The notes beneath the pieces are model-generated. The model ran no database searches and was not told the origin of the DNA. It worked only from the letters and a program-made list of their open reading frames with translations. Both the position numbers and the translations under genes were made by a program. From assembly GCF_004010195.1 (NCBI RefSeq), contig NC_057718.1, positions 42,090,296-42,154,295 on the forward strand: DNA of 64,000 nucleotides, in the 5' to 3' direction. Shown here piece by piece: positions 1 to 64,000 of this stretch (positions are counted from its first letter, which is position 1; each line of letters starts with the position of its first letter). Origin of the DNA: Chiloscyllium plagiosum (lineage: Eukaryota).

Positions 1-400
1 TGGAAGGGTACTGGTTGGTACGGCAGGAAAGGAAGAAGCGGAGGGCTTTGAGTCCTTCGTGATGGGGGATGGAGGTGTACAGGGACTGGATGTCCATGGA
101 GAAGATAAGGGGTTGGGGACCGGGGAAGCGAAAATCATGGAGGAGGTGGAGAGTGTGGGTGGTGTCCCGAACGTAGGTGGGGAGTTCTTGGACTAAGGGG
201 GACAGGACCGTGTCGAGGTATGCAGAGATGAGTTCGGTGGGGCAGGAGCAGGCTGATTCTGGATCAGTGGTGCTGGAAGAGCACAGCAATTCAGGCAGCA
301 TCCGAGGACTGGCAAAATCGACATTTCGGGCAAAAGCCCTTCATCAGGAATAAAGCTGAGACAATATGGGTCGGACGGGGCAGTCAGGTTTGTGGATTTT
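1..400 (-). mobile_element. Penelope-like element (PLE) reverse-transcriptase fragment, interrupted at 257-354
   Basis: Minus-strand translation gives KIHKPDCPVRPILS / SACSCPTELISAYLDTVLSPLVQELPTYVRDTTH...FSMDIQSLYTSIPHHEGLKALRFFL, typical PLE RT motifs. Confidence 0.85.
257..354 (-). mobile_element. Short PLE terminal-repeat (pLTR) insertion with hammerhead core
   Basis: Reverse complement of 314-351 is ATTC-CTGATGA-AGGGC-TTTT-GCCC-GAAA-TGTC-GATTTT; flanked by GCTGA at 252-256 and 355-359. Confidence 0.8.
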
Positions 401-2805
401 AAAATTAGTCTACTTTAATGCAAAAGTTAAAATAATATTTACAGTTCATAAATCGACTATTTTGTTTTGGCGTTAAATAAAGAACAGGCACATAATTCTC
501 TGTGTTTGCTTGTATGTTAATGTTTACAAATGTTTGTTTATATCAGGATAGAAAGCTCCGTGCATCCATGTGCCTAATGACCAAAACTGAGTTCCAGGCT
601 ACAATGATAAATTACATTAAATGAGATTTTCTTCCTAACTTATTAAAATTCCTGAAAAATAGCATACATTACATTGATATTCTCTATCAGATAATGTGCA
701 GATTTTGAATATAGGTCGGACAGGATTTTTTCCTACTAAAACATAATATAATAGCATACATTTTAATATAATTTACTAACACCAGACAACCATGCCATTT
801 TGGGAGTCTTTCTCTGTTCTTCTACAAAACGTAAATGTCACAGAGCACTGTACAAGTTGCAAATGATTCAGCAAAGGGCCACTGTTTTAACACAAGTGTT
901 TTATGATGGACTTCTCTTTATCTTTTGTTACAGTGTAGCAGTTTTCCCAGTTAGACCAGTGCTGTTGAAATAATCATGTAAGTTTCTTCCAAATGATTCC
1001 TGTAATGTTTTATTACTAAGGAAGCCAGTTATAAACAAATGGACAGATAATACCTTTAGTACCATTATAACTAATAGTGCTGATAATTCTTTTGACTTTT
1101 GTCTGTTGGAGTGTGAAATTACAAAGAAAAAAAGGTTCTGAAGTATTTCTTCATTGAGCATTTTCTAACAGGCCCACCAATCTGTTCTCAACTAGAAGAT
1201 AAGAGAGAGGCAGACAGGTAAGAATTCACAGAGGACTTGCTCAGAATTTTCTGACATACTTCCTGCTGTGACACCGCAGAGATTGAAGAAGGCTTGTCAT
1301 TCGGCTGTTGATCTTTGAACTTTAGCAGACACAGATCAAAATGATGTGGAAAGAATTGCTGTGCTTTACATGGGCTGCTTACTGCTTTGGAAGTCCGTCC
1401 TTGATGTCAGTCAAACACAACTGGCACCTGGGAATTCTCAAAGTGAAAATACCAGTAACGATTTGTGTTAACAATGCAAGACTCTCTTTTGTGACAACTT
1501 TATGGCAGAAGGCATTATTAGGAAGTGTTCCTTTCTCTATATTTAAATAGAGTGTTAAACCACTCCCGACAAGCTTGAAATAAAACCTCAATGACAATAA
1601 AATATTTTATAATCATCTACTCTGTGAAAAAGTTTTTAATAGTAATGGAGGCCTAATTAAAGGGGTTCGAATGAAATGTTATTTTTCTAATGTTTACTTT
1701 TCCATCTTTGATCAACTATCAAAGTGAAGCATTTTAATTTTGGTGTCCCAACATAGTAACTCATAACCACAAAGTTTTGTCATGCAGATGAACTTAATAA
1801 AAAAGGGAGATAGAGGGCCAATATTACTCTTGTGCTCTATATTATTGTGTTGTAAGTGTATTCAGGGACTTGCATTTTTGCATAGATTTATGATTTTGTT
1901 TTAAATATTGACCAGTGGAAACCTTTGTCAGAATATCGATATTCTGTCCTCTGATAGTAACTAATTTCTTCCAAAAATAAACAATGAATTTTGATGAATA
2001 ATTTTGGAAAATAATTTGGAAGGACCCATTGTTAGAATTTTTGGTAAGACACCAGTAAAGCTTATTGAATTTAAATGCATACCTCTAGTCCAATATTTTA
2101 GTAAATTGGCGATGCTTTGAAATTTGTTTAAGATTTTTATGTTCTTTATTTATCTTCTGTTGTATTGATCACATCAAGCCTTTTCTGTGCACATAAGCTC
2201 TGTATTGGTTGGAAAAAGCAAAAAACACAAGCCACTGTAACTTATTTTTGAGGATAGGGCATCCTTTTCTTGGTGAGGGGGTTGGGGAGATGGGGATGGA
2301 AACACAGTTAAAGAAACAACATTTGGTCCTCATCTCACCTTTCTTCTCCTGGTATATCTTGATAGCAGCTGCTGACAGTTGCACAGTCCTATGCTAAAGC
2401 AATCGTTCATCATTGTGAGCCAGTGCACAAGTGTCTTTGGCTATTTAAGCTATACAGTGCATCACTGTGGAGTCAATTGTCACCCCATTTCAAAGTAGGA
2501 CTGAGATGGGTTTTTTTTTCCTTCAATATCACTGGATGAACTGACAACAGCTGAGGCTCTCCAACCTCTTGATTCCACCTTTAGTCATCTGGTTAGCTGA
2601 ATGGCGCTTGCCTGATCTCTCAAACTCAGCAGCCAGACAGGCATGGTTCATTTATACTTCGCTTTATGTTGTTTGTTCACTTTTAATATTTTCTGATTTT
2701 AAGAATTTTTGTGAATTGATGGGAAACATACTTTGTTGGGGGAATTCTTATTGATTTCACTTATTGTGAAATACGTTATTGTTTCATAGTCAGCCGTTGA
2801 AGTTG

Positions 2806-2930
2806 CTAAAACAAAAACAGAATTGGAGAAACTCTGCTTTCTTCCCTCATGCTGCCAGACCTGCTGAGTTTCACCAGAAATTTTTGTTTTTGTTTCAGAT
2901 TTCCAGCACCACAGTTGTTTGTTTTATATT
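2806..2930. mobile_element. Degenerate, partly inverted pLTR fragment of an older PLE family
   Basis: atgctgccagacctgctgagtttcaccagaaatttttgtttttgtttcagatttccagca, preceded by an inverted aaaacaaaaacagaa...ggagaaactc. Confidence 0.6.
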
Positions 2931-3231
2931 TTTGAAGTTGCTAATTTCTGTGTACTTCATCTCCTCTTAACAGTACAAACCAGTGCCAACTGTAATGTAT
3001 TCATATTTGTTGACATATGCTCAGGAAGTTTTACCTACGGCAAGCTGGTACACAAGGCACACTGTCATCAAATGGCAGGATACATATGTGTTCCTATAAT
3101 TCCTGATCCCAATCTAACTCAATTTGTCAAAACAGGGCTCTGAGCTGAGACCAGACACTTCCAAAAGCAGTCTGACAGATCTCTTTGTAGCCCATATGAT
3201 GGCCTTTAACAGATATTCAGGGAGAACTTAC

Positions 3232-3282
3232 CTATGCGATTGTCAGCCATAGAGCAACACATTGCACAGGATGAAGGAGAAG
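3232..3282 (-). CDS. Candidate 51-nt internal exon (phase 1-1) of an unidentified gene, xSPSSCAMCCSMADNRI
   Basis: Minus-strand acceptor attttattttctctctttag and donor TAG|gtaagt; length is a multiple of 3; only one frame is open; lies in non-repetitive sequence; no homology recognised. Confidence 0.4.
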   Translation of the reverse strand, partial: LLLHPVQCVALWLTIA

Positions 3283-3548
3283 CTAAAGAGAGAAAATAAA
3301 ATCTGACCCAACATTTTGTACCATAGTAATTTATTTTCCAGAGCAATGTTTTAGCATTGCATTCCATATGTGTTCTAGAAAAATTTTAAAAATCTTTGGT
3401 ATTTTCATTTGAACAAGATCTTTGATCGTTTTGAAAACAAACATAAGATATCTTTTAGGGGCAAGGATTAACATCATTGAAAGAAGATAAACAAAAACAT
3501 TGTTTTCCATTTTTCATCAAACATTTGTTTTGCTGATTTCTGTCTATA

Positions 3549-3707
3549 CAGAGGAACCTTGATTATCCGGCATTCGATTATCCAAATATTGGATAATCGG
3601 TACCATGTGATCTTGCCAGATGCTTAGTTAAACTATGTTATCTGGCATTCTATTAACCGAATGAATTACTCCCTGTCCGTGTCCTTCAGATAATTGAGGT
3701 TCCTCTG
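3549..3707. mobile_element. Tc1/mariner-Tigger-type MITE
   Basis: TIRs CAGAGGAACCTTGATTATCCG ... CAGATAATTGAGGTTCCTCTG, flanked by TA on both sides. Confidence 0.8.
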
Positions 3708-3984
3708 TAGTGCATGTTGTAAAACAAAATAACAACATTTTCTGCACTCTGCACTGTTGTATCACCTGAAAATGGAACATTCTCAGATTATTTTTGAACA
3801 TGTTTCAGGCCAGTTTCAAACAGTCCTGAAAGCTTACACTTTGCCACCATAACCATTAACCAATTTAGTCTCCAATTTTCTGATTATAATCTCAAAGGAA
3901 CTTGTTAATATGAAGTCTGATGAGGAGAACTACTTTTCTGGTCTCCGAGGCCATTTACAATGTATCAGCCTGATCGTCCAAGCA

Positions 3985-4227
3985 TAACATAAAGGATAAT
4001 CAGGCTAAAGAGTTAGTTACAGGTTTTAAAAGTTTTATATTTTTGAGTTTAGGGAAGGGTACTGGTTGGAACAGCGTGAGAGGAAGAATCGGAGGGTTTG
4101 GAGGTCTTTGTCATGGCAGATGGATGTGCACAGGGACTAGATGTCCATGGTGAAGTAACATAAAGGATAATCAGGCTAAAGAGTTAGTTACAGGTTTTAA
4201 AAGTTTTATATTTTTGAGTTTAGGGAA
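3985..4227. repeat. 72-bp direct duplication flanking a copied PLE RT fragment
   Basis: 3985-4056 is identical to 4156-4227; the intervening 4053-4155 matches 4414-4516 with 2 mismatches. Confidence 0.9.
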
Positions 4228-4245
4228 AGGCCAACTGAAAAATAT

Positions 4246-4965
4246 TGTCATCCTTGGTGATGGACTGTTCCACGTACCCGACAAAGAGGCAGGCATATCT
4301 GGGTCCATGCGGGTGCCCATGGCTACCCCTTTGAATTGGAGGAAGTGGGAGGATTGGAAAGATAAATTGTTAAGGGTGAGGACCATTTCATCCAGGCGGA
4401 TGAGGGTGTTGGTGGAAGGGTACTGGTTGGAACAGCATGAGAGGAAGAATCGGAGGGTTTGGAGGTCTTTGTCATGGCAGGTGGATGTGCACAGGGACTA
4501 GATGTCCATGGTGAAGATGAGGCGTTGGGGCTGTGGAAACAAAAATCTTGGAGGTGAAGGGCATGGGTGGTGCCCTGAACATAGATGGTGTTGAGGGTTG
4601 CAGAGATGAGGTCAGTGGGACAGGAGCAGGCTGAGACAATGTGTTGCCTGGTAAAGTCAGGTTTGTAAATCTTTGGTAGGAGGTAGAAATGGATGGTGTG
4701 GTTGGAGGCTGCGGGTGGGAGATCCCCAGAGGTAATGAGGTTGTGGATGGTCTGGGAGATGATGAGATTGGAAGGGGAAGTTGTTAAGGGTGAGGACCAG
4801 TTCAGCCAGGCGGATGAAGCTGTCAGTGGAAGGTTAGTGGGATTGGAAGGAGAAGTTGTTAAGGGTGGATTGGATTCTTGATGAAGGGTTTATGCTGAAA
4901 CATCAATTCTCCTGCTTCTCTGATGCTGCCTGACCTGCTGTGCTTTTCCAGCACCCTACTCTCGA
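4246..4965. mobile_element. Inverted PLE insertion: RT fragment (-) joined to pLTR (+)
   Basis: Minus-strand VLTLNNLSFQSSHFLQFKGVAMGTRM (PLE RT motif B); pLTR at 4873-4965 on plus; perfect 14-bp TSD CAACTGAAAAATAT at 4232-4245 and 4966-4979. Confidence 0.85.
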
Positions 4966-5069
4966 CAACTGAAAAATATGTTTTGACAATTCTTTTGTTA
5001 AAATAGTATAATGTATTTAATTAGTGCCCAAAAGGACAAGAGCTTCCCTTTAATTCCTCCCTTCAACTG

Positions 5070-5745
5070 ATCAGGGCACCGAACAGCCTTTCCAGGTCAA
5101 AAATTGATATTATTTATTTTCCAATTGGGTACTTACTGCTCACAATGGGGCCTCCGCTGCAATGGAGATGCCCAACCCCAGATTCTGTCATCATTGATAG
5201 ACATCTCAGTTCGTTCTTAAAGCATGACCCTGATACTTCAGTCATTTGCCTTTTTAATTTTCAATTTTATTCCCAACCTAACCACACTGTCCTCGCCGCT
5301 GACTGCACTGTTCCAATGAAATGCAATCAAAACTTGAGGGACTGTACCTCATCTTTCAATCAGGCACTTTACAACCTTACAGATTCAAAAACGGAATTCT
5401 AAAATTTAAGATCATAATCTCTATCCCCATTTTCTTGGACATCTTGCGCAGTTGCCATTTACATTTGTTCTACACTATTGTTTTTTTATTGATCCCAAAG
5501 ACACCCTTTTATTGCCTTACACCATTATCTCTTTTCACCACTCTGGCCTTCCACCCCAGACCTCTTTTGTTCTCTGATTTTGTGTTTATTCCCTCCCTAT
5601 CCCATATATGTTTATAAATTGTTACATCTCTAACTTCTTCCAGCTTTAATGAAAGACCATAAACACTAAGCACTCATCCTGCTCCTCCCTCTAGATGGTG
5701 ACTAGACTTGGTGAGTCTTTCCAGCATTTTCTGGGTTTATCTCAG
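5070..5745 (+). mobile_element. Decayed PLE 3' end: GIY-YIG endonuclease region plus pLTR
   Basis: Fragments YCSQWGL, RHLSSFLKHDPDTSVICLFN and LHCSNEMQSKLEGLYLIFQSGTLQP resemble the PLE endonuclease C-terminus; decayed pLTR (ctttccagcattttctg) follows. Confidence 0.75.
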
Positions 5746-5874
5746 GTGGTTGATTGTTCATGGTGATCATTAGCAGATAGTAAAAATTTGAAATGAGTTC
5801 ATATGAAAACATAATGCCTATTCAAATAATTTTTAAAAATCAAATCTATTAGAAAACCAAATGTGTGGACAGTT

Positions 5875-6345
5875 TATAGACAATAGGTGCAGGAGTAGGC
5901 CATTCTGCCCTTCGAGCCAGCACCACCATTCATTATGATCATGGCTGATCATCCTCAATCAGTACCCTGTTCCTGCCTTATCCACATAGTCCTTGATTCC
6001 ACTATCCTTAAGAGCTCTATCCAACTCTTTCTTGAAAGTATCCAGAGACTTGGCCTCCACAGCCTTCTGGGGCAGAGCATTCCATACACCCACCATTCTC
6101 CTCAACTCTGTTCTAAGTGGCCTACACCTTATTTTTAAACTGTGTCCTCTGGTTCGGGACTCACCCATCAGCAGAAACATGTTTCCTGCCTCCAGAGTGT
6201 CCAATCCTTTAATAATCTTATACGTCTCAATCAGATCCCCTCTCAGCCTTCAAAACTCAAGCGTATACAAGCCCAGTTGCTCCAATCTTTCAGTGTAAGA
6301 TAGTCCCGCCATTCTGGGAATTGACCTTTGCACTCCCTCAATGTC
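5875..6345 (-). mobile_element. CR1 LINE 3' end
   Basis: GESRTRGHSLKIR...VWNALPQKAVEAKSLDTFKKELD (CR1 ORF2 C-terminus) plus 3' UTR. Confidence 0.9.
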
Positions 6346-7624
6346 AACTTTCTAATTACAGTACCTAGAATTATAGGCCCACCAAGAAAAGTGACCATTG
6401 GTTAGTAATTTAGTTGTTATGTTACTATTTTATTGTTAGAAAACTACTGTGTACCTTAATGTCCTAACATAATTCTACGGTTTAAAATGATTTACCCAAG
6501 ATAAGGTTAATATTGACTAGTCAAATTTAGTCCATCTAATAGAGATTACTTCGACATTTACGTGAATGTTTAATATATCATCTCATACTGACTATGCATT
6601 TGGGAATTATTCTTAATTCCAGTTTTGTAACATATCACAACAATATATAAAGACAGGCTATTAATCTTTGAATCCCATCAGCTGATCCAGTACTTCGGCC
6701 TTTCATAAACTGAAAAGAACCAGGTCCGCATCTTCTGTTTGATTTACACTGTTATGAGAATCTTTATATTTTAGAGATCAAACCTCAACTGCAATTATGA
6801 AGCCAGGACACACAATCTTAGCAGACACCAACATACAAATAAGCTGTTACTTCAAGCAGCTCATTTTGACAGACCAGAAAGAGATGAAATTAAGTTTGCA
6901 GAACTGAACATGAGCTAAGCAGGCTGTCTGTCAACAGGACTGACTGGAAAGAAACAGTGGGGAAGGGAGAAGTTAAAGGATAAAGGATTTCTGCTGAAGA
7001 CAACTAATCAACTGTGGTCTCAAGTTAAATCTTCAAGGAGGTCCAAAGGGCTCACAACTGAATACTTCTTTTAACTTTATACCTGTGTGTAAGGATCCAA
7101 GTGAATTCCTGAAAACAGTATGCTTCATTTTAGAGCTTTATCATCTTTTCAGGGTGAACATGTAATAAAACTGTTCTGTCTTTCACATAGGAAAATCTTG
7201 TGAATGGCCTCTTTTGGATTATAGTAAAAGTAGCTAACTACATTCAGTCGGAGAATGGTATAGCCTCATGCTGAAAAGAACTTAAATCTTTGTTGGAACT
7301 CATCAAGGAGGTTGCCAAGAAGGAATCTGGTTCACCTCTTCCCACTTGGTTGCAATAAATACAATAAAATATTGTGTGTGCGCCTTTGAATGTAAATGTA
7401 TGACATGAGATAATCTGAGGAAACAAGAACGATCCAGGTATTACCAAATTTCTGAAATAATCTTAATCTACATAATTCACATGTGGAAAAGAAGCTTATA
7501 GTTCCTCCCTAGTTCTGTCCACAGATTTAAGAAAATACATATTTTATTTATACAATGCATATGATGCTAAGAAATACCAGTGTTTCAGCTGCATATGAAA
7601 AGGTATTCTTTGATTTTATGAATA

Positions 7625-7841
7625 TAGGTAGTCCTGCTACTACCTGGTAGTTGCGTTCCTATGTGACCCCACATTAAACAAAAATTACGTAACAAAAACA
7701 CTTAAAATATTGGCGATACAATTGTCTTATAGCCAATACACACTTAAAAAGTTTGCGCTTTAGAAAAACCATTTCCAATTTACTTAATCACGTTACAGCC
7801 AATTTGCATTAACAAATGACGAGTTATAGCAGAACTACCTG
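7625..7841. mobile_element. Tc1/Tigger-type MITE (second family)
   Basis: TIRs (T/C)AGGTAGTCCTGCTA ... TATAGCAGAACTACCTG with flanking TA dinucleotides. Confidence 0.7.
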
Positions 7842-9330
7842 TACTTTCATTTTTATCAGAGTTATTTCAATGTTCACTACCTCAAGATGATACCCAATGG
7901 AATGTACAATTGAGGGCTGATTTGTTTTTGTGCCAAATCATTTGCTACAATTCATATAATGCATTACTCAGTCATTTTCCATTGTTTAAAATCATTATCT
8001 CTACTTACAAGACTCATCACAAATCACCTGATATTCTGATTTCCTGAGACTTGTTCAGTCTCATAATGAAAGATATTCATTGCAGAGGTGAACTTTCACT
8101 GACTCCCCCCACAACTATAATAGGTATCTAGCAGAATTGCTTGATGGAATGGAATTAGACCAAGACTGACCTTAATTAGGAAATTCCAATTTGTCATGTA
8201 AGAGGATGGAGTTTCTATTACATTTTAACAAAACCAGCCATGGCAGAGCAAGTGGAAGTGAGGTCAGGTCTCCCTCTGCTGAATTTATCATTTTCCCAGC
8301 CCATGGCAGGCCAAGCTCTAACTAACATCTTTGAAGGTGGGAAGTGCATCTCTGCTCATGCAATGATGGCTGAGCATTGAAAGTGCCTGCTGCACGAGGC
8401 AATCAGGCTCCTAGAAGGCACCATTAGCCCATCTTAATGAGGTATCCTCACATGGACTGAAAAATATCAGAGTAAGCCCTGGAAGGCAGTGCTGAGCATG
8501 ATCACATGCCCAATTTAAGAGCTGCTACTTCCCTAAATCATTTGCCTTGTTATTGAAGATGAACATAGTTCTATTATGTTTTCATGGAAGCTTGGCAGTG
8601 GACAATGAGAAGAGTAAATCCTGCAAAATAATGAAACTTTTGAAGGCAGAATTTTCCCAGCATGGTGTGGACAGTTTTGTGAGCATTTGGGATGACCAAG
8701 TTCTGGAAAATAACAGATTCCAATGTGATTCTAGCCTCTTCCTGGAAGAGTTGATAACCAGTGGGGAACCACCATGGGTCTGATGGGAAAACAGTTGATG
8801 TGATTAAATAGGCAATTAAGAGCCTTCTTGAACATGGTGAAGAGGATATAAGGAAGCCACAAAAAGCTGTAGATAGGTTACGTGAGCAGACAAAAATTCA
8901 GCAAATGACTTGATATTGCTCATTTTAGCAGGAAGAACACAGAAGGAGCATAAATTTCTGACGGGGAGAGATTGCAGAACTCTGAAATACTGAGGGATCT
9001 GGATGTCCTAGTGTAGAAATCACAAAAGATTAAAAGGCAGGTACATCAAGTCATTAGGAAAACCGATATAATGTTATTATTTACTGTGAGAAGAGTACAA
9101 AAATAGGGAGGCTAAGGCTCAGTTATGCAGGGTACTGGTGAGACCATGTCTGGAGTACTGTGCACAGTATTGTCAGCTTATTTAAGGCTGGGTGTAAATG
9201 CATTGGAAGCAATTCAGAGAAGATCTATCAGCCTAATGTCTGGAATGGGTGGATTGTCTTAAGTAAAGACTGGACAGACTAGGCTTGTAGATGCTGGAGT
9301 TTAGAAGAATAAGAGGGAACATGACTGAAA

Positions 9331-9628
9331 TTAGATTAGATTACTTACAGTGTGGAAACAGGCCCTTCGGCCCAACAAGTCCACACCCTGACCCTCCGAA
9401 GAGCAACCCACCTAGACCCATTCCCCTATATTTACCCCTTCACCTAACACTATGGGCAATTTAACATGGCCAATTCTCCTAACTTGCACATCTTTGGACT
9501 GTGGGAGGAAACCGGAGCACACGGAGGAAACCCACGCAGACACGGGGAGTACGTGCAAACTCCACACCGACGGTTGCCAGAGGCGGGAATTGAACCCCGG
9601 TCCCTGGTGCTAACCACTGTGCCGCCCA
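9331..9628 (-). mobile_element. HE1-type tRNA-derived V-SINE
   Basis: On minus: tRNA head GGGCGGCACAGTGGTTAGCAC with B box GGTTCAATTCCC, V-domain GTGTGGAGTTTGCAC...CTCCCCGTGTCTGCGTGGGTTTCC, CR1-derived tail ending in (TAATC)n. Confidence 0.9.
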
Positions 9629-9632
9629 AGAA

Positions 9633-9928
9633 ATTAGATTACCTACAGTATGCAAACAGGCCCTTCAGCCCAACAAGTCCACACCGACCCTCCAAAGAGC
9701 AACTCACCCAGACCTATTCCCCTACATCTATCCTTGACTAATGTACCTAATATTATGGGCAATTTAGCTTGGCCAATTCACCTAACCTGCACATCTTTGC
9801 ACTGTGGGAGGAAACCCCACATAGACACAGGGAGAATGTCTGTGTAGAGTTTGCACAGTCGCCCAAGGTGGAAATTGAACCTGGGTCCCTGGCGCTATGA
9901 GGCAGCAGTGCTAACCACTGAGCCTCCC
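9633..9928 (-). mobile_element. HE1-type V-SINE, second tandem copy
   Basis: Same structure as 9331-9628 with an internal deletion; head GGCTCAGTGGTTAGCACTGCTGCC. Confidence 0.9.
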
Positions 9929-10118
9929 CTGAGGGATCTTGACAGGGTAGGTGTGGGAAGGATGTTTCATTTTTTGGGAGAATCCAGAACTAGATGTCAC
10001 TGTTTAAGAATCTGAGATTGCCTATTTAAAAGAAAGATTGGGCAAAACCTTTTCATTCAGAGGGTTGAGTGTTTTTGAAACTCTGTTCCTGAAAATATGA
10101 CTCTATGGTGGAGGCAGA

Positions 10119-10326
10119 ATTAGATTAGATTAGATTACTTACAGTGTGGAAACAGGCCCTTCGGCCCAACAGGTCCACACCGACCCGCCGAAGCGCAACC
10201 CACCCATACCCCTACATTTACCCCATGGCCAATTCACCTGACCTGCACATCTTTGGACTGTGGGAGGAAACTGGAGCACCCAGAGGAAACCCACGCAGAC
10301 ACGGGGAGAACGTGCAAACTCCACAC
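10119..10326 (-). mobile_element. HE1-type V-SINE, 5'-truncated
   Basis: V-domain and (TTAGA)n tail present; tRNA head missing. Confidence 0.9.
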
Positions 10327-10649
10327 GTTGGTTTAAAGGTACTGGTTTAATGGTACTGGTACTGGTTTAATGGTTTAAAGGTACTGACAGATTCTTGTTA
10401 AGCCAAGGGGTAAAAGGAATATATGAGAATGCAGATTTGATGCTCTCCACCATTCAAGATGATCATGGCTTATCCAATTACCAACTCAGGGGCTGAATGG
10501 CTACTCCTACTTGTTCATATAGTTGTATAAATGTATGGATTCTTTTCGTTCCAACATGGTGTAGGTGCTATTTTATGCCCACACCTTTATCAGTAGCACA
10601 AGGAAAGTGCAACTAAATTCAAACATTTTCAGTGAAAAATATAAACATA

Positions 10650-11020
10650 CAAAATAGGAATAGGAGTAGGCTAGTCAACTATTTGAACCTGTTCCACCAT
10701 TCATTATGATCACATCTGATCATCCAACTCAGTATCCTATTCTCACCATACAATCCCTTGAGCCAAAAAGAATTATATATGACTCTTTCTTCAAAACATT
10801 CAATCTTTTAGCCTCAACCAGATTCTGTGACAGAACTCCACAGGTTCTCTCGGCGAAAAAATGTATCCTCATCTCAGTCCTAAATGGCCTATCCCATATC
10901 CTTAAACTGCAACCTTGCTTCTTGATTCCTGAGTCATTGGGAACATCCTTCCTGGATTTGTGCAATCTATTCCTGTAAGAGTTTTATAGCTTTCAATGAG
11001 ATACCCCCTCATTCTTTTGT
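10650..11020 (-). mobile_element. CR1 LINE 3' end, older copy
   Basis: GCSLRIWDRPFRTEMRIHFF...LSQNLVEAKRLNVLKKE plus CR1 3' UTR. Confidence 0.8.
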
Positions 11021-11039
11021 AGCCAACAAACTGGAAAGG

Positions 11040-11727
11040 ATTACCTTGGAGTGCAGTTTCATAATTCCTTCAAAGTAGAGTTGCAGGTAGATAGGGTAGT
11101 GATGCAGGCATAATACTCTGACTAATAACAGAAAGTGAGTACAGAAGTTGGGAGGTCATGTTGCAGCTGTACAGGACATTGGTTAAGCCACTTTTGGAAT
11201 ATTGCATGCAATTCTGATCTCCTTATCGGAAGGATGTTGTGAAACTTGAAAGGGTTCAGAAAAGATTTACAGGAATGTTACTAGGGTTGGAGGATTTGAG
11301 CTATAGGGAGAGGATGTATAGGCTGGGGCTGTTTTCCCTGGAGCGTCGGAGGCTGAGGGCTGACCTTAAAGAGGTTAATAAAATCATGAGGGGCATGGAT
11401 AGGATAAATAGACAAAGTCTCTTCCCTGGGGTGGGGGAGTCCCGAACTAGAGGGCATAGGTTTAGGGTGAGAGGGGTAAGATATAAAAGAGACCTAAGGG
11501 ACAACCTTTTCATGTGAGGGTGTTTCGTGTATGGAATTAGCTGCCAGAGGAAGTGATGGAGACTGGTACAATTGCAACATTTAAAAGGCATTTGGATGGG
11601 TATATGAATAGTAAGAGTTTGGAGTGATATGGGCCAGGTGCTGGCATGTGGGACTAGATTGGGTTGGGATATCTGGTCAGCATGGATGAGTTGGAACATC
11701 TGTGCTGTACATCTCTATGACTCTATT
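11040..11727 (+). mobile_element. CR1 LINE 3' end
   Basis: KLERVQKRFTGML...RLGLFSLERRRLRADL...GESRTRGHRFRVRG; tail ctctatgactctat. Confidence 0.92.
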
Positions 11728-11769
11728 TGATTAGTTACAATGAAGAGCACCAGTCCTGAACTAATACTC

Positions 11770-12290
11770 CGAAGTCCCATTGTGTTTCAGATTTCCGAAG
11801 CCTTTCCTAGTTTAGAAAATAGTTTATTCTATTTTCTTCTTATCAAAGTGCATAACCTTATACTTTCCCACACTGTATTCCATCTGCCACTTCATTGCCA
11901 ACTCTCCAAGTTATGCAAGTCCTTCTACAGCTTCCCTGCTTCCTCAACACTACCTGTCCCTCCAACTATCTTTGTGTCATCAGCGAACTTAACAACAGTG
12001 TCCTCAGTCCCTTTGTCCAGATAGATAATGGATAATGTGAACACTTATGGTCCCAACACGGCCCCATGTGAAACTCCATTAGTCACTGGCTGCCTTTGTG
12101 AAAAAAGACCCCTTTATCCGTACTCTCTGCCAGTCAGCCAATTCTCTGACCATGCCGATACCTTGTTTCCAACACCATGGACTCATATTATTTAGCAGCC
12201 TGCCATGAAAAGTTTTTCCGGAAATCCAATTGTCTCTCATTTGTCTAATTTTCTTGTTACGTCCTCAAAAGAATTCAAACAGATTTGCCA
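11770..12290 (-). mobile_element. CR1 RT fragment
   Basis: Reverse complement contains VKFADDTKIVG and PVTNGVSHGAVLGP remnants. Confidence 0.75.
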
Positions 12291-12789
12291 ATCTCTTGAG
12301 GTCCTGGAACCTCCCTTTGTTGTCTTGAAGCTGGAGGGACTACTCTTCTGCTGTTGTCTTCATCAGCGACTTCCATCCATGTCTGCTAACACTTAGGATT
12401 GAGAGTACTCAGTCCTCTGCAGTCCTTCAGATCCCTTTACAAGACCTCAGAGTAATAGCAAAGGGCCTGAGTAGTACCTCTCTATTCCTGTGGTTGAAGT
12501 CTCAAATATCCAAGTGCTTGTAAGCCTTGAAACCCATGCTGAATTCACTTTAATTGGAAAGCCTTCCTTTAATAGAATGGTTATATTCCAATCGGGGAGC
12601 CTGGATCTAGGATGAATGTTAGTTTGTCTTGAGAAAGAGCTATGGCAGAGCACAGAAATCAGGGAGTTAGATTCTCAATTTGAAAATCATCTTGCAATTC
12701 CAGCAGAGAATAAGATGAGGAAACTTGCTCATTATAAATGTTTATCAGATTAAGTAGAATGCAATTAACGGTCAGGTTGTGCCAATTGC

Positions 12790-12886
12790 ATTGGCCAGCA
12801 GTACTGCCCTTGCCTCTGTGTCAGAAGACTACGAATCCAAGTCCTACCGCATACTTTTGCGCATTTAAATGATTAACATTTCAGTG
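12790..12886 (+). mobile_element. 5' part of a Deu-domain SINE (SacSINE1-like), split by a Rex1 LINE
   Basis: gcagtactgcccttgcctctgtgtcagaag...atccaagtcctac head; the element resumes at about 14495. Confidence 0.6.
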
Positions 12887-14494
12887 ATTTGGTTTGATTT
12901 GACTAATTATTGTGATATGTACCGAAATATAGTGAACAATATTGTTTTGTGTGCTAAACAGACAAATCATACCTTGTGTAATGGTAATGGGACAGAATGC
13001 AGAATTATAGTGCTACAGCTGCAGAGAAGGTACAGAGAAAGATCAACTCTGATATGGGAGGTCTGTTCATAAGTCTGATAACAGTGGGCAAGAATCTGTT
13101 ATTGAATCTGTTGGTACATATGTTCAAACTTTTGTATATTCTGCCCAATGAAAGGGGGTGGAAGAGAGTACAACCGGGGTGGGAGGGGTCTTTGATTATG
13201 TTGACTGCTTCCCAAGGCAGTTGGAAGTATAAAATAGAGTCAATGGAAGAAAGGCTGGTTTTCGTGATGACCTGGGCTGCATTGACAGCTGTAATTTCTT
13301 GTGGCCCTTGGCAGAACAATTGCCTTACCATTTTGTGATGCATGCAGATAGGCTACTATCTATGGCGCATCTATAAAAATTGGTAAATGTCATTATGGAC
13401 ATGCCAAAATTTCTTAGCCTTCTGAGGATTTGGCGGCATTGGTATGCTTTCTTGATTGCAGTGTTGACTTGATTGACTGGGACAGATTGTTGGTGATATT
13501 TACTCCTAGGACATTGAAGCTTTTGACCATCTCCACCTCAGCACCATTGATACAGACGGGACATGTCCTCCACCTCACTACCTGAAGTCAATGACCAGCT
13601 CCTTCATTTTGCTGACATTGAGAGTGAGGTTGTTGTCTTTACACCATGCCCACTAAGCTGTCTATCTTTTTTCTGTCTCATCTTTTTTGAAATCCAACCC
13701 ACTACAGTGGTGTCATCAGAAAATATGTAAATGAATTTACAGCTGAATTTGATCATACAGTCATGAGTGTAGAGGAATATAGTAAGGGGTTGAGTATGGA
13801 GCCTGGTGAGGGATCAGTGTTGAGGATTATTGTGGAGGAGGCGTTGTAGCTAAGCCTTACAGATTGCTGTCTGCAGGTTAGAAAGTCAAGGATCCAGTTG
13901 CAGAGGGGGGGATTAGAGTCCTAGGTCTCAGATTTTGGAAATGAGTTTGGTTGGAATTATAGTTTTGAATATGGAGCTAAAGTCAATAAACAGTGGTCTG
14001 ACATAGCTGGCTTTGTCCAGATGTTCGAGGGATGAGTTTAAGGTCTGGGAGATGGCACCTGCTGTGGATCAATTGTGACAGTAGATGAATCCTTGTGGAT
14101 CAATGCAATCTGGTAGGCTGGAGTTGATGTGTGCCATTGTTAACCTCTTGAAACATTTCACGATGGATGTCAGAGCCACCAGGCAGTTGTCATTGAGGTA
14201 TGTTCCCTGATTTTTATTTGGCACTGGAATAATAGTGATCTTCTTGAAGCAGGTGGGAAACTCACATCATAGTAAGGGGAGGTTAAAGATGTCTATAAAT
14301 ATTCCCACCAGCTGGTTCACACAAGATCTGAGTGCACAGCCCAGGACTTCACGTGGGCCAATTGCTCTCCATGGGCTCATTCTCAAGAAAGCTGATCTGA
14401 CGTCTGCAGTGTTGACTGTGAGTACAGGTACACATAAGGCTGTCAGGGCAGGTGACATCATTTCATTGATCTTCTGTTCAAAACGAGCATAGAA
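12887..14494 (-). mobile_element. Rex1/Babar-clade LINE, 3' portion of RT ORF
   Basis: TADVRSAFLRMSPWRAIGP...ALRSCVNQLVGIFIDIFNLPL; IFSDDTTVVG; C-terminal HPLSLGRIYKSL..TNRFNNRFLPTVIRLMN. Confidence 0.8.
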
Positions 14495-14790
14495 TGCAAT
14501 ACTGAGTGAGTGTCGTACAGTCAGAGGTGCTATGCTTGGGGTGAAACATTAAACCAAGGGCTTGTCTGTTTTCTCAGGTAGTCATAAAAGATTCTAAGAA
14601 GACCAGCACTTAGCAATACTAAGAACAGCTAGAATATCTGGTCATATCTCAGTGCTGTTTAAGGCACCTTGCTGTGAATAAATTGGCTCAGCTTTTCCCG
14701 CAATACTGCAGCTATGCATTTCAGAACCACAAAATTGGCTCAGTATACTACTTTGGAGCTAATGTAAGCACAATATAAGTTTTTCTTTAA
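14495..14790 (+). mobile_element. 3' part of Deu-domain SINE
   Basis: tactgagtgagtgtcgtacagtcagaggtgc...attaaaccaaggg...tatctggtcatatctcagtgctgtt...ttgctgtgaataaattggct. Confidence 0.7.
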
Positions 14791-14974
14791 CTAATTGAGT
14801 GAAAGTAGTTCTGACTCAGATTTCATTATTGAGTGAATTAATTACTAAATTCAGAACCTTTGCAAGTTTTTAAAAACTTTAAAAGTTTTTATTAAAAAAA
14901 AAATGGAAGAAAGATAAAGAAACATATAGAAAAAAAAAGTGATGGCGAGTTTCAAAGAGCACTTCAGGTGCTGA

Positions 14975-15072
14975 CAAGGGGGGAATGGTTCTGGTGGGTT
15001 GCTCTTCGGAGTGTTGGTGTGGATTTGTTGGGCTGAAGGGCCTGTTTCCACACTGTAAATCATCTAATCTAA
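14975..15072 (+). mobile_element. HE1 SINE / CR1 3' tail fragment
   Basis: gttgggctgaagggcctgtttccacactgtaaatcatctaatctaa. Confidence 0.8.
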
Positions 15073-15477
15073 TTGGATTTTAAACTGAAATGTCAGTTTA
15101 ATCCATGTTTTGCCCAAGTTGAAACATGGCAAAAAGTTGAAGCCAGTACTAAGAATAGCTGGTCAAAAGCTGGTGAAATACTTAATTATCACATTTAAAA
15201 CATTTACACTCATTAAAGAAATTACACAGCATTTTGCTGGATTATGCTTTAACCAGCTGGAAGCAAACGTGTTAACTTTCAGCATTACTTAAAGGGATAA
15301 TCACCACTTGACATGATACTCACCACTTCATCAACATTGCAGCAGGGGATGTGAAGATGACCTTTAAAAACAATGAGATGCTTTGTCAATTCTCTATCAA
15401 CACTCAGGTGATGTTCATTCTTGAAATTCTCTGAGCCCTTCACTAAATATCTGAGTGTTTTACTTCTCCACTTTAAC

Positions 15478-15890
15478 AAAAGAAAGACTTGCATTCCTAT
15501 AGTACCTCTCGCTACCTCAGGAAATCCCCCAGCACTGAGCAATGAAGTACTTTTGAAGTATAGATACTGTTGTAATCTAAGCATGACAGCCACTATGCAA
15601 AAAACAAGCTCCCACAAGCAACAATGTTTTACTGATGCTAATTTAGGGGTAAATATTGACTAGGATCCTCTTCTCTTCATTAAAGTAGTATCATGAATCT
15701 TTTAACTCCACCAAGTAGTGAGGGCCCTCAATTTAAGTTCTTACCTGAAATGACATCTTTGACTATACAGTATTCTCTCAATGCTGCACTGAAGCATCAG
15801 TTTAGATTTATGTCCTTAAGTATCTGGAGTAATGGGACTTAACCCCATGACCTTCTAATTCAGAACTGAGAGTGCTACTCATTGACCGAT
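15478..15890 (-). mobile_element. Deu-domain SINE (SacSINE1-like), decayed, near full length
   Basis: Tail agaaagacttgcattcctatag; Deu domain aagctcccacaagcaacaatg; head ccttctaattcagaactgagagtgctac. Confidence 0.75.
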
Positions 15891-15913
15891 AATTGACAAC
15901 CCAGTACCCTATA

Positions 15914-16060
15914 AGAAGGTGAGGACTGCAGATGCTGGAGAGTCAGAGTCAAAAAGTGTGGCACTGGTAAAGCACAGCAAGTCAGGCAGCATCCGAGGAG
16001 CAGGAGAATCTATATTTCGGGCTGCCTGACCTGCTGTGCTTTTCCAGCAGCACACTTTTT
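15914..16060. mobile_element. Inverted short PLE pLTR insertion
   Basis: Minus arm gtgaggactgcagatgctggag...tttcggg joined to plus arm gctgcctgacctgctgtgcttttccagca; imperfect TSD aacccagt(a)ccc at 15898 and 16061. Confidence 0.8.
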
Positions 16061-19000
16061 AACCCAGTCCCAATATGGTCATACCCAAAAACATGTGCAC
16101 CATTCACTTATTTCCTGAAACATCTTGAAATAAGCTGCTTTCCATCAGCCAGGACAGTCCACACTATCAGTGGAAATATGTGTGAAGAACCCACATGTAC
16201 CGTTCCTTGAAAATTACAGCATTTAATGACAAAACCTGCAGGTGTCCATCTAGCACCTCCAGGCAATTTCACATTATGGTAATCAGCAATTAATCTCAAA
16301 ATTGTGTGCTAAATCAGCACTTTCAAGCAGATTAGCTTTAGCAGCACTACACCCATTTAACTTCTGTTTTCACCCTTTGGTCATAGTAAGTCCCCCACAT
16401 GTTCTGTTTGAAAGTAAATTACAATTAAAACTAAATTATATAAATGTTGTTGTGAAAATTGACTTGGTTTGGTTTCTAAAATTTGTGCTTTTCTTTGATG
16501 CAGTATGGGTAGTTGTTCACAAAATAAGTTTCAGTGCATTAAAGTCACAATAGACAGCTACCTCTTCATGAGGTTATATAGTTAAATGACAGATTTTACT
16601 TCACTATAGATTTTAAAGAATGACTTTGAAGTCACATTTGATTTTGCAGTCTCCATATCTACTGAAAAACCTCCTCTGATGTCAGTTCATATTTAATAAT
16701 GTTGATATTCTAGTGCTAGCTGTCGGTTTTCATTCAGGCCTGATGAAGAGACATCAAAGTTTTGAAAGTTAACTGGTATTTTACTCTGAAGTGTGTTCTA
16801 ATTCATACTTCGGAACTGTTTTAAAACCTTCACTATACTGCAATTCTTTTCCTCCATCAAGCTGAAATACATGGGTAAAGATTCAATCTATATTTATTTC
16901 AAACAAAGCCAAGATGGGAGAATATATGTACTGCTAACTTTCTCCTTAACTCTGTTTTAATGGGAATCAGATACTTTGTGTAGACACAGACATAAAAAAA
17001 ATCCCTGATTCAAATAGTTCTATATCTCTTACTTAGCAGCCACAATGCTATTGATTGCTCCTTGAATTTGTGTTATTTCTCCCTAGATGACTGTACAAGT
17101 AGGACTGATTTGTCATTTGATCTCTGCTCAAAAATACATTTACATACAATTCTTTCCAGGCCTCTTTGCGGACAAAGGTCTTTCAGTGAACAGGTCCATC
17201 TCAATCCAACATTAACTTCCTCTGCATACGGCTGTCAGTCTGTTAGTGAGTAAACTGCTGGCGTCCCACTGTCCCACCTATTGCACTTCCTCTTGCTTGG
17301 CAGTGGGCCGTTTCAGAACCTGAGCCAAGGTGAATTCTCACTGGATGGCCCATCACAAATTGATCTCTAAATGACACCAAGCAGGCAAGAGAAAACACAG
17401 CAGGAGGGGGAATTTTTATGATCTTTAAATGACAATGCTTTCTGTGATCCATAAGTGCAATCCACTGTCAATGGGATAATAATTACTTCTGCAGAGATAT
17501 TGTGACTGTGAGGCAGAACCAATTTAGCTAGTACAGATTAGCAGGTCAGCTCAGTGCTGTATGACTCCAGCCCGTTTTAAAAAAAACCTTCATTTTGCTT
17601 AGATTTTTTGCATGGTCTTTTTTTACAGGCTATGATAAATGTAGTGAGAGCTCCACTAGAGTCCATTTATCACTGTCTGGGCCAGAAAACATTAAGGGAG
17701 TGCAGGCTTCCAATGACACCTACATGGTGGAGTTTGGTAATAATGGAAAATTTACTTGAGTTGGTGTCAGTGGTCATTAGGCTTTTCTAACCTGGCTGTG
17801 CACTAAGTAGCTTGGGTTAAAAGCAGAAGAGAGCAGTGAATAAGACAAAAAGAAGTTAAGTGCCAAATGATTTAAATCTGGTAAATTCATCAGTTACTGT
17901 TAACTGCTCAGTTGCAGGCATATTAAACCTGTCCTGAAGCCAGCTGGTGGGGACAGGGAACAATTTATATATATCCATACATTTTATTCACAGCTCCACT
18001 ACATATGAGGCTGCATATGTAAGTTAACTGGTATTTTACTCTGGAGTGCATTAGTGAGGACAATTAGCTCAAGTAAAATGCAACTAAAATAGAGGTAAAA
18101 ATAAATAAGATCAGATCACATTGGCTGAATTACTAAAACAATGCTGTGGAATATCTGGCTAATTTGCACATAGGAGTGTGTGTGATTTATTAATGATCTT
18201 AAAAAAGGATTATGCAATGTTTATGGAACAATACAGCCAAGCATCAGAAGACAGCAGTGGAAATTGTAAAATAAATGGATAACAAATGATTGTGATATGT
18301 CCGATTAGGAAATATTATTAAAAAATGTATAGTAAAAGTTGTAGTCAGAAATGAGAGTGAAATGTAATAATTATATTTGCCACATGAAGGTAACCAAATA
18401 ACTCTCCAGTGACAAGTATTGGATGAGTTATGGCCAGTCTCACCAGAGGACATTTTTATTGTATCACTTTGCTGACCATTACAAAGATTGTATCCCACAA
18501 GTTATTTGATTATATTAATGTTAATGGAGCCTATTATGAGGGTGAGGGCCCTTTAATACCTTGCACTAAATTATTTGAATGGTCTCTCACATCTCTCGAG
18601 GTGACTGGTTGCCATCTTGAGAATCCTCCCAGTGTGGAGTTCAGTTTTAAAAAAGCATCGGGGCAAATACAGCCTTAATAGCATTATAATTGACCAATTT
18701 GTCTCAGTGCTAGTTTAAATTTCTAGCTCTGTGACTTTACCCCTCTGAATTTTTAAAAACATGTAAGTGGAACTAAAGATGGCAGGACTACAATCTTTAC
18801 CCATCCTGTGACATCCTAGCAAGTTAGTTAAAAGACATGTATTTAGTTGACATCCTATCTCTGTCTTTCCATCACTCCATAAGGCTTTTAATAGTGCAAG
18901 ATAAATTTTGCAAGATCCCAATTTTTCAAGTAATGGAATTAAACCACTCTCCTTGCATTCTGAGCTGTCAGTGCTTCACTGAAGATCATTTTACATCTGC

Positions 19001-19384
19001 ACCAATTTTACAAATGCAGAACAATAGCCACTGAGATGCAGGTGTTGACGAGAAAGAATAAGTTGAATAGCCACTCTGGAAAAACCTGCAATTCTATGGG
19101 CCGAATTTCTCATTTTCAGGCAAAGTGTTTTTTCTTGAGTCAGATCCATGGCACCTAGTCTGCTATGGTTAACAATGAGTTTTTCACACAATCATCCACT
19201 CTTCAACTTATTGATTATGCATTTCTGCTGTACAGTGCCTTTCCCATTGAATCACATGGCAGGGAGGTTTAAGCAGCCGCCACTGCTGGGACCTTCTGGT
19301 GTTCAGGCTATCTGTGCCACCTTTCAAGTCCGGCTACACATGACTTAAGAAACTCTGTGGTGTTCGTCGATTATCAGTGAGAAC

Positions 19385-19621
19385 TTGGCCTAGAAAAGCA
19401 AGTGAATACCTCATTTCACCATTAGGAATCTGGAGGTACTGGTGGATGGAGTGGTGGGAAGGAGAGAAGTGTTACACTTTGCTGAGCAGTAAAGCAGGCC
19501 ATTCCACCAGACCCAGCTAGGCTGGACCCAGGTAGCTGCTTAGCTCACTGTTGTTTCCAAGGTAAAACATAATGCACAGCAGCGCATGAGAAAGATAATT
19601 GATTTTCTGTGCTCAACAAGG
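19385..19621 (+). pseudogene. Harbinger Myb/SANT-like DNA-binding domain remnant
   Basis: IPHFTIRNLEVLVDGVVGRREVLHFAEQ*SRPFHQTQLGWTQVAA*LTVVSKVKHNAQQRMRKIIDFL, resembling Myb_DNA-bind_5/MSANTD. Confidence 0.7.
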
Positions 19622-20581
19622 GAAAATCTCATCATTTTCTCTTTGTTACCTCACACTCACAGGGTCACAATTCACTCTAATTCTGCCAATGCACATATCA
19701 CTAACTAAAGCTTAAGAATTACAACTTTTTGTTGTATTCACCCTGTCCAGTCAATGGCTTTCATCCACTGCAATCACCTCCTCCCCAAACTACTAGTCCT
19801 TCCTGCCCTCTGTGCTTTCTACTCAATCATTAGGACACCTCTCCTCACCAATTCTCCTGCTCCTGCATCGCCAGTAACTGCTTTCCCATCCTCTTCCATC
19901 ACAGTCATCCCTGTCTTTATCTCATTGCAGTAAAAAATGACCCAACCCCAAGAATGTCTCCACAGTACCCTGGCTGATGCAGCTGTGATCCCTGGAAGGT
20001 TGCAGGAGAGCTGCAGGACAATGATGGCTCAATCCCTGGACTGGAAAGGGGTGGATCTCTAGACTCGGCTAGGATCAAGCACTTGACTGACTGTTGCCAA
20101 ATCCTGGATTGGAATCAGGATTAACTCCTTGACTAAAGATGGAGGCTGTATGTAGTCTCCTCCAACTCTTCTAAGGACTGGTCCCCCTCCACTTTCAGAC
20201 ATGGCCATTTGTTAGAAACATATGCAGCGTGTTTGCTGTGTAAGTGGCTGGCACATGCTGTAGGTGTAACATTGCCAGTGAAACATGCTGCACAGCAATA
20301 GGTCCACCTCCGTGACTGTCCAGTGGTAACAAGTTTGACAAAAAGTCTGCCTCTCTCTCTCTGCTAAAAAGCAATGCAAGCCACAGAGTTTGGCAGTCTC
20401 CAAGTAAACACAAAGTGAGGGAGTGCTAAGAAATGAAGCTGAGTTATAAAAGATGTCAATGTAAATGCATGTGTGTCACTGTACAAAAAGTGACCTTTGC
20501 ATATCATAGATGACCTTGAGCTCCAATGTGAAGTGCTGAAGGGCTGATGTGGTGTGACAGTAGGATTGAGAGCAGGTGCCA

Positions 20582-21640
20582 TAGATAGAGTCATAGAGAT
20601 GTACAGCATGGAAATAGACCCTACGGCCCAACTCATCCATGTCGACTAGATATCCCAAACCAATCTAGTCCCACCTGCCAGCAACTGGCCCATATCCCTC
20701 CAAACCCTTCCTATCCATATACCCATCCAGACGCCTTTTAAATGTTGCCAGCCTGTTCAGCCTCTCCCCATAACTCAAACCCTCCAATCCTGGCAACATC
20801 CTTGTAAAGCTTTTCTAACCCTTTCAAGTTTCACAACATCCTTTCGATAGGCAGGAGACTAGAATTACACACAATATTCCAAAAGTGGCTGAACCAATGT
20901 CTTGTACAGCCGCAACATGAACTCCCAACTCCTGTACTCAATACTCTGACCAATAAAGGAAAGCATACCAAACACCTTCTTCACTATCCGATCTACCTGC
21001 GACTCCACTTTCAAGGAGCTATGAACCTGCACTCTAAGGTCTCTTCGTTCAGCAACACTCCCGTGGACCTTACCATTAAGTGTATAAGTCCTGCTAAGAT
21101 TTGCTTTCCCAAAATGCAGCACCTCACATTTATCTAAATTAAACTCCATCTGCCACATCTCAGCCCATTGGCCCATCTGATCAAGATCCCATTGTAATCT
21201 GAGGTAACCTTCTTTGCTGTCCACTACACCTCCAATTTTGGCGTCATCTACAAACTTACTAACTATACCTCTTATGCTCACATCCAAATCATTTATATAA
21301 ATGATGAAAAGTAGTGGACCCAGCACCAATTCTTGTGGCACTCCACTGGTCACAGGCCTCCAATCTGAAAAACAACCCTCAACCACAACCCTGTCTTCTA
21401 CCTTTCAGCCCATTCTGAATCCAAATGGCTAGTTCTCCCTGTATTCTGTGAGATCTAACCTTGCTAACTTGTATCCCATGGGGATCCTTGTCGAACACCT
21501 TACTGGAGTTCATATATATCACATCTACCACTCTGCTCTCGTCAATCCTTTTTGTTACTTCAAAAAAACTCAATCAAGTTTGTGAGACATGATTTCCCAC
21601 GCACAAAGACATGTTGATTATCCCTAAGCAATCCTTGTCA
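20582..21640 (-). mobile_element. CR1 LINE RT/3' portion with internal deletion
   Basis: SDWRPVTSGVPQELVLGPLLFIIYINDLD...SKFVDDAKIGG...LLEYCV; tail tagagtcatagag. Confidence 0.93.
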
Positions 21641-22177
21641 TGATGTGTTGAGATTGGTGGTTTGCTGATGCTGACTTGCATGGACGAAGGCTGGAGAAGG
21701 CCAGGGTCCATGCAGCATGATTATGGAGAAGACCTAGTTGGATGAAGGCCTGGAGAAGAAAGTGGCAAGTTACAGCTGCCTGGTAACTGCTCTAACTTCA
21801 TGACAGGAATTAGCATTGTCTAGTTTCCTGGGGAGAAGAGGAGAAATGGACACTGCATAGAAATGAGGCGAGATGAGCTAATAATGAAACACAAATGCTT
21901 GAAAATAAAGTCATTGCCACTGAATAGCAAGATTCTAAAGTTATTATTTAAACAATTAGGGGAAATTTGGGAAATGTTTTTCTCAAGTCGAGATTCTGAA
22001 CTTTTTTCACACTAACTGTATTTTCCCAACTTTTTTGTCATTGCCAATGCTGCTCAAGGAAGCAAGCAATTCTGCCCTAACATCCTCCACAAATATAAGA
22101 GGCACTAAAGGCAGACTGTGATGATAACTGAATCTCACTGTTACATGAGATGGACTGGACAGAAACATTGTTCATTC

Positions 22178-22406
22178 ATTAAGGGTGGTACATGTATGGA
22201 ATGAGCTGCCAGAGGATGTGGTGGAGGCTGGTACAATTGCAACATTTAAGAGGCATTTGGATGGGTATATGAATAGGAAGGGTTTGGAGGGATATCGGCC
22301 GGGTGCTGGCAGGTGGGACTAGATTGGGTTGGGATATCTGGTCGGCATGGACGGGTTGGACCGAAGGGTCTGTTTCCATGCTGTACATTTCTATGAGTCT
22401 ATGACT
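22178..22406 (+). mobile_element. CR1 3' end
   Basis: tggaatgagctgccagagg...gaccgaagggtctgtttccatgctgtac; tail ctatgagtctatgact. Confidence 0.9.
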
Positions 22407-23504
22407 GTTATTAATATTTAAAAACTGTAAAATGGGAAAATTATAATTTTTATCATAATTAACAACTGACTAATGGAAAGGTAAAAAAAATTAATGGATC
22501 ATTTGAGAGAGCTTTAAACTAACTTTGCAGAGGGAAGAATACTAGGGCTTACAAAATACTTGGAGACAGATAGCACTAATGTAGAGAATATATGCATCGA
22601 GTAAGTGTGTAACTCTATCGCCTAAGCATAGAGGAAGCTAATAGCTGAAGCCAGAATAATAGAGAAAGTAACTCAGTCTAAATAGAGTTACTGTGCAGTA
22701 TGTGAATGCATGGGGTATAGTACCTAGGACTGGAGAGTTACAGGCACACATAGCCTTGTGGGAATATGATGTTGTGGCAATACCAGTGAGATGAATCAAG
22801 GAAGATCATGACTGACTCTGGGTACAAGGTGTCCAGAAAAGATAGACAATGAAGGAAAGGAGGAGAGGTGGCAGAAGTGGTTAAGGGGTACATTGAAGCT
22901 GGAGAAAGGGGATGTTTGATTGTAGTCAATAGACTACCAACTAGTGAGAAGGATTTAGAGGAACAAATTTGTAGGGAAATTAAAGGCTGATGCTGCAATT
23001 GTAGCATAAGGGGACTTTAATTAGCAAATTTAGATTTGAATACTGGAACTGTAATGGGCAGTGATCTGAGATAGTGTTCAAGGGAATTTCCAGCAGGAGT
23101 AAATGTCCGGGACAGCAAGAGAGGACCTGGTTCTGAGAAATGAAATAGGCAAAGTGGATTAAGTGTCAGAGGGAGATATTTAGGAAACAATGATCATTGT
23201 ATCATAAAGTTTGGAATGATAGCAATTGCAAATACAGTGTAAAACAAAACAATTGGGTAAAGAACAGAGATGGACAGGATATAATGGAATGACAGGTGGG
23301 AAAGAAACTGTAACTGAGCAATGAGGAGTTGGCTCCAATACAAACAAAGAATATTCTCTCAAAAGGGAGAGGTAGGACAAACAAAACCAGAGCTCCCAGT
23401 ATGACCAAGAAGATAGAAAATAAGATAAAAAAGAACATTTGTGTTTATGGCAAGTGTCAAGCAGTGAATATAACCGAGAAGCAAATGAGAATCAACAGAA
23501 CTGA

Positions 23505-24575
23505 CTCGAAGGTAGGAGAAAGAGGGTGGTGGTGAAGGGTTGCTTTTTGGACTGGAATTATGTGATGAGCATAGTGCCATAGGCATCAGTGCTTGTTCCA
23601 CTGCTTTTAGTCATTTATGTAAATTATTTAGACATGAACATAGGAGATATGGTTAGGACATTTGTAGAAAACACCAAAATTGCTGGTGTAATGGACAGCC
23701 AAGAAAGTTACCTCAGGGTACAATGGGACCTTGATCTGATGGGCTGAGGAGATGCAGATGGAGTTTAATTTAGATAAATATGAAGTGCTGCAATGGAAAG
23801 GCAAATCAGGGCAGAACTTACACACTTAATGGTAAGGTTCCGGGAAGTGTTGCTGAACAAAGAGACTTTGGAGTGCAGATTCATAGTTCCCCGAAAGTGG
23901 AGTCGCAGGTAGACAGGATAGTGAAGTACGTATTGGGAACGCTTGCCTTTATTGGTCAGTGCATTGAGTATAGGAGTTGGGAGGTCATATTGCACTGTAC
24001 AGGACATTGGTTAACCCACTTTTGGAATATTGTGTGCAATTCTGGTCTCCTTCCTATAGGAAGGATGCTGTGGAACCTGAAATGGTTCAGAAAAGATTTC
24101 CAAGGATGTTGCCAGGGATGGAGGGTTTGAGTATAGGGAGAGGCTGAATAGGCTGGGACTGTTTTCCCTGGAGCACCGGAGGCTGAGGAGTGATCTTATA
24201 GAAGTTTATAAAATCATGAGGGGCATGAATAGAGTGAAGAGCCAAAGTCTTTTCCCTAGGATAAGGGAGTCCAAAACTAGAGGGCATAGGTTTAAGGTAA
24301 GGGGGAAAGATTTAAAAGGGACCTGAAGGACAATTTTTTCATGCAGAGGATGGTGTGTGTATAGAATGAGCTGCCAGAGGAGATGGTGAGATTGGTACAG
24401 TTACAACATTTAAAAGGCTTCTGGATGGGTATATGAAGGGTTTTGAGGGATAGGGCCAAATGCTGGAAAATGGCACTCGATTAATTTAGGATATTTGGTT
24501 GGCATGGGCAGGTTTGACTGAAGGGTCTGTTTCCGTGCAGTACAGCTTAATGAATCCATGATGCTCTGACTCTAA
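23505..24575 (+). mobile_element. Younger CR1 3' portion nested in the older CR1
   Basis: GRTYTLNGKVPGSVAEQRDFGVQIHSSPKVESQVDRIVK...; ends in a CR1 tail at about 24570. Confidence 0.85.
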
Positions 24576-25841
24576 GTATGCTCAGAGGGGAGGAGAAAGA
24601 AGATATCAGAGAAGTAAAGATGAATTAGAAGAAAAGACTGGCAGCCAAAGTAAGGGGGATTCGCAAAGTCTTCCATAGGCATACAATTAGTAGAAGGGTT
24701 GTGAAAGGTGGAATAGGATTGATTAGAGACCCAGAAAGAGATTTCAGCCTGGAGGTTAAGGGGGAGAGGAGATTTGTAGCAGAAGTGTTAAATGAATACT
24801 TTGCATCTGTCTTTACCAGAGAGATAGATACTACCCAGACCATGGTGACAGAGTGTAAACTCATTATAAGTTGAATAAGGAAGAATTATTGGATATTCTG
24901 CTCGTACTTAAAGTTGACAAGGCCCCGGGATCCACGGGGAGTGAAAGTGGAAAGTGTGGGACATTAGCCATAATCTTTCAATCTTCGCTAGACTCAGGTG
25001 AGGTGCCAGAAGACACAAAAATTGCATAGTTTCTGGCCTTATTCAAAATGAAAAGTTTTTAAGGATAAGTACAACATTTACAGATCATTCAGTTTAACTT
25101 CAGTCGTGAGGAACCTTCTAAAAAGACTTATTCGGGAGAAAATTAGTAGTCACGGGAAAATTTTGATTGATCTGGAAGAGCCAACATGGATTCCTGAAGG
25201 GAAAATTGCATTTAACAAACTTGTTAGAGTTTTCCAATGATGTAACAGAAAGGGTTGTTGAGGATAATGATGTTCATGGACTTCCAGCTGTTTGATACAG
25301 TGACATACAACAGATTTGGAAGAAACTTTATAGCTCAAGATGTTATAGGAACAGTAGCAACATGGATATAGAATTTGATTCAGTGATAGGAAACAATATG
25401 TAATGGGTGAATGAATTTTTTGGGGTTGGAAGAATGGTTGTAGTGGAATATCCCAGAAATGGACATCAGGACAATTGCATTTGCTGATATATATTGATCG
25501 ACTGGATCTTGGTGTATAGTGGACAAGTTTGCAGATGATACAAAACTTTGGAACATTGGTAATTGGTGAAGAAGTCAGTGCATTACTTCAAGAGGCTATA
25601 GACAAGTTGGTGGAATGGGCAGATAGGTGGCAAGTTGAAATTCAATGTGGACAAGTATATGGTGATGCATTTTGCTAGGAAAAACAATGGCAGACAATAT
25701 AAATTTAGAGGCATAATTCTAAAAAGAGTGCAGGAGTAGAGGGACCTGCATGTATATATGCACAGATTATTGAAAGTGGCAAGAACAGTAAGTAATGCAT
25801 ACAGTATCCTTAGCTTCATGAATAGGTTCATCGAGAACAAA

Positions 25842-26071
25842 GGCGAAAGTGAGGACTGCAGATGCTGGAGATTAGAGTCAAGAGTTGTGGTACTGAAAAA
25901 GCACAGCAGGTCAGGCAGCATCTGGGGAGCAGGAAAACCGATGTTTCAGGCAAAAGCCCTTCATCAGGAATGAGTTCATTCCTGATGAAGGGCTTTTGCC
26001 CGAAATATCGATTTTCCTGCTCTTCGGATGCTGCCTGACTTGCTGTGCTTTTCCAGCACCTCACTCTTGAC
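25842..26071. mobile_element. Head-to-head palindromic PLE pLTR insertion with two hammerhead cores
   Basis: Inverted repeat centred on AGGAATGA-GT-TCATTCCT (about 25974); plus-strand core CTGATGA-AGGGC-TTTT-GCCC-GAAA-TATC at 25982-26009; TSD tcatcga(g/a)aacaaa at 25828-25841 and 26072-26085. Confidence 0.88.
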
Positions 26072-26513
26072 TCATCGAAAACAAAAGCAAGGAAATGATG
26101 TTGAAAGTGTGAAAGGCATGTGCTAGACCTGGGCATCACTATATAGGAATGATGTGAATGGATTGAGAGTGTCCAGAAGAGATTTACATAAAATGTAGCA
26201 GGGATGAGAGAATTCCGTTATGGGGACAGATTGGAGAGGGGTTGGGAATATTCTCATTGGAGAGAGGGTGACTGAGGAGATATGTGATATAAGTTTTCAA
26301 AATTATGAGTAGGGCTGGGTAGAATAGATATGGAAGAACATTTTCCTCTCTTAAAGGGGTCAAGATCAAAAGATCACCGATTTGAGGTGATTTCCAAAGC
26401 AAGCAAGTGTAATGTGAGGAAAATAATTAGTTTGAGTCTGGAATGCACTGCCTGAAAGTGGGGTGGAGGCAGGTTCAAATGAGGTATTCATGAGGGGTTT
26501 CAATTCAAATAAT

Positions 26514-26661
26514 TGAATTCAGGAACAGGAGAATCAACGTTTCGGGCACAAGCCCTTCTTCAGGAATCTGTTCCTGTTCCTTGGATGCTGCCTGACCTGC
26601 GCTTTTCCAGCAACACATTTTCAGCTCTGATCTCCAGCTTCTGCAGCCCTCACTTTCTCCT
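26514..26661. mobile_element. Inverted short PLE pLTR insertion with hammerhead core
   Basis: Reverse complement of 26531-26568 is GATTC-CTGAAGA-AGGGC-TTGT-GCCC-GAAACGTT-GATTC; perfect 11-bp TSD ATTCAAATAAT at 26503-26513 and 26662-26672. Confidence 0.88.
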
Positions 26662-28198
26662 ATTCAAATAATGTGCCAGGGTGCAGAGAAAAGTCAGGAG
26701 AATAGCATTAAGTCATGATGCTCATTTGGAGAGCAGGTGCAGACAAGATGGGCTGAATAGCTTCCTTTTGCACTGTGATTCTGTGAGTATAGGCATTCAC
26801 ACATTTTTCATTGAGAGGGTTACATTATACTATTGATACCAGGATTTTCACAAACATTCTATTTAGGATGGCATAATATTTACAGCCTAGAAATAGGCCA
26901 TTTGGCTTAAATGGTCGATGCAAGTGTTTATATTTTCACAAGTAGGTATGCAGATTGTGAGAAAATTCTGTCAGTTTTACAGGAGTTTGCTTTCTTGCTT
27001 CCATGGTAACTTTTTTTTAAAGATCTTAATTGGAGAAAGAAGAATAGAGTGATACTGATGCATCTAAACTTTTGACATCGATAGCTGTTGATGTTAGTAG
27101 TGAAGAGAAAACTAATTTAACTAACTGTGCGTAATGAACAGATAGATTCCCAATTGCCTTTGCCCAGTGGGAAAATACTGCTCCTCTGGGCTGACTGCGA
27201 ACTGTCAATGTGAACATGATAACCACGTTGGAGAGTGGGAAGGCTGCCAATATTAAAATTTCTATCAGCAAGATGTGCATGTTACAAGAGAGTACTTTTT
27301 TCTACAAAGCTTTTAAATAACAAACATTATTGCAAAGTTTTAGGTGAATTTTTGAAATGACCATAGCATAAAAAAGACTTATGAATTAGCTTAATTTAAA
27401 ACATTAAAATATGTAAAGGGTTTTTAATGTAAGAAAATATATTCTTGACATGTGGTGGCACTCGTGAATCATCAATTCTTTGTGCTATGAACAACAGTGG
27501 AATGTTATAAGAACAAAGGAACAGAAGGAGGGGCATTCTGGCTTTCAGCTTGTTCCACCATTCACTTGGATCAGTGAAACTCACTTGGACATATTTATAG
27601 ACATGCTGGGGGAAGGGTGGGTAGGTGATGTTTGTCAAATAATCTGGAATTGCTTACTAAGGTAGACTAGTTATGTGCTGGCAGGTAGGAATGGAGTGTG
27701 ACTACTACCACGCATGGCATGTCGTCGGCTAACTTTTCAACTAAGAGAGGAGTCTGCATTGAAGAGGCCTGCATGAGAGTGAGCAGGAGGATTGCTAGTT
27801 CAATGCACAGTTAACAGGGATGGTGATGGATGTCAGGTGAATTCATCCTTCTTCAAGACAGAGGAAGATTTATTTTAAAATATTAAAGTACTACATACTT
27901 AATCTCAAAGAGTATCAGTTACTTTAAAATCATTGTTGGCATAATCTTTATGGACAGCATTTTCATACTGTGCATTCTACACAGTATCTTAATTTAGATT
28001 TGTAATTTAAGTTCAGTCTTATCATTTCAGTTTCAAAATTATCCATTAACCTAGCTTCAACATTTTTTGGGGGAGAAAGTTCTATATTCCTCCTGACTAT
28101 TTATTTGAAGAAGTACAATTTCACAACTCTCCTGAATGGTTTAGCTCTAATTTTGGAGTTAGACACCCCGTTCTGAACTCCTCCACTTGAGAAAATAG

Positions 28199-28222
28199 TC
28201 TCTCTCTCTCTCTCTCTCTCTC
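28199..28222. repeat. (TC)n microsatellite
   Basis: Direct reading. Confidence 0.95.
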
Positions 28223-29869
28223 GTAGCTAGGGAACACTAGCTTCTTGTTGAACCTCTGCTGTCTTTGTGAAGATAGTGCTCCTGTGAAGATGATGTTAGA
28301 TAATTCAAGGATTTTAATCTACAGGTGATAAAGGACCAGTCTGAATATTGTGTATCTCGGTGCTAAATTTGAAAATGATATAATGATCTTGCCGCAGTTG
28401 TCCTTTTTTGGTGATCATGGAGCTGGAAGTCATTCAAGCATAAAGTAAGTCTGGTGATTCTTTTTGCACTACATCGTGTAGATAGTACACAAATCTAGCG
28501 CAATGCATGAGTGGCAGACAGGATGAATACCAGTTCAGTAACAGGACCAATAGTTAAGTGGACATTTCCTGGTTGACATCTGTACCCACTCAGGCAAGAA
28601 GCCTATTAGACCCTTGAATTGTGCTTTGAATGTAACAGAGATAGTGAAGCCAACCAATCCAGATTGTCCATCTCCAGCTTCCTTTTATAACCATTACTTT
28701 GTTATGGCTGGTTCAGTTAAACACCTCATTAAAGGTGGTCCCAGGGATGTTAACAGTGTGCATCTTATCAATGGTAGTGTCACTAAAGGTCCAGAGAAGT
28801 GGTTGAGCCTTTCCTTAATAGAAATAGATATTGTCTAGCTCACCTGCCATTCGTTAGCCTGTGCCTGGATGGCATCAAGTTTCTCCTTTAGGTTTTCCCT
28901 TACATGACAGGGAACTGTGATTCCCACAAGCTCTTGTCCACACAAACAATATGAATTTTCACTGGAATCTTTGCAATTATTCAGCCTGTGTTGTATGTTC
29001 TCTATTGGAAAACCTGAATATTAAGGTCCATATCATGAGAAACTTTACCTGTAGCAACTGTCATATTGTTATCATTTACCTCTGCTACACCTTCCTAACT
29101 TGCTGCTATCCAGCAATACATATTTTTCACCGATTGTTTATACGTGTGCTGCCAATAAATATCAATGCACATGATAAAGCAAGATGCTGTATTGATACTC
29201 CTTTTTAAATGAATTCTGATGACTGTCCATCTGAACCTCCCTGCTCTGTGAAGAGAGACAACAGACAAGAAGACCACCGTATCTATTTAACTACAATAAC
29301 TATTGGGTGTTCATGCGCAATGTAACATATGATAGAATATTTGATTAAAGTACCGCATTTCATTTGCTTTGCACATCAATTCAATTTTCTCAGATATAAT
29401 CTTTTAAATAACTACCAATCCTTTTCATTTCACAATTCTTCTTTCATATTCTGTATGGTTACCACAGGTAGGGCCAATTATCTAATCTACTGGGCACTCC
29501 TGCTATTGTGTGTCAGTTTTGCTTTTAAACATAAATAAGTGTAGATTAAGTCAGGGTGATTCTGCTCATGATTTTTTCTGTAGTACTTTCTCTTTCCTTT
29601 AAAGTACATGCATTGTCATTTGTATGAGCTTGTAATTTCATTTGCACTATTTCCCTTGCTATTTCCTCTGAACATTTCTTTGTCTACAGAAAATGTTTCA
29701 TTAACAATGACTGTAACAATATTCATTTAAATTTGATTCCACATCTAATTCCTGTTGTAATTTTGACCTATGTTAATTACTGCTCTCTTTCGACTTCTCC
29801 TTGCCTTTCCATTAGTCCAAGTTCACATATTCTGTACTATATTGCTTTGCACCTTGACTCAAAGCCATG

Positions 29870-30640
29870 TTATAAGAATATAAGAAATAGAAGCTGAGAT
29901 AAACCATACAAGCCCTCAGGCCTACTCTGTCATTCATGACTACTCTTTTGCCTCAACTGCCTTTCTGTACGCTCCTCATACACCTTGATAAAACTAAAAC
30001 CAAAAGAATACTATTTCCAGCCTTATGGTCGGTTCAGCTTTCCCAGTCATCAGGGATAGGCAACTCCAAAGATGCACAAAACTCTGAGTCAGGAAATTTC
30101 TCCTTATCTCATTTTGAAATGATCAACACCTGATATTGTGTTCCTGATTTTGCAGCCAGGGAAAGCGATCTCACATTGTCTACCCGTCAATCTCCTTCAG
30201 TATCTTGTGTGCTTTAATAACACTGTAGGCCTAACTTACTCAACCACGCACCAAAGGACAGATAATCTAATGAACTTTCATCTTACCTCCTTCAGTGCAA
30301 GTACTATCCTCTGTAAATATGAAGTCCACAACTGCATATTGTACTCCAGACCTAGGCACATCACAGCCTTATTCAATTGTAGCAAGACATTTTTCTTCTT
30401 GTACTTCAGTTTCCTTGTAATTGAGGCCAACATACAATTTGCTTTTGTTATTGCTTGCTATATTTGAGTGCTAACTTTTTCTTCCCTACACGCATTTATC
30501 CAGGTCTGAAAATCAACATTTAAAAGGTTTGTGTCCTTTAAAAAATATTCAACTTTCCTATTCTTACTATCAAATTGAATAACCTTACATTTACCCATGT
30601 TATACTCCATCTGTTTTTGTGTGCCACCTTGCTGGACCAG
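29870..30640 (-). mobile_element. Decayed CR1 3' portion
   Basis: QMEYNMGKCKVIQFDSKNRKVEYFL; tail ataagaatataagaaatag. Confidence 0.75.
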
Positions 30641-31489
30641 TAAGCTATTCCCAATTCCATGGACACTAAGCAATTAAAAATTGCTTTACAAATTGGCTGC
30701 AGAATCATTTCTCAACATGTTATGCAGAAACCATCACTGAATGAACAAACTTTTTTTTTGGCATTTATATTGTTTCAGCTAGTTACTTGAAAAACCATGT
30801 AGAAACATTATATTGATATACTTTGGATTTTTTTTATTATTCCCAATACTAAAATCCTTTTTAAAAAAAATTCCCTGAAGAACATTCATCATGCTTATTA
30901 TTTGTTTTGTAAGTCTTTAACATCTGGAAAAAGACAGTATTTTACCTTGTTTTGAAAAACAGAAAATATGGCTCAAAACTTTGTAAACCAGAATTCCTTT
31001 CTTTTATTTTTAATTGCATATCCCTGGAATATTTTGTGTTTATTCCCTTCCCCCCAACATCAGTTCTAAAAATGCAGTCTCTTGTACCCAGAGCAAGATC
31101 TCTTCACTATTGACCCTAACCACCTCTTTTCTGCTTGAAAAAACGAGTACAAAGACAGCACAGCAAAATAGACCCATGGAGGAGAATGGTATTCTCAGAC
31201 AATGTTATGGGATGGTAGAAGTGTATTAGGCGATCCATTTTAGAATGATCCATGCCGAGTGCTGTCAGCTGTTGAAGCTTTCTTGCCTGCAATGATATTC
31301 TGCATCAGAAGGTTTTTTTATTCAGAGGTCAGATTTAGAATTGTAAGAGATTAATCTGATAAGGGCAGTGCTGTTTCTAATCGGACTGATGGGAAAAATG
31401 CAGTAGTAAGGTGAGAGTCAATGCCGGGTGAATTATTGTGGCGTGATGGACTACCTTGGAGCTTGAGTAATCAAAGAGATAGCACTCAC

Positions 31490-31591
31490 ATCCAAAATTA
31501 CTGTGGCGTTTTTATTCATCAACAGTCTGTCCAGCTTTGTGTATGGCTGCTGCTCAGCTCCCATACAGAATAAAGCACTCAGAATTATTTT
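31490..31591 (-). CDS. Candidate 102-nt internal exon (phase 0-0), KIILSALFCMGAEQQPYTKLDRLLMNKNATVILD
   Basis: Acceptor atttaattttag and donor GAT|gtgagt; only frame 0 is open; non-repetitive context; no homology recognised. Confidence 0.25.
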
Positions 31592-33198
31592 CTAAAATTA
31601 AATCTCAATAGGGGTTCAGCTTGGGTTCACCTTTTCACTCTCCGAAATTAAAGTACATTTATTCTCAACAGTGGTCCAGTCTTTAATTTAGAAAGAATCC
31701 ACAAAAGTACAGCAGAACCATTTCACAATCATTTCTCCAAGGAACACATGTTCTGAAAATGAACTTTTTTTGAAGTAACATTCCGATAATAAGTGTGGTT
31801 TTAATCAATGATAAAAGCAATTTTTTTTGTTCTCAAAAATTTAGTCTACTGTTAATAAATTCTATAATCTTTCAGAACTTTGACCCGGATAAGGAGAGTG
31901 ACTCAATATAATTTTAGCAATAGCAGGCGTATGTATATATAGTCGGCATAGTATTCAAAGGTCAACCTAACACATAATTTACTCATTTTGCTCCAAATGT
32001 CAGTTTGTATTAACCCTTTGCATGCTACAATGGTATTTGTGAACCAGAACAACTTATACAAAATTGTTACAAATTTTGTCAAACACGTCTATCCAAAATA
32101 TTAATTTCCTTGTTTCCCCTCTGATTCCCGAACATCTTAAAATATTTATTTAAGGTTATAATTTTTGTTTTGACCCAGAAAATACTTCTATACCCAGACA
32201 AAGATTAAAGTATACAACACTACAGTTTATGGAAAAACCTATTTTTGAAAAAATAATGTGAGAGAAATAATTTGATGAAATTTATAAAGATCTTCCAGCA
32301 TTTAGGAGATTCCCCAAAGATGGTCAAAGACATGCCAGCAGTACTGCAGCAGTCAGAGACCAGTTTATTTCTTGTTGATTTCTTTAACAGTTCAGGATAA
32401 AACATACATGTAAATCATTAGTGCATAAGCATGTCACACAAGTAGAAGAGCTAAACATATCTATTTCTGCAAACATATTGCTGCAAGATCTATCATTTAG
32501 AAAAAATATTTAAACTGCTACAATAGAGATCATTAACACCTTTACAAGGATAGAAAAGCTGTAAAATGAACTGTAGATTAGTTATATGCTCGCATTGTCA
32601 TCAAAATCCAACTAATTCTAGATCAATTGCAATAATATTCATCAAATTATTAATGTAACATTGTTTTAATTCTCCCAACAGTAAAAATATTAAATTTTGA
32701 ATAGATGCAATTTAGATACCATTAACAGATTGCCATGCACACAATATTTTCAATTTTGTTTTGTTAATATCATTTAAAATATGCAATAATTTTGAAGAAA
32801 GTAGATAAATAGAAAAATGTAATAATTCTGCAACAGATTCTACAAATTCAAAAATAGTTGCACTTAAATCAACTCTTACACTAATTGTATTATGGTGAGA
32901 GATTCAATGGCTTTAAATACTAAGAAAAATTGAAAAGAAAAAGAATTTCACTATTTATAAACCATACACAAAATTAACACATTCAAAACAAAATATTACT
33001 ACATGAATCACAGGTGCATTGCTAGTATATTTTTAATAGATTAGTACATTTTCTGTAAGATAGTATTAATACTGGAGAGTTTAAATTTTTTTCATTACTC
33101 CAATGGTGCTCATGTATCAAAAATGAATTAAACAATTGCTTTTCCTATCACATTATATAGCAAGAAGTGTAACAGAATCTCCATCGTCCTTAACATAC

Positions 33199-33270
33199 TT
33201 GTCCAGCTTTGGAATATGATTTTTGTAACTTCTCAAAGAGATGAATGGATTTAAAGACAGTTCTGAACGG
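33199..33270 (-). CDS. Candidate 72-nt internal exon of an unidentified gene
   Basis: Acceptor attttattttctctttctag and donor CAA|gtatgt; two open frames (PFRTVFKSIHLFEKLQKSYSKAGQ or RSELSLNPFISLRSYKNHIPKLD); AT-rich repeat-poor flanks. Confidence 0.4.
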
Positions 33271-34255
33271 CTAGAAAGAGAAAATAAAATACTTTAATCA
33301 AGGTAGCATCTCTGTCTATTTTAAAGATGGTGTTAACTGCAAGGACATAGAAATTTCATTTATAATTGTTCAGAATCTACTTGACTAATTTAGTGATAGG
33401 ATGAAACAAAAAACATTGACAAAGATAAGCATACATCTGAAACATTTCTCACAACATCTTTCCAATAAAACAAGCCATTATATTTGTTTTTCATTGATAT
33501 AAATTTGAAATTTTTTTTCCTGCTGTATAATACCTTCACATTAAATTTTGTTTCATAAATTTTCACTTGAGTACATGTGCATTTTAAAATTATTCTTTTC
33601 AAAAATTATAGTGAGTCCCACATCGTAAACTCCTGAAGAAGAAGTTGGGGAGAAAGGAAAAAAAAAGAAGAGAAAATGTTTTTTGATGTTCTTCTGTACA
33701 GCATTTTCTACACACAGACACTAAGGGCTTAAATTGCATCTTGATGGCTAACAGTAGATTTAAAATGGTTTGGGTAATTGGCCAAGATCTGGACTTACAA
33801 TGAAGGCAAAGGTTAAGTCAGTTATATAGGAAAAAGATAACAGACAGACTGAAAATGTGTCTTACAACTCCAAATGTTTTGCATTTTCTAACAAAAATTG
33901 CTTTTACACTACCATATGTGTCAGGATAATTGACCTGCAGTATATCTAGAACTGCATTCCTCTAATCCTCCTGATCTCTAGGCCAAACAGAAAATACTAC
34001 ATAAAAATGGGGCTCCATACAGTGGCCCTAGCCAGAGTGGGAGCTAATTGGGTTATTCCTGGTCTCTCTGTGAAGATGAACATCCGAATTTAATGGAGGG
34101 AGCAGTTTGAATCCTTTGGTGAATCAGGAAATGGGGAAAAAAGAAATTACTGCTTGGGAAAATTACCACAGAATGTTAGCTTCTTTTTCATTGATCTCAC
34201 ATCCATCTTCCTGCCATGTCACAAATCCTCCCCTTGTTTTAAGTTCTGAAATAGG

Positions 34256-34755
34256 NNNNNNNNNNNNNNNNNNNNNNNNNNNNNNNNNNNNNNNNNNNNN
34301 NNNNNNNNNNNNNNNNNNNNNNNNNNNNNNNNNNNNNNNNNNNNNNNNNNNNNNNNNNNNNNNNNNNNNNNNNNNNNNNNNNNNNNNNNNNNNNNNNNNN
34401 NNNNNNNNNNNNNNNNNNNNNNNNNNNNNNNNNNNNNNNNNNNNNNNNNNNNNNNNNNNNNNNNNNNNNNNNNNNNNNNNNNNNNNNNNNNNNNNNNNNN
34501 NNNNNNNNNNNNNNNNNNNNNNNNNNNNNNNNNNNNNNNNNNNNNNNNNNNNNNNNNNNNNNNNNNNNNNNNNNNNNNNNNNNNNNNNNNNNNNNNNNNN
34601 NNNNNNNNNNNNNNNNNNNNNNNNNNNNNNNNNNNNNNNNNNNNNNNNNNNNNNNNNNNNNNNNNNNNNNNNNNNNNNNNNNNNNNNNNNNNNNNNNNNN
34701 NNNNNNNNNNNNNNNNNNNNNNNNNNNNNNNNNNNNNNNNNNNNNNNNNNNNNNN
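34256..34755. other. Assembly gap (500 N)
   Basis: Exactly 500 N, consistent with a fixed-size scaffolding join. Confidence 0.99.
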
Positions 34756-35016
34756 ATAATCTGGGGAAGGGTGGGGGTTTTGGGTACACCCCTCTGTAGA
34801 GCTCCAGGGAAAGTGTGGGGAGAGAGAGAGAGAGAGAGAGAGAGAGGGTGGGAGGTCAGTCAATTGGAGACGGTGTCTGTTTAATCACTGTAAACAAAAG
34901 ACGTGATCACTGTTGGAAACATGTCTTTGATGTAATGTTTATATCAGGACCTCGAGATATCCTTCGGATAATCCAATTTTCGAATAATTGGTATTCGGAT
35001 AATCGAGGTACCTCTG
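34756..35016. mobile_element. Right end of a Tc1/Tigger-type element related to 3549-3707, with an internal (GA)n tract
   Basis: Ends CGGATAATCGAGGTACCTCTG followed by TA; left end is lost in the gap. Confidence 0.7.
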
Positions 35017-36369
35017 TAATGAGGGTCTGAAACTGTCCCTGCAGTGTTAGAATTACAATTTTTAAAAGTAGATGTAAATACTGTTGAGTGTGAAGAAAGT
35101 TTTTTGAACTGCCAAGCTGTGAAGCTATTTAAAGCCCTAACCTTTAAATGTTTTCAAAAAAAAAGCTGCCTGTGCCTGTGAAAGGTAAAAAGAAACCTGA
35201 CAATAATAGTTTGTTGATATTATGCTAAGGCATCCTTTTTGACAGTATTACTGCTTGACTGTTTTCAATAAATTATCTTGTTAGCTTAACGAGCATCCAA
35301 ACTACATAGCTGATTGATTCCTTAAAAAGTTTATTAAAGAATTAGTTATTGTTGATGTGGGGTTATGAATACAAGTCTGTTTGTTTCTATAAGATGGTAA
35401 ATAATTAAGGGGGTTTAGAAGTTTTGAATTGGGTTCCATGAATATGATAAATGTGATAGAAATATATTTTATTTCATTCAGAATTACTCTTGAGGTCTGT
35501 GCTTGGTCACAATGCCATGAAGGGTGTAAGGCTAAAGGGTGATGGGTAAAGTAGTGCGAGTTGTCAAAAATTGGTATGGGGCAATAAGGTTAGGAGACCT
35601 GGAGGATAGGAGCACGCTGGGTAGGTGAGAGGTATACATTTTAGTGTAAGTTATGAGGGACTACTGAAGATGGTTGGGGAGCAAGCAGTGGTATGAGTTG
35701 GCATGGATGGGCAATGGACAGTGATTGGGAGGTGAAGGGGCCTGAAGATAAGGTTTGAGAAACTAAAATTATGCAAAAAAAATGAATGAAACCCCCAGAG
35801 TAACAAGGCAAGCTTTTTGAACAGACCGTCTCAACACTTAGTCAGCCTCTGTGTGCCAAACCCTTGACCTATACTCGGGGATAGTACATTCAGTTTCATC
35901 GCACACACACCCCACTCCTACTCAAAATGAAGATCACACCAGGGAAGCTTCTCCTGTGGTGGTTTGGCAAGCCAGGAAATTTCCCAACTTGTGCTACCCA
36001 CCTGTGGAGCAAATATCCTGGCTTGAGAAACAATCCTAAAAGATCAGGTAACATCATAAACTAAAATTCTCCATGGTCTGGTTGAAAACAATTATCAGGA
36101 AGTGGGTCCAAACATCAGTACTAAATTTTGCCAGGAGCTGACTCCTAAATAGATGCCAATGAGCCATCCAATTAAGTATAGAGAATGGTTCTCGACACTG
36201 ATGACCGCTGCTGAGGCTGCATGGAAAATAAGGTGGAGTCTCCATTTTGAGATGTCTTCACAGGGAAGGAAGAAAATAACATTTTTGTTGGAGTCAAGCA
36301 AGAATGGTGATCGGGGGGTGGGGGCACGGTGGGATGAATTATGCAGCAGCAATTCTTGTTATTTTATCA

Positions 36370-36950
36370 GCTTCTCTGCCCCCTATCCTGTCCTGCCATC
36401 CAAAGGCTGGCAAAATCTTGCACCTGAGGAGTTGAGAGATGTGTTGGAGCAATCAAGCTGGAGCCATCACTGTACATGTGAAAATTAACACCATGGTTTT
36501 CAATGAACTCTGAAGGGGCAGCATATAGATGAGAAATAAATGGGGCTAAGGATAGATTGCTAGGGGAGTGCAGAGTTAGCGATACCAGGAGAGGAAGCCT
36601 TAGCAAAAGATTCCAAATCAAGATTTGATAAATAAGAATAAACCAGGCAAGTAGATTCCCACTCAGCTGGAGAACTATGGAGGAAGATGTTCTGGCCAAC
36701 CTTGTCAAAGACTGCAGATACATTAAACAGGACAAAAAGAGCATGGTTAACTTTAACACGGTCATAGGATGTCACTTAGGTGCATTTTTGATATTATGGC
36801 AGCAGTAGGAACCTAACCGGAGGGATCCAAGCATGGAGTTGTGAAATAGATAAGCATGGTTTGGGTGGCAGAAACATTTAAAAGGCTTCAGAGAGAAAAG
36901 GAAAGTTGGAGATGAGGGGTAGTTTGCAAGAATGCCGGAGTTCAAGGTTT
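36370..36950 (-). mobile_element. L2-clade LINE RT fragment
   Basis: LFVLFNVSAVFDKVGQNIFL and LAPFISHLYAAP...HGVNFHMYSDG resemble L2 LDLSAAFDTVDH and FHMYADD motifs. Confidence 0.75.
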
Positions 36951-37524
36951 TTAAGAAGAGGGGACCAAGGGGATGGTCACCCTTCCTCTCATCTTTTTTT
37001 GATAACTGCCAAATAATTTGGCATATTTCATAGACACTTCTGATCCAGCAGTTGAAAATTAACGTGCCAGAAAATCGCTTGTTTCACTGAAGTTTGTTAA
37101 AAGTAAATGAGTGAAATAGCAGTTCTTTGCCCCAAATCTTTGTTTTGTACAAATGTAATATTTATCATTAATGTAGGACATTCAACAGGAGAGCTATAGC
37201 TTGCAAGTGCACCTTTGAGAGTTACACAATTGATTTGAAATCTTCCATTCGACCATGTATGTGACGGAATACATTTGAGGAGAACCTGAGCTGAAGGACA
37301 AATGAAACACTTAGCTTGCAGGCAGCCAGTGTCAAGTAATGTGTACCATAGAAGTAATACTTGAGTGGGTTATGAATACCATCACTCTGTAGCTTTCAAG
37401 ATTCTTAGTACACACAAAGTGAAACAGTTACTTAGAAAAATTAAACTAAAATGATGGAAAACTTTGCTAACAAGTTTAAAGCAACCTCAGCACTGCATAT
37501 TGTAAACTTTCAGTATCTTTTTGT

Positions 37525-37832
37525 ATATTTATTCACTGGCTAGGCCAGCATTTATTGCCCGTTTCAGAAGGCAGTTAAGAGTCATTGCTGTGGGTCTGGA
37601 GTCACATGCAATCCTGACCAGGTAAGGATAGCAGGCTACTTCCCTAAATGACATTGGTGAATCAGATGGGTTTTTTTCAACAATCGACAATGGTTTCATT
37701 ACCATCATTAGGCTCTTATTTCCTGATTTTTATTGAAGTCAAGTTGTGGGTTTCAAACTTCGGACCCCAGAACATTACCTGATTCTTTGGATTAATAGTC
37801 CAGCAATAATGCCCCAAGGCCACCACCTCTCC
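37525..37832 (-). mobile_element. tRNA-headed SINE-like repeat (same family as 43983-44350)
   Basis: Shares ggccagcatttattg...attgctgtgggtctggagtcacatg...accaggtaa...caatcgacaatggtt with the 44-kb copy. Confidence 0.7.
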
Positions 37833-38599
37833 AGTATGCCATAATACTCATGGTGAAATTGTATAACATCAGGTAGTACCATTAAGATATTAATATTTTG
37901 CTTCTGATGTACACTATGGCACTGAAATTGCATTTGATTTCTGCTGATATTTCACCAGAGACCAGCAGGATCTTCCCAGTCCATGGTCCATTTCTTACAT
38001 TTATCATTACATGGTAGCTATGGAAATCACAAGGAGGTTCATCAGGTCTCCTGCTGCAACATCTATCATTAAATCATTTCCCTTTGAGTTCCAGCTGTCT
38101 TTTATCAACATTGGGATGCAAAAACATGAAAATCAATGGGGATTTCCAAGCCACAACATTTATTACTGTAAAGGATTTTGACATTTATTAACTATTTGAC
38201 TATTCCAATAATCATCACTACATCAGTATTGAGTGTAATATATACAGAGGGCTGACTATAATCTTCTGTCTCTAGAAAATAGGTAGAACTCATCATATTA
38301 GGCAATAATAAAGCAACTCCTCTGGTAAAAATTGGGAAAAATAAATGTTCCAGTTTAAATTCTACATATAACGCAGAAGGTTAATGTACAGGCTGTGAAG
38401 CAATTTTCACTTCTTTCTGATTTCACTTCTACATATTAGAACATGAGGACAAAAAGGAACAGAAATGAGCCATTCAACTTTTCAGCCTTTCATGTCCAAT
38501 CCACATAAATAGATAATGGCTAATCTTCATCAGTTACATCCTCCCAGCATCTACCCTATCAAACCCTTTAGGAATGTCATATATTTTAATGAAATCATA

Positions 38600-39230
38600 C
38601 ACGTGTATGAATCTATGAATTTAGGAGCAAGTGCAGGCCATTAGATCCATTGAGCCTGCTCCACCATTTAATATAGGATCATGGGTGATCTGTTTATTGT
38701 ACATTCCCACCTACCCTGATGACCATTCACCTTTTTGTTTAACAAAGAATATACCAATCTCTGCCGTAAAAACATACAAGAACTCTGCTTACATCATCTT
38801 TTTGAGGAAAAGGATAGTGAAGACTTACAGGGAGAAAATGAGGACTGCAGATGCTGGAGATGAGAGTCAAGATTAGAGTGGTGCTGGAAAAGCACAGCAG
38901 GTCAGGCAGCATCTGAGGAGCAGGAAAATCATCGTTTTGAGCAAAAGCCCTTCATCACGAATGAATGTAAAGATTTACAGCCAACCCCACTGACACCTGC
39001 CCCCAGGGTGAAAACAATCTCTTCTCTGCTTTAAATGGGCAACATCTTATTTTTATAGTGACTCTTAGTTCCTGATTCTCCATATTCAACCAGTCAAGAC
39101 TCCTCAGGTTCCTATATGTTTCAATCAAGTCACTTCTTGCTCCTGTAAACTCCAGTGAATACAAGCTAAGTCTGCCTGACATTTCCTCATCTGGTGATCT
39201 ATCCTTTCCAGGTATTAATCCAGTAAAACA
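38600..39230 (-). mobile_element. Decayed CR1 3' end with nested pLTR
   Basis: RLSLYSLEFTGARSDLIETYRNLRSLD; 3' UTR caggccattagatccattgagcctgctccaccatt. Confidence 0.75.
38831..38966 (-). mobile_element. Short PLE pLTR insertion with degenerate hammerhead core
   Basis: ggagaaaatgaggactgcagatgctggag...gcaaaagcccttcatcacgaat; TSD gt(g/a)aaga(c/t)ttacag at 38817-38830 and 38967-38980. Confidence 0.82.
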
Positions 39231-39419
39231 GCACTCATTCTTCTATACTCTAGGGAATATAGACCCTGTCTACTCAATCTGACCCCAAAGCACTTTTTTT
39301 TTCATCCCAGAAAAGCCTAGTAACTTTTTATTATACTCTGTAAGGATAATATTATACTTTTCATGGGAAGCGTATATCATAGGTAATAGCTCAATAGTGC
39401 AAAGGTGAACAGAAATTGC

Positions 39420-41015
39420 TGAGGTAAAATTAAAAATGAAATTCAGAAAGCAAAAGGAGGGCCTGAGAAAATATCAGCAAGTAAAATCAAGGAAAACCTA
39501 TAATATTTTACAAGGACATAAAGAACAAAAGGATAATTAAGGAAACAGAAGAGCTCGAGGCCAAGAGATAACTTGTGTGTAGAAGCACTTAAGGCGTGAA
39601 TGTGGTTCCTAACAAACATGATTCGGGAGAAAATATTAAGGTGCTTTGCAATGTTGTATTCCAAGCTGCTAAGAAGGAATAATAGAGGGTCTGATCACTG
39701 TTTTCAATCCTCTCTAGCTGCAGTTATGTTGCAGGCATACTGGAGGACTTCTAATGTTGCATCATTATTTAAAACTGTTGGAAGGGATGAACTAAATAAT
39801 TGTAGACCAGTTAAGCTAACCTCAATGGTGGGCGTACATTATTGGAAACAATTCTGATGTACAATGTAAATCAGTAGTAAGCATATGGATTAATCAAGGG
39901 CAGTCAGCATGTATTTGTTAAAGAAAGTCATACCTGACTAACTTGTGCAAAGTTTGGGGAGGTCACAAAGAAAATCAATGAGGATAACTCTTTTGATTTA
40001 GTCTGCATGCACTTTAGAACAATTTTTGACAAGGTCCCGCATGGCAGATGGGTCAGAAAATTATAAACTTAAAGAATCCAGGGCAAGGTGCATATTTGGA
40101 TCCAAAATTAGCTCAGTGGCTGGGCGCAAAGTCTAATGGCCAACAGATGTTTCTGTCACTGAAATGCTGTTTCTAGTGGTGTTCTGCAGGGCTCAGTACT
40201 GAATCTCCAGCTGTTCATGTTATAGATCAATGATTTAGACTTAAATGTGTCTGGCATGATTAACAAGTTTGCAGATGATATGGAAAAGGACCATGTGGTG
40301 GATTAAGAAGAAGAAACTTTCAAACTACAAGAAGGTATAATTGGACTGGTTGGGTGAGTAGAAAAGTGGCCTACAGAATTCAAAATGGAGAAGTGCGAGG
40401 TAATACAATTGTGGAAGGCAGTCAAGGCTTTCAATGCATTTTAAATGGTTGGATACTAAGAAGTGTCAAGAAACAGTGGGACCTTGAAGTAAATGTCTTC
40501 AGATCCTTGACGGTAGCAGGACAGGAAGATAAGGTGATTAAGGAAACATATGTGATATTTTCTATTATTAGCTGAGGCAGTAGGCAAGAGCAAGAATATC
40601 AAATAAAATACCCGTTGGATTACAGATAGAACACAACACACATCTTTGATTGTCAAATTACAGGAAGAATGGATTGCACTAGACAGACTGCAGAGGAAAT
40701 TTACGAGGATGTTGCCAAGAGCAAAGAATTTTAAGTAGGAGGAAAGATTGGATAAATAGGATTATTTTCTTAGTTACAGGGATGACTGAGGGAAAGTTTA
40801 GTTAATGTGGAAAGGATTATGATAGGCCCAGCTGGACCAGATAAGAATGAGTCTAATTCTGTAGCAGAGAGGTCAATAACCAATAACACACATTTAAAGT
40901 AATTGATACGAGGATTGCTGTGAATTGAGGATAATTATTTTCCACCCAGAGGATGATTAGGGTCTGGAACTCACTGTCTGAAAAACTGGTAGATTCATAA
41001 CCTCTCATGATAGTT
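39420..41015 (+). mobile_element. Decayed CR1 ORF2
   Basis: WRTSNVASLFK..GRDELNNCRPVKLTSMVG; FDKVPHGR; KFADD. Confidence 0.8.
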
Positions 41016-41024
41016 AGAAAATTA

Positions 41025-42035
41025 CAGAATCACAGAACTGTTGGTCTTGTATCCCTTATTTGATATTGTCTTCTGTTGATCTTCCTTTCAAAGTGCATCA
41101 CCTTACATTCTCTCATTGAACCTCATTCATCCAGTCATCTTACTTACCAATGACCTTTTGGAGTTGCACACTGTCCTCACAGTTCACATATCTTCAATGT
41201 TTCACGTCATCTGCAAGCCTTGAAATTGTCCACTGCATATCAAGTTCCAGGTTATTAATATATATCAAGAAAAGTAAGGATTCCAATACAGACTCTTGGA
41301 GAATCCACTTTCAACTGTCCTCCATCTTGAAAAATATCCATTGACCATTACTCTTCTATCACTCAGCAAATTTTGTATCCAAACTGCTGCTTTCCCTTTT
41401 ATACCGTGACCTATAACTTTCCACACAGGTCTATTATGTGGCATTGTATCAAATGCCTTCTGGAAATCCATGTATCCTATGTCAGTGTAACCTGAATTTG
41501 GCTTTTCTGTTACTTCTTCAAAGAACTCCAAGTTAGTTAAACATCATTTCCCCTTTAGAAATCCAATCTGATCTTTCTTAATCAACCCACCTTTTTCAAT
41601 GTGACTACTAATTCTATACCTAATAATCATTTCTAAAAGCAGCTTCACCACCAAAGTTAAATTGACAATCTGTAGTTGTTGGCAATATCTTTACAATCTT
41701 TCTTAAACAAAACTGTAATGTTTGCAATTCTCTAATTTTCTTCCCGTATCCAGGACATGTTGTCAACTTTAAGTACCAACAATATACCTTCTTTCGAACT
41801 AATTCTGAACCCTCCAAGTGATAGAGTTGCTGTCTTTGTCACCAGGCCCTGGATAGCATCCTCTTCTTTTGCAAAGTTGGATGCAAAGTGTTCATTTAAC
41901 ACCTCAGCCATGCCCCACACCTCCATGCGTAAGTTTCCTTTTCGGTCTAAAATAGGCCCTACTGCTCCTAAAACGATTCTTTTAATAATAATGTATCAAT
42001 AGAAGACTTTGGAATTTCCCTTTCTATTATCTGCC
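41025..42035 (-). mobile_element. Decayed CR1 ORF2 fragment
   Basis: MAEVLNEHFASNF; EFFEEVTE...YMDFQKAFDTMPHNR. Confidence 0.85.
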
Positions 42036-43059
42036 AGTTGGATTTTATCGCTGGATCCAAATCCTTGGATACTTTGGAAATGCTGCAACTACAAGAATAT
42101 GGATAAAAATCTGGGATTTGGATTATGTTGGATAGCTTTTTTTTCAGCCAGGACAGATGTGATAGACTTAATGGCCTTCTACTGCACCCTAATTTTCTCA
42201 CTTTCATGAGATTCCTGGCTACTCAGTCACAATTACCTTCCATAAGAATGGCAAAGAGAAATTTGTGTGGAGAGGCCATATGAAAAGAAGAGTCAGGCTG
42301 ACATGCACCACTACTTGTTTCATGATACGGTTGTTCATAACCAAAGGGAAGCCTTAGAAGTGAAAAGTATTATAAAGTAATAACATCAAGAAATCCTGTG
42401 GTGGACTGGTTGTTCACCTCTATTAAAAATGAATAAGGGTTTTATCCATCAATTTTGTTTCCTGGTTCAGATTTTCTGCACTTTAACCTTTTCCAATTCA
42501 GTCCACAGTGTTGGAAAATTTGTGTAATGATGATTAGGTCAGTTAGAAAGAAGTTTCACAAACAGAACTACTGTACAAAGTGAAATAAAAATGACAAGCA
42601 TTGGAAATATGGAAGTCAGACAGTATCTTTTGTGATGAAAAAACTGAATTAATGTTTTAAATCTGTGGCATTTCACCATTGTCCCAACATGGCTGAATAA
42701 GCTTCCTGACATGACCTTGTGCAGCACTTTAGTCTGATTATGTTTCAGCAAACTGGGTGGCCGAGATTAGGGGAAGGCAGGTTATGCTGGAAAAGGTGTA
42801 TAAAACATTGGTTAGGCCACAGCTTGAGTACTGTGTGCAGTTCTGGCATCCACATTATAGGAGGGACGTGATGGACTTGAGAAGGTACATAGGAGGTTTA
42901 TCAGGATGTTGCCTGGGCAGGAGAGGTTTAGTTATGAAGAGAGTTTGGTAGACTGGATAAAAATATGTGAGGCAAAGACAGGGTAAAAAGGAAGGAATCT
43001 TTCCCCTTGGTGGAGGGATCAATGACTGGTGTCATAGATTTAACGTAAGGGGCAAATTG

Positions 43060-43427
43060 CAGAGATCGGCACAATTGCAGTCTCATGGTGGTCTCAGTAG
43101 AAGCAAGATGGCACCAAAGAATGGAAACACTTTTTTGTGGCGGCAGAATGGCAAAGAGACTCGAGGCTGGCTGATTGCTTCGTGCTGATGTTGGCTCAGT
43201 GTGGATGACCCCATATCTAAGCCCATGTGTAAGCACTTAATAAGGACTGTACTGTTGAACTTTTAACTTTATTTCTTTACTTTTCTACCTTTATACACCA
43301 TGTCTGGTTTACTTCTGTGTTTTCAGATGGTACAGGAAGATGGCAACGTTATACAACACTTCACTGAATTTGTAACAAATATATACAACAAATACATGTG
43401 ATAGTAAATCAATCAATCATTCAAATC
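43060..43427 (+). mobile_element. Unclassified non-autonomous retroelement with a Rex1-like tail, nested in CR1
   Basis: Interrupts the CR1 between RGK and FRGDV-like codons; ends tacatgtgatagtaaatcaatcaatcattcaaatc. Confidence 0.5.
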
Positions 43428-43570
43428 AGGAGGCTTAGAGGTGATGTGACAAAAACATTTTTCACCCAAAACATGGTGAGAATCTGGAACTTATTGTCTG
43501 TAAGGATGATAGAGGTAGGAACTTTCAGAACATTGAAGAAGAATTTAGATTTGTGCTTGCAATGCCACAG

Positions 43571-43779
43571 TACATAGAGTGTGGCACTGGAAAAAGCACA
43601 GCAGGTCGGGCAGCATCTGAGGAGCAGGAGAGTTGATGTTTCGGGCAGGACCCTTCATCAGGCCTGCCCAAAATGTTGACTCTCTGCTCCTCAGATGCTG
43701 CCTGACCTGCTGTGCTTTTTCTAATGCCACACTCTATCTACACTGACTCTTTAGCATCTGCAGTCCTCACTATCTCCTA
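43571..43779. mobile_element. Inverted PLE pLTR insertion with hammerhead core
   Basis: Reverse complement of 43631-43662 is C-CTGATGA-AGGG-TCCTG-CCC-GAAACATC-AACT; TSD cttgca(a/g)tgccacag at 43556-43570 and 43780-43794. Confidence 0.86.
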
Positions 43780-43982
43780 CTTGCAGTGCCACAGCATACA
43801 AGGCAATGGGCCAGGTACTGAATAATGAGATTGGAATAGTTAGGCACTTGTTTTTGACTGTCACAGACTCGTTGGGCCGAAGGGCTTTCTTCTGTGCTGT
43901 ACACTTCTATGACTTTATGATCCTTCCACACATCATGGAGGAATGATGCAGAGAAATTAACACTGCAGAGAAATTGTTAAAA

Positions 43983-44350
43983 ATTCATTCAAAAGGTACA
44001 GGCATTGTTGACTCGGCCAGCATTTATTGTCTAGCCCTAATTGCTGAGAAGATAGGTAAGAATTAACTACATTGCTGTGGGTCTGGAGTCACATGTAGGC
44101 CAAACCAGGTAAAGACAGCAAACATCCTTCCTAAAAGAAATTAGTGAAACAGATGTTTTTTTTAAAATGACAATCGACAATGGTTACATGGTCATTAATG
44201 AGCTCACTTTTTCAAAAATTTCAATTTCCTTTTTTGACAAATTCAAATTTCATGATATGCCATAGTGAGATTTGAACACATGTCCCTAGAGCCTGAAGCT
44301 GGGGTTCTGGATTGTTAATTCAATATCATTACCACTCTGTCACTGCTTCC
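43983..44350 (-). mobile_element. tRNA-headed SINE-like repeat
   Basis: Homologous to 37525-37832; B-box-like gagatttgaacac. Confidence 0.7.
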
Positions 44351-44359
44351 CATGTCCAG

Positions 44360-47300
44360 GCAGCATGGTGCCATGCCATATTTAAAAGGCTCTTTTGCAC
44401 CTGGTCAAACGCTAGCAGTCTAGAGCTGACCTGCAAGGTTGCAGACATTTGTCCTGGCTGTGGCTGAGATGGATAAATTGATACCCCATTTTGCGGATAA
44501 GGACTTGGAGGTTCTGGTGAACAGGGTGTGAACAGTGGAGGGATGCCCTTTTCCTACAGGACTGATAGGGGAGGCTATAATACTAGACCCAGTCAGTCGG
44601 GTCCAAGATTGCTGACTGGGTCAGTGTGGTGTCAATGGTCGAGAGGAATACCCAGCAGTACAGGAAGAAAGTCAATCATCTTCTCTGCTCCATGAGGGTA
44701 CCTCTCTGCTACATCATACTCATTCTATTTCCACTGCTACACCCTATCTACACTGACTCTCCAGCATCTGCAGTCTTCACTATTTCCTACTTGCAGTGCC
44801 ATGGAATACAAGGCTATAGGCCAGGTGCTTCCCACCAAGGTCTACCACTCTCACTGTTGAATGCAACATCTTCCCTTACTTGCTCTTAGCAGGCTTGACC
44901 TCTGAACTGTTTACTCACTCACTTGGGACACCTCATTATCCCACCCGTCCCAACACCAACACTAGCAGCCTTGCCAGCCATTTTCATATTACTCAATCCC
45001 TCCTTTTCTCTCTTTAAAGTAGTACAGTTGGTGGGGTGCCAGATATTCCCCTATGAAGAGAGAATTCTGACAATGGCCAGTGAGGATTGGGACCACTCTG
45101 TGGAGATGCTGAAACCTCCATGGCCCAGTAACCAAGTAAGAAGTATTGTTCAATATTGTGCTTCTCTCCCGTTCACCCCCAATGTATGTTTGTTTTTAAC
45201 ATGCCATTAACTTCTACTTCCTGATTGTGACATTCACTCTTTGTTTCCTGCAGGCACAGTCAGGATGTTCAAGGTGTCTGCCATCAAGAGGCTGGCCATA
45301 TAAAAAGTGTTATCCTCCATCTTTGAGGAAGTGAGCACAGAAGCCTCGCAGGAAGCACGGACGAAGCTGCCTTTTGCACTCCCCATCCCCCCCCTCCTGC
45401 CCCACCTATAAGTGGGCATTTTATCTAGATTAGAGTCAAGCCAATCTGCTGATGAGTACACCACTTTCATGTCTATGCAGCTAGTATGCAGAAAGAAATG
45501 CCCCTAGCCGCTGGCACTTGAAGGTCTACCAGAGAACAGGCATCTGCTCAGTTCCAGGCAGGAGAGGACAAATAGTTATGACAATCAGGAATTTCATCTA
45601 CATGTATGAGGTGACACAGGAGGTGGGTTTTCTGGGACCACTGGAAACTGGACACAAAGTCTGCAGCAATGAGATCATACTCAGCTGCCTCAGGCATACC
45701 AGCATTTGACTGCTTCCATGGAGATGCTATGGAGAGCCAGGTCCAGCAGTCTCACAGTCTGTCAGATATGTGCATAGACTTGGTCTAGCCACTGGTGCTC
45801 AGAACCAACAGCAAAACAATAGGGGGACAGGGGACCTTGAGCTCACGCCAGGTGTCCCCCCCTCACAAGGAGCCAATAGACACCCAGCAGCTGCAGAAAC
45901 CACATAGATGTCTCCAGTAGTCTCCTCTCATGTCAATTCAGAGGTAGCTGAGCCTTCCATTTCCACCCTGCCTGCTGCCCCAGCCTTGTGGGAGGTCAAA
46001 CTGAGGAGGTGGCACTTGCCTTTGAGCAACACACCCTGGGCATGTCTGGATTCTCCAGACAGAATCAGATCCAAGGGTTGCCTGGCCAAATGTCCATGGC
46101 TAAGTGCTCCACAGTAGGGCGGGCCTCCCTCCACCTGAGCTGCGGTCCCTAGGACTGCACTGAGTTGGGTGGGTGAGGAAGAAGATCTTCTGAGGTCATG
46201 CAGGTAGTATGGGTGACATGTCACTGTAAATATATATTCACTTTTCACCATCAGGAGCCGCATGTGTATCTTTGACTACTGCAACATTGTCAGTAAAGAC
46301 CCAAGCATTCCTTAGCATTACACAGCATTCAATTGTTCAGAATGTGAGGTGAGCAGCTCCTACAATAGGTGAATTGCACGTTTTTTCTACTTTGACAATG
46401 AGGTTCCATCATCCCAGGTAGGCAAACATTGTTACTGCATCATCCTCATTAGTGGGATTCATTGGTTATCTTCCATGATAAGGTGAGGATTGATTAGGAT
46501 AAGGATGTGGACTGCACACTGTATGTATAATGTCTAAGGTTCACACAGCCTGTACAGGAGTGTTTCAGCTTCACTATATAGATGCTGTGTGATGATGGCC
46601 TTTGAAGAACCTTGTATCATTTAAAATTGAAGACCCCTCCCTCATAGAATCTAATACTTATCCAGCCCACTTTAAGTTTGGTCACCGCCATTTCCATCTC
46701 CATTGTGCGCTTATTATTAACAGCGCAATAGAAGGAAATAGCGGCTGCTCCTGGAATGGTAAGTCTCAAGCTCAGCCACACTGTTTTGGTAAATTGCAAA
46801 ATGTAAACACACCCTTTAATGGTAGCCCTCCCATCGACCCCCTTGGCTTTGCACATCTATAAGTGCTCACCCAGCCCCTGGGTCTCTGTCTTCATTTGCC
46901 TATTTTACAACCCCCCCACCCCATACCCAGGCATATCAAGTAAGCATGCCAGACATAGTACTGCACTGTCACCCATGGAAGCTAGGGTGCTATGATCCCC
47001 TTTCCATCACATGAACCTATTACCCTCCCATACTGTATTGTTTTCCCATATTACATATTCAGTTGCACCACCTCCCCCTCCATGCCCCCACCCCACAGTA
47101 TTGTCATCATTTCTACATCCCATCGCTCTGACTCCAATCTCTACAATTAAGTTCCCTGGCCCCCCTCATCCCCCTCTTAACACCCTTTGACCCTGAGTGG
47201 ACAGAGCTTCATGATTGACCGTGATGCACTCCTTGAACTACAGAGACGCGAACCCCCGATTGAGAATACCTTGACTGGATGCCTTGACCATAGCGAATCC

Positions 47301-48330
47301 CTTGGACTGGTATTGGGTCCTGTTTATGACTTACTGAACCAGAATGCTCTGACTGGTTGCCATCACCGACTTCCCTGAGGACTACTCCACTAAGGCTTTG
47401 AGGAGTCATGGCTGCCTGCTTGCTGCACGTGCAGTGTGATTGCCATATAAGCAGCTGGCATGTGGTGCATGTGTGAGATTGATGTTGCCCACTGCCATAC
47501 AACTAGATGTATACTCCTTGACTGAGGACTGCCGACTAGCAAGGCAAGCTGCCTCATTGTGTGACTGTGCTAATAGGCACAGCAAGGCAAGGGAGGGGCG
47601 ATATGAGTATGCAGTTAGTTGCTCAATGTAGCTACAAAATCAAGCAAAAAGCCCTGAAATATAGCCTTGCCCAACTCATGAGCTGGGTGCCTGCTCTTGT
47701 GCATCAAGTGTCCCTGCAGCAGCCTTTCAACATAGGTGCTGGTTGCATCCTGCAATGCAAGTCTGTAGTTCCTTAGCATTCTGCAAGTGTACTGGACAGA
47801 TGCCATGAGGATCCTCGAGGTTAGCAAATATCAGATGCTAATGTCTGTGTTCAAGAGGTGTCCATGGCTGGTGCACGTGGATCGTGCCCTGAGATGCTGT
47901 TGCGAGATGGAGGCCGTTTGCAATCAGTGGTGATCTGACATTGCCAGGTAACCACTCTGACTTATTTATTGAGAATTCTGAATGGCTGATGGTAGGATAG
48001 GGAGTTGCAGATTAATGAAATGAGATGAGTAGTTAATAACATTAACAGGCAACAATTTCCTTTGGCTGGTAATGCTAACCTATAGCTAAGTGCTTCTTTT
48101 TGACCAACGCCAACTTGATGGGCTGAAGGGCTTTCTTCTGTGCTGTAGACCGTTGTTAATCTATGACTGTAACCCTCTGGTCTTTAGTGAGAATCCACTT
48201 GATGCCTGGAGTTTAGTTAGAAGATGCAGAAAGTTGCTCCTGATGTGGAGTTAGGCCTCTCTTGATTTCTCACATGATTCTGCCATATTTCTTGCCATGG
48301 CCCACATCATTCAGGTCCTACAAGATTGCG
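44360..48330 (+). mobile_element. Decayed PIF/Harbinger element with a spliced Myb/SANT gene remnant
   Basis: MDKLIPHFADKDLEVLVNRV and KIADWVSVVSMVERNTQQYRKKVNHLL (44469-44700); GGVPDI...YEERILTMASED (about 45030-45100); 47940-48030 is homologous to 21775-21880. Confidence 0.65.
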
Positions 48331-49099
48331 CACTCTATTTCATTTTTCATAGATGATGCCTGATCTACTGAGCATTTCCAGAAAATAGATTAATAAATTT
48401 TCTATTTGACTCTCACTTGACATTATATTCAATATTATGACTGTAATTATACGATGGAATTCTCTTAGATGTGACACATAAACACCAACATATAAGCTGA
48501 CATATCCAGACGTTCCAGTGTTGCACTGCGGAAAATGAAGCAACCATTGTGACTACATCAGAAATAAAGCTTCAAAACAATGGCCTAGATTCTCTGTTGG
48601 AGTTACGCCAGGGAGCCAATATAACACAAAGTAATGGAACATCTCTTTGGAGCTAGTCTGTCTTCTTAACATTGGCTCTGTTACTTCCTGAATTTGCTAG
48701 CAAAGCCAAATCAATGAGTAGAATACTTGTTTCCAAGAATGGACAGGTATATTAAGAAATTATGAAATCATATTATGTGAAATACTATCCATTATTTGCA
48801 TCTTGCAACACTGACAGAAGCGGCACCTCTTTGTCTGCTGTCGATTAAAGCCCTTTATCATTTGAAAGGCTAAAAATGTTTATGCAATTGATTGAAAATT
48901 TAGAATTATGCTGACCACTTAAAACATGTTGCAAATACTTTTTCCTTTAACTAGTAGCAAAAAGGTGATTATCCAGGCAGGCAGAAGGGGTAGCCATTCC
49001 CTATCTGCCAATGGTTGAACAGCAGCTTGTGAACTTCCTGGAGTAAACAAAGTCTGTTAGGAATATCTCACAGCTTGCCACCCATTGACCATGAGGGAA

Positions 49100-49540
49100 A
49101 TCATTGGAAGGAGCAGATTGCCTAATGAGGAGAGAGTTGACAGGCTAGACCTGTATCCTCTGGAGTGCAGAACAGTCAGAGGTGACTTAATTGAAACATA
49201 CAAGATTCTGAGTAGACATGGCTGGGTGGATGTGAAAAGGATATTTTCTTTTTTGGAGAATCTTGAACTAGAAATCATAGTTTAAAAATAAGGAGTCACC
49301 CATTTAAGACAGAGGTAAGGATTTTTTTTTCTCTGATGGTTGTGCATCTTTGGAATTTACTTTTATCCAAAGGCAGTGGATCAAGAACCTTTAAATGTTT
49401 TTAAGGCTGAGGTAAATGAATTCTTAATTACCAAAGGGTTGCAAGATTATTGGGGGCATGCAGGATCAGGTCAGCTGAACCTACTAAATGGCAGGCTTGA
49501 AGGGCTGAGTGGCCTAATCTTGTCCCTTCTTCATATGTTC
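49100..49540 (+). mobile_element. CR1 3' end
   Basis: EERVDRLDLYPLECRTVRGDLIETYKIL. Confidence 0.85.
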
Positions 49541-51426
49541 AGCATTCACTTTCCAGAGAGAAATCACAGAGTGAGTACACATCTTGGCATGGATTACAGT
49601 CCTCTTCATGCTGCGGGGTGTCAATAACTACATGTACATTGCTTGGTGAATACCACGCGGCAACTTTCAAATATATCGTAGCCAGATGAATTCCACTCCT
49701 CCAATGTCCAGTTAGTGTGTAACAATATAATGCTGAGATAATACATAATAACCTGGAAGTAGCCATTTTTCATGTTTTCACAGTACCAAGAGCATGTGGG
49801 TGACCACAACAAACCAGATGGTGGCAAGGACTGTCCTTTGATGATTTGAATGTGCAACTCACATATAGGTGGCATGCTGACAATGAAAATAAACTGCGAC
49901 ATGAAACGTGATAGTCCAAATGTTGCAGTTCTTTCAAAATCACTTCAGCCTGCTTGGCTATCATTCTTGAGTGTTTTCTAAGTTAGAATCAGCACTTGCT
50001 CCAATCACAGTGCAGCTCCCCTTTAAGTTTATGTTGCACAGACTGTTTATTAAGCTCTGAAAGGATTAATACTCAGGAGGACATTAAGCACTATCCACTG
50101 TGATGATGCCTTGATGGGAGAATAGCATAAGATCTTGAACGAACAAAGGCTACCGTCTGGTTCTCCTTGTTGTCTTTGTAATAGTATCTCTCATACAAAT
50201 GTAACATGTACATAGTTGCAAACATCCAATAAACTGTATCAAGGGCCTCTTCTCATTAGACCAGCAAATGGGTTTCCTCCTTCACATTATTTCAAGTGGG
50301 TCTTGTCGAACCCTTTCCTAAATGGGGCTAGTGGCAGCAAACAAACCACATGATGAGCAATAGTGCAGATAGCCTGAGACAACACAGGTTTGTTTAAATT
50401 GATGCTAGCCTCTCACAACTGCACTCGCTGCTGTCACTTAACAGCATGCTTAGGTTCCAAACAATAATCATATAAATTCATACAGTCATACAAAATTTGC
50501 ATGCTTCCTGCATCAGAAGTAACAGGTACATGGTAATTCTGCATTATAATCCCCATGCCCATTTTCAGCCAATGTCTAATTTTACAGTCAGAGAATTTGT
50601 TGAACGTGAAATTCATTGAGCAAGATGATTTCATAAGATGCAGCAATATGATTGTTTGTGAGTAAAGTTTGTTTCCAAAGTGGGATTAAAAGGCATTCAG
50701 TATTTGACTTTAGTATTCTCTGTATGTTTAGAAGTGTATATAATTTATGTTCAGAAAACACATTCAAATCATAGAATCATGTACGCCAAAGGAAGGTCAA
50801 AGTAGAAAGTTAATAAAACACTGTACTGGATTGCCCAATGTTGGAGCGAGGTGGCATTCTTGCCTGATTTCAATATGAACTCCTAATCTTTCTTATGCCT
50901 TTTAGGGCAAAAGGTAGAAAGAGGTTGGTAACTTTCATCATTAGAGCTGGTTAATCAGCAAATGAGTCACCCTGGGGTTGCATTTATGCAGTTAACTGAA
51001 CAGCAGAAAAGGTGGAAGGATCTGAGACTGGTTAGTTCATTTGCTCTGTCAGGTGTCTGCTTATAAGATCTCAAAGCAGAGGAATGGGAAAAAAGGGGTC
51101 TGCAAATATAGTTTAACAAAAGAGATGCCATATTATTTTGTACATAACTTTAAACTAAATATTATTGTATATTTTGTTGAAAATCTGTAGGTTCTTAATG
51201 CCAGGTATTTGGAATGTTTCTGTAACCCGTGGCTGCTTAAATCAGGGTCTTGCTTCTGGAACTGACGAGGCTTTTAATCACAGCCGTAATACATTTATCA
51301 CAAGGTGCAGTCAGACCATTAATGATAAATGCAAGTAGCACAACAGCAATCATGACCTCCTTCTAGCTCTGTTTGAAAATCTAGATATTTTTAGTTTTAC
51401 TGGATTCAGGCTTTATAACTGTTACA

Positions 51427-51440
51427 GTTGCTATGGAAAC
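51427..51440. promoter_or_regulatory. RFX X-box-like palindrome GTTGCTATGGAAAC
   Basis: Close match to the GTTGCCATGGCAAC consensus, with extended ACA...TGT symmetry, in unique sequence. Confidence 0.35.
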
Positions 51441-52010
51441 TGTGGGCCTTCTGGTGTTCCCTTAGTGTCAGCATTACATTATAGCCACCCCTGAGAGTGA
51501 TTTTTAAAAAAAATTGTAACCCTTACAAGGCTAGTAGTATGTCAGGGCATATGTTGATGAGCTGTTAGGGCACAAATTGAAGCAAAAGTTTGATTAGCAA
51601 GGTGGCAATAATTTTTCAAATGTTTCAAAGCTTGACTACAGACAAAACTAGGTCCCAGATTTGCCTACTATTCACTTTTCAAACCATACTATGTTTAAAT
51701 TAATACCTTAATATAACTAATAGTCTTCCAATCATAAACAAGAACTCCTGCATTATACAGACTGGGAAAATTGTTGTAAAACTCTATTTCTAATTTTTAC
51801 TTGAAGTGAACTGCATGTATTATTCGGCATTTAATGACATTTTGTTAAGAAACGTAGAAAAGAAACAGAGTAGATGGTGGAATGGGAACAATGGGGTCTT
51901 GAGTCTCCTTTGACATTTGATAAGATCATGCTGATCTTTGAACTTAACACACTTTCTGTCTGACTCATGCCTCTTGATTCCCTGACAGTCCAAGCATAGA
52001 GCCTTGTACG

Positions 52011-53830
52011 GGGCAGAGTGATATGCGCTATTTGAGGCAGAATCAGATGAGAAGTCTAGCAAAACCTCTGTCAATGTCAGGAACATCTCACGTAACTTTC
52101 ATGCTTTTGCTGAGTGGGTAAGGAGAGTTCCTCTCTGGGCAGCAGTGAATAATCAATTAAAGGGGGTCATAGTTCATTAAACACCATAATACAATAGCAA
52201 CTTGCCTCATTAACATTCTGCTTCTAATCTTAACAAACCCACCAAATAAGATAGACGTTAGGAATTCTTGTCATGGAACTCACAGCCACTGGCTGCAAAC
52301 AGCTTCTATATTGCTCAGCACAAAACATTCCGGACATGATCCATGGTTTCCTGTTGCATGGCTTCCTCATCCATGGATTCTGATGTCCAACATTCACCAA
52401 CCCCTCACAACCATCATGGCGCCTCTCAGGTCCAGTTGCAAGCTGTTTAGGAAGCACAGATTTGCAGTGCAGTGCACACGAGCAAACAGTACTGAGAAGA
52501 TGCAGCAAGTACTGTTGGATACATGGACAGGCATCCAGCTCACAGATTGGACCAAGCTACACCTTGCTTGCTCGCTTGCTCTCTTTGCACTTGTTCACTT
52601 AGCATCTACTTGCATGTTGGGGTCATCCATGCCTATCGGCACAACCAGGCAGCTTACCTTTCTCCTTGGCAGTCCTCAGTCAAGGGATACAAAATTGTGC
52701 TACATCAATTTCACACCTCCACCATGTGCCAGCATTTTGTGCAGTAACCAAACTGCATGTGCAATAAGCAGCAACTATGTCTCAGTTTCTTAGCAGAGTA
52801 ATCCTCAGTGAAGCCCATGGAAGCATCCATCAAACAGGGGGTTTTGAGACAGTAAGTCAGTGGCAACCTTCAATGCCAGTCCAAGGGATTGGCTGCAATC
52901 AGGTATCCAGTCAGTATAACCTCTGTTGGGGATTCCTGTGCTTCTGTAATTCCGGGAGTGGGTCACAGTCTGTCCTGTGACTCCCATACTAGACAGTCCA
53001 GGAGATGGGCTGACATGGTCAGAGGGATATACAGGTATAGGTCAGGTGTCTGGAGACTTCTTGTACATGGTTGTCCCATTAACTTACTTAAGACAGTGAG
53101 GCATGGTCAGTCTGTTGGGTTTGTCCACAGAATCTACGGGAAGTAGAGGATGGGGTAGGGGAGGACAAGGGTGGCTACTGCTCCAGGAAGGAGAGTCTGG
53201 AACCTATCCTTTAGCTTTGGGCACTGCAGTTGTAGGGAAGGTGACAAGTATGCAGAGTTGGGGGGAAGGGGAGGATCCTGTGTGGGGGGAGCTGTATGTG
53301 TAAGGGGTAAAGCATAGATGGGAATATGGTTATGTGGGAGGGGGTTCATCCATGGTCAGAAGTACCTTGGCTTCAAGGAGGGGACAGTGTATGACTGCAC
53401 CTGGCATGCTCATCTTATATGTCAGCACTGGGGAGAGGGACGATAAAAGGTGAAGACTCATGTAGACCAGTTGGGTGGGGACTTGCAGAGGTGTGATGCT
53501 TATAAGAAAATCAATCAGGAAGGGGATCAGGATGTTTGGGCCTCATCGATAATGAAGAAGAGGTGAGACCGAGTGAGGGAAGATGTTGCATGCAATAGTG
53601 ACTGTAGCAGAGTACGGGCCTCTGTGGAAGGTGGGTGCAATAGCAGGGATAGAATAAGTGTGAGGTGGTTGAGAGAAGAGTGGTGGCATTTACCCTGGTG
53701 GAGTGATGAAAGCAGCTGACCTTCTTGTGTTCCTACTGGTCGTTCCTCCACTTACTGACCCAGAAGGTATTCTCGGACTGGGTTTGAGAGCAACTTGTTA
53801 ATTGGCTAGGAGTCAGTTTGGGAAGCCATT
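52011..53830 (-). mobile_element. Decayed Harbinger-family element, reverse orientation
   Basis: TIR-like GGGCAGAGT at 52011; minus-strand HKKVSCFHHSTRV matches the Myb helix-3 end of the other copies; 52870-52985 is an inverted homolog of about 47205-47315. Confidence 0.6.
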
Positions 53831-53922
53831 TAGTGACCATTAAGGTTGGGAATGGAGCCACCCAAAGTACGGGCCTGATTTAAGTGGTTGCTGTTTAACT
53901 TCGAGGACTTAAAACAAAGACA

Positions 53923-54156
53923 GATGGCTAACACATGGGCAGGGCTACTGCATATTTCACAGATGTTGATCTGCAGGTCTTCCTTGAGACAGTGAGGGAG
54001 GCTCTGTTTTTCCACAGAGTGGAAGGAGAAGATTTCACAGCCGAACAGAATACACGGATGGAGGTGGTTGAGAATGTGAGTACTCAAAATATGCTCAAAA
54101 GGAACTGGATGAGTGCCACAAAAGAGTTATTGACTTCCTTCACTCAGGCAAGGTGA
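53923..54156 (+). pseudogene. Harbinger Myb/SANT-like domain remnant
   Basis: ATAYFTDVDLQVFLETVREALF...MEVVENVSTQNMLKRNWM / CHKRVIDFLHS. Confidence 0.7.
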
Positions 54157-54349
54157 CTGTGATTTGGGATATGGCCTCCACTGCCTTCCTACCTCTCATC
54201 CCACTATACTGTTCTCCTTGTGCTCAGGGCTCTACCTTCCTGTGTTGTTTTGTATCACCACTGGATCCAAATCTAAGAAGTGGTAGTCCCAATGCCAATT
54301 GCTGTCTTCCATGCACTCCAAAGGACTTTCAATTTTCAGAAACTTGCTA

Positions 54350-54720
54350 TTCCTCTTATGAGCCCACATTTTTCAAACAATTTTACATCTCGCAGTTCAG
54401 AGATGCCCTCTTTGCCAGCTCTAGCAGTGGGTGTTGCCACCATTTCTGAATTCACTGAGTTGCAGAGGATCATCAATAACATTTTTCTGGTCATAAGGGC
54501 ACCCAGTTACCGCTCAGTCAGATTTATCAAGAGGATGGGCTTCTACTCTTTCAACATTCAATTGGTCCACAACTACAATAAGAACTCCCTCTGTACATGC
54601 AGCTGCCATGATTCTGTAACTTTCTGCCCAACCAAGTTACTTCAGATCTTCACTTCACCCTCCAAAAGTATGTAGATGAATCTGAGGAGACAAAGAATAT
54701 CCTTCATTGTGGAGGTTTTC
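54350..54720 (+). pseudogene. HARBI1-like DDE transposase remnant
   Basis: VATISEFTELQRIINNIFLVIRAP..SVRFIKRMGFYSFNIQLV...SCHDS...GDKEYP, matching the Harbinger IDCTH, NRKGFHS, GSCHD and GDKGYP motifs. Confidence 0.8.
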
Positions 54721-54929
54721 TGCTCTCTCCAAAACAAAATGACTCTGTGGTGTGTTGATAATGTAAGGCTTTTCTATTTCTATTTCTTCTATAACATGTT
54801 AAAAATATTAAAAATTTACTTTCTTTTTTATTTATCTATTAATTGTGTTTTTTTTAAAAGACCATAGCAGAGAAGTAATAGAAATGATTTAACTCATAAA
54901 TTTATATAAAGTAATACAGTAAATGAACT

Positions 54930-57900
54930 AAGTAGAGATGGCTGGTTGGTGATGTGCTGTAGCTGTATGATGTGGGAGCTGGTTGATCCCATTGTGTATG
55001 TCAGTGACCACATCTGCAGCAAGTGTTGATTGCTGGAAGAACTCCGGCTCAGAGTTGATGATCTGGAATCTGAGCCTCAAATGCTGTGGCACATCCGGAA
55101 GGGGGAGAGTTACCTGGATGCTTTGTTTCAGGAGGGAGTCACACCCAGTAGATTAAGTACTTCAAATTCAGTTAGTAATCAGGGACAACAGAGTGTGACT
55201 GCAAGTGAGGTAGGTATGGGGATTCTAAGTTCAGGAGTGGAGGAGCCTCACTTTTGACATTATCCAACAGGTACGAGATACTTGCTCCTTGTGTGGATGA
55301 GGAAGAGGACTGTGGGGAGGATGAGCCAGTTGACTACAGCACCATGGTGCAGAAGGCCATTCAAGAGGGGGGAGTTATAGGGGATTCTATAATTAGGGGG
55401 ATAGATCGTATCCTTTGCAAGCCAGATTGGGAGTCCCACATGGTTTGTTGCCTGCCCGGTCCCAGGACATCTCTGACCGACTTGAAAGGATATTGGAGAG
55501 GGAGTGGGAGGATCCAGTTCTTTTGGTCCATGTTGGGACTAACAACATAGGAAAGGCTAGGATGGAGGACCTGTTTGGAGATTATCAAGCACTAGGAACG
55601 AAATTAAGGAGCAGGTCCTCGAGAGTCATAGTCTCCGGATTACCGCCTGAGACACATGCAAATTGGTTTAGGGACAAGAAAATTAGGGAAGCAAGACATG
55701 GCTAAGAGAGTGGTGTGGGAAAGAGGGGTTCCATTTCATGGGGCATTGGCATCAGTTTTGGAACTGGGGGGACCTGTACCAATGGGACAGTCTCCACTTG
55801 AACTGATCTGGAACCAGTGTTCTATCGAAAAGGATAAATAGGATTGTCACTAGGACTTTAAAATAGTGAGATGGGGGGAAGGGAAAGGAAAAATGACAGG
55901 AAGTATGATGATAAATAAAAAGGTAAGTAGCATGTTAGCATGTGTGCACGAGGGTTTAAGTTCAAGGCAGACTATGGAAGAAGTAAAAAGGAAGGATTAC
56001 TCAAGAGATATTAGAGATGTTGGAAATCATGAGAGTATGAAAGCTAGCATAAAGTCACTTTACCTGAATGCTCATAACAAGGTTCATGAGTTAACGGCAC
56101 AAATTATCGCGAATGAATATGATTTGGTAGCCATTATGGAGATATGGTTATCGGATGGTCATGATTGGGAGTTAAATATCCAGGGGTACCAGACTATACG
56201 AAAGAACTGACAGGAAAATAAGGGAGGTGGTGTAGTTCTGATATTCAAGGAGGACATCAGGGTAGTGCTGAGAGATGATATAGGTTCTAAGGAGAATGAG
56301 TTGAATCCATTTGGGTGGAAACTAGAAATTCTAAGAAGAAAAAGTTACTGATTGGTATAGTCTATAGGCCACCAAATGATAATATCATATTGGGGCGGGC
56401 ATTAAACAAAGAAATAAGTAATGCCTGTAAAAATGGAATGGCTATTATCATGGGGAATTTTAATCTAACATGTGGATTGGTTTAACCAGCTTGGTCAGGG
56501 TAGCCTGGAGGAGGAGTTTGTTGAGGGTATCCGTGATAGTTTTCTTGAACAGTATGTAATGGAACAGTTGAGGGAGCAAGCTATCCTAGATCTGGTCCTG
56601 TGTAATGAGACAGGAATAATTAATGACCTCATAGTTAGCAATCCTCTTGGAAGGAGTGATCACAGTATGTTTGATTTTAGAATACAGATGAAGAGTGTGA
56701 AGATAAAATCTAATACCAGAGCCTTGTGCTTGAACAAAGGGGACTACAACAGAATGAGGGAGGACCTGGCTAAAGTAGTCTGGAAACAAAGGTTTTATGG
56801 TGGTACAGTTGATGAACAGTGGAGGACTTTCAACGTAATTTTTCAAAGTGCTCAGCAAAAGTATATTCCAGTGAAAAGGAAGCACTGTAAGAAAAGAGGT
56901 AATCTGCCATGGATGTCTAAGGCGATCAAATTGAAAGAGAGAGTATACAAATTTACCAAAAACAGAATGAATCTAGAAGATTGGGAAAACTTTAAAGGCC
57001 AACAGAAAGCCACAATAAGAGCCACAAGACAGAACATAAAAAAAAAACTAGCACAGAATATAAAGACATATAGCAAATGAGAAAGACTGACCAAAGTAAG
57101 CGTTGGTCCTTTAAAGGATGAGAAGTTGCATTTAGTTATGGTATATGATGAAGTGGCTGAGGCATTGAACAGGTATTTTGCATCTGCCTTCACAGTGGAG
57201 GACACTAATAACATGCCAGTAATTGACAAAGAAACAAAGGTGGGTGAGGACCTGGAAACCATCATTATGGAAGAGCTAGTGTTTGGCAAGCTAATGGAGC
57301 TAAGGATAGCTAAGTCTCCTGGTCCTGATGGAATGCATCCCAGGGTATTAAAAGAGATGGTGGGAGAAATAGCAGGTGCACTGTCGATAATTTTCCAAAA
57401 TTTGCTGGACTCTGGGGCAGTCCCAGCAGATTGGAAAACAGCAAATGTGACACCACTGTTTAAAAAGTGAGAGAGACAAAAGATGGGAATTATGGACCAG
57501 TTAACTTAACATCTGTAGTGGGGAAGATGCTTGAAACTATTATCAAGGAAGAAATAGCAGGGCATCTTGTTAGAAATTGTTTCATTGGACAGATGCAGCA
57601 GGGGTTCATGAAGGGCAAGTCATGCTTGACAACCCTTGTGAAAACACTTCGAGCAAGGCGGACAACAGGGACTTAATGAATGTGGTGCAACTTGATTTCC
57701 AAAAGGACTTCAACAAGGTGTCACACAAGAGGGTAAAGTATTAGTATGGATAGAGGTTTGGTTGGCTAACAGGAAGCAAAGAGTGGGGATAAATGGGTGC
57801 TATTCTGGTTGGCATTAAGTAACTAGTGGTGTGCCTCAGGGACCGGTGTTGGGACCGCAATTAATTACAATTTACATTGATGATTTGGAGTTGGGGATCA

Positions 57901-58792
57901 CAGTAAGGTATCAAAGTTTGCAGATGACACAAAGATGAGTAGCAGAGCAAAGTGTGCAGAGGACTGTGAAACTTTGCAGAGGAATATAGATTCATTGAAT
58001 GAGTGGGTAAAGATCTGGCAGATGGAATACAATTTTAATAAATGTGAAGTCATACATTTTGGTAAAAGTAACAGTAAAAAAAATTACACTTGAATAGTAA
58101 AAGGTTGCAGCATGCTGTTATGCAGAGCGACCTGGGTGTCCTTGTACATGAATCACAGAAAGTTGATCTGCAGGTACAACAACTGATTAGGAAAGCAAAT
58201 GGAATTTTGTCCTTCGTTGCTAAAGCGATTGAGTTTAAAAGCAGAGAGGTAATGTTGCAGCTGTACAAAGTGCTAGTGAGGCCACACCTGGAGTACTGTG
58301 TATAGTTTTGGTCTCCTTACTTGAGAAAGGATGTACTGGTATGAGAGGGGGTACAGAGGAGGTTCACTAGGTTGATTCTGGAGTTGAGGGGGCTGGTTTA
58401 TGAGGAGAGGCTGCGTAGACTGGGATTACATTTATTGGAATTCAGAACAATGAGGTGGGGATATTATCGAGACATATAAAAGTATGAAGGGAATGGATAA
58501 GATAGAAGTAGAGAGGATGTTTCCACTTGCAGATGAAGCTAGGACAAGAGGGCATAGCCTCAAGATTAGACGGAGCAGATTTAGGACTGAGTTCAGAAGG
58601 AACTTCTTCACTCAGAAGGTTGTTATTCTATGGAATTCCTTGCCCAGGGATTTTTAAAGGAAAGGTAGACTTTTTTAAAAAAAAGGAATTAAGGGATATG
58701 GTGAGAGCACTGAGTACATAAAAAGGTCAGCCATGATCTTCTTGAATGACAGAGCAGGTTCAGATGGCCTACTCCTGCTCCTAGTTCTTATA
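54930..58792 (+). mobile_element. Near-full-length decayed CR1 LINE (ORF1 zinc finger/leucine zipper plus SGNH esterase; ORF2 APE plus RT)
   Basis: ORF1: CCSCMMWE...HICSKC*LLEELRLRV, LSNRY, IGDSIIRG, VHVGTNN; ORF2: LYLNA..NKVHEL, LDLVL, SDHS, KSPGPDGMHPRVLKE, KFADDTK, LVRPHLEYCV; 3' UTR; many frameshifts. Confidence 0.95.
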
Positions 58793-59232
58793 TGACTTGA
58801 CTAGAGATGTGTGATGAGATTGGTGAGGCCTTAGAATGACAACCCATCCAGGGTGGGGCAGGAGGTGAAAGAAAAGGAGGAACTGGAGGCAGAGGGAGAT
58901 GATGCCCAATGCTGGGTGAAGTGATCTTCTCCTGCTCCCCTCTGGGAAGAAGATATCTCCCAAAAGGGTCCAACATTGGATCCAGATTGGTATCAATAAC
59001 CTGGGGTGTACCCTCTCCCAGATGTTAGGGCTTCAGCTTTGCAGTGACATCTCAATTCCCTCTGTTGTGAAAAACCTTGCCACAATTGGCAGATCTGTCC
59101 CTTAGCAGGAGCCTCAGTGATGGCTGCCATGGAGTTATTTAAATGACACATTCAAGCGACCCACCTCTGTTTCAATCATTACTGGTTCTATGTGGACAGG
59201 AAACACATCCCCATAATAATTAAATCTCGCCC
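58793..59232 (+). mobile_element. Probable right part of the Harbinger element split by the CR1
   Basis: Acidic remnant KEELEAEGDDAQ; TIR-like AAATCTCGCCC ending at 59232. Confidence 0.45.
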
Positions 59233-59384
59233 ATGCAAAAATCAAATCATTAATTAATTGCACACTGAAGGCAAGACCCAAAATTAGACCTCCTGTTTCC
59301 TGTCTTTTTGCCAAAGATTCAGTCCATGGAGCCAAAATTTGAAAATAGTAACAAATTGAGGCTCATAGCTAATAATATAATTAT

Positions 59385-60220
59385 AATAAAATGACTGTAC
59401 AATATGTTAAGAGATGAACAATCTTGCAGAGCAGAAAGTACATGTGAAATAAAATTCAATATAACAAAGCGTTATATGATTCATTTTGGTAGGAAGAATA
59501 CAGGGATAATTTATTCAATGGTTAAAAAAAACTATATGGGATGGAGAAGCAAAGAGATCTTGGAATATAGATACATAAATTGCTAAAAGCAGAAATACAA
59601 ATTGATAACACCATAAAGGGTTCAAACAAAGTGCTGAGTTCAAACTAGGGGAATTGAATACAAAAGCAAGGAGGTAATGTAACACTTTTATGGAATCTTG
59701 ATTAGACTACTTGGGACTATTATGTGGAATTCTGGCTTTCATATTACAAAAATGTGCAGAAAAGATTTATGAGGATATTACCAGAACTGAGAAGAAGCAG
59801 CTACCAGAAAAGATTGAACAGGCTGGGATTCTTAGAAAAAGAGAAGGCTAAGAAGAGTTCAGTTAAGGTCTTTAGAATTACAAAGGAGTTCAACATTTGG
59901 AGAAATTATTTCTGCCTCTGGGTGATCAAATAAGAATGACATATCAACATATGATCGCCACTAAGAGACAAAAGAATGAATTTAGGAAAAAATTATTTGC
60001 ACACAATGGTGAGCATATGAAATTCTCTGCCATTCAGATTGTTAACACAGACTGTTTTAAGAGGAGGCTTTATGCATACAGGGAGGCAAATGAATAAAGA
60101 GATTTTGGTACAGAGTAAAAAGTAATTAGAAAGAGAGGACACAAGTGTAACTTTAAACACCAGCACACAGTTGTGACAAATGGACTTTTTGTGCTGTATA
60201 TTCTACATAATTCTATTTAA
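59385..60220 (+). mobile_element. Old CR1 3' portion
   Basis: IKFNITKRYMIHFGRKN; NVQKRFMRILPELR..YQKRLNRLG. Confidence 0.8.
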
Positions 60221-63200
60221 TTCAAGAGGGCAATGCTAGATTAATCATTCGATACATCAAAATCATTAACCCACTGGGTAATATCATGTCGACCAATCAA
60301 TCAATAAATCATTGCTTAAGATAGTACTGAGACTACAGAATGAATGCTGACATTGATTTTTTTTTAGAAACATGAAAAGGCCCTAGGCCAAACAAGCACT
60401 TCTTTTTTTCATAGATCATTGCCATCCATCCATTTTCTCACCACAGAGTAGATTGTAAGAATTAGTATTGAGTTGTAAAAGTTCAGATGACAGGACAGCA
60501 CATCAAAATTTTGGGTCAGAATATCCTACATGATTTTCTCCCCAGTAGAATTAATCAATGGCAAATTGTGTTAACCTGCTAACTATAGAGCCTCACTTCC
60601 ATCATGTACTGAGAGTTTTAATTCATGCAGTTTACCTTCAAAGTCCTTATAGCATTTATTTCAAATCTCAAGCACAAATAAATAACAAAAAGTACTCAAT
60701 AACATTTTGCAATGGCATGCTGGAGAGCCACTTTCACTGATGTGACATAAAACTCTTAAAAACATTTACATCCCTCTCCCATCTAAGATCCACCAGGCTC
60801 AAGTTTCAGGTACTGACAATGAAGCAGTATGTCCGAAAAAGCTGCCAGGTGTGATGAGGCAAGAGACGATCAGCCAATTGTTTTATGCTACTGAATACTT
60901 CTTCACTCACTATAACATTCTAAGGATCAATTTTGCAAGCATATTCACAGAAAGTTGGACTCCAGACTGCGGCTGCTATTTTATCTCTTCTGGGAGCAGT
61001 GAAACAGATGTCCTTATGCCAAGCCAAATTTGCAGTGCATTTTCCAATTCTCATGAAATATATTTCAGGTATTCAAAATGCTTATGACTATCAGCTTAAA
61101 AGCTGCTTCACTTCCTCAAAAATACTGCATTACTTTAATGAAATGCACAAGGTAAGAATTCTCTGTAGTTGCTTGATGCTTAAAAAATATTCAATAACAA
61201 GTTTTGATTATTAAAATTTGTGGATATGAAAACTCAACAATTTTCATAAACCAAAAATTCACTATTTTCCCTGTTGAATGCATAAATACATGGCTAGTGG
61301 GTTAGGCAACTAGCATTTGGACCAAATTGATGCTAACAGCAGATCCTCATTCTAGCCGAGGTGGAATCAGGACCTGCCTTACCATCTAACTCATAGCTAA
61401 AAAAAGAACATGGCACTTCACTGTGGTTAGGTGAATAATCAGCAAGGACCTGCCTTAAGGGAGAACACTTAAAAAGAAGACATGCAGAAATTGCAGCAAT
61501 GCAAATTCTCAAGAACTCAGAACAAAAGCATTAGAAGAGAAGTCTTGGTCTTCCAACACTTTGAATGCGACTAAAATTAATGATAGACCATTTCCCATTG
61601 GTTGAAGTGATTCTACTACCAGTAACATTTGGTATTGTTAACACCAGAAAATGTAGGATTTCTGTATATTTAAACAAATTAGACCCTGTTACCAGAACCT
61701 TTTTCATTCAGTATAGCCCACTTGTTACAAGTTTACTATCACGCCTTAGACATTCTCATAGGTGCGTAGATGCTACACACTCCCAGTGGTCCATTGGGGT
61801 GTGTGCCCATACTGTGTAATATCTGACAATGCTATTACATATCCCAGGGGTGTACAGCAGTATACCCAGGTGCTGCTTCAATCTCTCTGACAGTGGACTG
61901 AACATTTGGTAAGATGAGGCTAGATATGAGTCATTAAACTATGTTATTTCACAGCAAATGAACATAGAGATTCATTTAGTTCAATCAGTACAACTCGCTT
62001 GGTATAATGACACCAAGTAATGAACGCAATACGTTTCTCCACATCAGTAGTTTGCCTTGCTTGATTTAAACAAAATAACTTGAAATGATTACCCTGTATT
62101 CTAACCTTATCATAGCCCGTGCTGGGCCTGGTTGCCCTTGTAACTTCTGTTAACAAACCTGACTGACATTGAAGTGTTTGCTGGACCTGACTGGTTTTCC
62201 ATATCTGCCTCACCAATTTTTAACCTCTTTTCACATACTGTTGAAGAGACAAATTTGTCGGTCTCATTGGATCATTTGTGACTGAAGTTGTGGCTACCGG
62301 CAGGGGTAAAAGCAACATAGATAGGAGTATATTCAAACCTCTTTCAGATATACAAGAATTGCCATGTGGCTAGACAAGTGGTAGAAGAGAAAGAGTCACA
62401 ATAGTATGAAAGCAGTGATGAAAATGAAACACAAACACTTGATCTCACACTTGCAGCCACTGACTTGGATACTATTCCTGCAAATAATTTAGTAGGTAGG
62501 ATCTGCACGTGGGTGCGTGGTCAAAACGTCAGCTTAAAAAGTGTGATCTAAAAGTCAGCAACTTGGCTGACCCCTAATTTACACAGCAGGACCTACCAAA
62601 AGGGGGCAACTCTGATGCTTCCCACTTTCTACCCAACAGCTAGCAATGCAGTCAAAGCTGCTGGACTGTTCATCTTACTCCCATTTTCCCCTGCAGACTG
62701 AAACATTGCAGTGGAGGCAAATTGAAATTTAGCTCACAAGACAGAATAATACAAGAACACAATGCTCCAATCATCAAGTAATTTCTTTCCAGAGACCATG
62801 CAGAACCCATTCTCTAACGTACTCTATCCAGTAATTTTAGAGGAAGCATTTCAAGTCATTATACAGAAGTATTAGAACACATTAATCATTACCATTTTTT
62901 TCTCATTGTTTGACCGAAGTAGAAAATTATAGATCAAAAACTCTTATCTTTAAACAATGGATTTAATTTAACTAATTTAACTAAAGGCATAAACACTGAT
63001 AATTTTTAACTACTGATTTGGGTAACTGCTACCATTTCTATAGCATTGCCATGGGAACATTAGCTTATGCTCCAATTTTACTGTCAGTTGGGATGTAGTC
63101 ACCAAATTCTTATACTGAACTGTGATTTTGATTTGACTGGCAAAAGTGGAGTGAAAGCAACATTCCATGAATGCATACTTCTGCTGTACTTTAGGGAACT

Positions 63201-63339
63201 TTATTCTTTCTAATATTAGAAGAAATCATTGGAGTACCCACTTAAGCCTAATTAAAACAATGCAATAATAAGTTAAGAATCTAGAGAGATGTCCAAAATG
63301 CTGACACAGGTACAAAGACTCAAAAGACCTTTCTCCGTA

Positions 63340-64000
63340 CTGTCTCATTCTAATAAGTTGTTTGGCATAAAGCCAGTGGTGAGGGCTGTGTCATCACGAT
63401 ACAGCAGACCATGAGGAATTTTGAGGTGGAGAATTCTGGAGGCCTCTTCCAGAGCAATCCAAGCATTAGAAGTATTACTTAAGCAGCAAAGTGGTCGATT
63501 TGATAGCATTTCATGTAGCAGCATTGTTGGATGTTTCCTTTTCATGTGTGTGTATGGGTCGCATGCTTAATTCATAAGCCAGGATTGCCCATGTTACCCA
63601 ATAGTCAGCCTCTTGGTTCACCTGGTGGTTCAAATGTTGATGGTATCAAATATTGCTGAAGTAAAGTAAAGGAATCGGTATTTGCTACCAGGATATTGGA
63701 CACTGACCTGCATGATTCTCTTGAGTATGCACACACATAAGATTGGTATTGCGGGAATGTAATCTTTTGCATCGCAGCACATCTTAGAATTTACATGCAA
63801 AGAAGACAAAGTAACATGTGCGTAGTCAATGGCACCCTACACCACAGAACAGCTGCTGTCCTGGCAAAGCTGAATGCTCATTTTGTCTGCTTCTCCTTGG
63901 AAAAATTCAATGCAACGTACTTCTCTTTCTTTGTACAGAGACCATCAATCACTGCCTCTATGCTTCATTGGACTGCAAATTGCAAGATGTTGGAGATGTC
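63340..64000 (-). mobile_element. Highly decayed LINE RT fragment, clade uncertain
   Basis: GLLYRDDTALT resembles the YADD motif. Confidence 0.35.

Follow-up and report, generated by a model that had tools for sequence, protein, structure and literature searches.

Head-to-head insertions of the hammerhead-bearing terminal module of a Penelope-like element in Chiloscyllium plagiosum

In the twin priming of L1 elements, cDNA is primed from both target strands, which leaves an inverted 5' part within one target-site duplication (TSD); the second primer binds at varying internal positions, and overlap between the two arms is slight. Published insertions of Penelope-like elements (PLEs) are described as 5'-truncated, with an inverted terminal repeat (pLTR), a one-sided tail of 30-40 bp and a TSD (PMC3846280, PMC8557442). 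The PLE protein of the green anole is reported to cut and extend both strands in vitro and to insert uncleaved RNA, using two internal start sites with tail-length spacing, and is predicted to be a dimer (PMC11167929).

The minimal hammerheads of metazoan PLEs (Cervera and De la Pena 2014, PMC4209133) are described as having a conserved core with a single unpaired base between A9 and G10.1, a G10.1-C11.1 pair, a palindromic CG in place of helix III and a short helix I, and as occurring mostly as single dispersed copies, with some opposite-strand pairs 100-700 bp apart. The shark copies analysed here are alike in all these respects, but their helix II has 4 bp, compared with 6-8 bp in the schistosome and fly motifs of that report, and most of their subfamilies carry a helix I T-T mismatch that sets them apart from the hammerheads described there.

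Minimal hammerheads, inverted ends, a tail on one side only and two start sites have all been published before, and as an object the present family is ordinary, PLE ends with minimal hammerheads being both described and abundant. Its value is as a fossil record of the way in which PLEs come by their inverted ends and one-sided tails. The number of insertions yields statistics beyond the reach of single elements, namely a near-absolute pairing of long with short ends, agreement between arms, and a 5' boundary preceded by an extra G, from which direct predictions follow for the in vitro system already described.

Copies in the window and their parent element

The copies are the terminal ~130 nt, a hammerhead plus 'tail', of an abundant PLE encoding a reverse transcriptase (RT) and a GIY-YIG endonuclease. 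This module comprises an initiator-like site (+1), the hammerhead (+5 to +32) and fixed 3' ends near +94 (short) and +130 (long), and copies that run beyond +130 reach the ATG of the ORF at +167. The gap-free copies L105 and L113 have the order RT, GIY-YIG, UTR, module; the L113 ORF matches Pfam RVT_1 at 140-321 (31 bits, cut-off 29.6, E 2.5e-7) and GIY-YIG at 558-588 (21.4 bits, just under the cut-off of 22.6, E 3e-4). The module lies downstream of the ORF and 3' UTR, following the ORF in L105, L113, L114 and others, and it also precedes the ATG in L065, L197 and L264; none of 20 long candidates, most with assembly gaps, is a complete gap-free pLTR-ORF-pLTR copy. The hallmarks of a PLE are present: a single ORF with RT then C-terminal GIY-YIG, an inverted 5'-truncated copy, a one-sided tail of 30-40 bp and a TSD. 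Its motif layout and its likeness to the anole element suggest that it is Poseidon-like.

The window is the whole 64-kb stretch of DNA analysed. A sequence-only reading had listed seven related copies in it and credited them to PLE machinery, rightly on both counts: all seven are present where it placed them and are mutually related (nhmmer E 1e-5 to 1e-37). Four of the seven are head-to-head inversions with two arms, a fifth (4246-4965) joins an arm to an inverted RT piece, and TSDs of 11-15 bp flank six. The two-armed structure and the TSDs had been missed in that reading.

At the left of the window an RT-coding remnant (1-256, minus strand), 94% identical to young copies, reaches an assembly gap. 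It is interrupted by a single arm in the same orientation (257-354, -), which extends from the hammerhead through the short 3' end with A+1 at 351, an intact core, loop III changed from CG to TG and a duplication at insertion of only ~5 bp; the remnant continues upstream at 355-400 (-). An older RT remnant (4246-4872, -; 75-80% identity to young copies), whose RT match spans 4259-4867 (-) and part of which has a local duplicate at 4053-4155 (-), forms the inverted left part of a single insertion, 4246-4965 (TSD 4232-4245 and 4966-4979). The other part is an arm with the short 3' end (4873-4965, +) that starts with G and then A+1 (4874), and has a degenerate core with C3 changed to T and helix II shortened. 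A very old remnant of the GIY-YIG region (5049-5407, +) was recovered with an iterated DNA profile (E 1.6e-20) and gave no tblastn match at E up to 1. The earlier identification of RT and GIY-YIG remnants stands, for the latter by profile, but their assignment to one donor element does not, since their ages differ (94%, 75-83% and detectable by profile only), the endonuclease remnant being an older fragment in its own right.

The four head-to-head pairs occupy both strands. In 15914-16060 (TSD 15898-15908 and 16061-16071) the long-ended arm 15914-16022 (-) begins at +21 and the short-ended arm 16021-16060 (+) at +53, and most of the hammerhead core is absent. In 25842-26071 (TSD 25828-25841 and 26072-26085) the long-ended arm 25842-25974 (-) begins at -3 and the short-ended arm 25976-26071 (+) at -2, both with the core present. 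The pair at 26514-26661 (TSD 26503-26513 and 26662-26672) joins a 47-nt arm, 26521-26567 (-), which begins with G then A+1 and has the core present with CG kept and T at position 17, to a long-ended arm, 26572-26661 (+), beginning at +38. The last, 43571-43779 (TSD 43556-43570 and 43780-43794), consists of a short-ended arm, 43571-43662 (-), which begins at +4 and has the core, and a long-ended arm, 43665-43779 (+), which begins at +20. A solo long-ended arm at 38831-38966 (-; TSD 38817-38830 and 38967-38980) begins at -2 and has a degenerate core, with C3 changed to G and G12 to A.

The core pattern CTGA(T/A)GA-A-GGG(C/T)-loop-GCC(C/T)-GAAA-NN-T(C/T) is found in five arms, at 347 (-), 25967 (-), 25982 (+), 26563 (-) and 43661 (-). 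These lie at four loci, in agreement with the four core-bearing copies reported previously, and the changes at C3 and the missing core described above confirm that the other three are degenerate or partly deleted. Five matches in the window compare with none in 100 first-order Markov simulations, for a pattern that was built after the copies had been seen. Among 101 sampled ungapped arms the core is intact in 65, and 97 of 606 letters at CpG sites deviate from the commonest letter, 87 of these being C>T or G>A, as against 69 of 1919 at the 19 non-CpG core sites, so the CpG decay proposed earlier is borne out. The order CUGANGA, GAAA, UH in the five window arms is that of type I; in 22 copies 94% of helix II cells, with G10.1-C11.1, are paired, and variation is concentrated in loop II and N7. 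Predicted pairing probabilities are 0.99 or more for helix II, and for helix I 0.03-0.08 in two subfamilies and about 0.5 in a third. Covariation in helices I and II amounts to one double-change pair (2 cells) and does not exceed the shuffled level (81 to 331 of 500), and alignment folding gave no covariation support for a downstream stem (covariation term -0.1). An Rfam scan of the window, the check suggested by the sequence-only reading, found none of the hammerhead families at E up to 5; it gave only sub-threshold miRNA-hairpin matches, which are due to the inverted arms. On core order and helix II pairing, the motif is nonetheless, as first read, a predicted minimal type I hammerhead from the pLTR of a PLE. 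It would be a passenger in the stubs, and the parent transcript would at best cleave as a dimer, as described for minimal hammerheads (PMC4209133 and the review PMC6765202), or with protein help.

Inverted pairs and 3' ends

The 3' ends of 208 arms are bimodal, at two sites ~35 nt apart, and of 79 head-to-head pairs that could be classified, 77 combine a long end with a short one. A random sample of 60 pairs comprised 49 long+short, one short+short, no long+long and 10 unclassifiable (49 of 50 classifiable; binomial p 5e-14), and a second set of 39 comprised 28, none, one and 10, respectively. L202 unites two long ends from different subfamilies. TSDs of at least 9 bp flank 49 of 65 pairs, compared with 28 of 300 control draws. 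In 39 of the 52 pairs that could be scored, out of 67 found, the two arms carry the same haplotype at 4 sites, where shuffling gave a mean of 10.4 and at most 21 in 5000 rounds; within one young subfamily 28 of 32 do so, compared with 12.9. Shared haplotypes could also stem from a single source gene or from conversion between arms.

Overall, the copies are best read as stubs of the PLE terminal module, probably made anew at each insertion by the machinery of the autonomous element. The endonuclease would cut the two target strands about 12-16 bp apart, and reverse transcription would be primed internally on the RNA from both nicks, at the +130 site from one and at the +94 site from the other; a protein dimer would likely supply a subunit for each priming, acting on a single RNA or on two transcribed from the same source gene, with mostly uncleaved RNA as template. 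If the module's 5' copy is the template, synthesis would run off the likely capped start of the RNA after 95-130 nt, and the two cDNA ends would be joined through microhomology to give an inverted pair, or one end would be joined to the target to give a solo arm. We favour two-nick, two-site priming with fair confidence. That both priming sites lie on a single RNA molecule is plausible, if open to real doubt, and we offer only tentatively the full scheme of a PLE dimer with one capped uncleaved RNA, cDNA from both nicks at dedicated sites 35 nt apart, and a 5' signal 95-130 nt from the cap, so that run-off dominates. If true, it would explain at once why the pLTR is inverted, why the tail is on one side and why tiny hammerhead stubs are so plentiful, and the element's start site and cap could be read from genomic junctions in the hundreds of thousands. 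The start sites described in vitro are alike on the top and bottom strands (PMC11167929), and the strict long+short rule is therefore not predicted unless the complex is asymmetric.

It is also conceivable, if unlikely, that the inverted arm comes from a single cDNA that folds back or primes itself, or is made on antisense RNA in the way suggested for rotifer PLEs, with endonuclease-mediated resolution trimming the tail at one end. Self-priming has been proposed (PMC3846280), as has an origin of the tail in resolution (PMC8557442); such a route would predict long+short ends and shared haplotypes too, and would suit those junctions that are palindromic or overlap by 10-36 nt. However, solo arms comprise 46 short and 54 long, so that the short end needs no partner; either arm of a pair may extend further 5' (the short in 28, the long in 19, equal in 3 of 50); junctions often contain filler letters; and the two sites match the two RT start sites reported in vitro (PMC11167929).

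5' ends and the +1 site

The 5' ends cluster at an initiator-like motif 4 nt upstream of the core, scattering from -3 to +3 and decaying over the next 20 nt. Among 196 arms away from gaps and edges, 67 start at -8 to +3 and 13 at -99 to -9, a density of 6.1 versus 0.14 per base (p 1e-51); 25 start further upstream or at the reference end, and 91 downstream of +3. In one subfamily, for which exact genome counts were made, the letter before +1 is the element's own C in 12479 cases, G in 2799, A in 1357 and T in 518, so that G makes up 60% of non-C letters against an expected 26% (genome) or 40% (partner-arm composition). None of 30 long arms has G before +1, and a +33 control gave, by eye among the matches listed, about 36 G to 64 A. 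In a second subfamily the G excess is less marked (by eye, 47 G, 42 A and 11 T among the first 100 of 2067; against the partner-arm null, p is 0.08, or 0.006 without 12 palindrome-junction rows), and the few A-type arms lack it (1 G of 8). At many G junctions a G is also found in the target or the partner arm, and the extra G may reflect microhomology or terminal transferase bias. Realignment of helix I as its source is weakened by the finding that G is also commonest where the subfamily's +33 word differs.

The sequence-only reading had suggested looking for RNA 5' ends after GUC. In the genomic junctions the ends precede the ribozyme, and exact counts exclude a +1-like peak at the cut site, though not a small one. 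In the young subfamily a purine precedes +33 in 1068 cases, +30 in 1037 and +25 in 1376, and in the A-type the figures are 931 versus 753; by eye, in an inspection of the +33 set, ~14 of 30 loci are point changes and not junctions. A shoulder of starts immediately downstream of the cut site in older A/D-type arms, where 19 of 106 lie at +33 to +42 and 4 at +21 to +32, counts against the favoured reading.

We consider it reasonably probable that +1 is the transcription start, a reading drawn from DNA junctions. A splice-acceptor origin of the limit, recalling the D. virilis intron reported to end at helix I (PMC4209133), was rejected because 30 G-junction loci have no common upstream exon. The pile-up might instead reflect stalling or fall-off of RT at the folded hammerhead, or at a bound protein, on a long read-through RNA, which we think rather unlikely. 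Starts do decay over +4 to +20, within the ribozyme, the older arms have their +33 to +42 shoulder, helix II is strongly predicted, and the +1 start comes from DNA junctions and not from RNA ends. Yet the peak lies beyond the structure, where the enzyme has already copied all of the hammerhead, and it is single-base sharp on an initiator-like motif; perfect palindromic junctions unite two +1-ended arms (9 pairs in the first 100 rows and 6 among the matches listed for the second subfamily), and an extra G precedes +1.

Status of the copies and relation to known systems

In 1.35 Mb of sampled genome there is one insertion per ~8 kb, and the density of about 1 per 9 kb first given for the window holds genome-wide at about 1 per 8-9 kb, which extrapolates to ~0.4 million insertions. 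The sequence-only reading saw in them an abundant non-autonomous, retrozyme-like family of pLTR-only RNAs, transcribed, self-cleaved and re-mobilised in trans. Such a family could draw on the large excess of short over ORF-bearing copies (only 25 of 196 arms reach far upstream), on the definition of both ends, on a direct two-hammerhead tandem in L065, 334 bp apart, on a rearranged junction at -163 common to L012 and L056 (some rearranged copies being possibly recopied), and on a 2026 preprint that derives animal retrozymes from PLE pLTRs (10.64898/2026.07.22.740005). It is nevertheless improbable, and the copies very probably do not form a separate family, because short and long arms interleave on the tree and no tandem array was seen. 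The tree of 64 short and 29 long arms (87 columns, weak support) contains no short-specific clade; its labels are mildly clustered, with 21 changes against a shuffled mean of 24.6 (27 of 500 shuffles as low), and arms whose subfamily UTR is outside the 17 references could be miscalled short. Identical rows occur in both groups, within the power of a short alignment, and every inspected subfamily occurs also at the 3' end of UTR- or ORF-bearing copies. Junctions vary from copy to copy, TRF found no tandem array in the window, L065 is the one clear two-unit tandem among 12 same-strand neighbours in 1.35 Mb, and the 5' ends precede the core, so that the cleavage product is not the unit. Not counted as evidence either way is the one usable raw-read RNA run of four, two others being contigs and one empty: in this run, from a library of a type that cannot show small circles, 94% of reads continue into unrelated flanks and no pile-up of starts or ends was listed. 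Plain random truncation of full-length insertions, which the sequence-only reading had named as a refutation of its view and which the typical 5' truncation of PLEs (PMC8557442) and the 91 scattered starts downstream of +3 might suggest, is highly improbable, the strongly non-random ends and above all the 5' cliff already contradicting it unless the cliff is an alignment artefact.

Dispersed hammerhead 'monomers' scored as retrozymes in vertebrate genomes may, we caution, be insertion by-products. Metazoan non-LTR retrozymes are described as similarly short and non-coding, with a type I hammerhead, kinship to PLE pLTRs and dispersed monomers (PMC7229834, 10.64898/2026.07.22.740005). They are, however, reported as head-to-tail tandem repeats of 150-450 bp expressed as circular RNA, with canonical hammerheads in the 2020 paper (PMC7229834), whereas copies of the type in the window are solo or inverted, carry a minimal hammerhead and have no tandem organisation.

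The green anole Poseidon element PAc (Frangieh et al. 2024, PMC11167929) resembles the present element in its RT followed by a C-terminal GIY-YIG, its hammerhead at the pLTR-ORF junction, its uncleaved RNA template and its two internal RT start sites spaced by the tail, and the distance from start site to stem II is 111-118 nt for its preferred site and about 118 nt here for the long end. The PAc ORF starts in stem II and its start sites lie in the ORF, whereas here the ATG is at +167 and both sites lie in the 5' UTR; the paper describes neither strand asymmetry nor 5' run-off stubs. Endonuclease-bearing PLE insertions are described with the same head-to-head inverted 5' copy, one-end tail, TSD and microhomology junctions (PMC3846280, PMC8557442), and those studied here differ in their small size, often just 100-230 bp end to end, in a sharp 5' limit and in a quantified tail rule (77 of 79). 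In contrast to L1 twin priming, the two primers here would begin at fixed positions 35 nt from each other, and both arms are copies of one and the same stretch.

The window copies and their abundance

The seven related copies that had been picked out from the sequence alone, at 257-354, 4873-4965, 15914-16060, 25842-26071, 26514-26661, 38831-38966 and 43571-43779, were all recovered at these positions and match one another. At the four loci proposed to carry a hammerhead core, the core is kept in five arms, each arm being one copy of a module that comprises the hammerhead and its tail at the end of a Penelope-like element (PLE), and helix II is 4 bp long. A pattern fitted to these five arms was never matched when the window was simulated 100 times with a Markov model, and an Rfam scan of the window was without a matching hammerhead model. 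In four of the seven copies two arms meet head to head as an inversion, a fifth adjoins an RT piece in inverted orientation, and target-site duplications (TSDs) of 11-15 bp are present at six. CpG decay accounts for most of the core change, as was suggested previously: among 101 sampled arms, CpG sites show 97 changed letters out of 606 and non-CpG core positions 69 out of 1919.

Several other structures lie nearby. Older, weakly matching counterparts of the module, belonging to other PLE families, occur at 2805-2910 (which looks palindromic), 5658-5747 and 48313-48385, and about 65 bp of target DNA is in tandem duplicate around a duplicate RT piece at approximately 3985-4222, immediately to the left of the insertion at 4246-4965. 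The seventh copy's long end, together with the right flank of that copy, lies in an 86% local duplication (43715-43819 and 44725-44829), which thus reflects copying of host DNA after the insertion and not a further insertion. Runs of N fill 34256-34755 within the window and the 1.5 kb immediately outside its left edge. We take the repeats at 9329-10326 and 14979-15074 to be abundant SINE-like copies, and those at 11136-11739, 20585-24561, 42796-43054 and 58004-59784 to be LINE-like 3' fragments, all unrelated to the module.

Abundance was estimated from a sample of the 37 largest contigs, taken as 140 segments of 10 kb placed at round coordinates and together holding 1,353,094 non-N bases, in which a profile search found 308 arms. 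Of these, 208 passed thresholds of 0.84 for identity, 45 for length and 60 for score when compared with 17 natural references, five of which come from the sample itself and are hence self-matching; the remainder are older relatives or short pieces. The 208 arms comprise 103 solo (unpaired) arms and 60 head-to-head pairs, giving one insertion per 8.3 kb in this 1.35 Mb, in agreement with the density of about 1 per 9 kb estimated from the window, and by extrapolation about 0.4 million insertions in the 3.56 Gb genome.

The parent element and the 5' ends of the arms

A genome search using the RT piece of the window yielded 22,502 candidates, of which 20 long ones were examined; many long PLE copies in the assembly have internal gaps. 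Two of the 20 (L105 and L113) have the order RT, GIY-YIG, pyrimidine-rich 3' UTR and then the same module. Numbering from +1, the A four bases before core position C3, with the predicted cut after +32, the sequence past +130 reaches an ATG at +167 in L065, L197 and L264. The module therefore lies both at the 3' end and in the 5' UTR of the element, which, judged from sequence, is the pLTR layout of PLEs. The RT and GIY-YIG remnants reported in the window are indeed present, at 1-256 (RT, 94% identity), 4053-4867 (RT, 75-83% identity) and 5049-5407 (the GIY-YIG region, detected only by a DNA profile), but they differ in age and are therefore not the single donor that the sequence-only reading had proposed. 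Several copies bearing the ORF start (in L002, L010, L100 and L104) end or jump near +250 (+248 to +254), which may mark a third start site or a frequent template-jump point.

For the 196 arms not adjoining gaps or edges, the 5' end lies at -8 to +3 in 67, at -99 to -9 in 13, further upstream or at the reference end in 25, and downstream of +3 in 91. The letters around +1 (pyrimidine-pyrimidine-A+1-T-T-C-C) match the initiator consensus. In exact genome counts with a 39-letter word of one subfamily, the base before +1 is C in 12,479 cases, G in 2,799, A in 1,357 and T in 518; by eye, about 20 of 30 C-preceded loci run far into the UTR and the others stop within 12 bases. G thus forms 60% of the non-C bases, versus 26% or 40% under two nulls, an excess that would be expected if the RT copies the cap, although many of these Gs are also present in the target or partner, which counts against such a reading. 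Also against it, the excess is weaker in a second subfamily (47 G, 42 A and 11 T among the first 100 of 2,067 matches), and G precedes +1 in one of eight A-type arms.

Pairing of long and short arms

The 3' ends are bimodal, lying near +130 (long) or near +94 (short). Solo arms are divided between the two classes (54 long, 46 short and 3 other), and the 60 sampled pairs comprise 49 long+short, one short+short, no long+long and 10 unclassifiable. A second set of 90 further loci, chosen by the 5' word of one arm, contained 39 pairs, 28 of them long+short, one long+long and 10 unclassifiable. Of the 52 pairs that could be scored, 39 also carry one four-site haplotype on both arms (10.4 when shuffled); within one subfamily the figure is 28 of 32 (12.9 when shuffled).

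Parts of a possible explanation are already in print, namely inverted ends, a one-sided tail, two start sites and a predicted dimer. Two PLE reports (PMC8557442, PMC3846280) describe a tail that is 'often at one end', as well as the inverted copy, and a report on an anole element describes two internal RT start sites, cutting and extension of both strands, and a protein predicted to be a dimer (PMC11167929). Joining these parts to our counts, we propose that two nicks, each priming RT at one of the two sites, would generate long+short pairs; a rival explanation is that the inverted arm is formed by fold-back and trimmed afterwards. In our incomplete coverage of the literature we found no publication stating the strict long+short rule, the concordance of arms or the cap-like G.

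The hammerhead, its predicted cleavage and comparison with known systems

The core is intact in 65 of 101 arms, with the CG and helix pairs also intact in 41; covariation in the helices is not above that of shuffles. Exact genome counts in two subfamilies show no footprint peak at the predicted cut site like that at +1 (1,068 versus 1,037 and 1,376 at neighbouring controls in the young subfamily, and 931 versus 753 in the A-type), from which we infer that most RNA templates were uncleaved. In older arms, starts also form a shoulder between +33 and +42 (19 of 106, versus 4 at +21 to +32; young arms, 3 versus 3), which may reflect minor cleavage in vivo or pausing.

The proposal of a separate, non-autonomous retrozyme-like family is not upheld. 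Long and short arms interleave on a tree of 93 arms, albeit one built on 87 columns and with weak support (21 label changes versus 24.6 when shuffled, with 27 of 500 shuffles as low), and tandem units, the defining trait of non-LTR retrozymes (PMC7229834; preprint 10.64898/2026.07.22.740005), were not found in the window and were clear only once in the 1.35 Mb sample; we therefore do not file the module copies as retrozymes. In the single case, L065:2137-2711, TSDs flank an insertion in which an inverted short arm accompanies two hammerhead units in direct orientation, spaced by 334 bp; the more upstream of these units extends 105 nt into the ORF, and the whole resembles a retrozyme dimer. Two unlinked copies (L012:9355 and L056:8353) are joined at -163, by an identical junction, to an inverted stretch of RT-coding sequence, and are possibly a recopied rearranged element.

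Parallels are found among published PLEs. The anole element uses uncleaved template in vitro (PMC11167929), as proposed here for most copies. For the D. virilis PLE a promoter inside the pLTR has been described, but its start is about 120 nt before helix I (PMC2377424). The published minimal PLE hammerhead has the same extra base after A9, the same G-C closing pair and, likewise, a CG replacing helix III (PMC4209133).
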